Source: an uncultured Bacteroidales bacterium (GTDB lineage: Bacteria > Bacteroidota > Bacteroidia > Bacteroidales > JAADJA01). From it: 64,000 bases of DNA. The notes beneath the pieces were generated by a model. The model searched no databases. It had not been told where the DNA came from and was given only the letters and a program-made list of their open reading frames with translations. Positions within the stretch are counted from its first letter, which is position 1. Every line of letters begins with the position of its first letter. The stretch spans positions 935 through 64,934 of the forward strand of contig CAYLTG010000001.1 of NCBI GenBank assembly GCA_964386225.1. The letters are read 5' to 3'. The position numbers and the translations under genes were made by a program. Below are positions 1 to 64,000 of this stretch, piece after piece.

Positions 1-217
1 CAGGGGACGCGCCATGTCCATCGCCACCCTCTCCCTGTGGGTGGGCACCTGGCTGGTGGGCCAGTTCGTGCCGTGGATGCTGGAGAACGCGGGTCCTGCC
101 GTCACCTTCTGGGTGTTTGCCGGGCTGGTGTTCTGGACCATACCCCTGACCCTGAAATACGTGCCGGAAACAAAGAACCGGTCGCTGGAGGAGATCAAGA
201 AGATCTGGGAAAAGTAG
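1..217 (+). CDS. MFS sugar-porter-type transporter, C-terminal fragment (gene begins upstream of window)
   Basis: The frame is open from the window edge. It shows terminal TM helices followed by the tail YVPETKNRSLEEIKKIWEK-stop, which is typical of sugar-porter MFS proteins. Confidence 0.65.
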   Translation, partial: RGRAMSIATLSLWVGTWLVGQFVPWMLENAGPAVTFWVFAGLVFWTIPLTLKYVPETKNRSLEEIKKIWEK

Positions 218-479
218 TCCCGTTACTGGTCCTACAACATAACTAACTTCATTGCTTGGTTCCGATAAGTGCGACCACAGGAAAGTTATCCAGGTATTTC
301 AGAATCGTGGATGAGGTTTCCCTTTCAATGTATTCCATTTAAATTGGATAAAAAAATATGTAAATTGAAAATAAAACTTTCAATTTGCAAGAAAATATAT
401 GAGGGGTTAACCATACGAAAGCTGTAACTCTATCCGAAATTTGTACATTTTACAAGCTTATCCTGTTCGTTCTGTTTAA

Positions 480-2597
480 TTAATACCTGACCAGTTTTAT
501 GACACGCATCGCATCACCCGCATAGACATGCAGGAAGTAGATTCCCGGGATCAATCCTTCGACAGGTAGCGGGATCGCCTCTGTCTCACCGCCCCGTGTT
601 CTGGTCAAACTGAATATAATGCCTTCAATGGAGCAAATTTCGATCCTATCCACCTCTCCATTTGCCCTGAGGTATAACCGGTCGTGAAAGGGATTGGGGA
701 ACACGTTCACCTGCGGGGTTCCTTTCTCAGCAACTCCGAACGCATCTTTCACTTCGACTATCACCGTATCGAAAACCTCGCAAACCTGGTCCTTTCCCAT
801 GACCCAGATCGCATGCGTGCCCAGGCCCAGGTCGGAGCCGGTCACTGTGATGCTGCTTCCTGTCGAGCCGTCCGACCAGAGGAATGAACTGAACTGGCCC
901 GCGACCTCCAGGGTCAGTGTGTCGGTGATCAGAATGGCTGTGTCGGGTCCCAGCTCAATGGTGTCGGCATGGTGCACATTCACGAAAATGGTATCATATC
1001 CCCAGCATCCGTCCGATCCGTACTTCAGGTCGAAATAACCAAGCTCCGTGACCTCGAAGATAGGGTCATTGGTCTGCTGTCCATTCCATTGGTACACATC
1101 GTACCCCTCCGGGCCATATAGCACCAGCGAATTACAGACGACGGTGTCGGGGCCCAGGTCGAACGCCCCGCTGCCTGTCCGGTTGATCTTCGCGATGAAG
1201 GCGTCCATGAAGTTGTTGGACCAGGAGTCCAGGGTCACATCACCCAGGTGGGAGACGCCTCGGTACGATCCGCCTGTCAGGATATTCCGGCAGTTGTCGA
1301 GCAGGAGGTTGGTTGGCCGGATCTCATAATTCGTTTCCGATACCTCCAGCATCAACAGGTTGCCAGAACCGTCGAATTCCCCCCAGATCCCCTCATACCC
1401 GTAATTGATCACAAGCGTGGTGTCAGCAATTTCTATATCCTCGTCACTGAAAGTCTCAAACACGATGTGGTCATCGTCCAGTGCGAACCGGAGCATGCCA
1501 ATGGCCGAAAGGTCGTCATTCGTGATGATGTGATACCATACCGGCTGGAACCCGGCATCGAATTTCCCGATGAAGCCGTGGTAGTCCCCCTCCGGGATGA
1601 TAAGGGTATCCGCACCGAGCACGACGGTATCGTGCAGCGACCCGGACACGAAATACTCCCCGGCCTCGTTGACCGCAAGTTCATGGATCGCCAGGGGGAA
1701 CCCGGAGAACTCAAAGAAATCAATGCCACCCTCCATGTCAAGGATGAGAAAGAACCGCTCGGCGGTGAATACGGGGCTGTAAGGTTTGAAAAGGGTGTCC
1801 TGGCCGTAGATGATATCGGACCAGCAATGGCCCCAGATGTGGATCTTGTCATTGGCGCCTGCACTCATGTGATAGGCTGATATCTCACCGTGAAAGTCGC
1901 GGCGCCATACCATGTTGCCTTCCGCGTCGAGCTTGGATACGGAGGTGAAATCATGGTCGGCCGTCACTGTATCCTGTCCGAAGAAACTGACCGTGGTGGG
2001 ATGGTAGATGTCGGCCATCTGCTCGGAAAACAGGATCACCTGGCCATCCTCCGTGACGATCATCTCCCTCAGGTCGTCCTGCAACGTTCCACCGATGGTC
2101 CTGATCCACTTGATGTCGAGGTCTTCATCCAGTTTGACGCACATGGCATCAGGTGAATTGGTGTAGGGTGTGTTGCACATCAGGACCACCGTGTCCATGA
2201 AGAAGACCTTGTTGGAATAGTTGGCGGTGATGAAAATATTCCCGCCAGGATCCGTTTTGATCAGCGGGTTGTGGATGATGTGCCCGGGCGGGGCATACAG
2301 GTCCATGGCCCCCGTGAACAGGCCGCGGTCGTCGTGGGACACGAAGGCAATGCAGCTGTTGCCCCACTGCTCGGGGTGATGAAAAACCGTGTCGGGCAGC
2401 ACCAGCAGGGTGTCGTAAGCGATCGTCGAATATAGTTTGTTGTCAGGTCCCACATCATGAAGCGATATCCAGGCATCGGTCCCGAAGCGTGTTATGCTCC
2501 GTCCCCATTCCCAGGTCCATTCCTGGGCGCAAGCGGGATCGGGGGAGGCAGCCACAGCCCAAATCAGAAGGTTAAAGAAGAAAAAACGGCTACTCAT
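480..2597 (-). CDS. Secreted protein with T9SS type-A C-terminal sorting domain
   Basis: 705 aa with signal peptide MSSRFFFFNLLIWAVAASPDPACAQ. The last ~80 aa (VFPNPFHDRLYL...GIYFLHVY...IKLVRY) match the Por/T9SS CTD pattern. It lies 6 nt downstream of the preceding T9SS gene. Confidence 0.8.
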   Translation of the reverse strand: MSSRFFFFNLLIWAVAASPDPACAQEWTWEWGRSITRFGTDAWISLHDVGPDNKLYSTIAYDTLLVLPDTVFHHPEQWGNSCIAFVSHDDRGLFTGAMDLYAPPGHIIHNPLIKTDPGGNIFITANYSNKVFFMDTVVLMCNTPYTNSPDAMCVKLDEDLDIKWIRTIGGTLQDDLREMIVTEDGQVILFSEQMADIYHPTTVSFFGQDTVTADHDFTSVSKLDAEGNMVWRRDFHGEISAYHMSAGANDKIHIWGHCWSDIIYGQDTLFKPYSPVFTAERFFLILDMEGGIDFFEFSGFPLAIHELAVNEAGEYFVSGSLHDTVVLGADTLIIPEGDYHGFIGKFDAGFQPVWYHIITNDDLSAIGMLRFALDDDHIVFETFSDEDIEIADTTLVINYGYEGIWGEFDGSGNLLMLEVSETNYEIRPTNLLLDNCRNILTGGSYRGVSHLGDVTLDSWSNNFMDAFIAKINRTGSGAFDLGPDTVVCNSLVLYGPEGYDVYQWNGQQTNDPIFEVTELGYFDLKYGSDGCWGYDTIFVNVHHADTIELGPDTAILITDTLTLEVAGQFSSFLWSDGSTGSSITVTGSDLGLGTHAIWVMGKDQVCEVFDTVIVEVKDAFGVAEKGTPQVNVFPNPFHDRLYLRANGEVDRIEICSIEGIIFSLTRTRGGETEAIPLPVEGLIPGIYFLHVYAGDAMRVIKLVRY

Positions 2598-2603
2598 GTC
2601 AGA

Positions 2604-4043
2604 TCAATGTTTGTATAGTTTATGGATCGATTCGCCCTGTTCGTACCGGATGAACAGGAAGTAGATGCCCGGGGCCATGCCGTCCAGTCTGATAACCGGG
2701 GATCCCGGATTGAAAAGATGGATCGCTTTACTTTTTAGGACGGTGCCATTGGCTGCGGTCAGGCGGCAAGCGACCGGGATCCTGTCTGTTGTCAGGTAGA
2801 CCTCGTCCGTAACAGGATTGGGATAGACTGTGGTCCTGACCTCCCCGCTGATATGTTGGTCGATGCCCACCTGGGTTCCAAGAAAATTTGTTTTGATCAC
2901 ATAGATGTCTGTCCCTCCCGCCGTATTGTTTTCCGTCATCCCGGCGATGATGAACCCCCCGTCGGCCGTTGCTTTCACCGAATAGCCCTCATCGCCGTAA
3001 ATGCCGCCATAGGTCTGTGTCCAGAGTGTGTCTCCGCTGGGGTCGGTACGGATGAGCCATACATCCTCGTTGCCGGCCCCGTAGCTTTCCGTCTCGCCGC
3101 AAAGGATGTAGCCCCCGTCGTTGGTCACGTCCACGGAGGCGCCGCGCTCATCTTCACCTTCCAGCCCGTAGGTCCTGGTCCATTCCACGTTGCCTGATCC
3201 GTCCGTCTTGACCAGGTAGAAGTCCGCATTCATGAGGACGATGCCCTGGAAATAATTGCCCAGCATGATGAACCCTCCGTCAGGGGTCTCTTTGATGTCC
3301 CAGGCCGATTCGGTGGACTGGTCGCCGCCGATGGTCTTGTTCCACTTTGAGGAACCTGTCTCGGAGACCTTGAATAGCCAGGCATCCGTGAATTCGTCGG
3401 GGGTGTCGAACATGCCTCCTACCACTAATCCGCCATCTTCTGCCCGGACCATGCTCGTTCCGTAATGTACCCCGATGTTGCCTTTCGAGATGTTCCAGAG
3501 GACCTCGCCGGCCAGGTTCACGCTCATGACAAATACATTCTGTCCCCAGAGCTCCGCTCCCCCTTTGCTGTATTGATAGGTGCCGCAGACGGCAAAAGTA
3601 GTATCGCCTGATTGCAAGGCGTGCCAGGCATACCCGTCCGGGTAGGGGTCATTGTATTCCTGCTGCCAGATCTTCGTCCCGGCGGGATCATACCTGGACA
3701 GGAAGGGTACGAACCCGGTGGTGCCGTCGGCGATCCCTGCCACAATGAAACCGCCGTCGCTGACGGGTGTGATGCAATGGGCCTGTTCGATCCCATAGGT
3801 CTCCCCCTCCTGGCGGGTCCAGAGGGTGTCCCCATTCTGATCGAGCTTCATCAGGAAAACATCCTCATACCCCGAGTAGAACTCGGTCGTATATCCCGCG
3901 ATGAGGTAGCTTCCATCATCGCAGATGCTGACATGGTAGGCCATGTCGTCATCGATGCCGCCGTAGGTCCTTTCGAAGACCTGGGCATAACTGGCGGTGA
4001 AGAGCAAGAGGGCCGATGCAAGGGCAGGTGCCTTTTTTTTCAT
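2604..4043 (-). CDS. Secreted seven-repeat (beta-propeller-like) protein with T9SS C-terminal sorting domain
   Basis: 479 aa with signal peptide MKKKAPALASALLLFTASYAQ. About seven ~50-aa repeats carry DGG[FY]I[IVL]xG ... D[VAI][WF]L[IFM]K ... G..[LKE]W. The CTD reads VYPNPVTDEVYL...GIYFLFIRY. Confidence 0.8.
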   Translation of the reverse strand: MKKKAPALASALLLFTASYAQVFERTYGGIDDDMAYHVSICDDGSYLIAGYTTEFYSGYEDVFLMKLDQNGDTLWTRQEGETYGIEQAHCITPVSDGGFIVAGIADGTTGFVPFLSRYDPAGTKIWQQEYNDPYPDGYAWHALQSGDTTFAVCGTYQYSKGGAELWGQNVFVMSVNLAGEVLWNISKGNIGVHYGTSMVRAEDGGLVVGGMFDTPDEFTDAWLFKVSETGSSKWNKTIGGDQSTESAWDIKETPDGGFIMLGNYFQGIVLMNADFYLVKTDGSGNVEWTRTYGLEGEDERGASVDVTNDGGYILCGETESYGAGNEDVWLIRTDPSGDTLWTQTYGGIYGDEGYSVKATADGGFIIAGMTENNTAGGTDIYVIKTNFLGTQVGIDQHISGEVRTTVYPNPVTDEVYLTTDRIPVACRLTAANGTVLKSKAIHLFNPGSPVIRLDGMAPGIYFLFIRYEQGESIHKLYKH

Positions 4044-4404
4044 TACCAGTGATTTAGGGTGTTTGAGAAAATGTCAATCAACTGTTCAGGTTTTATTTGA
4101 AGTCTTCAATTTGTCCTTATGCTCCGGTATGTGAAACGGGATGAGGTCTAGCAGGAGAGTTATTTCGAGTGCTTACCCGAAGCCATAGAACATTGTAAAT
4201 GTAAAGAAATTAGCCCATCAAACCAAAAATTACTCTGCCGGTCGTAAGCCTGGGTTGCATTTTGCAGTTTCAGAAAGCAGGGCTTTTGTCTCCTTCATCC
4301 CTCAAAAATTCCCGTTCACCACATTTTTCTTTCCTGCATCATTCTTTCCTGCTTGCTTTGGGCAGAATTTCAGAAATGGATTTTCAACGCATATCAGGAT
4401 TCAC

Positions 4405-5430
4405 ATGCAAAAAATAATTCAATTTTTCACTGTCACATTGATCGGGACGACCTTTCTTATAAGCTCCTGCAAGCACTCCCCCGAAGACAACATCAACCCC
4501 GACGATCCCAATAACCCGCCGCCGGTCGACACCATCGCCTGCGATTCCACCAACGTCACCTACCCCGGTACGGTTTTCCCCATCCTGCAGGCCAGCTGCC
4601 TCTCCTGCCATGGCGGCGCCACTCCGGCAGGGGGACTCGATTTCAACAATTATGACGACGTGGCCTTCGTGGCCCAGACCGGTCAGCTGGTGGGATCCAT
4701 CAACCACCTTGCAGGGTTCAAGCCCATGCCGCAGAACGGGCCTAAGCTTTCCGGGTGCGAGATCGCACTGATCACGAAATGGGTGAACGATACTACCTTC
4801 AACGGCGGGGGTGGTGGCAACAACGGCAACTGCGACCCCGATACGGTTTATTTTCATAATGATATTCTGCCACTTCTCCTTTCGAGCTGCGGCACCACAG
4901 GCTGCCACGATGAAGGTACGGCCCAGGAGGGCATCATCCTCACCAGCTACTTCCACGTGATGCAGTCGGGGGTGGTGAAGGCCTTCGATCCCAACGACAG
5001 CGAAATGTACGAGAAGATCACGGAGGACGACCCCGAAGACCGCATGCCGCCGCCGCCGCGGACACCCCTCAACGCCGACCAGATCAACATGATCTACACC
5101 TGGATCGCACAGGGGGCGCTGGACAACTCATGCGACGCCGGCGACTGCGACACGGTCAACGTCACCTTCTCGGGGACCATCTTCCCGATGATCCAGAACC
5201 GCTGCTACGGATGTCACAGCGGCCCGGAGCCCCAGAGCGGCATCAGCCTGGAGAATTATGCGTCCGTCAGCGCGGCCGCAGCCATCGCCCCGGGCAATCC
5301 CGGCAGCCTCCTGGGCGCCGTGACCGGGGCACAGGGCAACTCTCCGATGCCCAAGAACGGACCGCCGCTGCCCGACTGCAACATCGAGCAGATCAAGAAA
5401 TGGATCGCCGACGGGATGCCTGACAATTGA
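4405..5430 (+). CDS. Lipoprotein with three PSCyt1-like putative c-heme modules
   Basis: I moved the start from the ORF-track TTG 4255 to ATG 4405, which gives MQKIIQFFTVTLIGTTFLISSC (signal plus lipobox). There are three paralogous ~95-aa modules. Motifs: CLSCH at 4597-4611, CGTTGCH at 4888-4908, CYGCH at 5203-5217. The pattern P-I-L...CxxCHG...MP.NGP.L..C...I.KWI resembles the Planctomycete cytochrome C (PSCyt1) domain. Confidence 0.7.
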   Translation: MQKIIQFFTVTLIGTTFLISSCKHSPEDNINPDDPNNPPPVDTIACDSTNVTYPGTVFPILQASCLSCHGGATPAGGLDFNNYDDVAFVAQTGQLVGSINHLAGFKPMPQNGPKLSGCEIALITKWVNDTTFNGGGGGNNGNCDPDTVYFHNDILPLLLSSCGTTGCHDEGTAQEGIILTSYFHVMQSGVVKAFDPNDSEMYEKITEDDPEDRMPPPPRTPLNADQINMIYTWIAQGALDNSCDAGDCDTVNVTFSGTIFPMIQNRCYGCHSGPEPQSGISLENYASVSAAAAIAPGNPGSLLGAVTGAQGNSPMPKNGPPLPDCNIEQIKKWIADGMPDN

Positions 5431-5544
5431 CAATGAGTGAATGCGTAAATGAGTGAATAAGTGGTGAATTTTTACGGACTTTTTAAACAATCGCTTTGAA
5501 TGGGTGTTGACAGCACTGGCAAGTATAATCAAGAATATCAGATC

Positions 5545-5919
5545 ATGATCAGAAAAACAATCAATGCGGCATTGATGGTCCTGGCCCTGGCCGGCCTGCA
5601 GGCGTGCTACTGGGACAACGAGGAAGAGCTTTACCCCGTGGTGGGCGATTGCGACACCACCAACGTCACCTACTCCGGCACGGTGGCGGTGATCCTTGAC
5701 GCCAGCTGCGTTTCCTGCCACAACAGCACCTTCGCGCAGGCCGGGGTGGTGGTGGACAACTACGACGACCTCAAGGTGGTGGTCGACAACGGCCGTTTCT
5801 GGGGGGCCATCAACCATGAGGACGGATATTCACCCATGCCTCAGAACCTCCCCAAACTGCCGGAGTGCGACCTGAAGAAGATAAGGACCTGGATCGATAA
5901 CGGCGCCATGAATGACTGA
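5545..5919 (+). CDS. Lipoprotein with one PSCyt1-like putative c-heme module
   Basis: Start at ATG 5545 (MIRKTINAALMVLALAGLQAC, lipobox). It carries a single module paralogous to those of the upstream gene, with CVSCH at 5707-5721 and ...MPQNLPKLPECDLKKIRTWIDNGA. Confidence 0.7.
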   Translation: MIRKTINAALMVLALAGLQACYWDNEEELYPVVGDCDTTNVTYSGTVAVILDASCVSCHNSTFAQAGVVVDNYDDLKVVVDNGRFWGAINHEDGYSPMPQNLPKLPECDLKKIRTWIDNGAMND

Positions 5920-6029
5920 TACAAATGCTTACCCCGGATCTACTCATATGAAAATTTCCGGCCCCCTGGGCCCAATTACGGGCGACTGAACGAAGTTCAG
6001 GCGACCAAATGACCTAAAAACACATACCT

Positions 6030-6947
6030 ATGAAGCAACTGATTATCCTGCTCACCGCCCTTGCATTCAGCGCGTTGCCTATCCTCGCCCAGGACGACCT
6101 GATGGACCTGCTGAACAGCGAAGAGCAGGCCGTTGATTACACCTATGCCACCTTCAAGACCTCGAGGATCATCAACTCACACTCGGTGGAGCAGCCCGCA
6201 TCAGGCGTCCTGATGTTCCTCATCCAGCACCGGTTCGGGCGGCTGAACACCGGATTCTATGAACTATTCGGGCTCGACCAGGCAACCATCCGGCTGGGCC
6301 TGGAATACGGCGTCACCGACCGGCTTAGCATCGGCGTGGGTCGCAGTTCCTACCAGAAGACCTATGACGGGTTCGTCAAGTACAAGTTGTTGCGGCAGAG
6401 TACGGGTGCCCGGAAAATGCCCGTGACACTCTCGTACTACGGCAGCATGACGCTCAATTCGCTGAAATGGGAAGACCTGGGTGTGGAAGATCGCGACAAC
6501 AATTTCAGCTCCCGCCTGGCCTATACCCACAAGTTGCTGCTGGCGCGCAAGTTCAGCAGCAGCATTTCCCTGCAGCTGATGCCGACCTACACCCACAAGA
6601 ACCTTGTTCCCACGGCCGACGATGCCAACGACATCTTCTCCATGGGCGTCGGCGGAAGGGTGAAGATCACGAACCGGATGTCGGTGAATGCGGAATATTA
6701 CTACACCCCGGAAAGCCAGATCTCCTATGAGTTCACGCAGCCCTTCTCCCTTGGCCTCGACCTGGAAACGGGGGGGCATGTCTTCCAGCTCCACTTCTCC
6801 AATGCCCAGGCCTTCTTCGACAGCGGCTACCTGACCGAGACCTCCGGAAAGTGGGGCGATGGCGACGTCTATTTCGGGTTCAACATCTCACGGGTCTTCA
6901 CGATCAAGAAACCGAAGGTGCCGGAAGGGGAATCCACGGGATATTGA
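6030..6947 (+). CDS. Small outer-membrane beta-barrel protein (family not assigned)
   Basis: 305 aa with signal peptide MKQLIILLTALAFSALPILAQ. The sequence has an alternating amphipathic strand pattern rich in Y/G/S/T. It is the last gene of the CxxCH lipoprotein operon and is followed by a terminator. Confidence 0.65.
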   Translation: MKQLIILLTALAFSALPILAQDDLMDLLNSEEQAVDYTYATFKTSRIINSHSVEQPASGVLMFLIQHRFGRLNTGFYELFGLDQATIRLGLEYGVTDRLSIGVGRSSYQKTYDGFVKYKLLRQSTGARKMPVTLSYYGSMTLNSLKWEDLGVEDRDNNFSSRLAYTHKLLLARKFSSSISLQLMPTYTHKNLVPTADDANDIFSMGVGGRVKITNRMSVNAEYYYTPESQISYEFTQPFSLGLDLETGGHVFQLHFSNAQAFFDSGYLTETSGKWGDGDVYFGFNISRVFTIKKPKVPEGESTGY

Positions 6948-7011
6948 TCCCCCGATGTCAGATTGATCGTCCGCATTTGACGAAATTATCTTTTCTTTGC
7001 AGCAAGAACAA

Positions 7012-7043
7012 GGGGCCCGGCCATGCCGCAGGCCCTTTTTTTT
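7012..7043 (+). terminator. Rho-independent terminator after the CxxCH/beta-barrel operon
   Basis: GGGGCCCGGCCATGCCGCAGGCCC hairpin (GGGCC/GGCCC arms) followed by T8. Confidence 0.6.
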
Positions 7044-7045
7044 GA

Positions 7046-7759
7046 ATGTTATCAACTATCCATATGGAATTGTTCAAGGCAAACGACAAGCTGTTCGACC
7101 TGGTTGATGCCAACCACAACCTGCTGCCCGTGCTGAACCGGTTCGGCATTCGTCCGGGGTTCAAGGACAGGACGGTGGCGGAGGTATGCGCCGAAAAGGA
7201 GATCAACAAGGACTTCTTCCTGGCGCTGGTGAATACTTACAACAACCCTGATTATTTCCCGGAGGAAGAGCTGCTTGGGTTTTCCCCGCTGCTGATCATC
7301 GATTACCTCCGCAAAACGCATGAGTATTACATTGGTTATTTCCTGCCCCGCCTGGAATGGCTGCTCGACAGGATGTCGGGCGATGACGGGGGCGACAACC
7401 GCGACTTGAGAACGATCCGGTCTTTCTATGAGAAATACAGGCAGGAGCTCCTGGCCCATATCCGTGATGAGGAGGAGAATGTATTCCCGGCTGTCGTGGA
7501 CTTCATCCGGAACAGCGCGGACCGGAAACTGGGCAATGCGGCCATTTCCTTTGAAAAGGAACATACCAACGTGGAAATGAAGCTGAGCGACCTCAAGCAC
7601 CTCATCGTCAAATATGTCAGGCCGGGATACGACGACCATGATTTTTATGAGTTCGTGTCGGCCCTCTACCGTTTTGAAAAGGACATCATCGACCATGCCC
7701 GCATCGAGGACAAGATCCTCGTGCCCCGGATCAAAGGGATCACACCCGCTGCCAGATGA
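7046..7759 (+). CDS. Hemerythrin-like domain protein (RIC/ScdA-like architecture)
   Basis: 237 aa. The N-terminal ~60-aa helical domain resembles ScdA_N/DUF1858. The C-terminal part has spaced H/E residues (HEYYIGYF, AHIRDEEENVF, EKEHTNVE, IDHARIEDKIL) as in hemerythrin-like cation-binding four-helix bundles. An alternative start is ATG 7064 (MELFK...). Confidence 0.65.
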   Translation: MLSTIHMELFKANDKLFDLVDANHNLLPVLNRFGIRPGFKDRTVAEVCAEKEINKDFFLALVNTYNNPDYFPEEELLGFSPLLIIDYLRKTHEYYIGYFLPRLEWLLDRMSGDDGGDNRDLRTIRSFYEKYRQELLAHIRDEEENVFPAVVDFIRNSADRKLGNAAISFEKEHTNVEMKLSDLKHLIVKYVRPGYDDHDFYEFVSALYRFEKDIIDHARIEDKILVPRIKGITPAAR

Positions 7760-8352
7760 AAAGGGAGATCTTCATCATACACCCGTCACCCATTGTCAGG
7801 AAAGGGTTGAACGCCGCCCTGCGTGGCTTTTTCAGCCACGACATCACGATGCTGCCGGATGCTTCTGAAATGAAGGCCTACAGGGAGATCAGGAATTCCA
7901 TCGTGATCGTGTTCATCGGTCCTGACCAGGACCGGGGGCACCTCACCCGCCTCCAGGCGAGTAACCGGCTTCACCTGGTGCAGATCACCGGATCGGCCGG
8001 AGAAGGGGAGGTGAACGGCGACAAGGACCCTTTCCTCAGCATCCACGCCCAGGATCATCAGATCCGTGAACTGCTCCACGGGCTTCTGGAAAGGGACTCC
8101 GCCGCTGTTGCCGACCGGCCGCAGGACGACGAACTGACGGTCCGGGAAAAGGAGGTGCTAGCCCTGGTAGCCATGGGCCACTCCAGCAAGGAGATCGCCG
8201 ACAAGCTGTTCATCAGCGTCCATACCGTGATCTCCCACAGGAAGAACATCACCGAGAAGCTGGGCATCAAGTCCATCTCCGGCCTTACCGTGTATGCCAT
8301 CCTCAACCGCGTCATCGACCCCGATACCCTGAATGCCGACCTGCTGATCTGA
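7756..8352 (+). CDS. LuxR/GerE-family transcriptional regulator with degenerate receiver-like N-terminus
   Basis: The C-terminal HTH is LTVREKEVLALVAMGHSSKEIADKLFISVHTVISHRKNITEKLGI. The start overlaps the upstream stop as ATGA (7756-7759). The N-terminal beta1 reads IFIIHPSP rather than an acidic DD pair. Confidence 0.8.
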   Translation: MKREIFIIHPSPIVRKGLNAALRGFFSHDITMLPDASEMKAYREIRNSIVIVFIGPDQDRGHLTRLQASNRLHLVQITGSAGEGEVNGDKDPFLSIHAQDHQIRELLHGLLERDSAAVADRPQDDELTVREKEVLALVAMGHSSKEIADKLFISVHTVISHRKNITEKLGIKSISGLTVYAILNRVIDPDTLNADLLI

Positions 8353-8435
8353 AAAATCCCAACAATTGGGGATTTCCATTCTGAATTAGTCCGGGTAGTT
8401 TTGCTTTGTTAAATGATGAACAAATCAAAACGATC

Positions 8436-9641
8436 ATGAGAACCGCAGCAACAATGGCCATGATCCTGCTGATATCTTTCGCGGGACAGGCACAGAATAC
8501 CGACAGCAGCAATAATGTATACAGGAACACCGCCGACCGGATGATGGTCAACGACAGCCGGCTCACCCTGGGTGGATACGGGGAGGTGCACTACAACCAA
8601 CCGGTGGGGGGTGCGACGCGCAGCCTGGGGACATTGGACGTCCACCGCGTGGTCCTGCTTTTCGGCTATAAATTCAATGCACGCACCCAATTTGTTACCG
8701 AGATCGAGTTCGAACATGTCAGTGAAGTGTATATTGAGCAGGCCTTCCTGCAGTACAAGATCACCAACGGGATCAGTTTCAGGGGCGGGTTGCTGCTGAT
8801 CCCCATGGGCATCATCAACGAATACCATGAGCCCACCACCTTTCAGGGCGTGGAACGGCCCCTGGTGGACAAGGTCATCGCACCCACCACCTGGCGCGAG
8901 ATCGGGCTGGGATTCAACGGCAACATCTTCCCCGCCTATCTGAAGTACCAGGTCTACCTTGTGAACGGGTTTGCGGGATACGACGGCGAGGCCAACCTGA
9001 ACGGCAGGAACGGACTGCGGGGAGGTCGCCAGAAAGGGGCCGAATCTTTTATCAGCGCGCCCAATCTCACGGGTAAGTTGGAATTCTACGGGGTCCGCGG
9101 CCTGAACGTCGGACTTTCGGGGTACTTCGGGAATACCCAGAGCAACATGTACAAGGGGATCGAAGTGAACGATGCCGAAGGAAAGACCAGGGCCGATTCT
9201 TCCGTGGTGGGCGTTTCCATGGTCGGGATCGATGCCAGGTATTCGATGAAAGGTTTCGAATTGAGGGGGCAGTACTATCACGTCGGCCTGTCGAACACCG
9301 GTCCCTACAACCAATTCACAGCCTCGGAAGAAGGCCCCAACGACCTGGGCAGCCGGATGTCGGGATATTACCTGGAGGCAGGCTACAACGTGTTCAGGCT
9401 GCTCCGTGGCGTGGGCACTGAATTGGTCCCCTTCGTCCGGATTGAGCAATACGATACACATGCCGCAGTGGAGGAGGGCACCACCCGGAATGACGGATAC
9501 AACAACACGATCATCACCACCGGCCTCAGCTGGCGGATGGCGCCGGGGGCTGTCCTCAAGGCTGACATGCAGTTCGTGAAACCCCGGTCGGCCGGCAATT
9601 ACAGCCAGGTATTCAGCGCAGGCCTCGGTTTCATGTTTTGA
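8436..9641 (+). CDS. Outer-membrane porin-like beta-barrel
   Basis: Start at ATG 8436 (MRTAATMAMILLISFAGQAQ signal); the ORF-track start is TTG 8406. It has an amphipathic strand pattern, and the C-terminus GLGFMF ends in an aromatic residue, typical of OM barrels. Confidence 0.7.
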   Translation: MRTAATMAMILLISFAGQAQNTDSSNNVYRNTADRMMVNDSRLTLGGYGEVHYNQPVGGATRSLGTLDVHRVVLLFGYKFNARTQFVTEIEFEHVSEVYIEQAFLQYKITNGISFRGGLLLIPMGIINEYHEPTTFQGVERPLVDKVIAPTTWREIGLGFNGNIFPAYLKYQVYLVNGFAGYDGEANLNGRNGLRGGRQKGAESFISAPNLTGKLEFYGVRGLNVGLSGYFGNTQSNMYKGIEVNDAEGKTRADSSVVGVSMVGIDARYSMKGFELRGQYYHVGLSNTGPYNQFTASEEGPNDLGSRMSGYYLEAGYNVFRLLRGVGTELVPFVRIEQYDTHAAVEEGTTRNDGYNNTIITTGLSWRMAPGAVLKADMQFVKPRSAGNYSQVFSAGLGFMF

Positions 9642-9653
9642 TACGCTAAAGCT

Positions 9654-10265
9654 ATGAACAGGATTGTTTCACTTCTTTTGGTATTGGCCTGGTCGACCTC
9701 GGTACCCGGCCAGCCCGGAATCGACTATGGCCACAAACGCTTGTTCAAGGCCATCGAGCGGGAATGGGGACTCACGGATCCAGCCTTGGAAGAGCAGGCG
9801 GTAGCCGATACTATTCCCCTGGCCGAACCGGTCCAGGGGAAGTTTTTCCGGATCCAGGAAAATGAATACGTAAGCAATGACCATTATATTTTCGTGGGGA
9901 GGGTGAACAGCTGCCGTGCCGGTGGCTGTTCCGTTTCCCTCGACGAGGAATTGTATGGGAATTCGGAGTATTTCGATTATTTCATCCTCTTCGGCCCGGG
10001 CCCCGCGGTGCAGGATGTTCAGGTCTTCAACTACCAGGCATCCTATGGCCAGGAGGTGTCGGCACGCGGTTGGCTGAGGCAATTCCAGGGGTACGACGGT
10101 AAATCCTACCTCCAGGTCGGAAAGGACATCGATGCCATCTCCGGGGCCACCATTTCGGTGTATGCCATTACCCAGGATGTCATCCAGAAAACAAGGCTCC
10201 TCTGCGAAATGACGTGCCCCGGGTGTGCAAAAAAAATCGCCGCTTCCAGCGGAAACGGCGACTGA
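9654..10265 (+). CDS. Secreted FMN-binding-domain protein
   Basis: Signal peptide MNRIVSLLLVLAWSTSVPGQP. The motif DAISGATIS (10131-10157) matches the FMN_bind [ST]GA[TS] flavinylation motif of NqrC/RnfG-type domains. It starts 12 nt after the porin gene. Confidence 0.7.
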   Translation: MNRIVSLLLVLAWSTSVPGQPGIDYGHKRLFKAIEREWGLTDPALEEQAVADTIPLAEPVQGKFFRIQENEYVSNDHYIFVGRVNSCRAGGCSVSLDEELYGNSEYFDYFILFGPGPAVQDVQVFNYQASYGQEVSARGWLRQFQGYDGKSYLQVGKDIDAISGATISVYAITQDVIQKTRLLCEMTCPGCAKKIAASSGNGD

Positions 10266-10280
10266 TATCCGGGGTTCAGC

Positions 10281-10484
10281 TTACTTTTTTTTCGTGGTGC
10301 TCAATCCGAAGGGCAGATAAAGCGGGCAGAAGCTGACCAGGCTTGTGAGCAGGAATACGATGGCCAGGATCAGGAGGATGAGTCCCAGCGTTCCTGTGAT
10401 CACGTTCGTGAAATAGAGGACTGCGATGACCACAGCCAGGATGATGCGTACGATCCGGTCAGTGGATCCCATGTTTGCTTTCAT
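10281..10484 (-). CDS. DUF2892 (YgaP-like transmembrane domain) small membrane protein
   Basis: 67 aa. GSTDRIVRIILAVVI...two TM helices...FCPLY matches the characteristic DUF2892 pattern. Confidence 0.8.
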   Translation of the reverse strand: MKANMGSTDRIVRIILAVVIAVLYFTNVITGTLGLILLILAIVFLLTSLVSFCPLYLPFGLSTTKKK

Positions 10485-10546
10485 AATGAGGTATGATTTA
10501 GTTAATGAATAATTTTGACTCGTGATTTTCTACCCGAAGATAGCAA

Positions 10547-11104
10547 TTATTTCTTGAACTCTTCCAGCGCGACTTCAACAGTCACTTCGATCTCTTCGGC
10601 GATGTTATTGACCACCGTTTTGGGGATCTTGATGTCATGATCGGCGGGTTTGACAATAAATTTGCAATTGCCTTTCACCGCCCCGTCGGTCACGGTGAAA
10701 GTGCCGGACTCCTTGACCTCCCGGTCCACACCATGGATCGTCAGGATCCCTTCCACGATGGCCCGGTATTCTCCGGAAGTTCCGAAATCGATCTGGTCGA
10801 GGTTCGTCACTTTGCCTTTGAAGGTTGCATTGGGGAACTTCTCCGACTCCACGTAGTTCTCGTTGAAATGCTCCTGCATGAGGGCTTTTTCGAACTCGAA
10901 CGAACGCATGAGGACCTTGAAGACGAAATCGCCGGATTCCGAATCCAGGGCGCTGTTCACCTGGCGATTATGAGCTTCGATGGTCTCGATGGGGGTTTCG
11001 GAGTAGAACTTGATATACCCGTTCTTTGTGATGTACTTCTGCGAGAAGCCGGCCAAAAAGAACAGGAGCAGGGCTGCGGTTAGCATTGTTTGTTTCATTT
11101 CCAT
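10547..11104 (-). CDS. YceI-family (polyisoprenoid-binding lipocalin-like) periplasmic protein
   Basis: 185 aa with a signal peptide. The YceI-like core is ...IKFYSETPIETIEA...EHFNENYVESEKFPNATFKG...LTIHGV.... It is a paralog of the gene at 17213-17785. Confidence 0.85.
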   Translation of the reverse strand: MEMKQTMLTAALLLFFLAGFSQKYITKNGYIKFYSETPIETIEAHNRQVNSALDSESGDFVFKVLMRSFEFEKALMQEHFNENYVESEKFPNATFKGKVTNLDQIDFGTSGEYRAIVEGILTIHGVDREVKESGTFTVTDGAVKGNCKFIVKPADHDIKIPKTVVNNIAEEIEVTVEVALEEFKK

Positions 11105-11123
11105 CAGTTTTTTTGGTTAAGGG

Positions 11124-11154
11124 CCGGGAAGGCGGAGATCCCCCGCCTTCCCGG
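11124..11154 (-). other. Perfect 12-bp GC-rich hairpin between the T9SS gene and yceI-like gene
   Basis: CCGGGAAGGCGG (11124-11135) and CCGCCTTCCCGG (11143-11154) flank a 7-nt loop. No U-tract follows on the transcribed strand, so it may be an intra-operon RNA structure or weak terminator. Confidence 0.4.
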
Positions 11155-11159
11155 GTTGC

Positions 11160-12953
11160 CTATAATTTAATGATCGTTTTCGAAATTACCAGCCCGTTGT
11201 CGAGTTTCAGTGAGAGGTAATAGATCCCTGGTATGGCGTCACTCATGTCCACGCTGGCATTTTGCGTTCCGCCCCGCACAGTGAAATTACTGACCATCCT
11301 GCCGGTTGAAGAGTAAAGGCTGGCCTCGGTCACGCGCAGGTCATCCAGTTCGGCCCGCAGGGTGAATTTGTCGGTCACCGGGTTGGGGTACACATGCACC
11401 TGGCTTGCCAGGATGTTCTCCCGGATGCCGGTCAGTGGCCACTGGATGTCCGTGAAATTGGTGTTATGGGTGAAATCCAGCTCGCTGTCGCCGGCCACGC
11501 CGTTCAGTTCAAGCCTCCAGGCATGGTCAGCGGGGGGCGGGTCGTACACGCCGTTGCCGTTATGATCGGCATAGAAGTCCACGAAGTAATCCTCACCCAG
11601 TTCCAGCCCGATGGCAAGGGCGTCATAATCAACGAGCACGATGCTGTCGAGCCGCATCCTGCCGGCCTCCTGCATGGTAGCCTGGTTCACCAGCCGCAGT
11701 TCGAAGAGCTGGCCAAGGTGCGGGGTCATCCCCATGGCATGGAGCGTGAACCGGTACTCCCAGCCGATGTCGGTGAAGTTGGTATTGTGAATGAACTCGT
11801 CGTCCTCATCGCCCTCCACATCGGTGAGCTCCAGCCTCCAGGCATGGTCGGCAGGGGGCGCATCGTACACGCCGTTGCCGTTATGATCGGCCCAGAAATC
11901 CACATAATAGGTTTCCCCGGTGCTGATGAATGGCATATGCACGTCGAACTCCGCCGAGGGGATCGCGTCCACCTTTGCGCGGCCGGCTTCTTTCATGGTG
12001 GCCATGTCCACGAGGCGCACCTCTAATTTTTGCCCGATGTGCGGGGTCATGCCGCTGAACTCCAGCGTGTACATGTGCTTGAAGTTGATCTCCGAGAAGT
12101 TGAGGTTATGCTGGAAATCCACGGCGGAAAATCCCATGAAGTCGTTCACGGTGAGCCTCCAGGCATGGTCGGTGGGGATGCCGTCGTACCATCCGTTGTC
12201 ATTGTGGTCGGCGTAGAAATCGATCCAGTAGCTCTTTCCGTCCTCGGTGTTGGAAAAGGAAATGTCGAAGTCGGGGCCCGGCACCTCATCCAAAGCGAGG
12301 CGTTCCACCTCCGTGAGGTTTTCCTTGTCGATGAGCCTGGCTTCCATCAGCTGGCCCACGTGCGGGGTCATGCCGGTCAGGTTGACGGTGATCCCGGTCT
12401 GTACGCCGGAGGATTCGGCCACCGGAAGGGTGGAGGTGTAGATGACGTCCCCCTGGTTGTTGCCGTTCCCGTTGGCGGCGTTGAAGGCGGCATAGAAGGT
12501 GACCTCGCCGGTGCCTGCTGCGGGGGCGGTCCAGTCGAACGACCAGGATTTGGAATCGCCCGTGGGGGTGGTGCCTGCGTTCTTGTGCGTGATGGCGTTG
12601 TTGCTGTTGATCAGCATGGTCTCGGTCGCATTGGTGACCACCAGGGTGCCGACCTTGCTGGCGCCCGCATCCTCCGAGGTCAGTTCGAACCCGAATTTCC
12701 CGACTCCGGGATGCGTACCCGTGGCGGTGATGGTATAGGTCTGACCCGGCTCATAGCCGTCGGCAGGGATGTCGGAGGTGATCCAGCCCGCCTGCGCCGT
12801 GGCTGTTCCGCTATGACACTGGGTGCAGGTGGTGCCGCCGTCGCCGGGGCTGCCGGTCTTGCCGCCCGGTGAGCCGGAGGAATACATCAATTCGGAGGTC
12901 AGCAGGAAAAACAGGCCCGCCACAGTAAAGAGAAGGTAAATTGCTTTTTTCAT
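11160..12953 (-). CDS. T9SS-sorted surface protein: N-terminal CxxCH domain plus three ~105-aa repeats
   Basis: 597 aa with a signal peptide. GGTTCTQCHSG carries the CxxCH at 12813-12827. Three repeats follow, each with GMTPH[VIL]GQ ... ADHN[GD]NG[VW]YD..P[AT]DHAWRL. The T9SS CTD is VYPNPVTDKFTL...GIYYLSLKL...IKL. Confidence 0.8.
   Translation of the reverse strand: MKKAIYLLFTVAGLFFLLTSELMYSSGSPGGKTGSPGDGGTTCTQCHSGTATAQAGWITSDIPADGYEPGQTYTITATGTHPGVGKFGFELTSEDAGASKVGTLVVTNATETMLINSNNAITHKNAGTTPTGDSKSWSFDWTAPAAGTGEVTFYAAFNAANGNGNNQGDVIYTSTLPVAESSGVQTGITVNLTGMTPHVGQLMEARLIDKENLTEVERLALDEVPGPDFDISFSNTEDGKSYWIDFYADHNDNGWYDGIPTDHAWRLTVNDFMGFSAVDFQHNLNFSEINFKHMYTLEFSGMTPHIGQKLEVRLVDMATMKEAGRAKVDAIPSAEFDVHMPFISTGETYYVDFWADHNGNGVYDAPPADHAWRLELTDVEGDEDDEFIHNTNFTDIGWEYRFTLHAMGMTPHLGQLFELRLVNQATMQEAGRMRLDSIVLVDYDALAIGLELGEDYFVDFYADHNGNGVYDPPPADHAWRLELNGVAGDSELDFTHNTNFTDIQWPLTGIRENILASQVHVYPNPVTDKFTLRAELDDLRVTEASLYSSTGRMVSNFTVRGGTQNASVDMSDAIPGIYYLSLKLDNGLVISKTIIKL
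11433..12392 (-). repeat. Three tandem intragenic coding repeats (~315 nt each)
   Basis: Protein repeats span roughly aa 188-294, 295-400 and 401-507. Repeats 2 and 3 share an identical 29-nt stretch, TCGTACACGCCGTTGCCGTTATGATCGGC (11863-11891 and 11542-11570). Confidence 0.8.
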
Positions 12954-12972
12954 ATCAGTAGAATTTTAGTTG

Positions 12973-13410
12973 TTATTCATTGACGATCGAACATTTCTCC
13001 AGGATCACATCCGTACCATTGAACCCTGTGCAATAACCCTTGAGGGTGGCGCTCGCATCCTTTAAAAGGGCGCTGGCCGCCCGGCTGTGGTTGTCGAGCA
13101 TGGTCAGCCGGATCCCTTCGTCCCCGAACATCCCTTCGCTCAACGCAAAGACCACGATGGTGAGGGAGTCGGGCGTTTCCACGGCTGTTACCCGGCCGGT
13201 CACCTGGAGCACTTTCCCGTTGTAGGTGTTTTCTGCCTCCTTCCGGTTGCCGGTGTAGTGGGAGAACAGCTCCTCGGCCGTGATGCGGTACTCCGCCTCC
13301 GCCTTTTCATAGTCGGTGTGTGGCTTGTTGTACACGAAAACATATCCCAGAATGCCTGCTGCGATCCCGAGGAATACCAGTACTGCGATGATCTTGATCC
13401 ACTTGTTCAT
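12973..13410 (-). CDS. Membrane-anchored OB-fold protein (tRNA_anti-like family pattern)
   Basis: MNKWIKIIAVLVFLGIAAGILGYVFVYNKP is an N-terminal TM anchor. It is followed by ...AEELFSHYTGNRKEAENTYNGKVLQVTGRV.... An alternative upstream ATG lies at 13431. Confidence 0.7.
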   Translation of the reverse strand: MNKWIKIIAVLVFLGIAAGILGYVFVYNKPHTDYEKAEAEYRITAEELFSHYTGNRKEAENTYNGKVLQVTGRVTAVETPDSLTIVVFALSEGMFGDEGIRLTMLDNHSRAASALLKDASATLKGYCTGFNGTDVILEKCSIVNE

Positions 13411-13473
13411 GGCATGGTCGATTTGTTCCATGCAAAGGAACGTGAATGCGACAGGGTGCGGAAATAAAACTCC

Positions 13474-13506
13474 GTGAACGGGAATTATGGAATGGTGAAC
13501 GGGAAT
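13474..13506 (-). promoter_or_regulatory. Candidate LytTR operator: ATTCCCGTTCAC x2, 21-bp period
   Basis: Exact 12-mer copies lie at 13495-13506 and 13474-13485 (read on the minus strand) with a 9-bp spacer. They sit between the LytTR regulator gene and the downstream gene. I confirmed the sequence against the ORF-track translation ...YSRSPFHNSRSR.... Confidence 0.55.
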
Positions 13507-13524
13507 ATGTGAGCAATTGCCGTG

Positions 13525-14283
13525 TCAGCCGGCCTGTCCGTCAAGCCATTTCTTGAAGCTTCCCGAGCGCTCTGTGCTGGCTACGGTCTCGAAATCGCAG
13601 GGCGGATCCAGCTCGACCTTCACCCGCGATTTGGACCAGGCGTACATCTCCCTGATCGCGCGGATGTTGATGATGATCTGCCTGTTGATGCGGTAGTAAC
13701 GCTCCGGGTCAAGCATGCCCTCCAGACGGTCGAGGCTGTGGTCCGATGGGTATTCCATGCCGTCGAAGGTCTTGAAGAAATTGTTTCCCTCCAGGGTATA
13801 GAAATAGGCGATCTCATCCGTCGGTACCACCTTGATCTTCTGTCCGTAGCGCACCATGAACCGCTTCTGGTAGCTGCGGGGCGTCAGGACCCCCGCCAGG
13901 GCCCCGTAATCGGGCTTCCTGTCCTGCTGCGAGATCCTTTTCAGTTTATCCAGGCTGGCCTTCAACTGGTCGCGCGACACCGGCTTCAGCAGGTAGTCGA
14001 TGCTGTTCACCCGGAAGGCATCGATGGCGTACTGGTCGTATGCCGTGGTGAAGATCACGGGGATATCCATGTGGACGGCCCTGTATATCTCGAAGCAGCT
14101 GCCATCGGCCAGGTGGATGTCCTGGAAGATCAGGTCGGGGTGGGGGTGGGAGGTCAGCCAGGCGATGCTGGATTCGACGCTGTCAAGGATCTCCACCACC
14201 TCGATGCCGGGATCCAGTTCGCCGATCAGTTTTTGCAGCCGCTGGGCCGTGGCGTGTTCGTCTTCGATGATGAGCGCTTTCAT
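13525..14283 (-). CDS. LytTR-family two-component response regulator
   Basis: The receiver is MKALIIEDE...DLIFQDIHLADG.... The C-terminal LytTR DNA-binding domain is ...IKVVPTDEIAYFYTLEGNNFF...YYRINRQIIINI.... I prefer ATG 14283 over the ORF-track TTG 14292. Confidence 0.9.
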   Translation of the reverse strand: MKALIIEDEHATAQRLQKLIGELDPGIEVVEILDSVESSIAWLTSHPHPDLIFQDIHLADGSCFEIYRAVHMDIPVIFTTAYDQYAIDAFRVNSIDYLLKPVSRDQLKASLDKLKRISQQDRKPDYGALAGVLTPRSYQKRFMVRYGQKIKVVPTDEIAYFYTLEGNNFFKTFDGMEYPSDHSLDRLEGMLDPERYYRINRQIIINIRAIREMYAWSKSRVKVELDPPCDFETVASTERSGSFKKWLDGQAG

Positions 14284-14288
14284 GAAAT

Positions 14289-17216
14289 TCAAGGGATAAA
14301 AGGAAGTCCGACGGTGAAGGCATGTTCCGTTTTGATGACCATAACTTCTTCATCGGTGAGCAGTTTGTACCTGCTGATGATGTTGTTGATGCCGATCCCG
14401 GTGGAAGGTGTATCCTGCAATTTTTCCTGGATGTTGTTCTCCACAAAAATACGATTTTCGCCGGGTTTTGAAAAGATTTTGATCCTTAAGGGTTTGCCCC
14501 TGGATGCCACATTGTGCTTGATCGCATTCTCGATGAGCAGCTGCAAGGTGAGGGGCGGGATCTTCGTCCCCCTGAAGGCGGAGGGTTCCTCCATTTCAAC
14601 CACCAGGTTGCTGCCATACCTCTTTTTCTGCAGGTTGATGTAGTTGCCGGCGATCTCGTACTCACGGTCCAGGCTCACCAGGTCCTGGTCCTTGTATTCC
14701 AGGATGATCCTGAAGAGCATGGAAAGTTCTTCCACGTAGTTGACAGCAGCCTTTGTGTCATCTTCGATGAGTGCGATGAGGGTGCTGAAGCTGTTGAACA
14801 GGAAGTGGGGGTTGATCTGGCTCTTCAGGTTCTCGAACTGGAACCTGATCTTTTCCTGGATCAATTCCTCCTTTCGCCTAACCTGCCGGATCCTGGCCGT
14901 AAGGATCATGGCGGTCAGCCCGCCTGCCGCCAGCACCAGCAGGATGTAAAACCAGATCGAGGAATGGAATGGCTTGCGGATGGTGAAGGTGTACGCTTCT
15001 TCCCCGGCAGCGCTGAAATTTCCGTAAAGGCCCGACCTGACGCGGAAAGTGTATTCACCCGGCCGCAGGTCAGAATAGATCACCTGGTTGTTGCGTGTCC
15101 GTATCCAGCCCAGGTCATGTCCGTCAAGCTTCACCTGGTATTCCACCTGGTCGGGTTGCTGGTACCAGAAACCCGAATAGTTGAACGAGAGGTGGTTCTC
15201 GTTGTGGTTAAACTGCTTGCTGCCCGAATGGTTGAACGGCTCCAGGAACAGGGCGACCCCTTCCAGTTTGGTCCGCGGCTGTTCCCACAACCCTTTTTCC
15301 AGGGGCCGGATCCGGATAATGCCTTTGGCCGTCCCTATCCATAGTGCATGGTGCGAATCGCGGGCGAGGGTGTTGAGGTCGGGGTTGATGAAGGCGATCC
15401 CCGCATTTTCCTCGAAATGCCGGATGGCCCCGGTGGATATGTTCATCACATCGATGCCGTTCTCGTGGGCCATCACCAGTTCGCCCTTGCTGCTGAGTAT
15501 CCCGCTGATGGTCACTTCCCGCCGTCCGGCCTCGCGGGAAATCCGGGAATAGCTTGTGCCGTCGTATTTATGGAGTCCTTCTCCGGCTATGTTGAGCCAG
15601 GTGTTGCCGGCGTCATCGCGAGCGACCGAATATACCACCTTGTCGGCCATTTCACCCCCCGGGTCCAGGTGGAGGAATTCCCCGTCCCGGTAAAGATGCA
15701 CGCCGCTGCCGTCGGTCGCGAAATAGGGTGTTCCGTCGTCCGGGAGGAATACCTGGTAGATGTAATTGTTCACGAGCCCTTCCTCCGATCCGAAATTCTG
15801 AAAAGTTGGCACGTGGTCCGGTTCTTCCATGTTTTTATCCATGATGCACCGTGATGCGCCGCCCAGTGTGCCGAACCAGATCTCCTGCCTGTTCCCGGTA
15901 ATGGAGAGCACATTGCCGTTCACCAGCCCGTCGCGCTCGGTGATGACTACCTGCCGGCCGGTCCCGGGGTCCATCCTGACCAGCCCGCTGCCGAAGGTCC
16001 CCACCCAGATGAAGCCGAGGTAGTCGCGGTAGATGCTCATCACCTTCTGCTGGTCCAGGTCGATGATCAGCGGGTGATGTACCGCGGCTGCCCCGGGCTG
16101 CCCCGGGTCATAGGAGTAGATGCCCCGGTCATCGGCGAACCACAGCTGGTCGTCGCTGTCGACGGTGAGGGCATGGATGTTGTTCAGCTCCATCCCGCCG
16201 ATCGACTGGAAGAACTCGATCCTGTTCCCGAACGAAAGATACAATTCGTTGCCGGAGAGCAGCCAGATGTTGCCCTCCTGGTCCCTAAGCATGGACTTGA
16301 TCCTTCCCATGGTTTGTTCCCCGACATCCCGGTAATGGGTCACGGTGCCGGTTTCGGGGCTGTATTCCATGATGCCCCTGTCCGATGTGGCGATCCAAAT
16401 CCTGTCCTCCAGGATCACCATGTCGCGCACCGCACCGAACTGCCATTCCCGCAGGTTTTCCGGCACGTGGAAGGTGCCGCTGCGTTGGTCATACCTGCAG
16501 ATGCCCCGGTCATACATCCCGATCCAGATGCTGCCGCTGTCACCGGCGGCGAGGCATTGCACGATAAAATCGGGCAGGCCCTCGTCGATGCTCAGCTTCG
16601 TAACTTTCCATGCGCCACCCTCGGATCCCGCCACATTGATCCCGTTGTCGGTGCCCATCCAGATCCTGTTGCCGGGACCCGTGACGATGGAGTAGATGTA
16701 ATTGTCGGAAAGGCCTGACTCGCTGTTCATCTGGACGATGGCCGTATCCCGGCTGACGAATGCGCCGCTGCCGTAGGTGGCCATCCACACGGTCCCCGGC
16801 TCTCCCTCGACGAAGCCCGTGATCCGGCTGACATTCTCCCTGCCGGCTGACAGCACGGTGTCGAAAACCTCGAATCCGTCATACGTCAGGACGCCGCCAT
16901 TTTCAAAACCGATCCAGAGGTTGCCGGAATGGTCGGTGAACAGGGCGGTTGGTCCCTCGTCCCTGAAGTTGCCGGGGAGCACCACCGGTGTGAAGGATAG
17001 TCCGTCGAAGGTGTACAACCCTGCGGCCGTCCCCAGCCAGATCATGCCGTCGTGATCCTGGTGTATGCAGTTCAGGTTGCCCTCCCCGACTTTCGTGTCG
17101 ATGGGGACAGTCCGGAACCAGGCCTGGGCCCGCGCGTCAGGTGCCGCCAGCAGCACCGGAAGGATCAGGGTCGCAACCGCGGCAATCAGGGTCAACAGGA
17201 AGGGGCGCCCGGTCAT
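14289..17216 (-). CDS. Sensor histidine kinase with periplasmic two-component-regulator propeller/Y_Y_Y domain and LytS/YehU-type kinase core
   Basis: 975 aa with a signal or TM segment. Many propeller repeats are present (G.IW[IL]GT..G[LI]). The Y_Y_Y-like segment is YQVKLDGHDLGWIRT...PGEYTFRVRS and the TM segment is IWFYILLVLAAGGLTAMILTA. The His_kinase box is QINPHFLFNSFSTLIALI, followed by a HATPase region. Confidence 0.9.
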   Translation of the reverse strand: MTGRPFLLTLIAAVATLILPVLLAAPDARAQAWFRTVPIDTKVGEGNLNCIHQDHDGMIWLGTAAGLYTFDGLSFTPVVLPGNFRDEGPTALFTDHSGNLWIGFENGGVLTYDGFEVFDTVLSAGRENVSRITGFVEGEPGTVWMATYGSGAFVSRDTAIVQMNSESGLSDNYIYSIVTGPGNRIWMGTDNGINVAGSEGGAWKVTKLSIDEGLPDFIVQCLAAGDSGSIWIGMYDRGICRYDQRSGTFHVPENLREWQFGAVRDMVILEDRIWIATSDRGIMEYSPETGTVTHYRDVGEQTMGRIKSMLRDQEGNIWLLSGNELYLSFGNRIEFFQSIGGMELNNIHALTVDSDDQLWFADDRGIYSYDPGQPGAAAVHHPLIIDLDQQKVMSIYRDYLGFIWVGTFGSGLVRMDPGTGRQVVITERDGLVNGNVLSITGNRQEIWFGTLGGASRCIMDKNMEEPDHVPTFQNFGSEEGLVNNYIYQVFLPDDGTPYFATDGSGVHLYRDGEFLHLDPGGEMADKVVYSVARDDAGNTWLNIAGEGLHKYDGTSYSRISREAGRREVTISGILSSKGELVMAHENGIDVMNISTGAIRHFEENAGIAFINPDLNTLARDSHHALWIGTAKGIIRIRPLEKGLWEQPRTKLEGVALFLEPFNHSGSKQFNHNENHLSFNYSGFWYQQPDQVEYQVKLDGHDLGWIRTRNNQVIYSDLRPGEYTFRVRSGLYGNFSAAGEEAYTFTIRKPFHSSIWFYILLVLAAGGLTAMILTARIRQVRRKEELIQEKIRFQFENLKSQINPHFLFNSFSTLIALIEDDTKAAVNYVEELSMLFRIILEYKDQDLVSLDREYEIAGNYINLQKKRYGSNLVVEMEEPSAFRGTKIPPLTLQLLIENAIKHNVASRGKPLRIKIFSKPGENRIFVENNIQEKLQDTPSTGIGINNIISRYKLLTDEEVMVIKTEHAFTVGLPFIP

Positions 17217-17785
17217 GGGGTGGATGGTGTTTTGGTCAGTGTCACTTCAATGCTCACGGCCACCTCTTCGGCGATCTTCTGGTAGACGAGCTTCGGAATG
17301 GTGATGTTGTGGTCGTCGAGGCTGACCATGAACCTGCTGGTGGCCGTGAACTGGTCCGGCCCGATGTCGAGCATGCATTTGATGATCCTTTCTTTTTTGA
17401 CACCGTGGATGTCAAGGATGCCCTTGGCCCGGACCTCGAGCCGACCCGGGACGCTGAGGTCGACCTTTTCGATGATCCTCCCGCTGAAAGAGGCGTTGGG
17501 ATATTTCTCCACCTCGATGTAGTTCTCGTAAAAATGTTCCTGCTGCAAGGGTGAATTGAAACCGGTAAGGGTTTGCGTCCCCACCTGGAAGGCAAAGGTG
17601 CCCTTGGAGGGATCGAACAGGCCCCTGAGGGCATCCGACTCTGCTGCGATGAGTTCCAGCGGGGCGTCGGAAACGAAGGAAACATGCCCGTTCTCGGCCC
17701 TGTATAGTACGGCGGACCCCTCATCCTGTCCCAACAGGCCGAGGGCAAGGCAAAGGAACGACAAGCTGATGATCATCCTGTTCAC
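17213..17785 (-). CDS. YceI-family periplasmic protein, translationally coupled to the sensor kinase
   Basis: 190 aa with a GTG start and a signal peptide. The YceI-like core is EHFYENYIEVEKYPNASFSG...ILDIHGV. Its stop overlaps the kinase ATG as ATGA (17213-17216). Confidence 0.85.
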   Translation of the reverse strand: MNRMIISLSFLCLALGLLGQDEGSAVLYRAENGHVSFVSDAPLELIAAESDALRGLFDPSKGTFAFQVGTQTLTGFNSPLQQEHFYENYIEVEKYPNASFSGRIIEKVDLSVPGRLEVRAKGILDIHGVKKERIIKCMLDIGPDQFTATSRFMVSLDDHNITIPKLVYQKIAEEVAVSIEVTLTKTPSTP

Positions 17786-17823
17786 GGTGGCAGGTTTTAT
17801 TTCTAAACAAACTAAAAATACAA

Positions 17824-17831
17824 TAGTTTTG
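17824..17831 (+). promoter_or_regulatory. Bacteroidota-type -7 box TAGTTTTG upstream of the phoD-like gene
   Basis: It matches TAnnTTTG and lies ~50 nt upstream of ATG 17882. This supports the shorter start for the phosphatase gene. Confidence 0.4.
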
Positions 17832-17881
17832 TGAGATACCGCAGCCTTTTGAAAAGATCAGGGCATGCAAACATCACATCT

Positions 17882-19216
17882 ATGAAAGCTATCCGGTTTG
17901 TATTCGTGTTTTGCCTTCTTCCTTTCGTTGCTGATTGCCAGGATTATCCGGCGGAGGTGCTCCGCTCGGGCCCGATGGTGGGTTATTCCACCATGAAGGA
18001 GGTGATGATCTGGGTCCAGACCAGGTACCCGGCCCGTGTGCACCTCACATGGAGCGAAAAGGGCAGCCCCGGGAAGGAACAACGGTCTGAGGATGTCTTG
18101 TCAGGCCCTGACCATTTCTTTGTGGTGAAATTGCCGGCGGCCGTCGAGCCGGGAAAGGAATATGCCTATGCTGTCTGGGTCGATGGCGAAAAGTTGGATT
18201 TCCCCTATGCCCTCGAGTTCAGGAGCCAGGAATTGTGGCAATGGAGGCACGACCCCCCCGGTTTCAAGTTCGTCATCGGCAGCTGCAATTACGACAACGA
18301 ACCTTTGCTCGACAGGCCGGGCACCCCTTACGGGGCCGACCACTTCATCTTCGATTCCATGCTGAAGAAAGACCCCGATTTCATGGTATGGATGGGTGAT
18401 AACAACTACCTCCGGGAAGCCGATTGGAACTCCCGCACAGGCATCTTTCACCGCTACACCTGCAACCGCTCCATGCCGGAGCTGCAGCCCTTTTTAGGAT
18501 CGGTCCACCATTATGCCACATGGGACGACCATGACTATGGCCCCAACAACTCCGACCGGAGCTACTGGATGAAGGACGTGACAATGGAAGCCTTCAGGCT
18601 TTTCTGGGCCAATCCCAATTACGGCCCCGGCGGTGGCGTCAGCGGCACCTTTTTCTGGGGCGACGTTCAGTTTTTCCTGCTCGACAACCGCTGGTTCAGG
18701 ACACCCAACAACCTGCGGTCGGACGACCGGGTGATGTTCGGGGAGCAACAGTTGCAATGGCTCATCGACGCGCTGAGCACAAGCCAGGCGCCCTTCAAGT
18801 TCGTGGTGACGGGCGGCCAGGTCCTTAACCCGGTGGTGGAGCCCTGGACCGAAAATTTTGCCAAATACCCGGAGGAACAGAAGAAGCTGTTTGATGCCAT
18901 CCGGGACAATGCCATCACCGGGGTCTTCTTCCTCACCGGCGACCGGCACATGGCCGAGTTGGCGAAGATGGACAGGGAGGGGACCTACCCGTTCTACGAC
19001 CTCACCGTGTCGCCCCTTACCGCCGGGCCCGACAACGGACGCCGCAAGGACGAGGCCAATGCCTTCCGCATGCCCGGAACCTATTACGGGCAGCGCAATT
19101 TTGCACTGCTGGAGGTCTCCGGGGCCCGCAGGGACAGGAAATTGAAGATCACGCTGTGCGACAGCCATGGAAAAGAAGTGTGGTCGAAGACCATCCACGA
19201 GGATGAGTTGAAATAG
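17882..19216 (+). CDS. PhoD-like alkaline phosphatase/metallophosphatase
   Basis: Start at ATG 17882 (MKAIRFVFVFCLLPFVADCQ signal). Motifs WMGDNNYL, ATWDDHDYGPNN and FLTGDRHMAE are typical of the PhoD family. Confidence 0.8.
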   Translation: MKAIRFVFVFCLLPFVADCQDYPAEVLRSGPMVGYSTMKEVMIWVQTRYPARVHLTWSEKGSPGKEQRSEDVLSGPDHFFVVKLPAAVEPGKEYAYAVWVDGEKLDFPYALEFRSQELWQWRHDPPGFKFVIGSCNYDNEPLLDRPGTPYGADHFIFDSMLKKDPDFMVWMGDNNYLREADWNSRTGIFHRYTCNRSMPELQPFLGSVHHYATWDDHDYGPNNSDRSYWMKDVTMEAFRLFWANPNYGPGGGVSGTFFWGDVQFFLLDNRWFRTPNNLRSDDRVMFGEQQLQWLIDALSTSQAPFKFVVTGGQVLNPVVEPWTENFAKYPEEQKKLFDAIRDNAITGVFFLTGDRHMAELAKMDREGTYPFYDLTVSPLTAGPDNGRRKDEANAFRMPGTYYGQRNFALLEVSGARRDRKLKITLCDSHGKEVWSKTIHEDELK

Positions 19217-19222
19217 GAAGGG

Positions 19223-19648
19223 TCAGCGGGCGTCGTAGTCAATGGTCTTGAGCAGTTCGCCGTCCTGGTCCCAGAAGGACCATGTCCCGGTCCTTTCATC
19301 GTCCTTCAGGTGCCCTTCATAGTACTTCTGGCCGTTCTCGTAATATACCGTTTTCAGCCCGTTCTCCCTGCCGTTCCGGTATTCCCCGGTGCTCCACAAC
19401 TGACCGTTGGCATGCCAGGCCTTCCACGTCCCTTCCCGCTCCCCGTTTTTGTAGGCGCCTTCAATGTAGAGGGTCCCGTCGCGGTAGAGCTGTTTTTCAC
19501 GGACGAGAACGGTCTTCTCCTTGTCCCTGTAGAACTTCACTATCTTGGGCGAGCCGTCGGGGTAGCTCTCCTCGACGAATTCATAACTTTTCGGCGAGCA
19601 GGCCAGGACAAACAGGAGCGGTATGATCCAGGGGAGAAACTTTTTCAT
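19223..19648 (-). CDS. MORN-repeat (YwqK-like) lipoprotein
   Basis: Lipobox MKKFLPWIIPLLFVLACS. It has repeated G.Y.NG.[RK][ET]G.W motifs (EGAYKNGEREGTWKAWH, GEYRNGRENG, EGHLKDDERTGTW). Confidence 0.8.
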   Translation of the reverse strand: MKKFLPWIIPLLFVLACSPKSYEFVEESYPDGSPKIVKFYRDKEKTVLVREKQLYRDGTLYIEGAYKNGEREGTWKAWHANGQLWSTGEYRNGRENGLKTVYYENGQKYYEGHLKDDERTGTWSFWDQDGELLKTIDYDAR

Positions 19649-19651
19649 AGG

Positions 19652-21007
19652 TTATCGTTGAAACAGGAGACGCTGGCCGCTGACCCCTTCGTGGAACACC
19701 CCCCGGTCGTAGACCAGTTTCCCGTTCACCCAGGTGTGTGTCACGGTGGAGCTGAACCGGGTCCCCTCGAAGGGCGACCAGCCGCATTTGTAAAGGACCT
19801 TGTCGCGGGTCACCTCCTGGGGCTGCTCCAGGTCGACCGCCACCAGGTCGGCATGGTACCCCGGACGAAGGAATCCCCTGTCCGCCACCCGGAAGCAGGT
19901 GGCCGGAGCATGGCACATCTTCTCGACCACCTTTTCAAGGGTGATCTTTCCCTGGTGGTGGAACTCCAGCATCGCCAGCAGGGCATGTTGTACCAGCGGC
20001 CCGCCGGATGGGGCTTTCATGTAAGGATTGTCTTTTTCTTCCAGCGTATGGGGCGCATGGTCCGTCGCGATCACATCCAGCTTGTCGGTCAGCAGCCCGT
20101 CGAAAAGCGCCTCCTGGTCGGCCCGCGACTTCACGGCGGGGTTCCATTTTATCAGGCTCCCCTTTTCCTCATAATCCTGGTTGCTGAACCACAGGTGATG
20201 GACGCACACCTCGGCGGTGATCCGCTTCTTTTCAAGGGGCATGTCGTTGGAGAACAGGTCCAGTTCCCTGGCCGTGGACAGGTGAAGGATGTGCAGGCGC
20301 GTATTGTACAGTTTGGCCAGGCTCACCGCCAGTTTGGAGCTTTTGTAGCAAGCCTCGTGGCTCCTGATCAGGGGGTGGGCTTCCATTGGGATGTCGTCGC
20401 CGTATTTGTTCCTGAAGATCTCCAGGTTGCTCCGGATGGTGGTCTCATCCTCGCAGTGGACGGCGATGAGCGATTTGGACCTGGAGAAGATCTTGTTGAG
20501 GGTGTCGACGTTGTCAACCAGCATGTTGCCCGTAGAGGCGCCCATGAATACCTTCACGCCGCAGACGGTGCGGGGATCGGTCTTCAGGATCTCGTCGATG
20601 TTGTCGTTGGAGGCGCCCATGTAAAAACTGTAATTGGCCAGCGATGTCCTGGAAGCGATGTCGTATTTTTCTTCCAGGAGCTCCTGCGTGAGGGTGTTGG
20701 GCACGGTGTTGGGCATCTCCATGAAGGAGGTGATGCCGCCGGCCACCGCCGCCCTGCTTTCCGTGTAGATGTCGGCCTTATGGGTCAGCCCTGGCTCACG
20801 GAAATGGACCTGGTCGTCGATCACGCCGGGGATCAGCAGCTTGCCGCCGAGGTCGATCGTGTGGATGCCTTCGAATGCAGCACCGGACCAGCCTTCCGGA
20901 TTGCGGCTTACTGCCTCGATCAGGCCGTCGCTGACAAGCAAGGATCCGGGGAACTGTTCCCCTTCATTGACGATTCGGGCATTGACCAGCTGGAATATCT
21001 TGTTCAT
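19652..21007 (-). CDS. pyrC: Dihydroorotase-type cyclic amidohydrolase
   Basis: 451 aa. LIPGVIDDQVHFREPG, a metal-binding-like motif, and HCEDE...ATDHAPH are typical of long dihydroorotase/allantoinase-class enzymes. Confidence 0.8.
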   Translation of the reverse strand: MNKIFQLVNARIVNEGEQFPGSLLVSDGLIEAVSRNPEGWSGAAFEGIHTIDLGGKLLIPGVIDDQVHFREPGLTHKADIYTESRAAVAGGITSFMEMPNTVPNTLTQELLEEKYDIASRTSLANYSFYMGASNDNIDEILKTDPRTVCGVKVFMGASTGNMLVDNVDTLNKIFSRSKSLIAVHCEDETTIRSNLEIFRNKYGDDIPMEAHPLIRSHEACYKSSKLAVSLAKLYNTRLHILHLSTARELDLFSNDMPLEKKRITAEVCVHHLWFSNQDYEEKGSLIKWNPAVKSRADQEALFDGLLTDKLDVIATDHAPHTLEEKDNPYMKAPSGGPLVQHALLAMLEFHHQGKITLEKVVEKMCHAPATCFRVADRGFLRPGYHADLVAVDLEQPQEVTRDKVLYKCGWSPFEGTRFSSTVTHTWVNGKLVYDRGVFHEGVSGQRLLFQR

Positions 21008-21071
21008 AGTTTGTCAGGGCAGCCTGGCGCCGCCCGTGGAACGAAAGGCTAAGTTACTAAAATTCTCTGAT

Positions 21072-21812
21072 TCAGGCACGTCTGCCGTGCGTTTTCTGTA
21101 TGTTGCGCAACCTGAGCTCGATGACCCCGAAAATGGCTTCCCTGAAGATGCTCTTGTTCATTTTTGATTCGCCCTCGGTACGGTCGGTGAAAATGATGTC
21201 CACCTCCCTGATCGCAAAGCCGAGTTTCCATGCGGTGTATTTCATCTCGATCTGGAATGCATACCCGGTGAACTTGATCCTGTCGAGGTTGATGGTCCTG
21301 AGCACCTCGGCCCGGTAGCATTTGAACCCGGCCGTGGTGTCCTGCACCTTCATCCGGGTGATGAACCGCACGTACACCGACGCGAAATAGGACATGAGGA
21401 TCCGGCCCATGGGCCAGTTGACGACATTCACCCCCTTGATGTAACGGGAGCCGATGGCCACATCGGCGCCGTCGGCGGCGCAGGCGGAGTAGAGCCGGGT
21501 GAGGTCCTCGGGGTTGTGCGAGAAATCGGCATCCATCTCGAAGATGTAGTCGTAACCCTTTGCAAGCCCCCACTTGAACCCGTGGATATAGGCTGTACCC
21601 AGGCCGAGCTTGCCTTTACGCTCCTCCATGAAGAGGCGGCCGGGGAACTCCTTCATGAGACCGCTGACAATCTCCGCCGTCCCGTCCGGGCTGTTGTCCT
21701 CCACGATCAGGATGTGGTAGGCCTTCTCCAATGAAAAGACCTTGCGGATGATCCGCTCGATGTTCTCCTTCTCGTTGTAGGTCGGGATGATAACTAAACT
21801 GTCACTCACCAT
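21072..21812 (-). CDS. GT2 polyprenol-phosphate mannosyl/glycosyl transferase
   Basis: Start at ATG 21812 (MVSDSLVIIPTYNEKENI...). The motifs IVEDNSPDGT and FEMDADFSH form a Dpm1-like GT2 signature. Confidence 0.85.
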   Translation of the reverse strand: MVSDSLVIIPTYNEKENIERIIRKVFSLEKAYHILIVEDNSPDGTAEIVSGLMKEFPGRLFMEERKGKLGLGTAYIHGFKWGLAKGYDYIFEMDADFSHNPEDLTRLYSACAADGADVAIGSRYIKGVNVVNWPMGRILMSYFASVYVRFITRMKVQDTTAGFKCYRAEVLRTINLDRIKFTGYAFQIEMKYTAWKLGFAIREVDIIFTDRTEGESKMNKSIFREAIFGVIELRLRNIQKTHGRRA

Positions 21813-21978
21813 AGTAAATCCGGTGCTTGGATCATAATCACGCGCAAAAATCGACAAAAATGTTAAATGTACGACGGGGGGCGGGCACGAAAGCATTAAA
21901 ATATCTTAAATTCAAGCTGGGAGAGCAGGCAAAAGGGGCCTGCAGAATTCAAGGTCCATTTTAATGGCGGGTGGGCGT

Positions 21979-22006
21979 TTTGTTTCATTTCAAACCACTA
22001 CTTTTG
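21979..22006 (+). promoter_or_regulatory. Putative promoter of fbp (TTTG ... TACTTTTG)
   Basis: The -33-like TTTG is at 21979-21982 and the -7 box TACTTTTG at 21999-22006, ~30 nt upstream of ATG 22036. The 16-nt spacing is slightly short of the usual value. Confidence 0.4.
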
Positions 22007-22035
22007 CACCAAACCGAAAAAGATTTTCTGAGCCT

Positions 22036-23052
22036 ATGAAGACCCTGGTAGAGTTCATCCATGAGAAGCAGTCCGATTTCCCCTTCGCCACCGGCGAGTT
22101 TTCAAGGCTGTTGAATGACATTGGCATCGCGGCCAAGATCGTGAACCGCGAGGTCAACAAGGCCGGACTGGCCGACATCCTTGGTTACGAAGGGGCGCAG
22201 AACGTGCAGGGCGAGGACCAGAAAAAGCTTGACGTCTACGCCAACAGGGAGTTCATCAAGGCCCTCCGCAATGGCGGCCAGGTTTGTGCCATCGCTTCCG
22301 AGGAGAACGAGGACCTGATCACCTTCGACAATCCCATGAGCAACCAGGGGAAGTACGTCGTGGCCATGGATCCCCTCGACGGCAGTTCCAACATCGAGGT
22401 GAATGTTCCCATCGGCACGGTCTTTTCCATTATCCGCCGCAGGTCGGAAGCCGGGGGGGCGGGCACCCTCGATGACGTCCTCCAGCCCGGCACGGCGATG
22501 GTGGCGGCGGGGTATGTCATTTACGGTTCCTCCACCATGCTGGTCTATACCACCGGCAACGGCGTGAACGGCTTCACCCTTGACCCGTCGGTAGGCCTTT
22601 TCATCCTGTCGCATCCCGACATCCGGATACCTGAAGGCGGCAACATCTACTCCATCAACGAAGCGCACTACATACACTTCCCCGAAGGGGTGAAGGAATA
22701 TATCCGCTACTGCCAGGAGGATGATCCAGGCACCCTCCGTCCCTATACCACGAGGTACATCGGCTCCCTGGTCTCCGACTTCCATCGCAACCTGCTGCGC
22801 GGAGGTATTTACATGTACCCGGGCACACGGAAGATGCCCGATGGCAAGCTGCGTCTCCTCTATGAATGCAATCCCATCGCGTTCATCGCGGAGCAGGCCG
22901 GCGGAAAGGCATCCGACGGCTTCCGCCGCATGCTCGACATCGTCCCGGCAACCATCCACCAGCGGGTGCCCTTCTTCGTGGGATCGAAGCACATGGTGGA
23001 AAAGGCAGAATATTACATGGATTATTTTTCAAGCGACTTTAAACCCCAATAG
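22036..23052 (+). CDS. fbp: Fructose-1,6-bisphosphatase class 1
   Basis: Start at ATG 22036 ([12 protein letters not shown]...). Motifs [19 protein letters not shown] and [21 protein letters not shown] are classic FBPase I motifs. Confidence 0.9.
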
Positions 23053-23078
23053 CCCGAGTGTTGTTATAGAACCTTCAC

Positions 23079-26000
23079 GTGGACCCGCAAGAATTTCTGA
23101 ATATAGCCTCCGAAGATGAACGGACCCTCCGGTTGGCCGATAACCTGGCGGTGCTTGCCGGCGGATCGGTGCACATCAGGGGGTTGATCGGGTCCTCCGC
23201 AGCCCTGGCCATTGCGGCCGTGTTCGAGAAACTGGAGTCGAACCATCTCGTCGTCCTGCCCGACAAGGAGTCGGCAGCCTATTTCCTCAACGATCTCGAA
23301 AGCATTTACGTCGAGAAGGGTGAAAACTTCCACAAGAAGAAGATCCTTTTCTTCCCGGCATCCTACAAGCGGGCCGCGGAGATCGAGAACCAGGACAATA
23401 CCAACATCCTGTTGCGGACCGAGGTGCTCAAGCGCTTCGGCACGAGCAAGCGGAAATCGGTCGTGGTGACCTACCCCGAAGCCCTTGCCGAGAAGGTGGT
23501 CCGGAAAGCCTTCCTCAGCAAAAACACCATCAAGCTGAAGCGGGGCGAGCCCTCATCGCTTGACTTCATTGCCGACCTGTTGATCGAGAACGATTTCGAC
23601 CGGGTCGATTTCGTTTACGAACCCGGACAGTTCGCCATCCGGGGAGGGATCATCGACGTATTCTCATACACCAACGACTTCCCCTACAGGATCGAATTCT
23701 TCGGCGACGAGGTGGAGTCCATCCGGTCGTTCAACCCCGCCGACCAGCTCTCGATCGACAAGCTCGACCGCATCACCATCGTCCCCAACCTCCAGGACAG
23801 GCGCATTGTCGAGAAGAGGGAGTCGCTGCTTTCCTTTGTTGCCGAGGACACCGTGATCTGGTTCGAGGACCTGAAATTCACCGCCGACCGGATCGGACAG
23901 GAATATGACCTCATCCGGCAACGGTTCGACCATGCCGCAGAAGACGAGGCCGTGCGGCAGATCCTCCCGGAAGAGTTCTACATCCGGGGCGATGAGTTCT
24001 CAGACAGCCTGCAGGCTTTCAGGATCCTGGAGTTCGGCACGCATTTCCACCTCCGGGCCTTCGATACGGTGAGCTACAACACCAGCCCGCAACCCTCCTT
24101 CAACAAGAATTTCGGCCTGCTGATCGATGACCTGTCCGCCAATACCCGGAAAGGGTACAGGAATATCCTGTTCTCCGAGAGCCCCAACCAGATCAAACGG
24201 CTGTATGCCATCTTCGACGACATCCATGCCACCAGGGACATGGAGCGGCAGTTCGACTTCGATACGGCAAACTTCTCCCTGCACCGGGGGTTCATCGATC
24301 ACGACCATAAGATCGCCTGTTACACCGACCACCAGATCTTCGAACGCTACCACAAATATCACCTCAAGGAGAAGTTCGCCGGCAGCCAGGCACTGACGCT
24401 CAAGGAGATCTATAACCTGCAGCCGGGCGATTTCGTCACCCACATCGACCATGGCATCGGCCGTTTCGACGGACTTGAGAAGATCGACAACAACGGTAAG
24501 CTGCAGGAGGCCATCCGGCTGATCTACAAGGATGGTGACCTGCTCTACATCAGCATCCATTCGCTGCACCGCATCTCCAAGTATGTGGGGAAGGAAGGGG
24601 CTGCACCCTCCCTCAACAGGCTCGGTTCCAATGCCTGGAACAAGCTCAAGGCCAGGACGAAGAGCAAGGTCAAGGACATCGCCAAGGAACTCATCAAGCT
24701 TTATGCGGAACGCAAATCGGCCGACGGGTTCCGGTATTCCCCCGACACCTACCTGCAGCACGAACTGGAGGCCTCCTTCATCTACGAGGACACCCCCGAC
24801 CAGGTGAAGGCCACCCAGGATGTTAAGGGCGACATGGAGTTGCCCCATCCCATGGACCGGCTCATCTGCGGCGATGTGGGGTTCGGCAAGACCGAAGTGG
24901 CCATCAGGGCGGCATTCAAGGCCGTTGCCGACAGCAAGCAGGTGGCGGTGCTGGTGCCCACCACCATCCTGGCACTGCAGCATTTCAAGACCTTTTCCGA
25001 CCGACTGTCGGAATTTCCCTGCCGCGTGGAGTACATCAACCGGTTCAAGTCGGCCAAAGCCCAGACCCAGATCAAAAAGGACCTCAAGGATAAGAAGATC
25101 GACATCCTCATCGGCACGCACCGGCTTATCAGCAAGGACATCGAGTTCAGCGACCTCGGGCTCCTCATCGTGGACGAAGAGCAGAAGTTCGGAGTCGGCA
25201 CCAAGGAAAAGCTCAAGCAGTTGAAGGTGAACGTGGATACCCTCACCCTTACGGCCACGCCCATTCCGAGGACCCTTCAGTTCTCGCTGATGGGTGCCCG
25301 GGACCTGTCGATCATCAACACGCCGCCGCCCAACCGGTATCCCATCCTCACGGAGCTGAGGGCCTTCAATGGTGAACTGATCCGGGATGCCATCAATTAC
25401 GAGGTCGACAGGGGAGGCCAGGTGTTCTTTGTCCACAACCGGGTGCAGAACATCGAAGAAGTGGCCGACATGATCAGGAAGTTCTGCCCGGATGTCAGCA
25501 TCGCTATCGGACACGGACAGATGGAAGGCCATAAACTGGAGAAGGTGATGCTGGAGTTCATCGATGGCAAGTACGACATATTGCTGGCCACCACCATCAT
25601 CGAGTCGGGGCTTGACATCCCCAATGTGAACACCATCATCATCAACGATGCCCAGAATTACGGGCTGAGCGACCTTCATCAGCTCCGCGGACGGGTCGGC
25701 AGGGCCAACAGGAAGGCATTCTGCTACCTCCTGTCGCCGCCGCTCACCACCCTCACTGCCGATGCAAGGAAAAGGCTGAAGGCCATCGAGGAGTTCTCGG
25801 AGCTGGGCAGTGGTTTCAACATCGCCATGCGCGACCTGGACATCCGCGGCGCCGGTAACATCCTCGGTGCCGAGCAGAGCGGTTTCATCTCCGACATCGG
25901 CTTCGAGATGTACCACAAGATCCTGGATGAGGCCGTCATGGAGCTGAAAGAGACCGAGTTCAGGGAGTTGTATGCCGACGAGCAGGAGGCAGGCTATGTC

Positions 26001-26462
26001 CGCGACTGCCAGATCGAGTCCGACATGGCACTTCTCATCACCGACGATTATGTGTCCAGCATCTCGGAGCGCCTCAGCCTCTACAAGGAACTGGACGACA
26101 TACAGGAAGAGGTCGAGCTGCAGCGGTTCCGGCTTCGCCTGGTCGACCGGTTCGGGCCCCTGCCGACACAGACCGAGGAACTCATCCAGACCATCCGCCT
26201 CCGCTGGTTGGCCAAGGAGCTGGGTTTTGAGAAGATCATCATGAAAAATGAACGGTTGACCGGCTATTTCATCTCCAACCAGGAATCGCCGTTCTACCGG
26301 TCGGAGAAGTTCACCAGGATCCTCCAATATGTCCAGCAGAACCCGAGGCTCTGCAGGATGAAGGAGGCACGCGACAAGCTAACCCTCACCTTCGTGAACG
26401 TCGATACCGTGAGCATGGCCCTGAAAGTACTGCGCGAGATCATCCATGGCCGCCAGGTATAG
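23079..26462 (+). CDS. mfd: Transcription-repair coupling factor
   Basis: 1127 aa with a GTG start. It has the CarD-like motif GDFVTHIDHGIGRF, the helicase motif LICGDVGFGKTEVA plus DEEQKFGV, and a TRG/TRCF C-terminal region. Confidence 0.95.
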   Translation: MDPQEFLNIASEDERTLRLADNLAVLAGGSVHIRGLIGSSAALAIAAVFEKLESNHLVVLPDKESAAYFLNDLESIYVEKGENFHKKKILFFPASYKRAAEIENQDNTNILLRTEVLKRFGTSKRKSVVVTYPEALAEKVVRKAFLSKNTIKLKRGEPSSLDFIADLLIENDFDRVDFVYEPGQFAIRGGIIDVFSYTNDFPYRIEFFGDEVESIRSFNPADQLSIDKLDRITIVPNLQDRRIVEKRESLLSFVAEDTVIWFEDLKFTADRIGQEYDLIRQRFDHAAEDEAVRQILPEEFYIRGDEFSDSLQAFRILEFGTHFHLRAFDTVSYNTSPQPSFNKNFGLLIDDLSANTRKGYRNILFSESPNQIKRLYAIFDDIHATRDMERQFDFDTANFSLHRGFIDHDHKIACYTDHQIFERYHKYHLKEKFAGSQALTLKEIYNLQPGDFVTHIDHGIGRFDGLEKIDNNGKLQEAIRLIYKDGDLLYISIHSLHRISKYVGKEGAAPSLNRLGSNAWNKLKARTKSKVKDIAKELIKLYAERKSADGFRYSPDTYLQHELEASFIYEDTPDQVKATQDVKGDMELPHPMDRLICGDVGFGKTEVAIRAAFKAVADSKQVAVLVPTTILALQHFKTFSDRLSEFPCRVEYINRFKSAKAQTQIKKDLKDKKIDILIGTHRLISKDIEFSDLGLLIVDEEQKFGVGTKEKLKQLKVNVDTLTLTATPIPRTLQFSLMGARDLSIINTPPPNRYPILTELRAFNGELIRDAINYEVDRGGQVFFVHNRVQNIEEVADMIRKFCPDVSIAIGHGQMEGHKLEKVMLEFIDGKYDILLATTIIESGLDIPNVNTIIINDAQNYGLSDLHQLRGRVGRANRKAFCYLLSPPLTTLTADARKRLKAIEEFSELGSGFNIAMRDLDIRGAGNILGAEQSGFISDIGFEMYHKILDEAVMELKETEFRELYADEQEAGYVRDCQIESDMALLITDDYVSSISERLSLYKELDDIQEEVELQRFRLRLVDRFGPLPTQTEELIQTIRLRWLAKELGFEKIIMKNERLTGYFISNQESPFYRSEKFTRILQYVQQNPRLCRMKEARDKLTLTFVNVDTVSMALKVLREIIHGRQV

Positions 26463-26541
26463 ATCTTCCATGTTTTTTTGAACCATTGAATCCGAGGCTT
26501 GTTCTATGTTTACAAATCCATAAACCCGTCAAAATTAAATC

Positions 26542-27408
26542 ATGAGTGCATCCATTTTAGTCTCCGGCGCCACCGGGACCATCGGTTCGTTGCTGATCGA
26601 GCAGTTGCAGGCCAAAGACGCCGATTTCATCGCCCTTGCCAGGAGCGAGGAGAAGGCCAGGGCCCTGAACGAGAAAGGTATCCGGACTGTCATCGGTGAT
26701 TTTGCCGACCCGGCCTCCATGCGGTCCGCCCTGCAGGGCGTCGAAAAATTTTTCATGCTTTCGGTCACCTCGCCGGAGATCCCAAAGCTTCAGGGGGCAG
26801 CCACCGATGCGGCGGTCAGTGCAGGTGTACGGCACATCGTGAAGATCTCTGCCCGGGGTGCCTCCCACGACTCATCCATCGGGATACAACGGTTCCATGC
26901 CGGGGCCGAGGATCATGTCAGGAATTCGGGGATACCGTTCACGTTCCTGCAGCCGGAAGCCTTCATGCAGAACCTCATCTTCGACCGGGAGACCATCCGT
27001 GACCAGGGTGCCCTCTATTCCCAGACCGGCGAGGGCCGGGTGGCCATGATCGATGCACGCGACATCGCCGCCGCCGCCGCGGAATGCCTGCTTCATCCCG
27101 GCCATGAGGGAAACACCTATGTGTTGACCGGTCCCGAGGCCATATCCTACCGCCACATTGCGGAGGTGCTCACCGGGAGGCTCGGAAGGACGATCCGCTA
27201 CATACCGGTCACTTCTGTCCAGTCGAGGAGCAGCATGCTCGAGGCCGGGATGCCCGGCTGGCTCGTGGAAGACCTGGTCGCCGTCGCCGCGCAGCATGCT
27301 CAGGGACTGGCCAGCGAGGTGAGCCCCGATCTGGAAAGGGTCACAGGCAGCAAGGGATTTACCATTCAGGATTTTCTCCGCGATTTCGAACATCACTTCC
27401 GTCGATGA
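26542..27408 (+). CDS. NmrA-like / atypical SDR NAD(P)H-binding protein
   Basis: N-terminal Rossmann motif ILVSGATGTIGS in a 288-aa NmrA-like layout. Confidence 0.8.
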   Translation: MSASILVSGATGTIGSLLIEQLQAKDADFIALARSEEKARALNEKGIRTVIGDFADPASMRSALQGVEKFFMLSVTSPEIPKLQGAATDAAVSAGVRHIVKISARGASHDSSIGIQRFHAGAEDHVRNSGIPFTFLQPEAFMQNLIFDRETIRDQGALYSQTGEGRVAMIDARDIAAAAAECLLHPGHEGNTYVLTGPEAISYRHIAEVLTGRLGRTIRYIPVTSVQSRSSMLEAGMPGWLVEDLVAVAAQHAQGLASEVSPDLERVTGSKGFTIQDFLRDFEHHFRR

Positions 27409-27493
27409 AATAGCCCGGGTCATTTCAGCACCGTGGCAGGGTCGGGAGCAAATATAAATTTCGTAAATTTGTTTTCGACCAATTCATTCTGCC

Positions 27494-28207
27494 ATGCAAC
27501 AGACAATGCGTAACCGTACCCTCGGGCTGGGGCTGCTCGTAATCGTCATAGGCCTCGTTTTCTTATTTCGCCAGATGGGCGCCTTCAGCTATGCCACCGA
27601 ACAGATCATCTTCTCCTGGCAAATGCTCCTCATAGCCCTTGGACTTTTCTTTCTTGTTTTCGGGGAGAACAAGACCGCGGGCTTTATCCTGATCGCGGTC
27701 GGCGGTTTCTTCCTTTTGCCTGAAGTGTTCGACCTGCCCTATAATTTCAGAAGGACCTTCTGGCCTGTGCTGCTCATCCTGCTCGGGCTTTTCATCCTGT
27801 CGAGGTCGGGCTTGTTCGGACGCAAGCGGGGCGAGCCCGTGATCGCCGGCGGCGGCGAGGACTCTCTGTTCCTCGATGAGGTGAATATCTTCAGCGGGTC
27901 CGACCGCAAGATATCCGGGGTAAACCTGAAAGGGGGAAAGATCACCTCCATCTTCGGCGGCTCCGAGCTGGACCTCACCGATGCCCGGCTGTCGGATGGG
28001 AATAACGTCATCGAAGTGCTATACATATTCGGCGGGTCCTCAATTACGGTTCCGCGCGACTGGCACGTGATCAACCAGGTGACCGCTGTGATGGGCGGCT
28101 TCTCGGATAAGCGCACGGACCTGCCGCCCCCCGGCGATAGCTCCCAAAAAACGCTCACGATCCGCGGCCTGGTTGTATTCGGAGGAGGTGAGATCAAATC
28201 GCGCTAG
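27494..28207 (+). CDS. LiaF-like cell-envelope stress membrane protein
   Basis: There are four N-terminal TM helices. The C-terminal beta-rich region IFGGSELDLTDA...YIFGGSSITVPRDW...VMGGFSDKR resembles the LiaF/DUF2154 domain. Confidence 0.65.
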   Translation: MQQTMRNRTLGLGLLVIVIGLVFLFRQMGAFSYATEQIIFSWQMLLIALGLFFLVFGENKTAGFILIAVGGFFLLPEVFDLPYNFRRTFWPVLLILLGLFILSRSGLFGRKRGEPVIAGGGEDSLFLDEVNIFSGSDRKISGVNLKGGKITSIFGGSELDLTDARLSDGNNVIEVLYIFGGSSITVPRDWHVINQVTAVMGGFSDKRTDLPPPGDSSQKTLTIRGLVVFGGGEIKSR

Positions 28208-28357
28208 ATCCCCCAGGTCCGGATATTTCACCATTCATACATGCTTTTCTGAGGACCTGGATCGTATTTTGTTTAATTAATTCACCAAAAAATTAAACAA
28301 AATTGATTTTATGTTGTTTGGTTATCAATTCAATCAAATTCCACTAAACTGATCGAA

Positions 28358-29104
28358 ATGAAAATCAACGGCAACGGATACGACATAATCCACAAAGAAA
28401 AGCGCAATGGCCACCATACGGCATACACCGCAGAAAAGACGCATGACCATGACTATGATCTCATGGGTGACGATCACATAGCCGCTTCGCCGGACACACC
28501 CATGCGCGAAGACGCCTTCGCCCTCACCGACGAGATCAAGCAGGAGATCATCGAGGAGCATTTTGAGAAGATCATGCTGGCCCTGGGGCTCGACCTCACA
28601 GACGACAGCCTGAGGGGGACCCCCCGGCGAATGGCCAAGATGTATGTGAAGGAGATCTTCTCGGGACTGGATCCGAGGAACAAACCCGCCATATCCCTCT
28701 TCGAGAACAAATACAAGTACAGCCAGATGCTGGTCGAGAAGCATATTCATGTGAACTCCACCTGCGAGCACCATTTCCTTCCCATCACCGGCAAGGCTCA
28801 TGTGGGATACATCAGCTCCGGCAAGGTGATCGGGCTTTCCAAGATCAACCGGATCGTCGACTACTTCTCCCGCCGCCCGCAGGTCCAGGAACGCCTCACC
28901 GTGCAAATCGCCAAAGAATTGAAGCAGGTGTTGAACACTCCGGACGTTGCCGTTGTTATAGAGGCGAAACACATGTGTGTGTCATGCAGGGGGATCGAAG
29001 ACGACGGCAGCACCACACTGACGGCTGAATATACCGGAAAATTCAAGGACGATGTGTATCGTGACGAGTTCCTGCGGTATATCAACCTTGAGATGAAGAA
29101 ATAA
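28358..29104 (+). CDS. folE: GTP cyclohydrolase I
   Basis: Motifs [27 protein letters not shown] and QVQERLT. The N-terminal ~50-aa extension makes the exact start uncertain. Confidence 0.9.
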
Positions 29105-29134
29105 TCTTTTTAAGTTGGTTTTATTTGATTGTGG

Positions 29135-29166
29135 ATCCTGTCCCGTTCCGGGGCAGGATTTTTTTT
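29135..29166 (+). terminator. Rho-independent terminator of folE
   Basis: ATCCTGTCCC / GGGGCAGGAT stem with a 5-nt loop, followed by T8. Confidence 0.65.
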
Positions 29167-29209
29167 GTCCCTTGAACGACCTGATGATTTTCTGGAATAT
29201 GCGCGATGG

Positions 29210-30943
29210 CTAGTTGATCTTGGCCCGGTCGCCATTGGTGTATTCCACGATGAAGGCTCCTTCGATCCCTTTTTCGATCAGCTCCAGCCTGAGCTTGAGG
29301 GCTTTCGCCTTGGACTTGCATGCCCCGACGGTATATTTTCTCCAGTTGTGATACACCTCCTCGTTGACCTCTTCCTCGATGTCGTACATTTCCCGGAGCA
29401 CGGAGGGGGATACCTCCTTGTGCATCAGCGCGAGGATCTGCACACGCCAGCATTCACCGTTCTCCTCATACCTGGTCTGAACCCCCGGCAATGCGTCCGG
29501 CGCCACTTCTTTCAGTTCGCTGAGGGTGTTGAGCCTGTGGTTTTCGAAGTAGGCGATGATGAAAGCATCCTTCAGGAGTTTCTTCTTCACCAGGTCTTTC
29601 CTGTAGGCCTTTGCTTCTTCATAGGTCTTGAACGACCCGATGGAATACTTGTACCAGTTGTTGATCTGCTCCTCCCTGATGGGGTTGTCGATGTTCAGCA
29701 TCCTGGCCAGGCTGTCGGTGGAGATCTTCTTCTTGTAAGCGGCCCGGATCTGGATCCTGAACTCCACCTTTTCGCTGGGTGATTGCATCTCTTCCTGCTC
29801 CACCACGGGTTCTTCCACTGCTATGGGCTCGGCGACGATCTTGCGCTTGATGAACACGTCGGTCTTGTAACGGTATTCCTTCCTGAGGGTATCGATGTAA
29901 AGGATGCTCACCATGGGCAGGGTTCCGAAGATCTTGTCCAGCTGGACGTTATAGCTTACCTCGAAGATCGAGTCCGTGGGCATTTCGTCCCAGTACAGGC
30001 TCAGGGTGTAGTTCTTGAATTCCACCCTGGCACCCGCGATGGCCGTGTCGGTCACCATGAACCCGATGGGCAGGATCTGGGTGAGTTCCGCTTTCCCCTG
30101 GATGGCCCCCTTGTAGATCTTGCAGCGCATGGTGAATGAATCCATCGATTCCAGCTCCTGGGGGAAGAAATAGAGCAGGTCGACATAGGCGTTGGCCAGC
30201 AGGTCCTCCTTCGGCTCCGGCGGCGGCGGCGGGGGCTCTTTCGACTTGCGGGCGCCGAAGTTGTAAGAAAGCCCCAGGGAAGTGTAATAATACATGTCGT
30301 CGGCGGTGCCCTTCACCTGTCCGTCGAGCTGGTCGCTCATCGTCATCCGGTAGCCGGTCTCCAGGTTCACATACCAGCGCGGGGTCAGCCTGAAATCCAG
30401 GCCGAGGCCGAACGGAACGGCAAAGCTGGTCTCCCGCGAGGTCTTGCCGCCGGACCCCCGGTCCTCATACCCATAGCCGTCGACGACCTCCCCCGTCGAG
30501 ATCTTTGTCGCCTGGCTCCTGAAAGCCAGCGAGCTCACACCCAGAAATCCGTACAGGCTCACCGTGCGGTTCCTGTTCTCCCCGAACAGGTTGAGGAAAT
30601 TGACGGTGGTCCCCAGCTGCATCTCCAGCACTTCGCTTGCGAATTGCAGGTCGGAGGACTCTTTGAGCCCTTTGAACCGGGCGTTCAGGAATTGAAAGTG
30701 GGCGGAGAACACGGGCGAGATGAATTTCCCGAGCCGGAATCCATAGCCTAGGTCCGTCTCGTCACTTAGCTTCCCGATGGGGTCCGAACTGTTCGAAAGG
30801 TCACCGTACATCTGGGTGAACCCGGCATTGGCGTTGAGGTACCACTGGTAATCCACGGATGATTGACCGATGCTGTTTTTTACCGGGAAGATGAACATCC
30901 AGACCAGAAAAATCGGGAAGAACCTGCGGATTATCATTGCCAT
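29210..30943 (-). CDS. Outer-membrane beta-barrel protein with two C-terminal SPOR domains
   Basis: The N-terminal part is an OmpA-like barrel (YLNANAGFTQMYGDL...). A proline-rich linker PPPPPEP follows. Two SPOR-like repeats are FRIQIRAAYKK...AFIIAYF and WRVQILALMHK...AFIVEY. Confidence 0.8.
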   Translation of the reverse strand: MAMIIRRFFPIFLVWMFIFPVKNSIGQSSVDYQWYLNANAGFTQMYGDLSNSSDPIGKLSDETDLGYGFRLGKFISPVFSAHFQFLNARFKGLKESSDLQFASEVLEMQLGTTVNFLNLFGENRNRTVSLYGFLGVSSLAFRSQATKISTGEVVDGYGYEDRGSGGKTSRETSFAVPFGLGLDFRLTPRWYVNLETGYRMTMSDQLDGQVKGTADDMYYYTSLGLSYNFGARKSKEPPPPPPEPKEDLLANAYVDLLYFFPQELESMDSFTMRCKIYKGAIQGKAELTQILPIGFMVTDTAIAGARVEFKNYTLSLYWDEMPTDSIFEVSYNVQLDKIFGTLPMVSILYIDTLRKEYRYKTDVFIKRKIVAEPIAVEEPVVEQEEMQSPSEKVEFRIQIRAAYKKKISTDSLARMLNIDNPIREEQINNWYKYSIGSFKTYEEAKAYRKDLVKKKLLKDAFIIAYFENHRLNTLSELKEVAPDALPGVQTRYEENGECWRVQILALMHKEVSPSVLREMYDIEEEVNEEVYHNWRKYTVGACKSKAKALKLRLELIEKGIEGAFIVEYTNGDRAKIN

Positions 30944-31189
30944 GTGGAAGAGCTGAATGATTACTTTTCGGACAAATTTAATGACATATGAAGGTCGGGA
31001 TCATTCCTCTTGTATAAACTATTTAACATGAAAATGTTAACAAAGAGGTTTCGCTCCGCCCATGGCGGCCTCATCGGCACCTCTGGCATCCCGGCACCCC
31101 GGATGTTTGTGCATTCTGTCAAAATGGTGCCCGGCCGGGTCGGCGTATCATTTATTTGGGTAATTTTGAGTGTATCCAACTGACCCGTC

Positions 31190-31906
31190 ATGACGCGACT
31201 TAGTGTGAATATCAATAAAATCGCTACCCTGCGCAATGCCCGGGGCGGCAATGTGCCGGATGTCCTGAAAGCGGCTGTCGACTGTGAACGGTTCGGTGCC
31301 CAGGGCATCACCGTCCATCCGCGGCCCGACGAAAGGCATATCCGCTACCGGGATGTGCGTGAAATCGCCCCGCTGGTGACCACGGAATTCAACATTGAAG
31401 GGTATCCGTCCCGCTCCTTCATCGACCTGGTCCTGGAAGTAACTCCCGACCAGGTGACGCTGGTCCCCGATCCCCCCGGGGTACTGACCTCCAACGCCGG
31501 CTGGGACACCATCCGGCACGAGGGTTTCCTGAAAGAGGTCGTCGGCGAATTCAAGGCCCGTGGGATCAGGACCTCCCTCTTCATCGAGACCGATGACAGG
31601 ATGATCAGGAATGCCGCACGGACCGGCACGGACCGGGTTGAGCTCTACACGGAGGCCTATGCCCGCAACTTCCCGAAGGGCCCTGAAATGGCGGTTGCCC
31701 CCTACGTGGCGGCCGCCAACGTGGCCGTCGAGGTTGGTCTCGGCCTGAATGCCGGTCACGACCTTGATCTGGCCAATTTGAAATATTTCGCAACTCACGT
31801 TCCTGCCCTGCTGGAAGTCTCCATCGGTCACGCACTGATCTCGGATGCGCTGTACATGGGTCTTGAGAACACCATCCGGTTGTACCGGCGCGAACTGATG
31901 CCCTGA
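31190..31906 (+). CDS. pdxJ: Pyridoxine 5'-phosphate synthase
   Basis: Motifs [38 protein letters not shown]. Confidence 0.95.
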
Positions 31907-33160
31907 TCAGCGTGTGTCACGCATGGAATAATAGAAAAGGAAACTGTTCAGGAAAGCGTAGAAGACCACCCCGGCCTGCCGCTCCAGCATGCTTTCCACC
32001 AGGAGGTTGAAAGCGAACACGGCAAGCAGGGCCAGGTAAAGCAGCTGTTTTCGGCGGAAGGCAAACCATGCCGGAACCAACAACAGGGCCACCAGGGTAG
32101 CAAAACCGGCAAGGCCCAGGGCGATGAATGTCTGGAGGTACTGGTTGTGGGCATTCAGCGATTCATCGAAGGCAAACCGGATGTTCTTCTCCTGGTAAAC
32201 CTTCATCAGCTCGGGCTCCACATCGCCTGTGCCCACACCAAGGAAAGGATGTTCCCTGATGATCTCCAGCGACGACTGCCAGACCAGGATCCGCGCCACA
32301 CTGCTCTCATTGGAACTTGCCTCGGGTTCGCTCTCCAGCGCTGTTTCAGCACTGTAGAACCTGGAATAGGAACGGGGGAAGAACGATAGCGTCACAAGGA
32401 AAAGGATCAGGAGGGATGCCGAGATGACCGACCTTGTCCCCTTTCGCTCCTCCCGGTGGAACAGGTGGTATCCGATCGCCAGGGTGTACAGGAGGACCAC
32501 CGAAAGGATCCCGGCCTTGGAACTGAGCAGCACAACGAACAGCTGGAAAACAAGGATGAGCAGGATGGCAAGGACCCTTTTCCCGGATTGCTCCCGCAGA
32601 TTCTCGAAGAGCCAGACCAGGACCACGGCAATGGCAAACGTGAAGAATAGGGCCAGGTAACTGGGATGCTGGGGATAGGCCAGCAGGACGTAATAGAATG
32701 CATCTGTGCTGCCTGATTGGAAGTAATTGAACACCGCCTTGTTGAACACAAGGATGAGACTGACGAGATTTCCAAACAAAAAGGCAGACAGGACCTTTTT
32801 CCTGAACTCCGGACCAAAACGCTCGAATTCGACGGTCGCGAATAGCAATGGGAAGACCCAAAGCGACATCTTCACTTCGAGGTTGAACAGGGCCCCGGTC
32901 TGGCCATGCAGATTCCCGGAATAGAGGGTGCCGATCAGGTAGAGGAGATACAATATCGCAAAGGAGAGCAGGTGCCCGGATCCGGACAGGGCCCTTATCC
33001 TCCTGATCTTTTCACGGAAATTGAGCTCCAGCAGCCAGTTAATGCCGATGAGTGAGATGATGGGCGGGGCCAGCTTGTTGTGGATGGGAAATGCGAAAGC
33101 CAGGGCAATGAAAAGAAAATAATAAGCTCGGTAGGTGAATGATTGTTTGAAAAGCCCCAT
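31907..33160 (-). CDS. O-antigen ligase/polymerase-family membrane protein
   Basis: 417 aa with about 10-12 TM helices. A periplasmic loop ...HPFLGVGTGD...NAHNQYLQ resembles the Wzy_C/O-antigen ligase motif. Confidence 0.75.
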   Translation of the reverse strand: MGLFKQSFTYRAYYFLFIALAFAFPIHNKLAPPIISLIGINWLLELNFREKIRRIRALSGSGHLLSFAILYLLYLIGTLYSGNLHGQTGALFNLEVKMSLWVFPLLFATVEFERFGPEFRKKVLSAFLFGNLVSLILVFNKAVFNYFQSGSTDAFYYVLLAYPQHPSYLALFFTFAIAVVLVWLFENLREQSGKRVLAILLILVFQLFVVLLSSKAGILSVVLLYTLAIGYHLFHREERKGTRSVISASLLILFLVTLSFFPRSYSRFYSAETALESEPEASSNESSVARILVWQSSLEIIREHPFLGVGTGDVEPELMKVYQEKNIRFAFDESLNAHNQYLQTFIALGLAGFATLVALLLVPAWFAFRRKQLLYLALLAVFAFNLLVESMLERQAGVVFYAFLNSFLFYYSMRDTR

Positions 33161-33835
33161 TTACTTGTAGATTTCAGCGATTACATGCGAGCGGAGAAAC
33201 GGAAAGGCAAATGTAATCAATTTGTACATGCCGAACACTCTTCTTCCGATCGGATGGAAAAGGGTCGTACGGTGGAAGGCAATGGACGAAGCATCAGGGA
33301 ATAAGCGGATCACCTCCTTCTTTCCGATTGGTTTGATATGCCTGGCAAACGGGTTGTCGAAGGCGATGTCATACCACAGGATGAGCCCGCCGGGTTTCGC
33401 CATGTTGAACATGGTCCTGGCCAGGTCTTTCTTCAGGCCTTCATCCAGGATGGAGGTGAAAACGGTGGACTGGAAAACAAGATCAAACTGGTTGCGGTAG
33501 GGAAGTAAGCTGGCATTTCCGGGATCCGCATGGATGCCCGGGAAATTTTCCTTCAAGGTCAAAAACCGGTCCTCGAGAAGCTCATTGGCCCAAATGTTCG
33601 CCGACCTGAATCCCAGCTCGAGGAAATGATCAATGTTCTGCCCTGTTCCCGCACCTATTTCCATCATGCTCAGGTGGCGGAAGTCATCGTGAAAATGCCT
33701 CTTCAGGATGGCTGCAAAATATTCCCGCTTTTCCCTGCGGCTGCAACGTGTGAAATACTCATCCCCCCGGGTAGGTGCAGCCATGTTTTCCTTTCGCATG
33801 GCATAGCGCTCCTTTATCTTGCCAATTTCGTCCAT
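33161..33835 (-). CDS. Class I SAM-dependent methyltransferase
   Basis: Start at ATG 33835, 1 nt after the upstream stop. Motif I is MMEIGAGTGQN, in a Rossmann-like MTase layout. Confidence 0.75.
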   Translation of the reverse strand: MDEIGKIKERYAMRKENMAAPTRGDEYFTRCSRREKREYFAAILKRHFHDDFRHLSMMEIGAGTGQNIDHFLELGFRSANIWANELLEDRFLTLKENFPGIHADPGNASLLPYRNQFDLVFQSTVFTSILDEGLKKDLARTMFNMAKPGGLILWYDIAFDNPFARHIKPIGKKEVIRLFPDASSIAFHRTTLFHPIGRRVFGMYKLITFAFPFLRSHVIAEIYK

Positions 33836-33836
33836 G

Positions 33837-34889
33837 TCATCGGTTCGGTTGCACCGTTCGGGGATCGATCCTTTTCCTGAGCAGGCCGAACCGCAGCAGT
33901 CCGGCGAGGTATCCCAAACCATAGCTGAAATGGATCAGCGGGAAGGCGGCCAGCAGATAAGGGATCTCCCCGAGGGGCCTGGACCTGCCGACGTACAGGC
34001 GGATGCTGACAAACAAGTCTGCGATGAAGTAAAGCGTGACGAACAGGAGCAGGAGCTGTCCGAAAAATGCGGAAAAAAGAGCCAGTATTCCGGAGGATAA
34101 CAAGGAGAGGACGAACAGGGGCGGGACGAATTGGCGGAGGGTGGCGGGAGCCCCCACCTTGATGTTGACCAGTGGTTTGTAAAGACCGTACTGGAAGAAC
34201 ATGCTGTTCATCTTTCGGAAGTTCTTCCTGGCAGAATACCTGATCTTCACCTGGGGCAGGAGGTATATCCTTCCCCCCTCCCTGATGAGTCTCGCATTGA
34301 ATTCGTCATCCTGGTTGCGGGCCAGTTCCTCGTCGAACAGGCCGATGCGGTCGAACACCTCCCTCCTGTAGCACCCGTAAGGCACCGTGTCCACCTGCCG
34401 GGGCTCCCGGGTCGGAAGCCTGTAATGGGCATCGCCGATCCCGAAAGGATGAGAGGTGGCGTCGGCGATGGCCTGTGCCTTCAGAGTGGCGTTGCCCGGC
34501 ATGGTGATCCATGATCCGCCCGCATTGTCGCATTGGTAAGTATCCAGCGCGGCTGCCAGGGAAGAGATGTAGTCGTCAGGGTACTCCGAATGGGCGTCCA
34601 TCCTGATGATGATGCTCCCGGTCGACTTGACGATGGCCCGGTTAAGGGCAAAGGGGACCACCTGTTCCGGATTCTCAAGATATTGGATGTGAGGATATTG
34701 CGATGCGTATTCCCGGATTATGTCAGCCGTCCTGTCATCACTGTGGCCGTCCACAGCGAACACTTCAAGGAGATTGGCCGGGTAATCCTGGCTCAAAATG
34801 TTTTCCAGCACCCTGCCGATGAACTCCTCCTCGTTGCGGCAGGGAATGATCACGCTGACCTTGTGCGTATGTGCCTTGTTCGATGTCAA
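33837..34889 (-). CDS. Family 2 glycosyltransferase with C-terminal TM region
   Basis: Motifs VSVIIPCRNEEEFI, DGHSDDRT and RMDAHSEY (a DxD-like motif). The C-terminus has hydrophobic helices. Confidence 0.85.
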   Translation of the reverse strand: MTSNKAHTHKVSVIIPCRNEEEFIGRVLENILSQDYPANLLEVFAVDGHSDDRTADIIREYASQYPHIQYLENPEQVVPFALNRAIVKSTGSIIIRMDAHSEYPDDYISSLAAALDTYQCDNAGGSWITMPGNATLKAQAIADATSHPFGIGDAHYRLPTREPRQVDTVPYGCYRREVFDRIGLFDEELARNQDDEFNARLIREGGRIYLLPQVKIRYSARKNFRKMNSMFFQYGLYKPLVNIKVGAPATLRQFVPPLFVLSLLSSGILALFSAFFGQLLLLFVTLYFIADLFVSIRLYVGRSRPLGEIPYLLAAFPLIHFSYGLGYLAGLLRFGLLRKRIDPRTVQPNR

Positions 34890-35956
34890 CGGCCCAGGCT
34901 GTTTAATTGCTCGACATATTTCTCGATGGCATCCGGGAAGATCGCATGCTCCCGGATGATCTCCCTGTTCCTGCCGGCGATCCCTTCCCGGTCGGCCAAT
35001 GCCACCGCCAGGGAAGACCGGCCCGTATTTTCAGCCCGGTAATAGATGCCGTTTTTCCCTTCGGTGATCCATTCGCGGTTCGCCGGGATATCCGATACGA
35101 CAGGTATGCACCCGTATGCCATGGCCTCCAGTAACGAAACGGAGGTTGCATCCGAGGTGGGAATGGAGATATAGAAGCCTGCTTTCCTGTAATTATCGGC
35201 CTGTTCTTCCTCGCTGATGAACCCGCGAAAGGTGACACAGCGTGCCAGTCCCAGGTCTTCGACCAGCATTTCCAGCGATTGCCTCTCGGGGCCGTCGTGG
35301 GCTACGATCAGCCGCGCCTCCGGGTCATCCGCCGCGATCCTGCTGAAAAAACGGATCACCTCCCCGATGTTGTAGTTGGGTGAAAGCATCCGGTTGGAGT
35401 AAAAGAGGTGGAAGTCCTTTTCATGCGGGTTATAATCCGGCAGTTCATCCAACCCGAAACTGAAGGTTAGGGTGCTGACGGGATAGAGCCCGGTCATGAT
35501 CCCGGTCATGTGCCGTGAATCGGAAGTGGCCCAGTCGGCCGCCTTCAGGCTGAATTTGGTGACCCACCTGTAGAAGGGGTTCCTGAACGGAGTGACCAGG
35601 ATGTCCGTTCCCCAGGCCGACTGCACCAGCAAGAACTTAAAACGGCCCGACCTTTTGATCAGGGCGGCCAGGAATCCATGGCTGGTAATATAATGCGGGT
35701 TGACGATCGCGGGATCGATCTCCCTGATGATCTTCTTCACCTTGAAATACTCGAAGACAAGCTGGTAATTGCCTCCCTCCCCCGTAATGCCGAGGTCCAG
35801 GTCGAAGATGTGGCCTTCCGGCAACAACTCATGAATGGCCCTGTGTGTCTTCATGGAGGAGATCACGTAAAGATCGTAATGCCTTATCAGTGCCTTCACC
35901 CACTTCAGCATGTGGGTGTTCTCGGCATTCCCGATGATGAGGTATCTTTTCTTCAT
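34886..35956 (-). CDS. GT4-type (GT-B) glycosyltransferase
   Basis: Start at ATG 35956 (MKKRYLIIGN). The C-terminal E(x7)E-like region is SVSLLEAMAYGCIPVVSDI. Its 3' end overlaps the downstream GT2 start by 4 nt. Confidence 0.8.
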   Translation of the reverse strand: MKKRYLIIGNAENTHMLKWVKALIRHYDLYVISSMKTHRAIHELLPEGHIFDLDLGITGEGGNYQLVFEYFKVKKIIREIDPAIVNPHYITSHGFLAALIKRSGRFKFLLVQSAWGTDILVTPFRNPFYRWVTKFSLKAADWATSDSRHMTGIMTGLYPVSTLTFSFGLDELPDYNPHEKDFHLFYSNRMLSPNYNIGEVIRFFSRIAADDPEARLIVAHDGPERQSLEMLVEDLGLARCVTFRGFISEEEQADNYRKAGFYISIPTSDATSVSLLEAMAYGCIPVVSDIPANREWITEGKNGIYYRAENTGRSSLAVALADREGIAGRNREIIREHAIFPDAIEKYVEQLNSLGR

Positions 35957-35987
35957 ATGACCTGACTCCTTTCCCATGATCCCTTGA

Positions 35988-37259
35988 TTATCCTTGCAGT
36001 GAGCGCTTGTATACGGCGAGCATCCTGAAGTAGAGCATCACGGAGAACACGGCCATGCTGATGCTGAGCGCCGCCAGGGTGTAGGTGATGCCCGACCCCG
36101 TGGCGGCAGGCACCACCACGGCGGCGATCATCACCAGGTTACCGATGAAGTTCCATAGCAAATAGACCTTTTGCCTGTCGATGATCATGGGTACGATGGT
36201 GATGGGGCCGGTGATGAACTTGATGAAGATCCATACGACCAGGATGCGGGCGTGCTCGCCTGCTGTCACCCATTGCTTTCCGAGCACGAAGCCGAAAAGC
36301 CACGGGCTGATGGCCGCGAAGACGATCAAAGGGACCACCGACCATTTCATCAGGTTGGTGATGATCCGCTTCAGCTGGTAGGAGAAATCGACGCCGCGGT
36401 TGTAATCCCGGCTCGCCCGCTGGTAGAACACCTGGTTGATGGAGCTCCCGATCAGGTATAAGGGGATGATCAGGATGCGCAGGGCCTTGGAAAACTCGCC
36501 CACGGTACCGTTGTCGAAAAAGAAGGAGATGATGAAGATCAGCCCGCTCACCTGGAAGGTCTCGGACAGGGCGATCGGTACGTTGATCACGGGAAATTCG
36601 ACATACCGCCTGGCCATCCGCTTCATCCCGCCGCCATTCAGGAAACGGATCTTTCTCCGGTCCTTCGCGATGAACTGCCATACCATGATCACGGCCGATG
36701 CCAGCTGCCCGGCGATCTGCCCCCAGATCAGTCCCAGCGACGACAGTTTCATGATCCCGAACAGGATGGAACCCCCGGCCTTCGTGGAACTTTCCGAAAT
36801 CCTGGCCAGGCTGATGGATTTCATCTGTTCCCTCCGGACCATCCAGTATTGCAAACTCCTGTTGATGCCGAAGAGCAGGATGCCCAGGGGAACGTACAGG
36901 ACGAAGGTTCCGAACCCCTCCGCCGGGATAAGGGAAAGCACCCAGCTGCGTGCCACGAGGATCAAAAGAAGGGCGATGGCGGTGATCAGCAGGACGAAGA
37001 ACAGGGACAAGCCCAGGATATTGACCGCTTTGTTCTCGGTCCTGGGCAGCACGATGGCCATTTCGTACCTTGCTGTGGCGATAACGCCGAGCAGCATGAC
37101 AATGGCGACGTATACTTCGTACACGCCAAACTCCTCGGGCTGAAAGATCCTCGAAACCACCGGCTCCGCAAGCAAGGGGATCACCTGCGCAATGGAACTG
37201 CCGGAAATGAGAATGAAAATGTTCCTTGTGAACTCGGATCGTTTGAAATAGTCAAGCAC
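35988..37259 (-). CDS. Wzx-like oligosaccharide flippase (MOP superfamily)
   Basis: 423 aa with about 12 TM helices. It sits at the head of the glycosyltransferase/ligase cluster. Confidence 0.8.
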   Translation of the reverse strand: MLDYFKRSEFTRNIFILISGSSIAQVIPLLAEPVVSRIFQPEEFGVYEVYVAIVMLLGVIATARYEMAIVLPRTENKAVNILGLSLFFVLLITAIALLLILVARSWVLSLIPAEGFGTFVLYVPLGILLFGINRSLQYWMVRREQMKSISLARISESSTKAGGSILFGIMKLSSLGLIWGQIAGQLASAVIMVWQFIAKDRRKIRFLNGGGMKRMARRYVEFPVINVPIALSETFQVSGLIFIISFFFDNGTVGEFSKALRILIIPLYLIGSSINQVFYQRASRDYNRGVDFSYQLKRIITNLMKWSVVPLIVFAAISPWLFGFVLGKQWVTAGEHARILVVWIFIKFITGPITIVPMIIDRQKVYLLWNFIGNLVMIAAVVVPAATGSGITYTLAALSISMAVFSVMLYFRMLAVYKRSLQG

Positions 37260-37400
37260 AGGAGTATCGGGATTTCTGTCGCGCTAAAAGTACGAACTTT
37301 TGGGATACCTTACAGGAAGGCCGGCACCGTCAATTTTGATGACTGGAGGTCCCGGTCATACCATCGACGGGTATGCCGGCACCCGGGCACAGGCTGTATG

Positions 37401-38312
37401 TCATTCTTCTTTCTTGATCCCCAGCTCGGCAACCTGCAGGATTTCGTCATTGGCCTCGTCGAAGATGAAGCTGATGATGTTGTAGTCTGCCGTGTCGCTT
37501 ACCCAGGGCTGGTCAAGCTCGTAGTAGAACTGGTTGTAGTAGGTTTCGCCCTGCGACACCGTGCCGTCAGCGGTCATGTACTCCCCGAATGTGGAGGTGA
37601 CACCGTCGCGCAATACATTGAGGTGGTGGTAGTCGACCCAGTCCGGTACCGGCCCGATCTCTTCGTTGTTGTTGCGCTGCGGCCTGATGATGAGGTCCTC
37701 GGCGAGCAGCACGACGATCTTGTATTTGCTGTCGAGCGCGGAATTGACCGTGGAGGTGATGTTGATCAGCACGCTGCTGCTGTTGGGGAAATACTTGCTT
37801 ACCACCTTCATGTCGATCACGCTGGGCTTGGCCAGTTCGATGGGGATGGCCTCCTCCCAGTCACCGGTCACAAAAAGCAGCACCGTGCTGCCATCATACT
37901 CCACGCGGTTCACCGTCCCCGAAGGATTGAAAGGCTCGTTGAAATAGTTGAACAGCGCATCGCCCGTGGGGTTTCTGAAGTCGTAGGTATACAGGCCCGA
38001 AGCGTCGGGGGTGGCCTGGAAACCGGCATGCACGGCATAGATGATGAGCCGGTGGTCATACATCTCAGCCCATTCATGCGCTACGATGGCGGCCTCCGGA
38101 CAATTCACGCATTTATGTCCTGTGAAGTCCTCCAGCAACACCTGTTTCTGGTTGACGATCACGGAATCAAGCACGAATACCGTGTCCGTATTCACCGGGA
38201 TGTTCTGTTCGTTCGTCACCACCAGCCCCTCATCCACCTTGTCACAGGCGGTCGCGAGAAGCAATGCGAAGAAAACGGCAGCGATTATGTGAGGCATCTT
38301 GGCTTTCATCAT
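37401..38312 (-). CDS. Omp28-related thioredoxin-fold lipoprotein with CxxC
   Basis: Start at ATG 38312 (MMKAKMPHIIAAVFFALLLATAC lipobox). LLEDFTGHKCVNCP carries the CxxC at 38100-38111. It starts 14 nt after the upstream barrel gene. Confidence 0.65.
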   Translation of the reverse strand: MMKAKMPHIIAAVFFALLLATACDKVDEGLVVTNEQNIPVNTDTVFVLDSVIVNQKQVLLEDFTGHKCVNCPEAAIVAHEWAEMYDHRLIIYAVHAGFQATPDASGLYTYDFRNPTGDALFNYFNEPFNPSGTVNRVEYDGSTVLLFVTGDWEEAIPIELAKPSVIDMKVVSKYFPNSSSVLINITSTVNSALDSKYKIVVLLAEDLIIRPQRNNNEEIGPVPDWVDYHHLNVLRDGVTSTFGEYMTADGTVSQGETYYNQFYYELDQPWVSDTADYNIISFIFDEANDEILQVAELGIKKEE

Positions 38313-38326
38313 TGTCTTTTTGGGAG

Positions 38327-40093
38327 TTAAAATGAGCTTGTGAGCGTTACGGTCAGACCGGTGGAGGCAGGGACATACCGGCACACGCCACCGACACAAA
38401 GCAAACCTTCGCGCTGTCGACCATACCGCACGGAAATCCTGTTCGTGTTGTCAGTGTATCCGAAGGAGAAATTGAAATAGTGTAGCTGCATCTCCTTGAT
38501 GGGGTTCCCGTAGTTGTATTCATCGATCACCGAGAAGAACCAGCTGGGGGAGATGTTGTACTCCAGGACCAGGGCGGCGCGGTCCCCTTCATCCTCCTTC
38601 GTCAGGAGCGACTGGGCCTCCACGCGGAGGGAGTGCCTCCTGTTGAACATGTAGGTGAAGTCGACGACAAAAATGTCGGAATGGATCAGTTCCTCGTCGT
38701 CGAATATGTCGTCCTCGATCACATGAAGGTTGTACAGCTGGCGGTAATACGCCGCCTTCAGCTTGACCTTTGAGCTGAACTTGCGCTCCACCATGAAGTT
38801 CAGGTCACGGTAGAACGGGATGTCGCCGATGGAAAAGAAAGCGGATTTATAACCGTCCGTACCCGTGGAGTCGAGGGGGATGTCGCTCGATATCTGCTCC
38901 CTCTTGATCGAATTGACCCAGCTGTAGTTCAGGGTGAGGGTGGTGCCGTATTTGCCGCCGAGCAGGCTCTTCTTGGGGATGGTATACACCACCTGCCCCA
39001 TGAAGCCGGCCTCTCCGTTCTGCTTGGTGGCATAGGGATACATGGTGACCAATTGATAGGGATGTTCCTTGCTGATGGCCGGCAGGTAGTTGATGTCGAG
39101 CATGGGCGGGGTGCCCGACTCGTTGCGGCTCGACTTGTAGAACATGTTGTCGATCCATTTGGTCGTCAGAAGGAGGCCAAACCCCTTGGTCGAATAGGAG
39201 AGGGTGGAGAAGATCGCCTGTCCGTTCTTGTAAATGAAATTGTTCGTGGCGTTGGGATCGTTCTCCTTCAGCGCGTATTCCGCATCGAAATTGAACCCGC
39301 CGTTGGCAATGTTGATCCTTCCGGCATAGCTGGCCACATTCACCGGCAGGTCATATTCGTAAGTGGTCCTCCGGAGGAATTCGGTGGTGTCGCCGAAGTC
39401 GTCCACCACGAAATAGTCGCTCTCGCGGGTGAATCCCATGGGTGTGGCCTTCTGGTAACGGCTGACGAAACTTCCGCCCAGCGTGACCTTGGTCTTGGCA
39501 TCTTTCAGGGACCCGATGAAATCGTTGAAATGGAAATCTCCGTCGAACCCCCTGACGATCCCCCGGCTGTCGGTGGTATAGGGTTCCCAGAAATAGCGCT
39601 GCACGCCGACCAGCCCTTTTAACGTGACCCCCTGAACAGGGGTGAATTTGGCATTGAAACCATACAGGTTGTTATCGTACCCCAGGGTCCATTCCTCCCA
39701 GCTCCTCAGCACCAGGCCGCTTCCGAACTGCTCATAGAAATGGCCTGCGGTCAATTCCAGGGAGCTGAGCTTGTAATTGACATACCAGAAGGGGACACCC
39801 ACTCCCTCGTATTTCTTGTCAAACCCGATCATGGGGTTCAGGAAACCTTCAAAACGCATCCCCGCCCTGAAGTTGCCATTGGAGTAGAGCACATTGGCGA
39901 ATCCATTCATCCCGAATTTCTCGTAGTTCAGGGTGGAGTCCGTGATCCCCAGCGGTTCATCTTCGGTGTATACTTGGGCATCCACCTGGAGGTTCCCTGA
40001 CACCTTGCCGCCGCTCAAAAAATCCTGTGCCCCGGCATGTCCTGTGATTGCAAGGATCAGTGCGATCCATAAAGAACGTGTAAATCTTCTCAA
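38327..40093 (-). CDS. Large outer-membrane beta-barrel protein (uncharacterised family)
   Basis: 588 aa with signal peptide MRRFTRSLWIALILAITGHAGAQ. It shows long amphipathic strand periodicity and a C-terminal ...LTVTLTSSF with terminal Phe. Confidence 0.65.
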   Translation of the reverse strand: MRRFTRSLWIALILAITGHAGAQDFLSGGKVSGNLQVDAQVYTEDEPLGITDSTLNYEKFGMNGFANVLYSNGNFRAGMRFEGFLNPMIGFDKKYEGVGVPFWYVNYKLSSLELTAGHFYEQFGSGLVLRSWEEWTLGYDNNLYGFNAKFTPVQGVTLKGLVGVQRYFWEPYTTDSRGIVRGFDGDFHFNDFIGSLKDAKTKVTLGGSFVSRYQKATPMGFTRESDYFVVDDFGDTTEFLRRTTYEYDLPVNVASYAGRINIANGGFNFDAEYALKENDPNATNNFIYKNGQAIFSTLSYSTKGFGLLLTTKWIDNMFYKSSRNESGTPPMLDINYLPAISKEHPYQLVTMYPYATKQNGEAGFMGQVVYTIPKKSLLGGKYGTTLTLNYSWVNSIKREQISSDIPLDSTGTDGYKSAFFSIGDIPFYRDLNFMVERKFSSKVKLKAAYYRQLYNLHVIEDDIFDDEELIHSDIFVVDFTYMFNRRHSLRVEAQSLLTKEDEGDRAALVLEYNISPSWFFSVIDEYNYGNPIKEMQLHYFNFSFGYTDNTNRISVRYGRQREGLLCVGGVCRYVPASTGLTVTLTSSF

Positions 40094-40126
40094 AGCCGTT
40101 GAATTTGAGTGGTTGGACGCTGCTTT

Positions 40127-40651
40127 CTAATGATGGACAGGCTCGCCGTTGATGATCTTTTCGACGATCTCAATGTATTCCACCTCGTCACCGTCGAGGT
40201 ACCCGACATGCTGCCACACGATATTCCCTTCACCGTCAACAATGAAGGTATGAGGCGGGACGTTGACGCCCATGGCCCTTTTGAAATCGCCGTTCTCGTC
40301 GAGCAGCACCTCGAACTCCCAGCTCTTGCCGTTCACCAGCGGCAGCACCTGCCTGCTTGAACGGGCGTTGTCGATGGAAATGGCATACAGTTTTACACCG
40401 GTCTCGTCCACCCAGTCCTCGTATACATCGTTGATGGCATCGTGCTCCTTGATGCAGGGTTTGCACCAGGTGGCCCAGAAGGTGATGATGATGGGTTTCC
40501 CGTCGTTGGAAAGGGTGCTCATGTTGAAGATCTCCCCGTCCATGGTCTTCACTTCGATGGCGGGCAACTTGCCAAAGTTCTTGGCCTCTTCCTGCGCATA
40601 TCCGCCAACGGCCATAATAGTCATTCCAAGCGCGATCAGTAATTGTTTCAT
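40127..40651 (-). CDS. TlpA-family periplasmic thiol:disulfide oxidoreductase
   Basis: Signal peptide MKQLLIALGMTIMAVGGYAQ. The thioredoxin motif FWATWCKPC has its CxxC at 40454-40465. An alternative upstream ATG lies at 40675. Confidence 0.85.
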   Translation of the reverse strand: MKQLLIALGMTIMAVGGYAQEEAKNFGKLPAIEVKTMDGEIFNMSTLSNDGKPIIITFWATWCKPCIKEHDAINDVYEDWVDETGVKLYAISIDNARSSRQVLPLVNGKSWEFEVLLDENGDFKRAMGVNVPPHTFIVDGEGNIVWQHVGYLDGDEVEYIEIVEKIINGEPVHH

Positions 40652-40817
40652 CGTATTATATTTATGTTTTTGCATATTTATAAATCAGCCCAAAATTAAC
40701 AGAACATTGGCTAAACGACTTCATCCGGGGCTAATTTAAATAGCGTCTAAATAGACGCGGACCGATCATAGACAATCGGGGCAGGGAAAGGGTTGTATGG
40801 TTCAAGGGGAACTTGAC

Positions 40818-41807
40818 CTAGTGGCCGGGCATCATATAGACCTCGAGGATCTTGCATCCCCCCTCGGGATGGATCTCGACGGTGTTCAGGCTGGCGGGCA
40901 GCAGGATGGCTTCCCCCATTTTCACCAGATAATCCGTGCCGCCGGCCGTCAGGTGGAAAGCCCCTTCGGGACACACATAGATCACGAACGAGTCGAGCTC
41001 GCTGTAATCCTTGGCAAGGGGCTGGTCGAGGTGGATGAGGTTGGTGGTGAAGTAAGGGCTCTCTACCACGCTCACGGTTTCGTTGAGCTTCTTCTCATAG
41101 GCGGTCCTGTATTCATCCCGTACCCCGAAATCGATCGCGTCCAGGGCCAGCTCGGTATGCAGTTCGCGCATCATGCCGGCCTTGTCGATGCGGTCCCAGT
41201 CGTAGATGCGGTAGGTCACGTCGGAGGTCTGCTGGATCTCCGCGAGCAGGATGCCCGGCCCCAGGGCATGCACCCGCCCTGCCGGCATGTAATAGACGTC
41301 GCCGCGTTTGACCTTCTCGAAGTTCATGATCGATTTGAGGGTTTTGTCCCCGAGCCTGCGGAGGTATTCATCCTTGCTCACCTTCTTTGAGAACCCGCTG
41401 ATAAGTTCCGAGTCCTTTTCCGCATCCAGGATATACCACATCTCGGTCTTGCCAAGGCTGCCGTGCCGCTTTCCGGCAAGTTCGTCGTCGGGGTGCACCT
41501 GGATCGAAAGCCAATCGTTGGCATCGATGAATTTGATGAGGATGGGGAACTCGTCGCCGAACCTCTGGTAAACGGCATCGCCTACCAGTTCGCCCATGTA
41601 GATCTCCACCAGTTCGTTCAGGTCATTGCCCTCCAGGAAACCATTGGCGATCTCCGTCTGGCTGCCGTCCACCCCCGACAGCACCCACACTTCACCGCAA
41701 TTGGGCAGGGGCGAGAATTCCTGGCCGAGGACGGTCTTTATCTTTTGACCGCCCCAGATCTTGTCCTTGTAAACGGGCTTGAATTTCAGGGGGTAAAGGG
41801 TGTTCAT
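40818..41807 (-). CDS. manA: Type I phosphomannose isomerase (cupin)
   Basis: MNTLYPLKFKPVYKDKIWGG..., WLSIQVHPDD and GDVYYMPAGRVHALGPG form the typical small PMI pattern. Confidence 0.8.
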   Translation of the reverse strand: MNTLYPLKFKPVYKDKIWGGQKIKTVLGQEFSPLPNCGEVWVLSGVDGSQTEIANGFLEGNDLNELVEIYMGELVGDAVYQRFGDEFPILIKFIDANDWLSIQVHPDDELAGKRHGSLGKTEMWYILDAEKDSELISGFSKKVSKDEYLRRLGDKTLKSIMNFEKVKRGDVYYMPAGRVHALGPGILLAEIQQTSDVTYRIYDWDRIDKAGMMRELHTELALDAIDFGVRDEYRTAYEKKLNETVSVVESPYFTTNLIHLDQPLAKDYSELDSFVIYVCPEGAFHLTAGGTDYLVKMGEAILLPASLNTVEIHPEGGCKILEVYMMPGH

Positions 41808-41894
41808 AATGAGAATGTCAATGGGACATGGTCCGTATGGAAATCAAAGTTATGGATAATTGTGAGAGCGCTCCCGGGGTCATGCACGCAGGGA

Positions 41895-42551
41895 TCAGTT
41901 CACTTTGTCCGGATCGATGGTCCAGATCTCTGCCGATGATACCTTGAAGGCCACGATGCCGCGCTCCTGTGTGTAATACAGTTCAAAAGGCCTGCGCTCC
42001 TGGGTCAGGTAATAGACGTTCCTGTAGATATTCCCGTTGAGCGTCACTTTATCCTTGAATTCGAAGATCTCACCCTTGTCATGGGAGTCCGACTGGTAGG
42101 TGACGATCTTCAGGGCATTGGAATAGTAGCTGCCGTCCGCGATCTTAACCCGGAGGATATCCCATTCCCCGCTCTCACCTTTGCCTTTTTCGAGAAGATA
42201 CTGCAGAAAATATTCCGAGGACTGGGAGGTGAACACCAGTTCTTCCCGCTCAAGGTCGGCGTAATAGTCCTTCTGGTAGGAGAAGAACCCGCTCTGGTCC
42301 GACATGTACCTGATGTTATCAAAGTAGTTCACTTTACCGTTCCCGGTGAACAGGATCTTGCTGGTATCCTGGTAAAAGGTCACCTGCTCCTCTCCTGAAT
42401 AGGGCACCCATGCTCTCGAATCCTCCCGGAGCAGGACGGCATCGGTGGTCACTGATTTGGGCCCGCACGATGCGACCGTCAACAGGATGACGATTGCCTG
42501 GATCCCCAAAGTGATGCGTTTGAATTGCATGAAATCGTTTTTTTCTGACAT
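41895..42551 (-). CDS. Hypothetical lipoprotein
   Basis: The ORF-track N-terminus is trimmed. MSEKNDFMQFKRITLGIQAIVILLTVASC gives a signal plus lipobox, with ATG 42551 or 42530 as start. I recognised no family. Confidence 0.55.
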   Translation of the reverse strand: MSEKNDFMQFKRITLGIQAIVILLTVASCGPKSVTTDAVLLREDSRAWVPYSGEEQVTFYQDTSKILFTGNGKVNYFDNIRYMSDQSGFFSYQKDYYADLEREELVFTSQSSEYFLQYLLEKGKGESGEWDILRVKIADGSYYSNALKIVTYQSDSHDKGEIFEFKDKVTLNGNIYRNVYYLTQERRPFELYYTQERGIVAFKVSSAEIWTIDPDKVN

Positions 42552-42674
42552 CCGGTATTTTCTACGAATAAGATCCTCAAAAGTTCGGATTGTTTGCAAA
42601 ACTAATGATTTTGATAAAAAGGGGAGGTATAGTTCCCGTCCGCCTTTCGTATTTTTGTATGAAACTGGCGCATC

Positions 42675-43076
42675 ATGGGATCCACCGTCAACGAGGAACA
42701 GCTTGCCAATTTGCTGCACGACCGCCTTTTCGGCAGGCCGGATCAGCGGGCCCTCCTTGAATCGCTCATCGACAAGGCGGGGCTGTACAGGTCCTTGTTG
42801 AACCTGCCGACCCATCTGTCGGTCGCTTTCAGGCTTGAAAAGGCGCAGCCCGATGCCGGGGCCCGGCCCACCTTCGATCGGTTGGTCCTGGTGATCCCCG
42901 AATCATTCGAAGCCGAATGCCCGGTGCGCATCAGCGGACACTTCATGGTCACCTACAAGCATGCGAAAGAACCGCTGCCGAATCAAGTGCCCGCGTTCCG
43001 TATTATTTATGCCGCGGTGATGATCACGGGCACTGAAAAAGTTCTCTTTAGGAATGAGCAGGTTAGGCTCGCCTGA
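42675..43076 (+). CDS. Hypothetical protein (133 aa)
   Basis: Codon usage is GC3-rich like the neighbouring genes. A TATTTTTG -7-like box lies at 42650-42657. I recognised no domain. Confidence 0.45.
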   Translation: MGSTVNEEQLANLLHDRLFGRPDQRALLESLIDKAGLYRSLLNLPTHLSVAFRLEKAQPDAGARPTFDRLVLVIPESFEAECPVRISGHFMVTYKHAKEPLPNQVPAFRIIYAAVMITGTEKVLFRNEQVRLA

Positions 43077-43214
43077 GCCCGGGCACGGACCTTCAGTTCA
43101 CAATGGCGTGTTGAAAAGTTCGCGACTTCGCATGAGGCGGCGAAGGGATAACCCATATTTTTGCCGCTATTAAATGTTCTTGTTTTCATAGCGGAACAAC
43201 ACGGTAAAATCTAA

Positions 43215-43279
43215 AGCAGCGACAGGACGTTCCCCCATTTTCACCCGGGAGGTGGTTAAACTCCACCCGCTGCTTTTTT
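43215..43279. terminator. Compound hairpin / bidirectional terminator between convergent genes
   Basis: The outer stem pairs AGCAGCG (43215-43221) with CGCTGCT (43268-43274). It encloses the hairpin GGTGG-TTAAACT-CCACC and is followed by T6 on the plus strand. Confidence 0.45.
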
Positions 43280-43307
43280 ACCTTTCCCCTCTTTCAAGAT
43301 CTTCCCT

Positions 43308-43619
43308 TTATTCAATGTTGATCCTGTAGGTCTTCTGAAGCCGGTGGCGGTCCTTTTCGGCCGATTCTTCCAGCATGCGGATCAGCAGCTCGGGCCTTTT
43401 CCTTTCCCTGAGCAGGCCCAGAAGCCATTTTTTCAGGTTGATGTTCTGTTCCAGGTGGTGGATGTTCAGCGCGCTCTTCACATCTTCGAGGTAGAGGTAC
43501 TCCTGCTTGATGGTCAGGCTTTTCTTGGTGTTCACGCGGATGAACTCCACGGCCTTGCTTTCCGGCTTCTTCGGCTCCGTGGCATTGTAGAGCGAGCGTT
43601 TTCCGACCCGTGGGTGCAT
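43308..43619 (-). CDS. Hypothetical basic protein (103 aa)
   Basis: Intact ORF with no recognised domain. It is Lys/Arg/Glu-rich and predicted helical. Confidence 0.45.
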   Translation of the reverse strand: MHPRVGKRSLYNATEPKKPESKAVEFIRVNTKKSLTIKQEYLYLEDVKSALNIHHLEQNINLKKWLLGLLRERKRPELLIRMLEESAEKDRHRLQKTYRINIE

Positions 43620-43871
43620 GTGATTAGTATTTGATCAGCATTGTTATCGTAAATTAATCAAAAAGCGCCGGATGGAAAAGTATTTTTAAAATTATTTCCG
43701 CAGATCGCTGCCATTGGGTTGCTTTCCTTACGTATAACCCCGCGCCAACCTTAGCCCAGGCTTCATCATGGAAGGGACCAGGCTGTCAAAGAACCTATTC
43801 CTCGACGAATAGATCCCCGAAGGGCTTCCGAGAAACAGCTCGCCCGAGCGACAGCGGAAGCGGTGCGTCCC

Positions 43872-45098
43872 TCAGTCCCTTGACTTTCCGTACAGCTTGC
43901 CATTGAACCAGTACTCTCCGTAGTATTTCTCGCCGTTCTGCTCGTGCACCCGGTAGTCGTAATAGATCTCGTTGCCATTGAAAAGCCGGACAGTGATCCT
44001 TCCCTGGTCACGGTTTCCCTGGACGGTCCACTTTCCTTTTGCATTTTCTCCTCCATAGGCACCCCAATTGCCGCCACCGCTCAGCTCGCCTGAATAGCTG
44101 GATTCATATTGTTCGTCATAGCTGCCGTCGGGGTAGAACTGGATCCAGGTGGAGGTGTTGGTGGTGAAACTGGCCCACCGCCCCGCGAAATGCATGACCA
44201 GGTCGGAAGTCTCCATTTTCCTGTACACCAGGTTGCCGGCGATCCATCCGGCATCCCTGATGATGGCTTCGCCCAGTTTATCTGGCGTGGAAACGGCCAG
44301 GATGAAGGCGCCGCCGCCATATGGGGACAACGTCCCGAAACCGCGGCCTTTGACCTGCTGACTGTCCATTATGCCCGTGTAATCCCCGGTCAGGATACCA
44401 TCCCCGACAACTGATATTGCTCCGCCTGGCACCAGGTAGTTCATGCCGTCCTGTATCCCGTTCATCATCTCCTGCCTGATCTCCGGCAACGACGTGAGCA
44501 TGTGCGGGAAGACCAGGATCATGCCGGGGATGGTCTGGTGACCCAGGATCAGGCCATCGGATGTTTGCTGGCTGCTCCACCCTTCCGGCGGGATGAACTG
44601 GAAACCCCAGGCAGCGTTGCCCACTGCTTCCCGGCCGGGATCGTTCCCGCCGGTAGCGGATTGTGTTCCTGGTATGTCCATGGCTGTGTTTTTTTGAGAA
44701 GTTATGTCCTGCTGAACTCTGCTGAAGGAAAGGTAGGTCGCCGTGCTGTAGTCAGGATTGTTCCAGGCGTCGGGTTCGATCAATGACAGGATAAGTTCAT
44801 CCGATTCCACGTACAATTCGAAGTATACACTGCCGGCTCCGTCCGAACAGCTGCCTGAAGCCGAATTGCCGCTGGCAATTCCATCCATTGAATAGCTCTG
44901 CCTGGTGCTGCTGCTCAGGGTCCCGGTGACTTTCGAACCGGGCTGAAGTTTCAGGTCGAGCGTAAGCACCACCTCCTGTGTTGTCATTTGATATTGACCT
45001 GAGAACGGATCCTGTCCTGTTTGTGCGGATGACCGGAGTGCGGTGAAAATAACCGGGACCAGCAATGCGAAAATGAGCTTCATGTCCATGATCAGCAT
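43872..45098 (-). CDS. Secreted hypothetical protein
   Basis: 408 aa with signal peptide MKLIFALLVPVIFTALRSSAQ after MLIMD. I recognised no family. Confidence 0.6.
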   Translation of the reverse strand: MLIMDMKLIFALLVPVIFTALRSSAQTGQDPFSGQYQMTTQEVVLTLDLKLQPGSKVTGTLSSSTRQSYSMDGIASGNSASGSCSDGAGSVYFELYVESDELILSLIEPDAWNNPDYSTATYLSFSRVQQDITSQKNTAMDIPGTQSATGGNDPGREAVGNAAWGFQFIPPEGWSSQQTSDGLILGHQTIPGMILVFPHMLTSLPEIRQEMMNGIQDGMNYLVPGGAISVVGDGILTGDYTGIMDSQQVKGRGFGTLSPYGGGAFILAVSTPDKLGEAIIRDAGWIAGNLVYRKMETSDLVMHFAGRWASFTTNTSTWIQFYPDGSYDEQYESSYSGELSGGGNWGAYGGENAKGKWTVQGNRDQGRITVRLFNGNEIYYDYRVHEQNGEKYYGEYWFNGKLYGKSRD

Positions 45099-45212
45099 GA
45101 TTAGGTGAAATGAGTGAAAGGAACGGTCGGTGAATGGATCCTAAATGTACGAAAAATCATCGGTCAGTGCAAGATGAAAAGATTATGCCGGCAGGATGTT
45201 GGGCAGACCCTG

Positions 45213-47984
45213 TTACCTGGCTTTGTGGGAGTGGCCTGTAAGCTGGCTTATGTTGAGCAGCAATTCGCTCCTGTTGAAAGGTTTGGAAATGTAGGCGTTC
45301 ATGCCGGCTGCATAACAACGGTCGACCTCCTCCTTCAGGACGTTGGCCGTCATGGCCATGATAGGGGTCCGTGAGGCGTCCCCGTTCATTGCGCGGATCT
45401 TTGCCGTGGCCTCATAACCGTCCATCATGGGCATCTGGATGTCCATCAGGACGAGGTCATAGGCATTGGCGCTCATCAGCTCAAGGGCGGCGATCCCATT
45501 GTCTGCCACATCGATGACAACCCCGGAGATGGAACTTTCAAGCTCATCCCGGGCCACGATTACGTTGAATTCATTGTCTTCGACCAGGAGGATCCGCAGG
45601 TCTTTGAGCTTGATGTTCAATTCTTCATGGGGTCTTGTGAATCCGGAGGATGCTTTTCCGAAGGGCAGGGTCACCGTGAAAACGCTTCCCTCGTGCCTGA
45701 CGCTCCTCACCTCGATGAAGCCGTTTTGCAGTTCGGCGAGCCGTTTGCATATGGAGAGCCCCAGGCCGGTCCCGCCGTATTTTCTCGTAGTATCGGTATC
45801 CGCCTGGCTGAAAACCTCGAAAATGGTGTCCATTTTTTCAGGGGCGATCCCGATCCCCGTATCGGCAACGCGGAATTGAAGAAAGATCTTTTCGTCATCG
45901 CTGCGGTGGACATCGGCCTCGATGGAGACGTTGCCCTTTTCCGTGAACTTGATGGCATTGCTCCCAAGGTTCACCAGGATCTGGTTGAGGCGGGTCGGAT
46001 CGCCCGATACGAAAGGAGGGACGTTCGCCGACAGGTTGAAGTTGAGGGCGAGCCCCTTTTCCTCGGCCTTGAACCGCAGGATGTTCTTCACATCGTGGAG
46101 CACCTTCTCGGGGGAGAACTCGATGTGCTCGAATTCGATCCGGCCAGCCTCCAGTTTGCTCAGGTCCAGGATCTCGTTCACGATGACCAGCAGGTTCTCG
46201 GAGCTTTCCCGTATGGCGTTCAGGTATTTGTCCTGGCTCACCGGGTGGTCGTTCCGGATGATGATGTCGGTCATGCCTTTGATGGCATTCATGGGGGTCC
46301 GGATCTCGTGGCTCATGTTGGCCAGGAATTGCTGCTTGGCCTTTTCGCTTTGTGTAGCCCTTTCCCGCTCTGATTCAGCCATTAGGCGGTGGCGCTCGGC
46401 CTCCTCCTTCTGTTCCATCAGGGCCCGGCTCGTCTTGCGGATGTAACGCAGGCGGCTGTAAAGGCCAAGGGAGATCACCAGGAACAGGAGCACCCCGGCG
46501 AGGAACAGCCACTTTTGAGTTTCCTGTTCGGCAAAGGCGGCCTCATTCAGGGCATCCTTCTTCTCCTGCAGCAGTTGCTCACGGATCTTTTCCTTGTTGT
46601 AGTTGTATTCCATCTCCAATTCTACGGCGGCGGTCATATTAGCCCGATTGTGGATCGAATCCTTGTATTGAAGCGACACTTGCTGGTGTTCAAAGGCCGA
46701 CCTGTAATCGCCGAGGGTCCTGTAGGTGTCCGCAAGCAGGTTGTTGAGAAGGTAGATCTGTCCGTGGTTATCCTGCTGCCGGGCATAGGAAAGGGCAATC
46801 AGGAAATTGTCCACGGCTTGCCGGCGGTTTTGCTGCTGAATGTCGATCTCACCCCTGATCGTATATATCCGCGTCAGCCCGAAATAGTTCATGATCTCCT
46901 TGGCGGTCTCCTCTGCTTGGGCGATCCACAGCCGGGCGCTGTCAAAATCAGGCTTGCCGGCATAAAGGGCGGCCATGTCGATCTGGGAGGTCATGATCCC
47001 CTGGGGGTTCGAGGACCTGCGGAAGGCCTCGTCCGCCATCCTCAGGTAGGCGATCGCCTTCCCGAATTGTTTCCTCTCGATGAAGATACGGGCTATGTAG
47101 CTGTTGGAAGCCCCGAGGCCGTCGTACTCACGGGATAACTCCCGGAGCCTGGCAGCCTGCAGGTGATTCTCAAGCTCATTCGCTGTATCGCCGGTCATTT
47201 CATAGGTCGTCCCCAGGTCATTCAATACCGTGGCGTACCCGCTGGTGTCGTTGATCTCCTCGTAGAGTTGCAGCGCCTGGTACAGGCGCTCGAGCGCAGC
47301 CTCAGTATCATTCAGCTTTTTCAGGATGGCCGCAATGGTGATGTAGGCGTTGGCGATCCCTTTTTTATCTCCCATCTCTTCACGGATCCGGAGGTCACGC
47401 AGATGGTATTTGAGAGCCACCGAATAATTGCCAACGTAACGGTTGTTGAGCCCAAGGTAGTAACAGGCCAGCCCCTTCCCGTCCTCGTCACCATTCTCCG
47501 TTGCCTGTTCCAGTGCTTTCTCGTAATAGGGGATCGCTTCCAGGTACCCGCTGCGCATGTCGTAAACGCGGCCCATCCTGACGTGAAGATGGAACAGTTC
47601 TTCCGGCTCATTGAGCTCCCGGTAAGTGACCAGGGCCGATTCGTAACAGGACAGGGCATGATCAACCCGGTCAGAGCTTCCGTAGGCGGTGACGAGGTTG
47701 CTCAACGCTTCCGCCTTTTGCTTCTTCAGGTTCCGGCGCTCGGCCGGATCGAACTGTTCCGGACGCAGTTCCAGGTCCTCTTCCATCATCTCAATGACAC
47801 AGTTGCCATATTTGCAGGCGCTGTCGATCTGGTTAACGAGGAGATAATCTGAAGCTAATTTATTCCAGGTGGCGATGAGGCTGTCAATGTTCTGCTGTGC
47901 GGACAGACTGTGAGTTATGACCATCGACAGGAATGCTGTCAACAAGAAATGGGCTGCAAGAGGAAGTCGCCTTCTTCGGTTCAA
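45213..47984 (-). CDS. Hybrid sensor histidine kinase/response regulator with N-terminal TPR repeats
   Basis: 923 aa with a TTG start, a TPR region and a TM segment WLFLAGVLLFLVISLGLY. The H-box is SHEIRTPMNAI, the HATPase motif is GGTGLGLSICKRL, and the receiver is ILLVEDNEFN...LVLMDIQMPMMDG. Confidence 0.9.
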   Translation of the reverse strand: MNRRRRLPLAAHFLLTAFLSMVITHSLSAQQNIDSLIATWNKLASDYLLVNQIDSACKYGNCVIEMMEEDLELRPEQFDPAERRNLKKQKAEALSNLVTAYGSSDRVDHALSCYESALVTYRELNEPEELFHLHVRMGRVYDMRSGYLEAIPYYEKALEQATENGDEDGKGLACYYLGLNNRYVGNYSVALKYHLRDLRIREEMGDKKGIANAYITIAAILKKLNDTEAALERLYQALQLYEEINDTSGYATVLNDLGTTYEMTGDTANELENHLQAARLRELSREYDGLGASNSYIARIFIERKQFGKAIAYLRMADEAFRRSSNPQGIMTSQIDMAALYAGKPDFDSARLWIAQAEETAKEIMNYFGLTRIYTIRGEIDIQQQNRRQAVDNFLIALSYARQQDNHGQIYLLNNLLADTYRTLGDYRSAFEHQQVSLQYKDSIHNRANMTAAVELEMEYNYNKEKIREQLLQEKKDALNEAAFAEQETQKWLFLAGVLLFLVISLGLYSRLRYIRKTSRALMEQKEEAERHRLMAESERERATQSEKAKQQFLANMSHEIRTPMNAIKGMTDIIIRNDHPVSQDKYLNAIRESSENLLVIVNEILDLSKLEAGRIEFEHIEFSPEKVLHDVKNILRFKAEEKGLALNFNLSANVPPFVSGDPTRLNQILVNLGSNAIKFTEKGNVSIEADVHRSDDEKIFLQFRVADTGIGIAPEKMDTIFEVFSQADTDTTRKYGGTGLGLSICKRLAELQNGFIEVRSVRHEGSVFTVTLPFGKASSGFTRPHEELNIKLKDLRILLVEDNEFNVIVARDELESSISGVVIDVADNGIAALELMSANAYDLVLMDIQMPMMDGYEATAKIRAMNGDASRTPIMAMTANVLKEEVDRCYAAGMNAYISKPFNRSELLLNISQLTGHSHKAR

Positions 47985-48190
47985 GTGTGAATATTCTGGT
48001 TGTCAGTTCAATTAACAATCAGGGAGAGGTTTTGTTCGGCAGTTCCATATTCTGCCAAACCTTGAATTAATTTTTCAATGAGTCACTTTTGGATGAAACC
48101 ATGGGATATGTGCATGTCATTGTTTTGGTTGTGCGGGTGAGGGACTGGAAAACTTCAAACCCTTCCGCCATCGGAAATGAAATTTGCATG

Positions 48191-48206
48191 TTCCCCTCCG
48201 GATTCA
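48191..48206. repeat. Left copy of direct repeat TTCCCC(C)TCCGGATTCA bounding the AT-rich islet
   Basis: TTCCCCTCCGGATTCA. The 14-nt core CCCCTCCGGATTCA is identical to the copy at 49371-49387. Confidence 0.4.
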
Positions 48207-48408
48207 TACCCCTGAATTCTGCCATTTTTTTTTGTAGTTGATTTCAGCGATGGTTAGAAATTTAAGTCTTGTATTTTTAATTTTCACATATAAAATTCAT
48301 TTAAAAACATAAGGCCTACTTCCTAAAGTTGAAGCTACGAAAATCAACACCAAAAGAAAGAGTAGCTGAAAATGTAAAAATTATAAACTAACAATTAAAA
48401 TCTGTATC

Positions 48409-49104
48409 ATGAAGAATTTATGTTATTTAATCTTTCTTGCAATAATAGGAGTAAGCTGCAATGAAGTTGGGGAAGTAACTTTTGGAGATATGAATGCCGA
48501 GAAGGATGATGAGAAATCAACTCCAGTTATGGCAGGTAATTCAGAAGAGGTTCAACATCATTATAAATACAATTGTATTGATCATTGTGATGGATCTGGT
48601 GAAGAATGCACCATGTCAATAAATGTTCAACAAGGCTATGTCGAATGTAATTGTGAGGGTTGTACATTGGTTGTTGAAGTTGTTGATCCGGAAGATGGAA
48701 GTAGCCAAACCATAAATGCAGAGACGGAGGCTTTTGGTGCGAGCTATAAGCAAATGATGGATAAACTTCTCAAGAAAAACATGTACCTTAATTTCCTTGA
48801 GGAGTTTGTACAAGAGAAATTTAGTACAAGCTATTATGAAATTACGGCAATAGAACTCGTTGAAGCCGGAGAGAACTATGGAATTATTTATGACTTTAAA
48901 ACCGATAATGAGATTGAAGAATCAGTTATGTATGTCTGGTTGAATAGCTTGGGTGAAGAGGAAGGCCAAACTTATGAGATTGATTGCCATGGTTCCTGTG
49001 ATACTCCAGAAGAAACATGTCGCGAGAGGTTCACTTTTAATCCTCCTGCAGCGGAGTGCACATGTGAAAGTAATAACTGCACCATGACAGTTAAAGAAAC
49101 ATAG
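48409..49104 (+). CDS. Cys-rich lipoprotein with duplicated six-Cys module (orphan)
   Basis: Lipobox MKNLCYLIFLAIIGVSC. AT-rich codon usage differs from the flanking genes. Two modules follow Cx3Cx6Cx12CxCx2-4C, at aa 56-85 (48574-48663) and aa 193-224 (48985-49080). Confidence 0.65.
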   Translation: MKNLCYLIFLAIIGVSCNEVGEVTFGDMNAEKDDEKSTPVMAGNSEEVQHHYKYNCIDHCDGSGEECTMSINVQQGYVECNCEGCTLVVEVVDPEDGSSQTINAETEAFGASYKQMMDKLLKKNMYLNFLEEFVQEKFSTSYYEITAIELVEAGENYGIIYDFKTDNEIEESVMYVWLNSLGEEEGQTYEIDCHGSCDTPEETCRERFTFNPPAAECTCESNNCTMTVKET

Positions 49105-49370
49105 AATTTCACACAGTTGCGTTCTGAATATAAGATTACAAAACCAGGGAATTCTCTGGTTTTTAGGATTCTCCATATTTAATGTGAGTCATCTTATACC
49201 AAAGCATAATTCTAATTTCCGGGTTCATTTTAAAACTTAAGCTGCTTGCCGGGTTTAAATAATACCTGAGTGACAATAATGCCCTGGGTGGGATCATATC
49301 TGTAATCTATAAATAACCCAACCATCACTAAACAATTCCTGAAGGTTTTCTGGAATTCCTTAAACTTTAT

Positions 49371-49387
49371 TTCCCCCTCCGGATTCA
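49371..49387. repeat. Right copy of direct repeat bounding the AT-rich islet
   Basis: TTCCCCCTCCGGATTCA, 62 nt from the 3' end of tRNA-fMet. CCGGATTC also occurs in the tRNA T-arm (49459-49466). Confidence 0.4.
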
Positions 49388-49410
49388 AATAAAATTTGGT
49401 TCCTGATGGA

Positions 49411-49439
49411 AAATAAAAAACCCCACACTTCGTGTGAGG
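49411..49439 (-). terminator. Rho-independent terminator of tRNA-fMet
   Basis: The minus strand reads CCUCACAC-GAA-GUGUGGGG followed by UUUUUUAUUU. The stem includes a U-G wobble only in this orientation. Confidence 0.6.
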
Positions 49440-49449
49440 TTTTTCGGAG

Positions 49450-49521
<72 letters not shown>

Positions 49522-49560
49522 ATATATTTTTGTCGTATCTTTGTGGCGCTTTTGCGGGTG

Positions 49561-49591
49561 CAAAGATAGTAAAGATTATTTATTCCGCAAA
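49561..49591 (-). promoter_or_regulatory. Promoter of tRNA-fMet (TTTG-N19-TATCTTTG)
   Basis: The minus strand has TTTG (49591-49588), a 19-nt spacer and TATCTTTG (49568-49561). This matches the Bacteroidota -33/-7 consensus, ~40 nt upstream of the tRNA 5' end. Confidence 0.55.
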
Positions 49592-49609
49592 TTATTTCAC
49601 TTTATTTAT

Positions 49610-50488
49610 ATGGATCACCGGGCCGGCTTCGTCAACATCATCGGAAATCCCAACGTGGGCAAATCCACCCTCATGAACGCGCTCATCGGGGAAAAGCTGT
49701 CCATCATCACGGCCAAGGCCCAGACCACCCGCCACCGGATCATCGGCATCCTCAACGGCGACGATTACCAGGTGGTGTTCTCCGACCTCCCGGGATTGCT
49801 TCAGCCCAGCTACAAGCTCCAGGAAAAGATGATGGCCTTCATCGACGTGGCCATCAAGGACGCCGACATCTTCCTGTACATGGTGGAGGCCGGCGAAAAA
49901 AGGTACCATGAGAAGATCGTCCGGGAGATCCTGGATTCGAAGGTCCCGGTGATCGTGGTCATCAACAAGATCGACCTCAGCGACCAGGAATCCGTCATGG
50001 CGCAGATGAAACACTGGCAGGAAGTATTTCCCGGCAGCGAGGTGGTGCCGGTATCCGCCCTCAACAATTTCAACACCGCCAGCGTCCTCGGCCTTATCCT
50101 CGACAGGCTTCCCGTCAGCCCGCCCTTTTACCCCAAAGATGAGCTTACCGACAAGACCATCCGTTTCTTTGTGGCAGAGATCATCCGCGAAAAGATTTTG
50201 ATCAATTTCAAACAGGAGATCCCCTATTCCGTGGAGATCGTGGTGGAAGCATTCAAGGAAAGCGAAGAGATCATCCACATTGCGGCCAACATCTACGTGA
50301 TGAGGGAATCCCAGAAGATGATCATCCTCGGCAAAGGTGGCCAGGCCATCCGCAGGCTCGGCATGGATGCAAGGAAGGACATCGAGGCGTTCGTGGAAAA
50401 AAAGGTGTTCCTGGACCTGACGGTGAAAGTGAACAAGGATTGGCGCGACAGCGATCGTGAACTGAAACGGTTCGGGTATGATGCCTGA
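49610..50488 (+). CDS. era: GTPase Era
   Basis: The start is trimmed to ATG 49610 because the ORF-track N-terminus runs through the tRNA gene. G1 is GNPNVGKST, with TTRHRI and DLPG, plus a KH domain at the C-terminus. Confidence 0.95.
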   Translation: MDHRAGFVNIIGNPNVGKSTLMNALIGEKLSIITAKAQTTRHRIIGILNGDDYQVVFSDLPGLLQPSYKLQEKMMAFIDVAIKDADIFLYMVEAGEKRYHEKIVREILDSKVPVIVVINKIDLSDQESVMAQMKHWQEVFPGSEVVPVSALNNFNTASVLGLILDRLPVSPPFYPKDELTDKTIRFFVAEIIREKILINFKQEIPYSVEIVVEAFKESEEIIHIAANIYVMRESQKMIILGKGGQAIRRLGMDARKDIEAFVEKKVFLDLTVKVNKDWRDSDRELKRFGYDA

Positions 50489-50565
50489 CCTCATGAATCC
50501 GTTACAGCTGCCATGTGCCGGGAGAACGATGAGTTATGAACATTTAAAATCAACTGAATAACCCC

Positions 50566-51870
50566 ATGTCAAACATTCTCGCCATCGTAGGAAGGCCCAA
50601 TGTGGGCAAGTCCACGCTCTTCAACCGGCTGACGGGTTCGCGGCAGGCCATCGTGGAGGAAACGAGCGGTGTGACGCGTGACCGGCATTACGGCAAATCC
50701 GACTGGAACGGTGTCAGCTTCTCGGTGATCGATACCGGGGGCTACGTCACGGGGTCCGACGATGTTTTCGAGGAGGAGATCCGGAAACAGGTCGTCCTGG
50801 CCGTCGAGGAGGCCGATGCCATCCTGTTCGTGGTCGATGTCAAAGCCGGGCTGACCAGCCTCGATGAGGATGTGGCCGGGTTGCTCCGCCGGTCGCGCAA
50901 ACCGGTCTACCTGGTCGCCAACAAGGTCGACAACCCCGACCGGATCGGGGATGCAGCCGAATTCTATCGGCTGGGACTGGGCGAAGTGTATTCGGTCTCG
51001 GCCATCAATGGCAGCGGCACGGGTGAATTGCTTGACGAGGTGGTCGCCAACATGGACAAAGAGGCCGTGGAAGACCTGCCCGACCTGCCCCGGTTTGCGG
51101 TCGTCGGCCGACCCAACGTGGGCAAATCCTCCATTGTCAATGCATTCCTGGGGGATGAGCGCAACATTGTCACCCCCGTGGCCGGTACCACGCGCGATAC
51201 CATCTACACCAGATACAACAGCTTCGGGTTCGACTTTTTCCTGGTCGATACCGCCGGCCTGAGGAAGAAAGGCAAGGTCCACGAAAATATCGAATTCTAT
51301 TCGGTCCTGAGGTCCATCCGGGCCATCGAAAGCAGCAATGTGTGCTTCCTGATGGTCGATGCTACCGAAGGGTTTGAATCCCAGGACCTGAACATCTTCC
51401 AGCTCATCACCAAGAACAGGAAAGGAGTGGTGATCCTCGTGAACAAGTGGGACCTGGTGGAAAAGGAAACGAAGACACACCTCGAGTTTGAGGAACTGAT
51501 CCGCCAGAAAATAGCGCCGTTCCGGGATGTCCCCATCCTGTTCACCTCGGTGCCCAAAAAGCAACGGATATTCAAAGCGCTCGAGATAGGAACCCGGGTA
51601 TACAAGAACATGTCGTTCAGCATCCCCACCGCCAGGCTCAACGACCTGCTGCTGCCCATCATTGAAAAGACCCCCCCGCCTGCGGTAAAGGGGAAATATG
51701 TCCGCATCAAGTACGTCACCCAGCTGAAGACCGCTTTCCCGGCCTTCGCCTTCTTCTGCAACCTGCCGCAATATATCCGTGATCCCTACAAGCGTTTCCT
51801 GGAGAACCAGATCCGCGAACAATTCGATTTTACCGGGGTGCCCATTCAGATCTATTTCAGGAAGAAGTAA
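50566..51870 (+). CDS. der: Ribosome-biogenesis GTPase Der (EngA)
   Basis: There are two tandem GTPase domains ([12 protein letters not shown] and [12 protein letters not shown]) and a KH-like C-terminus. Confidence 0.95.
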
Positions 51871-52254
51871 ATGACCGCTGGTGTCCGCATCGACAAATGG
51901 CTTTGGGCCGTGAGGCTCTTCAAGACCAGGAGCCTGGCCACGGAGGCATGCCGCACAGGAAAGGTGATCATCGCCGATCAACCGGTGAAACCTTCCAGGG
52001 AGGTGCACGTGGGAGATTTGATCAGGGTCAGGTCGGGTCCTCTCGCCCGCACCGTGGAGGTGAAGGACCTGCTTCAAAACCGGGTGGGCGCCAAGCTGGT
52101 CGGCAACTACCTGGTGGACCATACTCCTCCCGAAGAGTACGACCGGCTGAAGCTGATGAATGCGGGCCACTTCGAACAGCGCGACAGGGGAGTGGGCAGG
52201 CCGACGAAAAAGGAACGAAGGCTCATTGAAAAACTCAAAAAATCAAAGTTTTAA
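51871..52254 (+). CDS. hslR: S4-domain RNA-binding protein (Hsp15-like)
   Basis: RIDKWLWAVRLFKTRSLATEACRTGKV is an S4 motif. The gene starts immediately after the der stop. Confidence 0.8.
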   Translation: MTAGVRIDKWLWAVRLFKTRSLATEACRTGKVIIADQPVKPSREVHVGDLIRVRSGPLARTVEVKDLLQNRVGAKLVGNYLVDHTPPEEYDRLKLMNAGHFEQRDRGVGRPTKKERRLIEKLKKSKF

Positions 52255-52341
52255 GAATCATATTTTGCATAATTTTGTGCCCGGATTTACGTTTAGGTCG
52301 GTTCAATAAAATAAAATTCTAATCTTAATAAGTATCATATC

Positions 52342-53214
52342 ATGAAAAAGTTCCTTTATCTCTTGCTGGTGCTGCCCCTTTTGATAGGGTGTAACCAGAA
52401 GAAACTCGAAAAACTGGAAAGCAGCCACGACAGCCTGATGCAGCAAGCATATGCGAAGGATCAGGCACTCAACGATTTCCTGAAGGCCATGAACGACATC
52501 CAGTTCAACCTGGACTCCATCAAGGCCAAGGAAATGATCATCAATGAAACCACGGAAGGAAATGTGGAACTCAAGAAATCAGCCAAGGATCAGATCATCG
52601 AGGACATCAATACCATCTACAGCCTGTTGGAGGAGAATAAGCAGAAACTGGCCGACCTGCGCAAGCAGCTTGGGAAATCCAGCTACAAGATCACTGAGCT
52701 GGAGCGAATGATCGCCTCCATGAGCAAGCAGCTGGAAGAGAAGGACCAGGAGATCGCAGCCCTCACCGAGATGTTGAACCAGATGGACATCAAGATCGGT
52801 GTACTGACCCGCGACGTGGACAGGCTCACCCAGGAAGGAGAGGCGAAATCGGAGACCATCCAGCAGCAGTCCGAGGAGATCGAAGCCAGGACCATCGCCA
52901 TGAATACCGCGTATTATGTCGTGGGGACCAAAAAGGACCTGAAAGAGGCCAACATCATCACCTCCGAGGGAGGCTTCATCGGCATCGGCAAGGAGAAGAA
53001 ACTGGCCGACGATTTCAACGTGGATGACCTCACCCGGATCGATATCCGCGAGGTGACCACCATCCCCGCTCCGGGCAGGAAGATCGAGATCGTCACCAGC
53101 CATCCCACAGACTCGTATGAGATCCAGAACGAGGGTGATGAGCGTGTGATTGTGATCAAAGACTACAAGGCATTCTGGAAGAACTCCAATTACCTCGTGG
53201 TGGTGGTTCCCTGA
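52342..53214 (+). CDS. Coiled-coil lipoprotein (hypothetical)
   Basis: Lipobox MKKFLYLLLVLPLLIGC. The central part is a long heptad-rich E/K/Q/L region. Confidence 0.6.
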   Translation: MKKFLYLLLVLPLLIGCNQKKLEKLESSHDSLMQQAYAKDQALNDFLKAMNDIQFNLDSIKAKEMIINETTEGNVELKKSAKDQIIEDINTIYSLLEENKQKLADLRKQLGKSSYKITELERMIASMSKQLEEKDQEIAALTEMLNQMDIKIGVLTRDVDRLTQEGEAKSETIQQQSEEIEARTIAMNTAYYVVGTKKDLKEANIITSEGGFIGIGKEKKLADDFNVDDLTRIDIREVTTIPAPGRKIEIVTSHPTDSYEIQNEGDERVIVIKDYKAFWKNSNYLVVVVP

Positions 53215-53240
53215 CCGGAAGGATCACCCCTGAAACACAA

Positions 53241-53276
53241 AGAGCGGATGACCTGGTCATCCGCTCTTTTATTTTT
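53241..53276. terminator. Bidirectional terminator between convergent genes
   Basis: AGAGCGGATGA / TCATCCGCTCT 11-bp stem, followed by TTTTATTTTT on the plus strand. Confidence 0.6.
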
Positions 53277-53288
53277 GTTACGATACGA

Positions 53289-53510
53289 TTAATACTCGTC
53301 TTCGTGAAAGAAAAAGTCCTCCTTGGTCGGATATTCCGGCCAGATATCCTCGATGGCCTCGTACACTTCCCCTTCGTCCTCGATCTCTCTGAGATTCTCA
53401 ATGACTTCCATGGGAGCGCCTGAACGGATGGCATAGTCGATCAACTCATCTTTGGTTGCCGGCCAGGGAGCATCCTCCAATTTTGAAGCTAATTCAAGGG
53501 TCCAATACAT
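53289..53510 (-). CDS. DUF2795-family small protein
   Basis: 73 aa. ...APWPATKDELIDYAIRSGAPMEVIENL... matches the DUF2795 pattern. Confidence 0.8.
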   Translation of the reverse strand: MYWTLELASKLEDAPWPATKDELIDYAIRSGAPMEVIENLREIEDEGEVYEAIEDIWPEYPTKEDFFFHEDEY

Positions 53511-53606
53511 CTCCTTAGTTTTAGGGGTTTACCTTTTTGCAAAAATAATTTATTTTAATACAAATCAAACAAATTCAAAAAAAATCGAAAGAACAATCAA
53601 AATCCT

Positions 53607-54167
53607 TTATTTACGGGGCTTCCAGGGTATTTCGACCGCCCCGAAATCCTGCGATAATTTCCTCGCCAGCACGAACAAATAATCAGAAAGCCGGTTCAAA
53701 AAACGGATGATCACCTCATCCACTTCGTATTTTTCTGCCAGCCTTATGACCAAACGTTCGGCACGCCTGCAAATTGTACGTGCGATGTGGCAATAAGATA
53801 CAACAGGATGACCTCCCGGGAGGATGAAGGAGCGCAGTTCGGGCAGGGATTCGTTCATGGAATCGATCTCCTGCTCAAGCCTGACGACCTCGTGATCATT
53901 CAATGCAGGCAGGTTCTTTTTGTTTTCAGGGCTGTCGGAAGCCAGGTGGGCCTCCGCAGTGAACAGGAATGTCTGTATGTTGAGGAGTTCGGACCGGTAG
54001 TGCTCCGACTTGTTGACGTCGCGGAGCAGCCCGAGAAAGGAGTTCAGTTCGTCAAGCGTGCCGTAGGCATCGATCCGGTCATCGTATTTTGGGACCCGCG
54101 TCCCTCCAAGCAACGAGGTGGTACCCTTGTCACCGCCTTTCGTGTATATTTTATAAGCACTGCCCAT
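53607..54167 (-). CDS. PduO-type ATP:cob(I)alamin adenosyltransferase
   Basis: IYTKGGDKGTTSLLGG...RIDAYGTLDELNSFLG...HIARTICRRAER is the classic PduO/MMAB family pattern. Confidence 0.9.
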   Translation of the reverse strand: MGSAYKIYTKGGDKGTTSLLGGTRVPKYDDRIDAYGTLDELNSFLGLLRDVNKSEHYRSELLNIQTFLFTAEAHLASDSPENKKNLPALNDHEVVRLEQEIDSMNESLPELRSFILPGGHPVVSYCHIARTICRRAERLVIRLAEKYEVDEVIIRFLNRLSDYLFVLARKLSQDFGAVEIPWKPRK

Positions 54168-54177
54168 CTTGAAAGAT

Positions 54178-54903
<726 letters not shown>

Positions 54904-54932
54904 GGTGTATTCCGCTTTCTAACAAAGATAAC

Positions 54933-55718
54933 TTAAAACCTGACGGTAAAGTGTTGTTTTGTCAATTCTTTCCTGAAAAAAACCAGTCCCAGATGAAAGA
55001 GGTCCACGCTCAATGTGACCTTCGGATGCCGCGCGATCTGGTCCCACGCGTTCTCCATCCCCTCCGACCAGTGAATGTCGTCAAATACGATACATGATCC
55101 ATTAACTGTTTTGGTCAGGATTTGTTCAAAATAGGCCAGGGTGGGTTCCTCCCGGTGGTTCCCGTCGATGAAGGCCAGGTCGACCTGGCCGGTCCTCTCC
55201 AGGTAGCCCGGAAGGACATCCTGGAATTCACCGTTGACGACCGTCACATGTCCCAGGCCCAGCGTCTGGAGGTTCTCCCCCGCCAGCCCGGCAATGTTGC
55301 TGCAGCCCTCGATGGTCGTCACCCTCGACGTGTCATGTCCCAGGGCCAGGTAGGCGCTGCTGATGCCCATGGCAGTGCCCAGCTCGAGGATGGTGCCTGG
55401 TTTCAGGAACCGGGAGAGCCTGAAAAGAAGTCGGCCATGTTTCCTGCTTTTGGACGAATGCCGGGTGATCTCGGAAATGGTGCGTACATTCTTCCGGGTG
55501 GCCGTCGACCCGGCACCCAGGTCCGTCACTTCCACAGGCTCCTTGCGCTTCAGCAGTTCCCTCTTCAATCCCTCCACGAGCCTGTATTCAGGGTATGCAT
55601 GGCGGTCATCCAACACCTCCGACACAAGTGTATAGAGGAAAGGGGGGTGGATGTCGAAGGAACTCCTGGCCTGCTGGAGGTAGTTGATATACCGGATGAG
55701 CAATTTCAGTTTTTGCAT
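54933..55718 (-). CDS. Class I SAM-dependent (O-)methyltransferase
   Basis: ILELGTAMGISSAYL is motif I, followed by DLAFIDGNH, in a family-3 O-methyltransferase-like layout. Confidence 0.75.
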   Translation of the reverse strand: MQKLKLLIRYINYLQQARSSFDIHPPFLYTLVSEVLDDRHAYPEYRLVEGLKRELLKRKEPVEVTDLGAGSTATRKNVRTISEITRHSSKSRKHGRLLFRLSRFLKPGTILELGTAMGISSAYLALGHDTSRVTTIEGCSNIAGLAGENLQTLGLGHVTVVNGEFQDVLPGYLERTGQVDLAFIDGNHREEPTLAYFEQILTKTVNGSCIVFDDIHWSEGMENAWDQIARHPKVTLSVDLFHLGLVFFRKELTKQHFTVRF

Positions 55719-55772
55719 GTAACAAAAATAGTTTACCCGGCATGAAAATTAAAATCCGGGTTGCGATTCAGA

Positions 55773-55801
55773 TAAAAAAAACCGCTCTGGCCGGAGCGGT
55801 T
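55773..55801 (-). terminator. Rho-independent terminator after the ppiD-like gene
   Basis: The minus strand reads ACCGCTC-CGGCCA-GAGCGGT followed by T8. Confidence 0.65.
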
Positions 55802-55825
55802 TCTTGCAATTTCTTATTCGGTCCG

Positions 55826-57955
55826 TTAATAGAACCTGACGCGGTTGTCAGTGATGTCCGCTTCTTCCTCCAGCACCTGCAGGTAGGAGTTGTTGTTCAC
55901 CTTGGCCCTGAAGTTCATGAGCAGTTGCCGTTCATAGATCCTGTTGTCCTCGCCGGCAGCAGGAGGGGTGATGTTGTCCACCACCACGATGAAGGCGGCA
56001 TTGTTCCCCTTGATGGGGCCGGCGAACTCGCCCGGCGACATGGTCAGGATCTTGGAGATCACGTTGGATTCGTTCCCGAAGCCTGCAATGTTGCGGGTGG
56101 CGAAGGTCAGGTTATTGACGGAGTCGACCGTGGCACTCAGCCTGGTGGCAAGCTGGGCGGGATCCTTCGTCTCGGCGATGGCCTCATTCATCCGTGCCAC
56201 GACCACATCCCCCTTGAGGTCGGTCAGGACCAGGGGCTCCAGGGTCTCGCGGATGGATTCCATGTCGGGGATGCCGGCCTCCCGGATGGCCGTCAGGATG
56301 GCAACCACGTATTTCTCTTCCATGGTGAAGACCGGCGATACGGCACCGACGCCCAGGTCTTCCAGGTAAGCCCACTGGATGATCTGCCTGGGGTAATCCA
56401 GGCCTGCAATGCGGTTCGACATCTTTTCGAGGTAGGTGGCACTCCGCTTCTGGAGGCCCAGGTTGGTGGCCAGGGTGTCAAAAGCCTCGTAGTCGGTGGA
56501 CCTGCCCTGGAATTCACTGGCCTGTGCAAACACGTCCTGGTAGGTATTCTGGCTGGGCGAAATGTCGATGTCAATGACCGCTACCCTTACTTTCTTCACG
56601 GGGTCGAGCTTGTCGGTGACACGGATCACATGATACCCGAACTGCGACTCGGCCACGGTGATCGTCCCAACGGGATTTGTCAGCACCGCCTGGTTGAAAG
56701 GATACACCATGTTGCCGTCGGCGAACCATCCGAGGTCCCCGCTGTTGTCGGCTGCCGATGGGTCGTCCGACAACTCCACTGCCAGCTGCCCGAGGCGGTC
56801 GGGGGCGGCGGCGATCACATTTCTCAGGCTGTCGGCCAGCGCCTTCGCCTCGGCTTTGCTCCTGGTGATGTCGGGCTGCGCCATCAAGGCACCCTGGAAA
56901 GCGATGAGCAGGTGGCTCGCCTTCATGGAATCAGGACGGAACTGGGTCTCCATGAGCTTGGCCATGTGCCACTGGTTGTCCTGGATATAGGGTTCGACGA
57001 ACTTGCCCGGCTCCGAATTGAAGACGGCGGAATCGATCCGGATGGGGAGCTCGCCCTGTTTAAAGAATGAGCTGTCGAAACGGTTTACCGATTCCGAGTT
57101 GACGAAAAGCGGGATATTCTCCGCCTGTTTGAAATCTTCGTAAATGGCAAAGACGTCCTCGCGGATCCTTCTCCTGTCTTCGGCCGAAGGCCTCACGTCG
57201 AAGATCACGTATTCAAGGTCGCGCGATTCTTCCTGCTTGTAATTCTGTTTGTACTTGTCATAATACTCCCGGAGGTCCTTGTCCGTCACCGTCACCAGCG
57301 AATCGGCCACCGTGCTGAAACGGACGCCGACAAGGCGGGCGTTGGCATTGGTCTTCTTCTCGTTGTAATCCATCACGAGGAAGGTGTCGGGCATGAAGTA
57401 GGCTTTGGAGATCATGTTGGTGTACTTGGACCTGAGCCGGTCGTCCTTGATGGCCTGCACGAACTCGTCCCACTGGCCGCGGCTGGTGGCATCCATCTGG
57501 TCGAGCTGCTTGATGTAGTTCCTTACCAGTTCGGGATCGTATTGCTGGGTCTGGGGATCCTTGAAATATTGAAGGATATAAGCGTGCGGGTTGTCGCCCT
57601 GGATCTGGTCGAACAGTTCGTCGGCCGTCACCGACAGCCCCAGCTTCTGGTATTCCTTCTCCAGGATGATCGACTGCACGATCTGGTCGAAAGTCTGCTC
57701 CCTAAGCCTGAACGCCTCGTCGGGGGTCAGGGCATCCTTGTTCTGGTTCCTCTTCTGGTTCTCGGCATTCTGTTCATATTTGGCGTCGAAATAGGTATAG
57801 TTGATTTCCTCACCCAGTACTTCAGCAATGTTGAACACCTGCCTGCTCGCTCCGCGCGGGCTCAGGAAATCGCCCAGGACGAAGGCTGCAAGCGCCACTC
57901 CCACAATGATTATCAATAATCCGGATTGTTTTCTTATTGTTCCAATTACCGCCAT
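55826..57955 (-). CDS. ppiD: PpiD/SurA-like periplasmic peptidyl-prolyl isomerase chaperone
   Basis: Start at ATG 57955 (MAVIGTIRKQSGLLIIIVGVALAAFVLGDF, an N-terminal anchor). It has a parvulin-like segment ASHLLIAF...GDLGWF...GYHVIRV. Confidence 0.8.
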   Translation of the reverse strand: MAVIGTIRKQSGLLIIIVGVALAAFVLGDFLSPRGASRQVFNIAEVLGEEINYTYFDAKYEQNAENQKRNQNKDALTPDEAFRLREQTFDQIVQSIILEKEYQKLGLSVTADELFDQIQGDNPHAYILQYFKDPQTQQYDPELVRNYIKQLDQMDATSRGQWDEFVQAIKDDRLRSKYTNMISKAYFMPDTFLVMDYNEKKTNANARLVGVRFSTVADSLVTVTDKDLREYYDKYKQNYKQEESRDLEYVIFDVRPSAEDRRRIREDVFAIYEDFKQAENIPLFVNSESVNRFDSSFFKQGELPIRIDSAVFNSEPGKFVEPYIQDNQWHMAKLMETQFRPDSMKASHLLIAFQGALMAQPDITRSKAEAKALADSLRNVIAAAPDRLGQLAVELSDDPSAADNSGDLGWFADGNMVYPFNQAVLTNPVGTITVAESQFGYHVIRVTDKLDPVKKVRVAVIDIDISPSQNTYQDVFAQASEFQGRSTDYEAFDTLATNLGLQKRSATYLEKMSNRIAGLDYPRQIIQWAYLEDLGVGAVSPVFTMEEKYVVAILTAIREAGIPDMESIRETLEPLVLTDLKGDVVVARMNEAIAETKDPAQLATRLSATVDSVNNLTFATRNIAGFGNESNVISKILTMSPGEFAGPIKGNNAAFIVVVDNITPPAAGEDNRIYERQLLMNFRAKVNNNSYLQVLEEEADITDNRVRFY

Positions 57956-58069
57956 AATTCCATTTTTTGAAAGAATTTGCAAATGTACAATAACTAAATG
58001 AAATGGAAAATTTTTTGCGAAATAATATTGGACGGGGTGGTGAAGGGCATTTTGCTGGATCCTAATGAC

Positions 58070-59344
58070 TTAGGATTCCTCCCGCAACTTGATGAGCTCC
58101 ACAAGGTCAATGCGGGATTCGGTGGCTTCCTTGATGATGAACCGGAACGACTTGAAGGTGATCTCCTCGTCGATCGCGGGAATGCTCTCGTGCACCTGGA
58201 TGATCAGCCCCCCCAGCGTCTCGTATTCTTCAGAATCGGGAAGGCCGAGGGAGTATTTCTCGTTCAGGTAATCGATCTCGTGACGGGCCGAGAACAGGTA
58301 TTCGTTCTCCGAGATCTTTTCCTCCCGGAGCTCTTCCTGGTCGTATTCGTCCTCGATCTCCCCGAAGATCTCCTCGATGATGTCCTCCAGGGTCACGATG
58401 CCGGAGGTGCCCCCGAATTCATCCACCACCACGGCGATCGTTTTGTGATCCTTGATGAAAATGTTGAGCACATTGTCGGCCAGAATGGTTTCCGGGAAAA
58501 TGGGCACCGGGATGACGATCGATTTAATGTCCTTTGGCTTGGAGAAGACATTGGAGGTGTGGACGAACCCGATGATGTTGTCGATGGTCTCACGGTAAAT
58601 GAGCACCTTGGAATGCCCCGACTCGATGAAAGTCCTCTTCAGCGTGTCCAGGCTGTCGTTTTCCTCCAGCGCGGTAATGTCGGTTCGCGGCACCATGCAT
58701 TCGCGCAGTTTGACGCTCTTGAACTCGATGGCATTCTGCAGCATCTGGATCTCCTGGTTCACCTCGGCAATCTCTTTTTTGGCCGGTGTGAGCTCCTTGA
58801 TGTAATGGTCCAGGTCGACCGGGCTGAATGCATATTCCTCGTTCATCAGCTGCACCCGCAGGACCCGGCGGATGAAATACTCGGAAATGCCAACGGTGGC
58901 ATGGATAAAGGGGTAGAAGATCCAGTAGATGATGTTGATGGGGAATGCGAAGAATTTCAGGATGTTGTTTGAGTTCAGCCTGAAAAGGGCCTTCGGAATG
59001 AACTCGGCCGTGAGGAGGATGATCAGGGTGGAAACGATCGTCTGCAGCGTGAGCACCACGTATTCGGAACTGTACTCCGGTCCGAGCAGGCGGATGAGCC
59101 AGGGCTCCAGGATGTTGGCCATGGCAATACCATAGATGACGAGGGCAATGTTGTTACCAAGCAGCAGGGTGCCCAGAATGCGCGATGGCTTTTTTACGAA
59201 CCGGGCAAGGATCCTGGCCGAGTACAATCCCTTGTTCTTGTCGAGTTCGATCCGGAGCTTGTTGGAACTGACAAAGGCGATCTCCATGCCTGAAAAGAAG
59301 GCAGAGAAGATCAGGGATATCACGACAATGTACCAGTTGTCCAT
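58070..59344 (-). CDS. gldE: CNNM/CorC-HlyC family membrane protein (GldE-like)
   Basis: The layout is a DUF21 TM domain, a CBS pair and a CorC_HlyC C-terminus (...ETLGGLIIQVHESIP...). Its position next to lptC and ppiD is as in other Bacteroidota. The gene symbol is tentative. Confidence 0.8.
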   Translation of the reverse strand: MDNWYIVVISLIFSAFFSGMEIAFVSSNKLRIELDKNKGLYSARILARFVKKPSRILGTLLLGNNIALVIYGIAMANILEPWLIRLLGPEYSSEYVVLTLQTIVSTLIILLTAEFIPKALFRLNSNNILKFFAFPINIIYWIFYPFIHATVGISEYFIRRVLRVQLMNEEYAFSPVDLDHYIKELTPAKKEIAEVNQEIQMLQNAIEFKSVKLRECMVPRTDITALEENDSLDTLKRTFIESGHSKVLIYRETIDNIIGFVHTSNVFSKPKDIKSIVIPVPIFPETILADNVLNIFIKDHKTIAVVVDEFGGTSGIVTLEDIIEEIFGEIEDEYDQEELREEKISENEYLFSARHEIDYLNEKYSLGLPDSEEYETLGGLIIQVHESIPAIDEEITFKSFRFIIKEATESRIDLVELIKLREES

Positions 59345-59350
59345 GGGCAG

Positions 59351-59950
59351 TTATTTATCAGGTTCATCTTCATCGGGATAGATGGTCAGGTCGCCGGTGG
59401 GTTTGTGGATCTCGTACGAGTCGAAACTTTCATCGGAGCGAAGTCCCTCGCCGAAAAGGACCTGGTTGGGTTTCGTGATCTTGATGAACACATCCGAATA
59501 GATGATCCCCGTTTTCCTCTCCCAAATGAGGTGTTCGGTCTCGAGCATCTCGTCCTTCTCGATGTTCCTGACCACCACATTGTTCTTTGCCTCCATCTTT
59601 TTCTCGTTGTCGTACATGATCCCGTACCGGGCCGTGATCTCCGATTTGGGCACCGAAGCGGAATCATAGAAGATCACGCGGAAGCCATCAGGGAACTCGA
59701 TCACGGGCTCATCCGTCCCCTGGCGGGTCATGAACGGGCTTTCCAGGAAAGCCTTGACTCTTCCCGAGTCGCTGTATATCATTTCGATGTCGAACGCGAT
59801 CTCTTCCGGCATGGAGTCGGTCATGGTGAGGGAATGGATCGTATTCAGGTCATTCTTGCATGAAAAAAGCAATGTCATGACCAGGGCCATGACAATGCTA
59901 TGTGGGATGAAAGAAGTGGAACTGCTGGGTTGTCTGGGAATGTCGTTCAC
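59351..59950 (-). CDS. lptC: LPS export periplasmic protein LptC
   Basis: The pattern is lipobox/anchor ...MALVMTLLFSC followed by ...DIEMIYSDSGRVKA...ARYGIMYDNEKKMEAKNNVVV.... The true start may be the internal ATG at 59890. Confidence 0.7.
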   Translation of the reverse strand: MNDIPRQPSSSTSFIPHSIVMALVMTLLFSCKNDLNTIHSLTMTDSMPEEIAFDIEMIYSDSGRVKAFLESPFMTRQGTDEPVIEFPDGFRVIFYDSASVPKSEITARYGIMYDNEKKMEAKNNVVVRNIEKDEMLETEHLIWERKTGIIYSDVFIKITKPNQVLFGEGLRSDESFDSYEIHKPTGDLTIYPDEDEPDK

Positions 59951-59962
59951 TTCAATGGGTTC

Positions 59963-61312
59963 TTAATCCGACGACCGCACGGTGGTGGTCTCGTTGATCC
60001 AGCACTCGACGGTGAAGGAGTCACCCTCTTTCAGGTCGTGGAAGAAGATCTGCTCCGTGGCCGGAAAATACTGGGTGAACGTGTTTATCTTGGTCTGTGC
60101 GAGCTCGGCCACCTCCGGGTCCACGTTCCTGGCCTGGAAATATTTGTCCACGGCGGCCCAGTAGGCTACTTTGCTGTAGAAGTCTCCATCCCCGCAGTCC
60201 TTGGCCGAAGCGGCGTAGAGGTCGCCGATCACGATGTAGGATTTGCCGTCGTTGGGCCTTACCTTGAGGGTGGCATAGCATTCGGCCCGGGCTTCCGAGA
60301 ACCGTTTCAGCTGAAAGAAGACATTGCCCAGGAGGAAATGGACATCGGCCCTTTCCTGGTCGTCGTCATAAAGCTTGATGGCCTCCTGCAGGTAAGGCAC
60401 CGCATCGGCGAACCGCTCACGCTTGATGTACATCTTGCCCGTCAGTTCGGCGGTGTTTGCAGAGGGCTCCGCCTTGTGAAGGTTCTCCGTGGCCTTGAAG
60501 AAGAGATCGGAATCCGTGCAGTTCTTCTTGTCCAGTATCTTGGTGATCTTCTTGAGGAGCTCCACATCGTTGGGAGCATCGTTGAATTTGATGGTGTAGA
60601 GGCTGATGAGGTCCTCACACTTGGCCCAGGGTTCGAAGGAAAGCTCAATGTTGCCGCGGATGTTCTCCCACCTTGCTTTTTCGCCTTCATCCTGTGCCTT
60701 GGCAAGGTTGTGTTCAATGATCGCACTGGTCTGGTCATAGATGTCGACCAGCACCGTCGAGTCGGCCTTGCCCGCTTTCACCATTTTTTCGGCAGCCCTG
60801 AAATAATAGATGATCGCTTCCCCGCTGGATTCGTTGCCTTCCAGTTCGATGGATTTCTTGAGGATGTTATAGGACTTCTCATAATCGGAAGGACGCAGCT
60901 TGTAAAGGTCGGAACCCTTTTTCCCAAGTACGTACCCTTCACTTCCATAATACTGGATCCTCCTGTCATACACCATCATGAGGGTGTCGATGTATTTGTC
61001 CTTCTTGGCCTTGTCGGTGGTGCTCTTCAGCATTTCCTCCACCAGTTTTTCGCCGTGGAGGTAAATGTTCTTCGTGCTGGCAGGGCAGTTGATGAATACC
61101 CACCGCCAGGGCTTGTAAGCGTCTTTCCAGGCAGTGTTCTTATAGTTGCTGGCTTTCCATTGCTTGAAGAATTCATAATACAGGGAGTTGTTCTCAATGC
61201 ATTTTACACTGTCTTCCCCGTATTTTGAACCCTCATCACTTTGCGCATATATGCTTCCGATGAAAAATATTCCGATTACTAACCCTAAGATTCTAATTGA
61301 ACTTCTTTTCAT
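59963..61312 (-). CDS. Secreted TPR-repeat protein
   Basis: Signal peptide MKRSSIRILGLVIGIFFIGSIYAQ. Several TPR-like helical pairs are present (A..YL.EAIKLYDDD, A...Y..AL...P.D). Confidence 0.7.
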   Translation of the reverse strand: MKRSSIRILGLVIGIFFIGSIYAQSDEGSKYGEDSVKCIENNSLYYEFFKQWKASNYKNTAWKDAYKPWRWVFINCPASTKNIYLHGEKLVEEMLKSTTDKAKKDKYIDTLMMVYDRRIQYYGSEGYVLGKKGSDLYKLRPSDYEKSYNILKKSIELEGNESSGEAIIYYFRAAEKMVKAGKADSTVLVDIYDQTSAIIEHNLAKAQDEGEKARWENIRGNIELSFEPWAKCEDLISLYTIKFNDAPNDVELLKKITKILDKKNCTDSDLFFKATENLHKAEPSANTAELTGKMYIKRERFADAVPYLQEAIKLYDDDQERADVHFLLGNVFFQLKRFSEARAECYATLKVRPNDGKSYIVIGDLYAASAKDCGDGDFYSKVAYWAAVDKYFQARNVDPEVAELAQTKINTFTQYFPATEQIFFHDLKEGDSFTVECWINETTTVRSSD

Positions 61313-61391
61313 GATAGATTAACAGTTGATTGACCAATTTGCTGCAAGGCAGAACAAAATTAATGATTTAAGTGATAAAAAACACATTAAA

Positions 61392-62696
61392 TTAATTGTA
61401 GCGCCTTTTGAAGAACCACCATTCATACAGTGTGATTCCCATGTGCACATTGAAATAATTCTCCTGGATCAGGCCGTTGACCACAGTGCCCCGGCGACCG
61501 AGCTCGAACCCCAGGTTGATCACCGAGCGGGTCCTGCGGATCATGTTGCTGACCACGGGCAGACCAAGTCCAAATGATATGCCAAACCCGGAGATCTGCT
61601 CTCCTCTGAGGTTGAGCGGATATTGGGTATAATGGCCCCCGAGGCGGTATTCGATCCGCTGGACATAGGAAAAACTGTTGGGATTGGGAGTATATTGTCC
61701 CCCGACCCTGAATTTCTGCATGTTGACCAGGGAATCCGATTCGCCGAACGAGGAGTAGTCCTTCCATCCGCCGAATTCATACTCGGCGGCGACCAGCCAG
61801 TGGTTCCGGCGTCCGATCGAGAATCCCAGGCCAAGCCCCTGCGGGATCACCACGGTGCCTTTTTCGTTCACGACCCTGTTGACGGTGTCGACGATGAGCG
61901 GAACCCCGCTGAGGTCCCCGAGATAGGTCCGTACCAGGTGATTCCTTTTGGCATTCAACTCCTGCCGGGGGCTGTAGGTAAGCCCGACAGTATATTGCAC
62001 GCCACGGGTCGAATCAAGAACTTTGTGGAACTGGGCGCCGAAATCGAAATAAAGGTCATTGATGGTCACGGCATTGTTCACAAGGGAACTGATCATGTTG
62101 GGGATCTCCGGGAACGTCACCTTCTGGACCCGGTCCATGGTGCCGAACACATAGGAGGCGTTGACCCCGAGCGACAGATTGCGGAAGGGCTGGATCGAAT
62201 TTCCCCAGTATGCACGGGTGGTCCCGCCGGATCCCTCAAAGATGTACTTCGCGGTGCCCACATCCTGTATCGGGGTGAGATCGGTGGCGTCATATCCCAT
62301 TACGCTGAATGGCAGCATCCCGAAGCTGCTCTTCCACCATCTGGTGACCGGGAACCCGAATAAAAGATGGGTGAGGGTGGCACTGGAATAACTTTCGCTC
62401 AACCCTTCGTTCTTCAGGGTCATGTAATGACCGCTGGCACCCCCCTCGAAGACGAAGGACGTGCTGTCAAAGCCGCTGTAAGAGGCAGGGTTGGTGATGT
62501 ATACGTTGAAATTGTCCCGCATCGCGACACCCACGCCGCCCATGGACCGGCTCCGGATGTTCGTCACTTCCGACAGGTTCCCGATCCCGTAGGCGGAATA
62601 GGGTGAACTGACCGTCGTCTGGCCCGCCGCCAGGATGGGGGCGCATAGAGTGACAAGGACCCAAAGGGGACGGTACTTACTTCTGGTTCTCCGCAT
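61392..62696 (-). CDS. Outer-membrane beta-barrel protein (FadL/PorV-like pattern, family uncertain)
   Basis: It has a signal peptide and an N-terminal SPYSAYGIGN motif typical of such barrels. The C-terminal ...YEWWFFKRRYN is aromatic-rich. The 5' end overlaps the coaX stop by 20 nt, so the start is uncertain. Confidence 0.7.
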   Translation of the reverse strand: MRRTRSKYRPLWVLVTLCAPILAAGQTTVSSPYSAYGIGNLSEVTNIRSRSMGGVGVAMRDNFNVYITNPASYSGFDSTSFVFEGGASGHYMTLKNEGLSESYSSATLTHLLFGFPVTRWWKSSFGMLPFSVMGYDATDLTPIQDVGTAKYIFEGSGGTTRAYWGNSIQPFRNLSLGVNASYVFGTMDRVQKVTFPEIPNMISSLVNNAVTINDLYFDFGAQFHKVLDSTRGVQYTVGLTYSPRQELNAKRNHLVRTYLGDLSGVPLIVDTVNRVVNEKGTVVIPQGLGLGFSIGRRNHWLVAAEYEFGGWKDYSSFGESDSLVNMQKFRVGGQYTPNPNSFSYVQRIEYRLGGHYTQYPLNLRGEQISGFGISFGLGLPVVSNMIRRTRSVINLGFELGRRGTVVNGLIQENYFNVHMGITLYEWWFFKRRYN

Positions 62697-63429
62697 GATA
62701 TCGCAATATGTCCTTCAATCCCATCAGCACTAAATTGGGGACTGCAAAGATGTCATTTTTTAGCCGTTTATCAAAATAATTGGCATCCCCGCCGGTTAAT
62801 ATGACGGCCAGGTCGGGAAACGATTCCCGGTACCGGTCGATGATCCCGTCGATTTCTGCCAGTGTCCCGTTCACGACGCCCGACCGGATCGACCCTTCGG
62901 TGGAGCGGCCGATGAGCCCGGCATCGCCGGCCACACTAACTAACGGCAACCGGCTGGTAAAAGTATTCAACGCTTTGAAACGGATCGTCAGGCCGGGCGA
63001 TATCCCGCCCCCCATGTATTCGCCGCTGCCGTTGGTGAAATCGTAGGTGATGCAGGTACCCGCGTCGATGGAGAGGACGTTCCTCCCCGGGAAGAGCGCA
63101 TTTGCTGCCACGGCGGCTGCGATCCTGTCGTTCCCGAGCGTGCCGGGGGTGCCATACAGGTTCCTCACAGGAAGTGGTGTGTCGGCCGACAACACCAGCA
63201 ACTCCATCCGGCCCGAGATCGCCCCGATGATCGAGGCATCGTCCGAAACGACGCTGGAATAGATCGCCGGACCGAGGCTGCCGGCACCGAAACGGATTTC
63301 CGCCTCATCCAGCATCGCATTCAGCTGAGCATCGGTGCCCGGTTCCAGGATGGCGATCTCGGGGTCGCGCCCCTCCCCGAATAATGCGGTTTTCATCCGG
63401 GTATTGCCCCGGTCTATGACAAGATACAT
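62677..63429 (-). CDS. coaX: Type III pantothenate kinase
   Basis: Start at ATG 63429 (MYLVIDRGNTRMK). Motifs GNDRIAAAVAA and SIDAGTCITYD; the C-terminal GGDA is an ASKHA-fold CoaX signature. Confidence 0.9.
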   Translation of the reverse strand: MYLVIDRGNTRMKTALFGEGRDPEIAILEPGTDAQLNAMLDEAEIRFGAGSLGPAIYSSVVSDDASIIGAISGRMELLVLSADTPLPVRNLYGTPGTLGNDRIAAAVAANALFPGRNVLSIDAGTCITYDFTNGSGEYMGGGISPGLTIRFKALNTFTSRLPLVSVAGDAGLIGRSTEGSIRSGVVNGTLAEIDGIIDRYRESFPDLAVILTGGDANYFDKRLKNDIFAVPNLVLMGLKDILRYHAENQK

Positions 63430-63539
63430 GCTGATCCGCTCTTTTATGATCGTAAGAAGATGCAAATTTACGACACATCCATCAATACAGAATGTTAAAT
63501 ATCAATAAATTATAAGATTCAAAAAATACACAAAAAACT

Positions 63540-63569
63540 TTTGAATTTCGATAAATGTATTTACTTTTG
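63540..63569 (+). promoter_or_regulatory. Promoter of tRNA-Phe (TTTG-N18-TACTTTTG)
   Basis: TTTG at 63540-63543 and TACTTTTG at 63562-63569, 36 nt upstream of the tRNA 5' end. Confidence 0.5.
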
Positions 63570-63604
63570 CTGCCTCGTTGAACAGACGTCAGTTCTTTTA
63601 ATCC

Positions 63605-63677
63605 GGTACCATAGCTCAGCTGGTAGAGCACAGGACTGAAAATCCTGGTGTCCCTGGTTCGATTCCAGGTGGTACCA
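63605..63677 (+). tRNA. tRNA-Phe (GAA)
   Basis: The cloverleaf reads GGTACCA TA GCTC AGCTGGTA GAGC A CAGGA CTGAAAA TCCTG GTGTC CCTGG TTCGATT CCAGG TGGTACC A. No CCA is encoded. Confidence 0.95.
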
Positions 63678-63684
63678 CTGCAAG

Positions 63685-63713
63685 GCCCTTCACGTTGAAG
63701 GGCTTTGTCGTTT
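63685..63713 (+). terminator. Terminator after tRNA-Phe
   Basis: GCCCTTCA-CGT-TGAAGGGC hairpin followed by TTTGTCGTTT. Confidence 0.55.
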
Positions 63714-63823
63714 CAGGGCCTTGAATAAATCTTGCCGATTTCTTGCAAATACCTCCGGAAAATTTTATATTTGAACAGGCAATTAATCCCCCGTCTCTTG
63801 TTTCGGGTCCTAATAATTCGGTT

Positions 63824-64000
63824 ATGAAACAGTTCCTGCTAATCATTTTCTCTTTGCTCATTCTTGCTGGATGCAACGATCAGAGCCCCCCAAAAGAACC
63901 TGTCGTGGATATTGAAGCGGAAAAGGAAAAGGTCGCCCTGGTCCTTGAAAGATATGTCATTGCGAATGAAAAACAGGACATTGAAATGGTGCATGACATC
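63824..64000 (+). CDS. Lipoprotein, N-terminal fragment (possibly SnoaL/DUF4440-like; continues past window)
   Basis: ATG 63824 gives MKQFLLIIFSLLILAGC (lipobox). The following ...EKEKVALVLERYVIANEKQDIEMVHDI resembles the start of NTF2-like folds. Confidence 0.55.
   Translation, partial: MKQFLLIIFSLLILAGCNDQSPPKEPVVDIEAEKEKVALVLERYVIANEKQDIEMVHDI

Follow-up and report, generated by a model that had tools for sequence, protein, structure and literature searches.

A candidate LytTR operator at two promoters nine kilobases apart in an uncultured Bacteroidales bacterium

To our knowledge, transcriptional regulation in Bacteroidota is poorly mapped outside polysaccharide utilisation. In a 64,000-nucleotide stretch of DNA from an uncultured Bacteroidales bacterium, here called the window, a 12-mer just upstream of an operon headed by a c-type cytochrome lipoprotein gene recurs twice, 9 kb away, beside the gene for a LytTR response regulator, raising the question of whether this regulator also controls the cytochrome operon. 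Motif statistics, promoter geometry and comparison with related loci make it very probable that positions 4287-4319 are a functional operator of the neighbouring regulator; we infer its binding, activation rather than repression, the transcription starts and the signal from sequence.

Paired repeats and predicted -7 boxes at the two promoters

The 12-mer, ATTCCCGTTCAC, is present as three exact copies in 64 kb, at 4308-4319 (+), 13474-13485 (-) and 13495-13506 (-), against 0.03 expected; none of 100 shuffles contained three or more, in line with the view of the initial annotation that three copies are unlikely by chance. Each copy is in sense orientation to the gene downstream of it. The two minus-strand copies form a perfect direct repeat with a 21-bp period in the promoter of an OB-fold gene, 13495-13506 being the distal and 13474-13485 the proximal repeat. 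The copy at 4308-4319 is the proximal repeat of the cytochrome-operon promoter (predicted -57 to -46) and ends 86 nt before the ATG at 4405; of the two copies at 13.4 kb, the distal one shares 14 nt of context with it and the proximal one 13 nt, and the likeness stops there. Its partner, which starts exactly 21 bp upstream (4287-4298, +; predicted -78 to -67), is a decayed repeat, TGTCTCCTTCAT, matching at 7 of 12 positions. The position, orientation, shared context and degenerate partner of the 4308 copy are all as the initial annotation had described them.

We scored these sites with a weight matrix built from 15 repeat pairs (30 sites) outside the window, using only orthologous sites of other genomes. 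Its consensus is wTTCCcGTTCAG, with T2, C5 and T9 invariant in the 30 sites and the GTT near-invariant (G in 26/30, T in 24/30, T in 30/30). With this matrix ATTCCCGTTCAC reaches 16.3 bits, a score with a per-position p of 1.1e-6 and an expectation of 0.14 sites per window; its three copies tie for the best single-site score in the window. As a pair, 13474-13506 ranks first in the window at 32.6 bits, the maximum of 200 shuffles being 23.5, and 4287-4319 ranks second at 14.8 bits, inside the shuffle range (11.5 +/- 2.8). The decayed half-site scores -1.5 bits (p = 0.017, that is, 1.7% of random 12-mers are as good at this fixed offset) and departs from two of the invariant positions, T2 and C5.

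These scores leave room for a reading in which the 4308 copy matches by chance, leaving the double site at 13.4 kb as the one functional element. The best single site in shuffled 64-kb windows averages 14.6 +/- 1.5 bits with a maximum of 19.0, putting 16.3 bits about 1 sd above the average; the distal partner at 4287-4298 is very weak, and an equal-scoring match is found inside a gene, at 19718, where promoter features are lacking. A lone 16.3-bit match being barely above the shuffle best, the case for 4308 rests on position and context, geometry and conservation, not on score alone. Position already weighs against chance: a sense-oriented site scoring 16.3 bits or more would fall in the 150 nt before the cytochrome gene at 4405 with a probability of about 1.7e-4.

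Geometry weighs in the same direction. The -7 box of Bacteroidota sigma-A promoters, TAnnTTTG, spans -12 to -5 and is accompanied by a -33 element, TTTG/TTG (PMC9723704). Both window promoters read repeat, 9 nt, repeat, 33 nt and then TnnnTTTG, with the TTTG at +37 from the proximal repeat. The predicted -7 boxes, TTGCTTTG (4353-4360, +) and TTCCTTTG (13433-13440, -), retain T1 and TTTG of the consensus without A2, and place the predicted transcription starts near 4365 and near 13428, respectively. Counted from these predicted starts, the repeats would span roughly -78 to -46, upstream of the -33 element; the -33 position reads TTTC in both promoters, which is weak compared with TTTG/TTG and is consistent with dependence on an activator. 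TTTG falls at +36 to +38 for only 2 of the 71 window sites of at least 8 bits, namely 4308 and 13474, and a TTTG at the conserved offset has a chance of about 1% per site. A sigma-70 promoter scan, whose model does not cover Bacteroidota promoters, returned 4 matches against 5.4 expected.

The first ATG of the OB-gene reading frame (13429-13431, -) lies 2 nt past the predicted -7 box, so the gene probably starts instead at the ATG at 13410 (13408-13410); this start (MNKWIKII...) agrees with the N-termini of the homologues.

Other near matches in the window lack this arrangement. The one at 19718-19729 (+), TTTCCCGTTCAC, has the same 16.3-bit score as the exact copies, but is antisense within the coding region of an amidohydrolase (19652-21007), has neither a partner repeat nor a -7 box at the conserved distance, and is probably a chance occurrence. 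We set it aside together with the near matches at 10345, 15912, 42030, 46520 and 53959, all of which lie within open reading frames and lack the promoter geometry. A further match, at 4131-4142, faces two genes for T9SS sorting-domain proteins divergent from the cytochrome gene (2604-4043 and 480-2597, both -), and had led the initial annotation to suggest that this T9SS cargo pair might belong to the regulon. Its reverse complement does read ATCCCGTTTCAC, as described, but with a score of 9.1 bits, for which a window should contain about 24 sites, it is within chance. Neither a partner repeat at +/-21 bp nor a TTTG at the conserved offset accompanies it, and no T9SS cargo homologue was found near the two-component system in any fetched locus. 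We rejected this match as evidence for regulon membership, and the suggestion made for the T9SS pair is not supported.

Linkage of the two operons and their repeat pairs in related loci

The cytochrome operon (4405-10265, +) opens with the c-type cytochrome lipoprotein (4405-5430; PSCyt1 1e-18, Cytochrome_CBB3 2.5e-10, Pfam), which has a lipobox, LISSC, and two CxxCH motifs, at residues 65 and 267. It is followed by a small c-type cytochrome (5500-5919; weak PSCyt1 match, one CxxCH at residue 70) and a DUF5777 membrane beta-barrel (6030-6947; PF19089 1.5e-97), and then, according to Pfam and NCBIfam, by a hemerythrin/RIC-like protein (7046-7759), a LuxR/GerE regulator (7756-8352), an exported protein with no assigned family (8406-9641) and an FMN_bind protein (9654-10265). 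The same databases identify the products of the second operon (10281-13410, -), which lies directly downstream of the regulator gene, as an OB-fold 'tRNA_anti-like' membrane protein (12973-13410), a Reeler/choice-of-anchor-V T9SS protein with one CxxCH (11160-12953), a YceI protein (10547-11104) and a YgaP-like TM protein (10281-10484). A hairpin scan placed a terminator-like hairpin of 13 pairs with a T run (10235-10263, -) between these convergent operons.

We searched 80 loci encoding relatives of the LytTR regulator with all window proteins, and examined metagenome contigs besides. The closest genome relatives of the regulator are 66-67% identical to it; the best relatives and the T9SS sorting domains assign the organism to Bacteroidota. 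In about 30 loci orthologues of the kinase and regulator (regulator identity 45-67%) lie directly beside orthologues of genes from both window operons, no more than 10 kb away. The linked set consists of a cytochrome c (cytc341), a small cytochrome c (cyt139), DUF5777, YceI and the OB-fold protein, usually in one co-directional cluster in the order (OB)-cytochrome c-small cytochrome c-(OB)-YceI-DUF5777, a cluster that either follows the regulator or precedes the kinase. The loci belong to Chitinophagaceae, Saprospiraceae, Lewinella, Pontibacter, Taibaiella, Flavipsychrobacter and a Flavobacteriales MAG, and a metagenome contig (L087) has the same arrangement; in loci with only more distant paralogues of the regulator (35-45% identity) the cluster was absent. 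Given a single fused cluster beside the regulator in about 30 loci, the two window operons can be understood as two halves of one regulator-linked gene set, which supports the proposed regulon independently. In the window, as in L002 and the metagenomic contig L089, the cluster is divided between two convergent operons; L002 and L089 each also have the hemerythrin, LuxR, unknown and FMN_bind genes. This extension of the operon (7046-10265) is lineage-specific, its gene order being repeated in L002, L089 and the contig of P0042, the closest relative of the cytochrome (94% identity). An exact look-up of the window cytochrome protein itself gave no recorded match. The P0042 gene starts at contig base 12, and in two further loci (L088 and L090) the DNA before the gene is too short for promoter comparison.

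In the relatives, direct-repeat pairs with a 21-bp period directly precede the cluster or stand in the gap separating the regulator and OB genes; examples are TTTCCCGTTCGG/TTTCCCATTCAC in L001, ATCCCTGTTCAC/ATTCCCACTCAC in L002, TTGCCGGTTCAG/ATTCCCGTTCAG in L008 and TTTCCCGCTCAG/GTTCCCGTTCAG in L020. Relatives with the split arrangement have a pair of their own before the cytochrome gene, in a position homologous to 4287-4319: ATACCGGTTCAA-9-ATTCCCGTTCAG in L002, ATTCCTGTTCAG-9-TTTCCCATTAAT in L081, ATCCCCATTCAT-9-TTCCCCATTCAC in L089 and CCTCCCGTTCAC-9-TTCCCTGTTCAC in L091. The decayed half-site at 4287-4298 aligns with the good distal repeats of L091, L089 and L002, with C14, T18, T19 and C20 invariant in the alignment. 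The closer relatives keep two good repeats where one has decayed in the window. The motif is present at both promoters in the window and in L002, and at the cytochrome promoter in L089, the DNA of which covers that promoter only; each half of the gene set thus retains its own copy of the predicted operator after the operon split.

The distance to the -7 box is conserved along with the repeats. TTTG lies at +37 in eight promoters of relatives (L001, both promoters of L002, L007, L010, L020, L089 and L091) and one base further, at +38, in L016, L027 and L081, and several other relatives have TTTA or TTTT at the -7 box position. In an essentially ungapped alignment of eight promoters, conservation is confined to the two repeats and the TTTG, and the flanks between them are not conserved, a pattern that reads as a classic phylogenetic footprint.

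Taken together, these comparisons make a chance match at 4308 highly improbable, as the site not only stands in an improbable position with TTTG at exactly the conserved offset but has pairs at the same place in the orthologous promoters of L002, L081, L089 and L091, before a member of the gene set that accompanies this regulator across the phylum.

The refuting condition named in the initial annotation was that the 12-mer might belong to a dispersed, REP- or MITE-like repeat with no regulatory role. We scanned whole loci of up to 20 kb on both strands with a crude matrix derived from the window 12-mer alone, and in 13 loci the highest-scoring pair with a 21-bp period coincided with the cluster promoter or came just past the regulator gene, zones of about 300 nt in which a pair would land by chance in less than 1% of cases per locus. 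In 1.37 Mb of related DNA we found 33 strong pairs, all of them on the sense strand, promoter-proximal and beside the two-component system or the cluster genes, which argues that the motif is not a dispersed repeat. The likeness among the window copies ending after 13-14 nt, the presence of only three exact copies in 64 kb and the lack of conservation in the flanks between repeats and -7 box point the same way, and we regard the chance that the 12-mer is such an element as negligible. Linkage, repeat pairs, -7 box geometry and the sense-strand placement of the pairs instead support the earlier proposal that the cytochrome/beta-barrel operon would belong to the same LytTR regulon as 10281-13410.

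The predicted LytTR reader and its known counterparts

The putative reader is encoded by a receiver-LytTR response regulator gene (13525-14292, -; LytTR 1.2e-15, Response_reg 2.9e-13, Pfam), the only LytTR gene in the window. Its likely start is the ATG at 14283, homologue alignments beginning at residue 4. Beside it lies the gene for a sensor kinase (14289-17216, -), in which Pfam recognises periplasmic Reg_prop propellers, a Y_Y_Y domain and a LytS-type His_kinase domain.

Known LytTR sites follow the consensus [TA][AC][CA]GTTN[AG][TG], with a spacer of 12-13 bp, upstream of -35 (PMC5600425). The core of the window motif, CCCGTTCA[C/G], agrees with this consensus at 7 of 9 positions in the form CCCGTTCAC and at 8 of 9 in the phylum-wide form CCCGTTCAG. 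Direct repeats at 21 bp are present as a perfect pair at 13474-13506 and as a perfect and a decayed repeat at 4287-4319, and a regulator with a LytTR domain is encoded nearby, adjacent to a LytS-type kinase. On this likeness, the element is very probably a canonical LytTR operator.

The AgrA sites at agr P2/P3 of Staphylococcus aureus resemble those of the window in being two imperfect direct repeats with a 9-bp GTT core and a 12-13 bp spacer, in lying just upstream of -35 (a position that for the window is predicted from the spacing to the -7 box), in being read by a phosphorylated receiver-LytTR regulator whose gene is next to that of a kinase (as is predicted for the window regulator), and in having half-sites of unequal quality that may tune promoter strength (PMC5600425). 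The two systems differ in core (CCCGTTCA[C/G] in the window, ACAGTTAAG-like for AgrA), in promoter, which in the window is predicted to be of the Bacteroidota type with -33/-7 boxes, in kinase, a periplasmic double-propeller sensor as opposed to the peptide-sensing AgrC, and in targets, which are envelope cytochromes, YceI and a barrel in the window and quorum-sensing/virulence genes for AgrA. The AlgR core of Pseudomonas aeruginosa, CCGTTCGTC, has the same first six bases, CCGTTC, as the window core (PMC4064291), and in both cases a LytTR response regulator of a Gram-negative bacterium is paired with a kinase of the LytS/AlgZ type. AlgR sites, however, are often unpaired, far upstream or even intragenic, whereas the 21-bp period and the 33 nt to the -7 box are strictly conserved in the window system. 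The ComE, PlnC/PlnD and VirR boxes of Gram-positive LytTR regulons are also direct repeats about 12 bp apart in which exact spacing is critical (PMC4064291), but they belong to another phylum and differ in signal, sigma-factor promoter type and regulon content.

The operator could be real and yet be read by another protein, either a different LytTR paralogue, many of which are usually carried by Bacteroidota genomes, or the LuxR/GerE protein (7756-8352), which is encoded within the target operon itself. We consider this unlikely. The motif pair adjoins the orthologues of this regulator specifically, no second LytTR paralogue is encoded in the window, and head-to-tail repeats with a 12-bp spacer are a LytTR signature, LuxR/NarL-type proteins usually using inverted repeats. 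The LuxR gene, moreover, is found in only 1 of the 80 genome loci (L002), together with metagenome contig L089 and the P0042 contig, and the motif is present elsewhere; conservation of the motif in genomes that lack this gene led us to reject the LuxR/GerE protein as its binder.

If the window regulator is the reader, it could still act as a repressor, or bind 4308 as a single site in a mode unlike that of the paired promoter. Single or unpaired AlgR sites can function, and do so at various positions (PMC4064291), and the distal half-site of the window has decayed. The predicted placement of the repeats upstream of a weak -33 element at a strict distance from the -7 box is nevertheless the activator-dependent LytTR layout of AgrA P2/P3, and the closer relatives have retained two good repeats, which makes repression or single-site binding quite improbable. 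With one perfect and one decayed half-site, the cytochrome promoter would, under paired binding and activation, probably need more phosphorylated regulator than the OB promoter; it is probably the weaker, later-responding of the two, as with the unequal AgrA sites.

Proposed regulon and associated genes

We propose that the sensor kinase would detect a periplasmic signal through its propeller domain and phosphorylate the LytTR response regulator, which would bind the direct repeats as a head-to-tail dimer, the 21-bp period corresponding to a 9-bp core plus a 12-bp spacer. From about -78 to -46, just upstream of the weak -33 element (TTTC), the regulator would activate a sigma-A promoter whose -7 box is fixed 33 nt downstream. 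The promoter at 13474-13506, immediately past the regulator gene, would drive the OB/Reeler/YceI/YgaP-like operon, and that at 4287-4319, 9 kb away, the cytochrome c/DUF5777/hemerythrin/LuxR/FMN_bind operon.

The products of the gene set all have signal peptides or membrane anchors and several are predicted to bind haem, suggesting, as a speculation, a regulated extracytoplasmic module for redox or for haem/lipid handling. More broadly, and with slightly more doubt than confidence, we suggest a phylum-wide module in which a LytTR regulator and its LytS-type kinase, a double-propeller protein associated with YceI, would act through two copies of wTTCCcGTTCAG with a 21-bp period, at a rigid 33 nt from the -7 box, to control a conserved exported set of cytochrome lipoproteins, YceI, OB-fold and DUF5777 proteins (here joined by Reeler/T9SS, hemerythrin and FMN_bind proteins), constituting an extracytoplasmic redox or haem/lipid-handling system.

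A full-text literature search returned nothing relevant on DUF5777, on PF12869 or on LytTR together with YceI, Flavobacterium or Bacteroidetes, and we found no LytTR operator or regulon from Bacteroidota in the literature searched, in which the regulon and its phylum-wide conservation appear to be undescribed. If correct, this may be the first LytTR operator defined from Bacteroidota, providing a concrete, testable motif with defined geometry and a clear case of a regulon that would have stayed intact after an operon split, with an operator in each half. It would also tie DUF5777, the PF12869 OB-fold, YceI and PSCyt1-type cytochromes together in function, pointing to an envelope redox module under regulation. 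Since the binding of direct repeats by a LytTR dimer is textbook, the value lies in annotation and hypothesis generation and not in a new principle.

Several genes around the two promoters have features of their own. The single CxxCH of the Reeler/T9SS protein (11160-12953) is at residue 43, and the protein may be a surface haem protein within the putative regulon. Neither a receiver nor a ligand domain can be recognised in the N-terminal 120 residues of the LuxR/GerE protein (7756-8352); its gene is translationally coupled to the hemerythrin/RIC-like gene, a pair seen only in the lineage of the window (L002, L089 and the P0042 contig). The kinase/regulator operon is opened by a second YceI-like gene (17213-17785, -; YceI 3.8e-10, Pfam), which overlaps the start of the kinase gene by 4 nt to give the order YceI-like/kinase/regulator, an order also present in the Saprospiraceae loci L003, L004, L013 and L031; its product might carry a ligand to the propeller kinase or act with it as a co-sensor. 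We looked for autoregulation and found no motif of at least 8 bits upstream of this operon. Next to it, a PhoD-like phosphatase reading frame (17831-19216, +) probably starts at an ATG near 17883 (MKAIRFVF...) and not at the GTG at 17831, so that it and the YceI-like/kinase operon would share about 95 bp of intergenic DNA.

In many Chitinophagaceae and Saprospiraceae loci in which the cluster lies upstream of the kinase, a second strong pair is found just past the regulator stop (L008 10786-10818, L009 7672-7704, L010 10800-10832, L013 6606-6638 and L050 10776-10808, and also in L017, L022, L026 and L031). The second pair of L008 precedes a gene for a 135-aa lipoprotein without a Pfam match, which may be a further regulon member. 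Two loci have three repeats in a continuous 21-bp register (L005 11574-11627 and L022 11555-11608). At position 12 of the motif, the repeat ends in CAC in the window, L001, L002, L089 and L091 and in CAG in most distant relatives, an operator drift particular to this lineage, for which corresponding changes in the LytTR domain could be sought.

Follow-up and report, generated by a model that had tools for sequence, protein, structure and literature searches.

Fourteen neighbouring genes, G3 to G16, occupy about 13.6 kb of the DNA of an uncultured Bacteroidales bacterium analysed here (64,000 nucleotides in all, hereafter the window), and the question that they raise is whether they form one regulon with one task in the cell envelope. 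A sequence-only reading had proposed this, and HMM searches bore out the gene content that it listed, apart from the porin (G8), which matched no porin model. The reading that we favour, with a probability of about 0.6, is that the region consists of two independently regulated envelope modules: module A, a split Bacteroidota operon with a putative redox role, and module B, an inserted cassette. The gene content, its conservation, both cis-elements and a domain fusion were established by the searches and comparisons described below.

Gene content of module A

Module A comprises G3 to G5 and G10 to G16. Its genes and associated elements are, with the predicted products:

4288-4319, minus strand: LytTR-type box A, two 11-mers 21 bp apart (motif scan)
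4405-5430, plus strand: G3, lipoprotein with lipobox ISSC and three c-type cytochrome modules (profile search and translation)
5545-5919, plus strand: G4, small mono-haem cytochrome c lipoprotein, lipobox LQAC, CVSCH followed by SPMP (HMM)
6030-6947, plus strand: G5, DUF5777 outer-membrane beta-barrel (HMM, E 1.5e-97)
10235-10263, minus strand: terminator-like hairpin, 13 pairs and then a T-run (terminator scan)
10281-10484, minus strand: G10, 67-aa YgaP-like two-helix membrane protein, DUF2892 (HMM, 2.2e-22)
10547-11104, minus strand: G11, secreted YceI lipocalin (HMM, 6e-14)
11160-12953, minus strand: G12, T9SS cargo with a choice-of-anchor V/Reeler-fold domain, three 107-aa repeats and a type A CTD (HMM)
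12973-13431, minus strand: G13, membrane-anchored OB-fold protein, tRNA_anti-like (HMM, 4.1e-18)
13474-13505, plus strand: LytTR-type box B, two exact 11-mers 21 bp apart (motif scan)
13525-14292, minus strand: G14, response regulator with receiver and LytTR DNA-binding domains (HMM)
14289-17216, minus strand: G15, sensor kinase with periplasmic Reg_prop propeller, Y_Y_Y domain, membrane helix and LytS-type His_kinase (HMM)
17213-17785, minus strand: G16, second secreted YceI lipocalin (HMM, 3.8e-10)

Both lipoproteins, G3 and G4, match PSCyt1/Cytochrome_CBB3-type modules in HMM searches (for G3, PSCyt1 at 1e-18 and Cytochrome_CBB3 at 2.5e-10). G3 has three separate haem motifs (CLSCH, CGTTGCH and CYGCH) in modules of ~100 aa, each with a (P)MP methionine downstream, and G4 and G12 have one haem motif each. 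The four CxxCH modules attributed earlier to the two lipoproteins are present as modules, although one of the motifs, CGTTGCH, is in fact CX4CH. The CxxCH motif was kept in 90 of 100 homologous ORFs, and covalent haem on it is predicted from sequence.

G5 is the small outer-membrane barrel of the sequence-only reading and belongs to a family of 2305 clusters at 50% identity. An AF2 model of DUF5777 with moderate confidence (pLDDT 68) has 12 strands, which predicts a barrel of about that size, and the closest folds in a structure comparison were FapF, NanC, OmpG and COG4313. Two histidines of G5, His67 (QHRFG) and His250 (TGGHVFQ), are invariant in the alignment but not reliably placed in a model of this pLDDT.

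The DUF2892 protein, the two YceI proteins and the OB-fold anchor protein proposed earlier were likewise recovered as G10, G11/G16 and G13. G11 and G16 both score above the PF04264 cut-off and both have signal peptides, and G13 has a membrane helix at its N-terminus. G10 adjoins a YceI gene also in the loci L002, L026, L084 and L085. The regulator G14 (Response_reg plus LytTR) and the kinase G15, whose His_kinase domain is PF06580, are encoded by genes that overlap by 4 nt; G16 heads this G16-G15-G14 unit, again with a 4-nt overlap, and the order YceI-kinase-regulator recurs in L084, L085 and L169. A hairpin at 10235-10263 probably terminates the minus-strand unit G13-G10 and is the one convincing site of its kind. 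Terminator-like sites numbered 19 where 13.9 were expected, which is no enrichment. A scan for sigma-70 promoters told us nothing (4 sites, with 6.8 expected), and no usable PDB sequence match was obtained for G8, G9, G11, G12 or G13.

G12 answers to the T9SS protein with an N-terminal CxxCH that had been described, with its choice-of-anchor V domain (NF041895, 118.9 bits, cut-off 42), sorting domain (TIGR04183, 38.9 bits, cut-off 23) and haem motif CTQCH. The residues C43, C46 and H47 and two further histidines are invariant in the domain, the fold of which is that of Reeler according to a profile match to the F-spondin Reeler domain (E 7e-9). The gene lies inside a LytTR-box unit in the window and has the same position in L026 and L169, with a T9SS-tagged multihaem cytochrome nearby in L169. 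A natural fusion of a choice-of-anchor V domain (98 bits) with a DUF5777 barrel, P0382, was assembled independently twice; upstream of it are two small ORFs, the second weakly matching Cytochrome_CBB3 and the first having no Pfam match. In L022 a DUF5777 paralogue has a T9SS cupredoxin on one side and a Rieske protein on the other. We propose that G12 may be an accessory partner of module A, T9SS-displayed and with a CxxCH haem motif, because of this neighbourhood and the natural domain fusion. The haem-Reeler gene occurs in none of the 39 large (at least 9 kb) DUF5777 loci, and a T9SS protein after DUF5777 in L084 matched at the CTD only, not at choice-of-anchor V. Our literature search found nothing on choice-of-anchor V, nor on T9SS combined with multihaem EET in Bacteroidota. 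Reeler domains occur also in F-spondin and in the eukaryotic Reeler-DOMON-cytochrome b561 proteins FRRS1/SDR2. G12 resembles the latter in that a Reeler fold is tied to haem-based electron transfer, but it is bacterial and T9SS-sorted, and it carries its CxxCH in the Reeler domain itself, in an extension at the N-terminus.

Regulatory elements and distribution of the two modules

A LytTR-type repeat shared by all genes had been part of the one-regulon proposal. The repeat is real, as GTGAACGGGAA (with at most one mismatch) occurs 9 times in the window against 1.4 expected, but the repeat pairs precede two transcription units only, those of G3 and G13, and none lies before G6, G8 or G16. Box A, 86 nt upstream of the G3 ATG, consists of an exact GTGAACGGGAA at 4309-4319 and a degenerate copy at 4288-4298 on the minus strand; box B, with two exact copies, occupies the gap that separates the stop of G14 from the start of G13, 43 nt ahead of the latter. 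The consensus TTCCCGTTCA with 21-bp spacing is common to both halves of module A. The window, L002, L026 and L084 all have paired boxes in fixed orientation at the two orthologous promoters, and in the distant loci L107 and L097 the motif recurs between the genes for the regulator and a cytochrome c. Of 14 paired-box hits in loci totalling 779 kb, 9 preceded a core gene on the operon strand by less than 250 bp. With the LytTR consensus used, no paired box was found in L085, L169 and L170, where its sequence may have diverged or regulation may be of another kind. The boxes at orthologous promoters and distant loci support the earlier tie between module A and the propeller kinase/LytTR regulator, for which this conserved direct repeat is a putative binding target. 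Known LytTR regulons (AgrCA, LytSR, BtsSR) use imperfect direct repeats with ~21-bp periodicity just upstream of promoters. The system here shares the ~21-bp repeats and a receiver-LytTR regulator with a LytS-type His_kinase; it differs in its large double-propeller/Y_Y_Y sensor, typical of Bacteroidota, and in a box, TTCCCGTTCA, and target genes that are new.

Judged by gene order and homology, module A is a copy, split and expanded, of an operon that is widespread in Bacteroidota. Around the DUF5777 anchor in 80 metagenome loci, cytochrome c genes were found in 57, YceI in 65 and the OB-fold gene in 52, all on the operon strand except for one YceI and one OB ORF, and the commonest order was cytochrome c, cytochrome c, OB, YceI, DUF5777. 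G4 homologues were present in 36 of the 39 DUF5777 loci of at least 9 kb, which makes the two cytochrome genes the most constant neighbours of the barrel. The kinase and regulator lie directly upstream of the operon in 7-8 of the DUF5777-anchored loci surveyed. L002 and L026/L082 are fully syntenic with the window (45-79% amino-acid identity), and L084 and L085 retain two cytochrome c genes, DUF5777, YceI, kinase, LytTR regulator, OB-fold, YceI and DUF2892 while lacking G6-G9 and G12. The operon was found in metagenomes from many habitats, surface-ocean assemblies included. Conserved transporter, TonB-dependent or lipid-metabolism genes were not found in the DUF5777 cluster. Among the neighbours, DoxX_2, AhpC/Redoxin and a WCGWC thioredoxin-like gene are weak hints of redox stress. 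The earlier suggestion of an undescribed Bacteroidota envelope cluster gains support from the conservation over these 80 loci, and the papers searched did not mention DUF5777; a Riemerella iron-limitation RNA-seq paper listed a YceI gene with no context. The cluster, as predicted, would combine haem and YceI proteins located outside the cytoplasm with a barrel in the outer membrane.

Between the halves of module A lie four genes with a regulatory element of their own:

7046-7759, plus strand: G6, cytoplasmic hemerythrin-domain protein, distantly RIC-like (HMM)
7756-8352, plus strand: G7, LuxR/GerE helix-turn-helix regulator with a degenerate receiver-like N-terminus (HMM)
8356-8403, plus strand: operator and promoter of the porin-FMN_bind pair, a palindrome and then a -7 box (motif comparison)
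8436-9641, plus strand: G8, signal-peptide protein of ~400 aa with porin-like character (sequence character)
9654-10265, plus strand: G9, secreted FMN_bind protein with an RnfG/NqrC-type flavinylation motif (HMM)

The HMM searches agree with the hemerythrin-like protein and LuxR regulator named earlier, but the claim that the 13.6 kb encode only envelope-targeted products fails for G6, G7 and G14, which are cytoplasmic. The secure part of the G6 assignment is the hemerythrin domain; as a RIC (YtfE/ScdA) it was rejected at equivalog level (TIGR03652, 76 bits against a cut-off of 204.7). G7 starts 4 nt before the end of G6. The region ahead of the hemerythrin gene yielded no conserved motif. The palindrome ATCCCAACAATTGGGGAT (TCCCAA-N4-TTGGGA) at 8356-8373 is followed by TAGTTTTG at 8396-8403, which fits the Bacteroidota TAnnTTTG -7 box. 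In 48 of 69 loci, against about one expected, the palindrome lies no more than 260 bp ahead of the porin gene, and it is probably bound by the adjacent LuxR protein G7; a LuxR gene adjoins the porin-FMN_bind pair in 13 of 80 FMN_bind-anchored loci.

As to the proposed porin and FMN_bind pair, G9 was recovered as an FMN_bind protein with an SGAT motif, while for G8 there was no Pfam, NCBIfam or PDB sequence match, so that its barrel call rests on sequence character. Its start is most likely ATG 8436, because TTG 8406 lies just 3 nt past the TAnnTTTG box. DUF3570, a flavinylated, barrel-sized family (PMC8238504), was rejected for G8, which has neither a Pfam match nor an SGAT motif. G8 is the constant partner of G9: in 74 of the 80 genome loci anchored on FMN_bind it precedes the FMN_bind gene. 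The PF04205 match of G9 is marginal (22.2 bits, cut-off 22). Its DAISGATIS, with Thr166 as the putative flavinylation site, is invariant in 29 homologues, a GRVNSCRAGGCS (CX4C) motif is also invariant, and the FMN_bind profile weakly matches RnfG around the flavinylated Thr. ApbE-flavinylated FMN_bind proteins such as RnfG, NqrC and PplA serve extracytosolic electron transfer (PMC8238504). G9 resembles this class in its signal peptide, FMN_bind domain and [S/T]GA[S/T] aligned with the RnfG Thr; it differs in standing alone, in its pairing with a porin-like protein, in the invariant CX4C and in having no membrane electron-transfer partner or ApbE nearby. The main text of PMC8238504, as far as consulted, mentions no porin-associated FMN_bind class. 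No ApbE was found among nine ApbE-sized ORFs (288-363 aa) and one of 408 aa in the rest of the window. Neighbours of the porin-FMN_bind pair were unrelated, housekeeping or otherwise variable; glycerate kinase and adenosine deaminase, which recur downstream of FMN_bind, were rejected as partners because they are housekeeping genes.

G6-G9 were found in none of the 39 DUF5777-anchored loci of at least 9 kb, and only L002 and L026 among the FMN_bind-anchored loci had the cytochrome-DUF5777 cluster. The gene-neighbourhood comparison that the sequence-only reading had called for thus came out in two parts, with cytochrome c, YceI, OB-fold and DUF5777 co-conserved and the FMN_bind module distributed differently. 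By its own phyletic distribution, operator and promoter, module B is separate from module A as predicted from these comparisons, which speaks against the single regulon. Transcription from the G3 promoter could still run on into G6-G9, because only weak terminator-like hairpins lie between. There are suggestive signs that the composite arrangement persists across a whole clade, where a functional tie between the modules is therefore conceivable.

Possible functions and known counterparts

The favoured two-module reading would start from an ancestral operon of two small cytochrome c lipoproteins, an anchored OB-fold protein, YceI and a 12-strand DUF5777 barrel, which in a subset of lineages would have a propeller-sensor kinase and LytTR regulator beside it. 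Here the operon would have been broken into G3-G4-G5 on the plus strand and G13-G12-G11-G10 on the minus strand, each half keeping the presumed regulator target, TTCCCGTTCA repeats 21 bp apart, with G16-G15-G14 supplying a second YceI and the two-component system. Module B (G8-G9, with its own promoter and palindrome) would have been inserted between the halves in this lineage, with G6 as a likely O2/NO/iron-responsive partner. The periplasmic His/Met-type cytochromes c may exchange electrons with an isoprenoid carrier, a quinone, held by YceI, and/or with an outer-membrane partner made up of the DUF5777 barrel and the haem-Reeler protein. Module A could in this way serve redox homeostasis or antioxidant defence in the envelope, and would be switched on when the propeller kinase senses an envelope signal. 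We infer that its function is envelope electron transfer with a lipophilic carrier. An inner-membrane electron donor, ApbE (ten ORFs tested) and CcsBA were not found in the window.

This would make module A a functional counterpart of the proteobacterial YceI (BcnA)-cytochrome b561 (LcoA) pair, the closest of the known systems. The ligands of YceI lipocalins are ubiquinone-8 or octaprenyl compounds, and these proteins, with the cytochrome b561 next to them, keep lipid peroxidation in the envelope in check; BcnA-LcoA detoxifies lipid peroxyls in Burkholderia and other Proteobacteria, including E. coli yceJ-yceI (PMC9113575). In both systems a secreted YceI lipocalin is encoded beside a cytochrome, the linkage is kept over a wide phylogenetic distance, the location is extracytoplasmic and, by analogy, a quinone or isoprenoid is a plausible redox mediator. 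The cytochromes here are periplasmic c-type lipoproteins without sequence relation to the membrane di-haem b561, and a DUF5777 barrel, an anchored OB-fold protein and a dedicated LytTR two-component system are added. No cytochrome b561 domain was found in the genes from 480 to 19648.

We consider it very improbable that all 14 genes form one regulon for extracellular electron transfer of the Geobacter/Shewanella type, with the parts acting in series. In its favour count the extracytoplasmic location of products other than the regulators, the whole arrangement kept in L002 and L026, the T9SS-tagged multihaem cytochrome nearby in L169 and, as a suggestive sign, several contigs that appear to carry both FMN_bind and DUF5777 relatives. 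Yet the region has two distinct cis-elements and regulators, large DUF5777 loci lack G6-G9, FMN_bind loci almost never have module A, and the operon occurs in many habitats, the surface ocean among them, unlike specialised metal respiration. The conduit analogy itself breaks down on the parts: MtrCAB and Geobacter Pcc (OmbB-OmaB-OmcB) are deca- or octa-haem wires in sheaths of 20-26 strands. They share with module A cytochrome c genes adjoining an outer-membrane barrel gene and a possible surface haem protein, but the modelled barrel here has ~12 strands, and the haems would sit in separate mono-haem modules with methionine motifs and not in a wire of at least eight. There is also a likeness to Cyc2, a fused cytochrome-porin of Fe(II) oxidisers with a single CxxCH domain and a modest barrel, an architecture that the fused relative P0382 repeats. 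The folds (Reeler, DUF5777) differ, however, the genes here are separate without a link to iron oxidisers, and no Cyc2-like family was among the Pfam/NCBIfam matches of G3 to G16.

In a rather doubtful alternative, module A would be a new trans-outer-membrane electron conduit, a split and sometimes fused analogue of Cyc2. Electrons would tentatively run from the periplasmic mono-haem cytochromes through or along the DUF5777 barrel to a surface haem-Reeler domain, which T9SS might conceivably deliver or which would be tethered to the barrel when fused. The fusion P0382 with a cytochrome-like ORF upstream, the invariant CxxCH and two histidines of the haem-Reeler domain, the two invariant histidines of the barrel, the cupredoxin and Rieske neighbours of the DUF5777 paralogue in L022, and the place of G12 in the LytTR-box unit, shared with L026 and L169, all fit. 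However, its absence from the large DUF5777 loci means that the haem-Reeler gene is not obligatory, an N-terminal domain on an even-stranded barrel normally faces the periplasm and not the surface, a 12-strand barrel leaves little space for a cofactor or polypeptide, and the model gives no verifiable haem or metal site. We regard it as rather unlikely that DUF5777, the paired cytochromes and the CxxCH-Reeler protein form an unrecognised electron route across or to the outer membrane, with a YceI quinone and a LytTR switch. Improbable, too, is a mainly non-redox module A that handles hydrophobic molecules (isoprenoids, quinones, lipids) by way of the barrel and a YceI carrier, with the CxxCH proteins accessory or sensory. 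Bacteroidota propeller kinases of the G15 type sense periplasmic ligands, and among the folds that best resemble DUF5777 are channels for substrates of a hydrophobic or special kind (COG4313, TodX, FapF). YceI proteins do bind isoprenoids and other hydrophobic ligands (PMC9113575). Such a role is at odds with the constancy of the two cytochrome genes, with the redox proteins in other DUF5777 contexts and with a cluster that has no conserved transporter, TonB-dependent or lipid-metabolism genes, and we retain the two-module reading with its putative redox role for module A.

Meaning for Bacteroidota

The DUF5777 family is now placed in a conserved operon with cytochrome c, YceI and OB-fold genes and an identifiable regulator and DNA box, by which formerly 'hypothetical' genes become a testable system. 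The split into two regulons corrects the annotation and engineering of the locus, and it marks out another small uncharacterised unit, a porin-flavoprotein pair whose operator is conserved in Marinilabiliales-like genomes. If electron export were true, module A would be a new surface route in a phylum abundant in gut, ocean and soil, and T9SS would for the first time have a part in displaying a haem protein. If envelope redox protection is true, the YceI-cytochrome antioxidant idea would reach Bacteroidota, with different parts.

Gene content of the region

ORF listing and HMM searches confirmed nearly all of the gene items that the sequence-only reading had named for G3-G16, the genes at 4405-17785. 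That only envelope-targeted products are encoded here is not strictly so, since G6, G7 and G14 are cytoplasmic.

Genes under study and their matches in HMM searches
G3, 4405-5430: lipobox protein, ~100-aa modules matching PSCyt1 and Cytochrome_CBB3
G4, 5545-5919: lipobox protein, one ~100-aa module matching PSCyt1/Cytochrome_CBB3
G5: DUF5777 (E 1.5e-97)
G6: hemerythrin-domain protein, at 76 bits far below the RIC cut-off of 204.7
G7: LuxR/GerE regulator
G8: no family match whatever
G9: FMN_bind
G10: YgaP-like TM protein (DUF2892)
G11 and G16: YceI
G12: choice-of-anchor V domain (118.9 bits, cut-off 42) plus T9SS type A CTD; weak Reeler match
G13: tRNA_anti-like OB-fold protein, membrane-anchored
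G14: receiver-LytTR regulator
G15: Reg_prop/Y_Y_Y/His_kinase sensor

The haem motifs of G3 are CLSCH, CGTTGCH (a CX4CH variant) and CYGCH, that of G4 is CVSCH, and each is followed by a methionine in a (P)MP context. Gene spacing suggests three transcription units on the minus and plus strands, G16-G15-G14, G13-G12-G11-G10 and G3-G4-G5. The first is joined by 4-nt overlaps; the second has internal gaps of 19-62 nt and ends at 10235-10263, where a 13-pair hairpin precedes a T-run. Directly upstream of the cluster, at 480-4043 (-), lie genes for two more T9SS-CTD proteins (705 and 479 aa) with delta-60/SBBP beta-propeller repeats, which stand beside the cluster in no related locus.

Conservation of two separate modules

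The region consists of two modules. Module A comprises G3-G5 and G10-G16 (cytochromes, YceI, OB-fold protein, DUF5777 and the sensor system), and module B comprises G6-G9. A profile built from 29 homologues of G9, which belongs to the FMN_bind class, retrieved 80 genome loci, mostly from Marinilabiliales-like Bacteroidales. A porin-like gene preceded FMN_bind in 74 of these, while hemerythrin and LuxR genes were present in 16 and 13. The remaining genes of the region were found in only two of the 80, L002 and L026, MAGs that carry the entire arrangement at 45-79% identity; L082 comes from the MAG that also yielded L026 and shows the full arrangement together with a DoxX_2 gene. Other recurring FMN_bind neighbours, such as glycerate kinase and adenosine deaminase, were set aside as housekeeping genes.

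Module A is also found by itself. Among loci looked up through DUF5777 homologues, L084 (72% identity) encodes two small c-type cytochromes and DUF5777, with DUF2892, YceI, OB-fold, LytTR regulator, kinase and YceI genes on the opposite strand, and is without G6-G9 and G12; L085 (62% identity) has the gene set of L084 on a single strand throughout. A DUF5777-anchored metagenome scan yielded 80 further loci at 47-63% identity. Of the 39 that span 9 kb or more, 36 contained small cytochromes, 34 YceI, 23 the OB-fold gene, 7 the kinase and 6 the LytTR regulator; none had G6, G7, G8, G9 or G12. Clustering of all 80 placed cytochromes in 57, YceI in 65 and the OB-fold gene in 52, almost always on the DUF5777 strand and most commonly in the order cytochrome, cytochrome, OB-fold, YceI, DUF5777, with kinase and regulator directly upstream of the operon in 7-8 loci. 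By this gene content and order, the window therefore carries a widespread five-gene operon in split form, together with its two-component system. This documents the deep conservation of module A; modules A and B may also reside together in a wider clade.

Two cis-elements

The two modules carry different cis-elements. The LytTR-type direct repeat GTGAACGGGAA (the box) occurs nine times in the window at no more than one mismatch, versus 1.4 copies expected. One pair, made of two exact copies 21 bp apart, occupies 13474-13505 in the gap that separates the G14 stop from the G13 start. The other, at 4288-4319 and thus 86 nt ahead of G3, combines one exact copy with a degenerate partner 21 bp away. 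Oriented with the gene downstream of it, each pair reads TTCCCGTTCAC, and no pair precedes G6, G8 or G16 in the window. When at most 4-5 mismatches over 22 positions were allowed, L002, L026 and L084 had paired boxes at the two orthologous promoters only, in the same orientation. In L107 the spacer separating the regulator gene from the first cytochrome gene contains TTCCCGTTCAG-N10-TTCCCGTTCGG, and L097 has the variant TTCCGGGTTCA. Over 779 kb of metagenome loci we observed 14 paired matches, nine of which (8 sites, 7 loci) precede a core gene on the operon strand by <250 bp, against ~0.1 expected from the background rate. Module A belongs to the LytTR regulon class, and the splitting of a single box-controlled operon accounts for the box at each of its halves.

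Two solitary box-like sequences lie nearby. A lone exact GTGAACGGGAA at 19719-19729 (-), within an amidohydrolase ORF and 71 nt upstream of a MORN-repeat gene (19223-19648), has no partner repeat and is oriented opposite to the two verified boxes; the MORN gene adjoins the cluster in L002 and L084 too. At 4131-4141, where the sequence-only reading had its region begin, GTGAAACGGGA differs from the box by a one-base insertion. It is a single copy without a partner and stands 88 nt ahead of the T9SS gene at 2604-4043 (-).

The LuxR-porin spacer of module B contains the palindrome ATCCCAACAATTGGGGAT at 8356-8373, followed at 8396-8403 by TAGTTTTG, which fits the Bacteroidota promoter element TAnnTTTG. 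At no more than 2 mismatches in 12 the palindrome occurs once in the window. Of 69 loci, 48 have it no more than 260 bp upstream of the porin gene, usually 44-57 nt from the gene start; with 64 matches in 1.14 Mb of background, ~1 such locus was expected. Given these elements, module B thus appears to be separately controlled, with a putative operator and promoter of its own. The adjacent LuxR protein, G7, would be the obvious candidate to bind the palindrome, and read-through from G5 into G6-G9 is possible.

The G9 family retains DAISGATIS, which aligns with the Thr that is flavinylated in RnfG, and an invariant CX4C motif, GRVNSCRAGGCS (9903-9938; G9 residues 84-95), which may be a redox-active disulfide or metal site beside the flavin. 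To our knowledge, RnfG and NqrC have nothing like it. The last 10 codons of G9 (KIAASSGNGD), a tail common to its two closest relatives only, overlap the minus-strand terminator hairpin (10235-10265). No ApbE was found in the window among nine ApbE-sized ORFs (288-363 aa) and one of 408 aa. The main text of a flavinylation survey makes no mention of a porin (PMC8238504).

DUF5777, choice-of-anchor V and the proposed role of module A

Neither DUF5777 nor choice-of-anchor V is mentioned in the literature searched. DUF5777 comprises 2305 clusters at 50% identity, and its alignments show conservation unusually high for a barrel (mean 70%), with His67 (QHRFG) and His250 (TGGHVFQ) invariant and retained even in a 38%-identical paralogue. 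An AlphaFold model (pLDDT 68) has 12 strands, and its best PDB matches are FapF, NanC, OmpG and a COG4313 channel. One retrieved protein, P0361 (615 aa), has two DUF5777 barrels in tandem.

G12 belongs to the choice-of-anchor V family and to the T9SS cargo class. Choice-of-anchor V proteins are usually ~270 aa long and consist of a G12-type N-domain and a T9SS CTD; G12 has in addition three tandem 321-nt (107-aa) repeats at 11445-12224, with the motif GMTPHxGQ...DFYADHNGNGVYD, which the usual members lack. Within the N-domain, C43, C46, H47, H81 and H123 are invariant across 25 homologues, and its model (pLDDT 84) has the F-spondin Reeler domain as a structural match (E 7e-9).

The two families meet in P0382 (456 aa), in which a DUF5777 barrel is fused to a choice-of-anchor V domain that scores 98 bits (BLASTP 1e-27 to G12). 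Its gene is present in independent assemblies from two samples (L170:959-2329 and L171:540-1910), directly after two small ORFs, of which at least the second is cytochrome-like (weak Cytochrome_CBB3 match), the first having no Pfam match. Locus L169 has the order YceI, kinase, regulator, OB-fold, choice-of-anchor V, YceI; 6 kb from this cluster, a T9SS-CTD protein (15334-16825) gives faint multihaem-cytochrome Pfam matches (MtrC/MtrF domain, paired CXXCH). In Saccharicrinis sp. FJH54 (L022:15959-18559, -), an apparent operon places a 38%-identical DUF5777 paralogue between a T9SS-CTD copper protein (447 aa, plastocyanin/azurin-type cupredoxin) and a small Rieske protein. A Crp-family regulator adjoins this operon, and that genome's porin-FMN_bind pair is 6 kb away. 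Considered jointly, the fusion and these contexts link DUF5777 with redox proteins outside the cytoplasm. Two further genomes have the choice-of-anchor V gene in unrelated surroundings.

The analogy with the porin-cytochrome conduits of Geobacter and Shewanella did not hold, as haem number and barrel size exclude an Mtr/Pcc-type conduit. The main and more novel rival to the reading favoured below is that module A exports electrons through a conduit similar to a split Cyc2; transport of hydrophobic molecules is a third possibility. A closer precedent concerns YceI, a lipocalin whose ligands are ubiquinone-8 or octaprenyl compounds: in Burkholderia, YceI acts with the adjacent cytochrome b561 to curb lipid peroxidation in the envelope, and alpha-proteobacteria have genes in which YceI and b561 are fused (PMC9113575). 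Like BcnA-LcoA, module A pairs YceI with a cytochrome, but it uses periplasmic c-type lipoproteins and an outer-membrane barrel, and having no b561 it is not a member of that system. Redox-stress genes near related loci (DoxX_2, AhpC/Redoxin and a WCGWC thioredoxin-like gene) are only weak hints of a redox role. Because its YceI-cytochrome pairing resembles the YceI-b561 precedent, we favour a role for module A in envelope redox homeostasis, in which its cytochromes c would exchange electrons with a lipophilic carrier held by YceI and/or with an outer-membrane partner, under the control of an envelope-sensing kinase.

Follow-up and report, generated by a model that had tools for sequence, protein, structure and literature searches.

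The region described in the current work belongs to a 64,000-nucleotide stretch of DNA from an uncultured Bacteroidales bacterium, the whole of which is referred to here as the window. Seven minus-strand open reading frames, previously reported in an inspection of the letters alone (the sequence-only reading), were all recovered at the positions then given, with Pfam assignments in agreement. These genes, together with a second set on the plus strand and the associated signals, are as follows.

17213–17776 (ATG start; alternative GTG start at 17785), minus strand: yceI-1, exported YceI-fold lipocalin of the sensor-linked clade (PF04264)
17213–17216, minus strand: ATGA shared by the yceI-1 stop and kinase start codons, read directly from the sequence
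14289–17216, minus strand: sensor histidine kinase (Pfam Reg_prop repeats, Y_Y_Y and His_kinase PF06580; hydropathy)
13525–14283, minus strand: response regulator, receiver plus LytTR (PF00072 and PF04397)
13474–13506, minus strand: predicted LytTR operator, two copies of ATTCCCGTTCAC at a 21-nt period, ahead of the OB-fold gene
12973–13410 (ORF to 13431; probable start MNKW at 13410), minus strand: OB-fold (tRNA_anti-like) membrane-anchored protein (PF12869)
11160–12953, minus strand: T9SS cargo with Reeler/choice-of-anchor V domain (CTQCH; Por_Secre_tail)
11124–11154, minus strand: hairpin in the interval separating the T9SS gene from yceI-2 (perfect stem of 12 bp, no U-tract; -30 kcal/mol, z = -3.2)
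10547–11104, minus strand: yceI-2, YceI paralogue of the predicted output type (PF04264)
10281–10484, minus strand: YgaP-like_TM, two-TM protein, formerly DUF2892 (PF11127)
10235–10263, minus strand: strong intrinsic terminator at the cluster end (13-bp stem, then a T-run)
4288–4319, plus strand: weaker predicted operator (third exact ATTCCCGTTCAC copy at 4308–4319; half-site with 3 mismatches 21 nt upstream)
4405–5430, plus strand: cytM, lipoprotein with PSCyt1/cbb3-type haem c motifs (Pfam), predicted output
5500–5919, plus strand: cytS, small PSCyt1-like cytochrome c (in 20 loci)
6030–6947, plus strand: DUF5777 outer-membrane beta-barrel (PF19089, 326 bits; in 17 loci)

The seven minus-strand genes had been presented as one unit, which holds for a co-directional cluster and fails for a single operon; the latter was rejected, given that an operator-like repeat sits in the gap between the regulator and OB-fold genes and that only the first three genes (yceI-1, kinase and regulator) form the block conserved everywhere. 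Because of that repeat, the cluster probably comprises at least two transcription units. The full gene order is confined to the closest relatives, as judged from gene calls and protein clusters generated for the related loci with a simple in-house ORF caller; a sigma-70-type promoter scan of the window was uninformative for Bacteroidota.

Inspection of the junctions verified the ATGA overlap (...ACC CCA TGA, with ATG ACC GGG in the -1 frame) and the 5 nt that separate the kinase stop codon (14289–14291) from the regulator ATG at 14283. Of 74 related loci, 19 show the identical 4-nt overlap, and in 55 the yceI-1 and kinase genes either overlap or are separated by at most 15 nt. Translational coupling of YceI to the kinase, as claimed from the window alone, is consequently a common but not a universal arrangement: spacings above 60 nt are found at 16 of the 74 junctions (67–384 nt), so that coupling is not obligatory. 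At the locus itself the two proteins may be made in a 1:1 stoichiometry.

YceI-1 scores 40.8 bits against the PF04264 family HMM over residues 58–182 (curated cutoff 23.7), and is a divergent member of the YceI family, since it matches no NCBIfam model and its profile retrieves nothing at E ≤ 0.01 from PDB sequences. Its fold was therefore established through AF2 modelling and Foldseek. The model (pLDDT 80.9) keeps the barrel architecture, and its first 21 structural matches (all at E ≤ 0.001) are YceI structures, among them 3Q34, 5IXG/5IXH, 2X32, 1WUB, 3HPE and 1Y0G, with TM scores of 0.51–0.79 (0.65–0.79 for the top PDB matches) at 14–20% identity, confirming at the level of a predicted structure an eight-stranded lipocalin-like beta-barrel. 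In every solved YceI member this fold constitutes a ligand tunnel, and solved YceI proteins hold isoprenoids or ubiquinone-8 (PMC9113575). The YceI-1 signal peptide terminates in an invariant Gln. Of all components, YceI-1 shows the strongest constraint, its mean pairwise identity being 56% versus 36% for the sensor domain.

The kinase consists of a signal/TM segment (residues 5–27), a periplasmic double propeller plus Y_Y_Y domain (31–751; Reg_prop 97 bits, Y_Y_Y 27.2 bits), a second TM segment (753–776) and a LytS-type His_kinase/ATPase (777–975). Its periplasmic domain matches the Bacteroides hybrid-sensor structures 4A2L (E 2e-31), 3V9F and 3OTT. The only two hydrophobic segments lie on either side of this 720-residue domain, an arrangement distinct from a multi-pass sensing domain of the 5TMR-LYT/7TM type. 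Nor is the architecture that of a hybrid sensor with fused HisKA, receiver and AraC output, as the transmitter is of the PF06580 type and is paired with a receiver/LytTR regulator encoded by a separate gene.

Conservation of the yceI-kinase adjacency outside this genome had been set beforehand as the test on which the pairing should stand or fall, and was surveyed in 80 species-level genomes carrying a YceI-1 orthologue, 77 of which provided testable loci. In 76 of the 77, the gene immediately downstream of yceI-1, with the same orientation, encodes a full-length propeller/Y_Y_Y kinase; among the 80 loci scanned, 69 have a LytTR regulator gene after that of the kinase. The outcome is strongly positive and decisively contradicts the refuting condition. 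These loci span several orders of Bacteroidota, with representatives in Bacteroidales, Saprospiraceae/Lewinellaceae, Cytophagales, Lentimicrobiaceae and Sphingobacteriaceae, and at least one carrier, Phaeodactylibacter luteus KCTC 42180, is cultured. One locus (L080) contains a YceI-1-like gene with no sensor within 10 kb, and the matches listed included no fusion of YceI to a sensor (YceI-Reg_prop). In a comparison of distance matrices (‘mirror tree’), the distances of YceI-1 follow those of the sensor domain most closely (partial r 0.31, versus 0.09 for the cytoplasmic part of the kinase and 0.19 for the response regulator), a weak correlation that is confounded by phylogeny and at most suggestive; the approximately 70 YceI-1/sensor pairs are below the number needed for residue-level covariation.

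Homologues of the sensor domain joined to other transmitters provide a natural domain swap. All seven such homologues with at least 28% identity to the window sensor domain (28–33%) have a YceI-1-type gene directly upstream, either overlapping or at a distance of 4–8 nt. Their outputs are SpoIIE (P0175 and P0206), PAS-SpoIIE (P0233), a weak HisKA only (P0181), a LytS-type transmitter (P0237), or a short tail with no recognised output (P0189 and P0210), and their YceI proteins carry the YceI-1 signature, being 41–49% identical to YceI-1 versus 30–39% to YceI-2. At 26% identity or below, neither of two propeller sensors is accompanied by YceI (P0240, and P0238, which has the same LytS/LytTR architecture). 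A metagenome scan seeded with SpoIIE-type sensors returned mostly propeller-SpoIIE proteins from outside the lineage and therefore served as a negative control rather than as an expansion of the positives: YceI was found in only 1 of 42 testable loci, namely that whose sensor is most similar to that of the window (L091, 327 bits). The clade boundary is sharp, and YceI-1 tracks one sensor lineage irrespective of the signalling module.

The gap previously described as repeat-bearing does contain two exact copies of ATTCCCGTTCAC (13474–13485 and 13495–13506), 21 nt apart. Across the family, the dimer TTCCNGTTCR-N11-TTCCNGTTCR gives 86 matches at period 21 versus 3–25 at other periods; intergenic matches number 56, in 47 loci, versus 1 at control periods. 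They are positioned upstream of OB-fold, cytochrome and second YceI genes, and in Saprospiraceae also upstream of yceI-1 itself. The CCGTTC core resembles AlgR sites. Considering that LytTR regulators recognise repeats of 9–11 nt with spacers of 11–13 nt (PMC4847170), the 10-nt half-site and 11-nt spacer observed here conform to this rule, and the TTCCNGTTCR pair is predicted to be the operator of the LytTR regulator and to mark its outputs. The predicted outputs are the operon of the OB-fold gene, including the second YceI, and the cytochrome c/DUF5777 operon at 4.4–6.9 kb, where the weaker operator lies approximately 87 nt ahead of the cytochrome gene; an exact 12-mer such as its ATTCCCGTTCAC copy would arise by chance 0.008 times in the window, both strands counted.

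The OB-fold gene, first of its output operon, has orthologues in 25 loci, usually with an operator ahead. The choice-of-anchor V gene that follows is a lineage-specific insertion in this operon, found in only three loci; it is part of the gene order in L007 and L012 and is missing from L001–L005, L008, L009 and L027. The hairpin noted behind it is genuine. As for the two YceI proteins, their description as paralogues is borne out by 37% identity (E 1e-36) and by the previously quoted motif, which is common to both. YceI-2 orthologues form a separate clade downstream of the operator, and the 8 secondary YceI genes that were aligned, out of 30, are 63–70% identical to YceI-2 and 31–37% to YceI-1. 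This separate clade, together with operons placed behind a conserved LytTR-type direct repeat, supports the earlier suggestion that the second YceI is an output. A DUF2892 gene follows yceI-2 in 11 loci, and cytM orthologues adjoin the triad in 17, often behind an operator. In L081 a DUF5777 gene also follows a YceI/SpoIIE-sensor pair; the searchable literature holds nothing on DUF5777.

We consider, with a probability of about 60%, that the locus encodes a three-component envelope-sensing system together with its regulon, in which YceI-1 is the partner or co-receptor. The proposal proceeds from the observed gene linkage, clade specificity, fold, export signals and operator pattern. YceI-1 is most likely a dedicated periplasmic partner of the sensor domain, because of the linkage, the domain swap, the specificity controls and the operator-marked outputs, and it is probably a co-receptor. 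A co-sensor role for YceI had been put forward in the sequence-only reading, and is supported by the 76 of 77 linked loci, the seven swapped homologues and the absence of YceI outside the lineage; docking is what we infer. In the proposed mechanism, YceI-1 would be exported to the periplasm and partner the double-propeller/Y_Y_Y domain of the kinase, its barrel carrying a hydrophobic ligand (an isoprenoid, quinone or oxidised lipid, as in other YceI proteins), docking on the sensor and switching it. The LytS-type transmitter would then phosphorylate the LytTR regulator, which would bind the two 10-bp direct repeats TTCCNGTTCR with their 21-bp period and presumably switch on one operon encoding the OB-fold anchor, the choice-of-anchor V haem protein, YceI-2 and DUF2892, and a second encoding two c-type cytochromes and the DUF5777 barrel. 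The predicted output resembles lipocalin-plus-cytochrome systems that detoxify lipid radicals.

YceI-1 could instead be an accessory modulator with no signal ligand, that is, an inhibitor or scaffold that stress would titrate off the sensor, for which CpxP acting on CpxA is the model, or a factor that folds or stabilises the propeller domain. The linkage, swap and specificity data would fit any obligate periplasmic partner and do not discriminate between this reading and that of a co-receptor, and the unusual conservation of YceI-1 is expected of a protein-protein interface; nevertheless, the tunnel present in every solved member (PMC9113575) and the barrel retained in the YceI-1 model argue for a ligand, and we regard this explanation as rather unlikely. 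It is more improbable still that YceI-1 is an effector, namely a housekeeping lipocalin that serves the same stress pathway, is co-expressed with the sensor, lies beside its gene for co-regulation and takes no part in perception. YceI proteins elsewhere are effectors, as illustrated by BcnA, which sequesters antibiotics and contributes to the detoxification of lipid radicals (PMC9113575), and the operator ahead of yceI-1 in Saprospiraceae predicts that the gene is itself regulated. Yet an effector would track the regulon, whereas YceI-1 stays with the sensor domain even where this is joined to a PP2C phosphatase or a short tail and no LytTR regulator is present; the effector position is already filled by the YceI-2 clade, and the constant upstream order and stop/start overlaps are typical of subunits. 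Chance or lineage-specific juxtaposition was rejected as virtually excluded, for although the phylum is rich in both propeller kinases and YceI genes, it is refuted by the survey of related loci, the seven swapped-output homologues and the sharp boundary in the controls.

The co-receptor reading thus points to an undescribed two-protein receptor controlling envelope haem proteins, with a yceI gene ahead of the sensor gene in approximately 80 other Bacteroidota species. A more far-reaching version, which we advance tentatively and hold to be doubtful, is that YceI-1 and the propeller/Y_Y_Y domain form a portable receptor cassette that detects a hydrophobic signal originating in the membrane, such as quinone redox state or peroxidised lipid, and that evolution has combined with at least four kinds of transmitter (LytS-type kinase, HisKA stub, PP2C phosphatase and PAS-PP2C). 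It would represent a new lipocalin-dependent sensor class by which FCB-group bacteria monitor envelope-lipid damage or redox state and turn on a defence module of lipocalin, cytochrome c and beta-barrel proteins.

Bacteroidota possess few receptors more numerous than the propeller/Y_Y_Y sensors, for which we know of no signals outside glycan sensing. YceI lipocalins are widespread and, to our knowledge, described in effector roles only, while for the two c-type cytochromes, the OB-fold anchor, the second YceI and the DUF5777 barrel we know of no function. If correct, the co-receptor reading would add signalling to the roles of YceI proteins, explain how hydrophobic, membrane-derived molecules can be read by a periplasmic sensor, and define a regulon with a clear operator for the five proteins just named; the natural transmitter swap supplies ready-made experimental controls. 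As the sequence-only reading had anticipated, the searchable literature yielded no YceI-kinase partnership, and the system is best placed by comparison with those already known.

Bacteroides hybrid two-component sensors (such as BT4663; 4A2L/4A2M, 3V9F, 3OTT) share the homologous Reg_prop double propeller and Y_Y_Y domain; they bind glycan fragments directly, are not known to need a partner protein, and have fused HisKA/receiver/AraC modules. In contrast, the lineage described here has a YceI gene ahead and LytS-type, SpoIIE or other transmitters. LytS/LytTR systems (BtsS/BtsR, YpdA/YpdB, AgrC/AgrA, AlgR) have the same PF06580 transmitter, LytTR regulator and direct repeats approximately 21 bp apart; their sensing part is a multi-pass membrane domain in LytS/BtsS, as opposed to a 720-residue periplasmic domain with a putative separate partner.

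In the NlpE-CpxA pair, activation of a histidine kinase requires no more than a small lipocalin-like beta-barrel domain located in the envelope (PMC6538781). An OB-fold domain is likewise part of NlpE, as it is of the protein encoded first in the output operon described here; however, NlpE is a Blc-related lipoprotein, not a YceI protein, with no sequence relationship to YceI-1, and it is not encoded with cpxA and reports lipoprotein trafficking, whereas yceI-1 adjoins its kinase gene. In the BcnA/YceI-LcoA system, a YceI lipocalin with isoprenoid/quinone ligands is genetically linked to a cytochrome b561 encoded upstream and acts in lipid peroxyl radical detoxification and envelope protection, with no sensor partnership of BcnA described (PMC9113575). 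The predicted YceI-2 and cytochrome output looks analogous, although its cytochromes are c-type lipoproteins with a DUF5777 barrel, and no cytochrome b561 occurs among the annotated neighbours at 480–21007.

A parallel in organisation is offered by sensor kinases whose function relies on a periplasmic binding protein, such as LuxP-LuxQ, TorT-TorS and ChvE-VirA. In PahP-PahK, a periplasmic partner of this kind works for hydrophobic PAHs (PMC10570129). As in these systems, the present proposal has the signal delivered to a membrane kinase by a soluble, ligand-binding protein of the periplasm whose gene is adjacent, and the partner gene is conserved beside the sensor gene, including in the swapped homologues. 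The partner of the known kinases has a two-lobed substrate-binding-protein fold, whereas the candidate partner here is an eight-stranded YceI barrel, and the domain that would receive it is a double beta-propeller/Y_Y_Y domain, unlike that of the binding-protein-dependent kinases.

All seven minus-strand open reading frames that the sequence-only reading had assigned to one unit are present, and each assignment was confirmed by Pfam:

17213-17785 (or to 17776 from ATG), minus: YceI (YceI-1)
14289-17216, minus: kinase of 975 residues with Reg_prop repeats, Y_Y_Y and a LytS-type His_kinase domain
13525-14283, minus: receiver and LytTR regulator
12973-13431, minus: tRNA_anti-like OB-fold protein with N-terminal anchor
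11160-12953, minus: T9SS cargo with an N-terminal Reeler/'choice-of-anchor V' domain containing CTQCH
10547-11104, minus: second YceI (YceI-2)
10281-10484, minus: YgaP-like (DUF2892) membrane protein

The ATGA stop/start overlap (17213-17216) by which yceI-1 was said to be joined to the kinase gene is read in the sequence, the reported 5-nt gap between the kinase and regulator genes and the hairpin at 11124-11154 are correct, and the two YceI proteins are indeed paralogues (37% identical). The cluster is closed by a strong terminator (10235-10263). YceI-1, whose predicted mature part spans residues 20-190, and the kinase each start with an export signal ending directly before a Gln, which is invariant among YceI-1 orthologues; such an end agrees with the 'Q-rule' of signal peptidase I substrates in Bacteroidetes. 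Kinase residues 31-751 are periplasmic according to hydropathy.

An alignment of YceI-1 orthologues was scanned against one genome per species, generating 80 loci (a relative being encoded in 214 stretches in total) that span Bacteroidales, Saprospiraceae/Lewinellaceae, Cytophagales, Lentimicrobiaceae and Sphingobacteriaceae, with Bacteroidales MAGs containing those closest to the window. Cultured carriers include Phaeodactylibacter luteus KCTC 42180 and Pontibacter sp. H259. Neighbours were identified by tblastn with the window proteins, and gene calls and protein clusters for related loci came from a simple ORF-calling routine and from clustering by BLAST. A whole-kinase homologue is located directly downstream of yceI-1, on the same strand, in 76 of the 80 loci, and is followed by a LytTR regulator in 69. 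Of the other four loci, three are cut by a contig end and locus L080 alone is a true orphan; the pair is therefore kept in 76 of 77 testable loci, and the adjacency which the sequence-only reading proposed to survey is thereby upheld across genomes. The 4-nt overlap recurs at 19 of 74 junctions and other overlaps occur at 13, while gaps measure 0-15 nt at 23, 16-60 nt at three and more than 60 nt at 16; tight coupling is therefore the rule, with exceptions. Chance adjacency of the two genes is excluded.

L080 (9161-10546) contains the sole YceI-1-like gene without a sensor inside 10 kb, preceded by a gene for a protein with a STAS domain, a kind on which SpoIIE-type phosphatases usually act, and followed by genes for a glycosyltransferase and for an RND efflux pump. 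In the window, a divergent PhoD-like phosphatase is encoded at 17882-19216, upstream of which lie a MORN_2-repeat lipoprotein and a dihydroorotase (19223-21007, minus); the latter two are syntenic with the triad of yceI-1, kinase and regulator in Bacteroidales-type loci (L001-L009), probably as plain synteny.

The kinase periplasmic domain, employed alone as query, retrieved the orthologous kinases together with homologues of 28-33% identity that carry other cytoplasmic modules (a SpoIIE/PP2C phosphatase as in L081, PAS-SpoIIE, a weak HisKA stub, or ~110 residues without a recognised domain). A YceI gene is present immediately 5' and on the same strand in all seven of the swapped-module homologues looked up (L081-L083, L085, L088-L090), the junction being a 4-8 nt gap or overlap, and the encoded proteins possess the YceI-1 signature (SDAPLELI, GFNSxLQxEHF, IIE, RAKG, ERII), with 41-49% identity to YceI-1 versus 30-39% to YceI-2. 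In YceI-1 itself the clade-specific residues are D40-E44 (DAPLE), G75-S78 (GFNS), R119-G122 (RAKG) and E132-I134 (ERI). No YceI gene was found at the two more distant propeller sensors tested (26% identity), these being P0238, whose LytS/LytTR architecture is identical to that of the window system, and P0240, a cyclase. When metagenomes were scanned with SpoIIE-type sensors as seeds, 42 testable propeller-SpoIIE loci came up, of which only L091, the best match to the window sensor domain (327 bits; runner-up 259 bits), contains a YceI gene. The association thus follows one periplasmic sensor-domain lineage independently of the transmitter, a pattern that would be expected of a sensor-domain partner and that speaks against YceI being no more than an effector within the LytTR regulon.

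One YceI-linked subgroup of sensors (~880-892 residues; L082, 5001-7673; L083, 5001-7679; L085, 4001-6643) has only ~110 cytoplasmic residues, with a weak or absent HisKA match, and in L082 a convergent TPR-HisKA-HATPase kinase adjoins the sensor. A TPR-HisKA-HATPase-receiver hybrid kinase is encoded in the window at 45213-47984 (minus).

The AF2 model of YceI-1 (pLDDT 80.9) has significant PDB structure matches to YceI lipocalins only, comprising 3Q34, BcnA/BcnB, the Saccharophagus polyisoprenoid-binding domain, TT1927b, HP1286 and E. coli YceI; identity is 14-20%, and TM lies between 0.65 and 0.79 for most and between 0.51 and 0.56 for the Campylobacter jejuni YceI entries. As a PDB search by sequence alone gave no match, YceI-1 is a divergent member of the family. 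For the sensor domain, the homologues of known structure are periplasmic domains from Bacteroides hybrid sensors (4A2L, 3V9F, 3OTT). In 62 complete triads, conservation is highest for YceI-1 (mean pairwise identity 56%; regulator 54%, kinase cytoplasmic part 50%, sensor domain 36%), and the pairwise distances of YceI-1 track the sensor domain best (partial r 0.31; kinase cytoplasmic part 0.09, response regulator 0.19), a correlation that is no more than suggestive.

Judged from these gene arrangements, YceI-1 most likely serves the sensor domain as its dedicated partner in the periplasm. Solved YceI proteins carry octaprenyl compounds or ubiquinone-8 (PMC9113575), and by analogy YceI-1 would act as a ligand-carrying co-receptor, to which we assign a probability of roughly 0.6. 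That it modulates the sensor without any ligand is an appreciably less probable alternative. A merely co-expressed effector is more doubtful still, given that YceI tracks the sensor-domain lineage whatever the transmitter.

The sequence ATTCCCGTTCAC is present twice, 21 nt apart, in the gap between the regulator and OB-fold genes, and a third exact copy is located ~87 nt upstream of the cytochrome c gene at 4405; by our own arithmetic, ~0.008 such copies would be expected by chance in the window. The two predicted sites span 13474-13506 and 4288-4319. The same motif was recovered by a de novo search of related loci for repeats with a 21-nt period: TTCCNGTTCR-N11-TTCCNGTTCR has 86 matches at period 21 versus 3-25 at periods 12-31, and 56 of the period-21 dimers, in 47 loci, are intergenic versus 1 per control period, intergenic DNA representing 13% of the sequence. 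This predicted operator has the layout described for LytTR regulators (PMC4847170). At a distance of 29-116 nt it precedes the OB-fold gene, the gene of a cytochrome c lipoprotein with multiple haem motifs, that of a lipoprotein of 151 residues (Lentimicrobiaceae-type loci), second YceI genes and, in Saprospiraceae/Lewinellaceae, yceI-1 itself, which implies autoregulation there. The secondary YceI genes constitute their own clade (eight aligned, 63-70% identical to YceI-2), and together with the predicted operator 5' of such genes this supports the earlier proposal that YceI-2 is an output.

A set comprising cytM and cytS (cytochrome c genes), the OB-fold gene, YceI-2 and the barrel gene DUF5777 adjoins the triad in about half of the loci, in varying order. 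The window's set is split, with the OB-fold, choice-of-anchor V, YceI-2 and DUF2892 genes on the minus strand and cytM, cytS and DUF5777 on the plus strand (4405-6947). The cytochrome lipoprotein (4405-5430, plus) contains the canonical CxxCH motif twice (CLSCH, CYGCH) and a CX4CH once (CGTTGCH), the latter also seen in the L040 orthologue (CAKSGCH), which, if functional, would be an unusual, putative haem-attachment motif. Between this cytochrome operon and the cluster lie:

7046-7759, plus: RIC/ScdA-like hemerythrin
7756-8352, plus: GerE/LuxR-type regulator with an atypical N-terminal domain
8436-9641, plus: porin-like protein of 401 residues without Pfam match
9654-10265, plus: secreted FMN_bind protein

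Subsets of these four genes adjoin the triad in L007, L008, L009, L026, L047, L055 and L059, and they may belong to its stress response. Elsewhere, two further T9SS cargo proteins (Por_Secre_tail), one with DUF5122 propeller repeats, are encoded at the window's left end (480-4043, minus), and a 1.4-kb low-GC segment (48000-49521; 29-39% versus ~55% elsewhere), which contains a 231-residue ORF without Pfam match (48409-49104) and abuts tRNA-Met (49449-49521, minus), may be the remnant of an integrated element.

BcnA and cytochrome b561 together detoxify lipid peroxyl radicals (PMC9113575); the regulon predicted here likewise combines a lipocalin with cytochromes, in this case of the c type and accompanied by an outer-membrane barrel. 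This suggests that the system, with YceI-1 as putative ligand-carrying co-receptor, both detects and responds to an envelope signal that is hydrophobic and linked to redox state.

No YceI-kinase or YceI-propeller partnership was found in the searched literature. The YceI-1/kinase system is functionally similar to the binding-protein-dependent kinases LuxPQ and TorTS, and to PahP-PahK, which handles hydrophobic ligands, but the defining partner fold of such kinases has no counterpart in YceI-1. It also resembles, without being related to, NlpE-CpxA, in which a lipocalin-like domain activates the kinase: E. coli NlpE unites a lipocalin-like and an OB-fold domain in one protein (PMC6538781), whereas the window encodes a lipocalin-fold protein (17213-17776) and an OB-fold membrane protein (12973-13410) by separate genes of what would be one sensing and regulon unit. 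Finally, the window kinase combines a LytS-type transmitter, but not the membrane sensor of LytS, with the sensor type of the Bacteroides propeller proteins, but not their hybrid output. The whole would represent a three-component system in which the partner is of a new type and the sensor cassette is portable.
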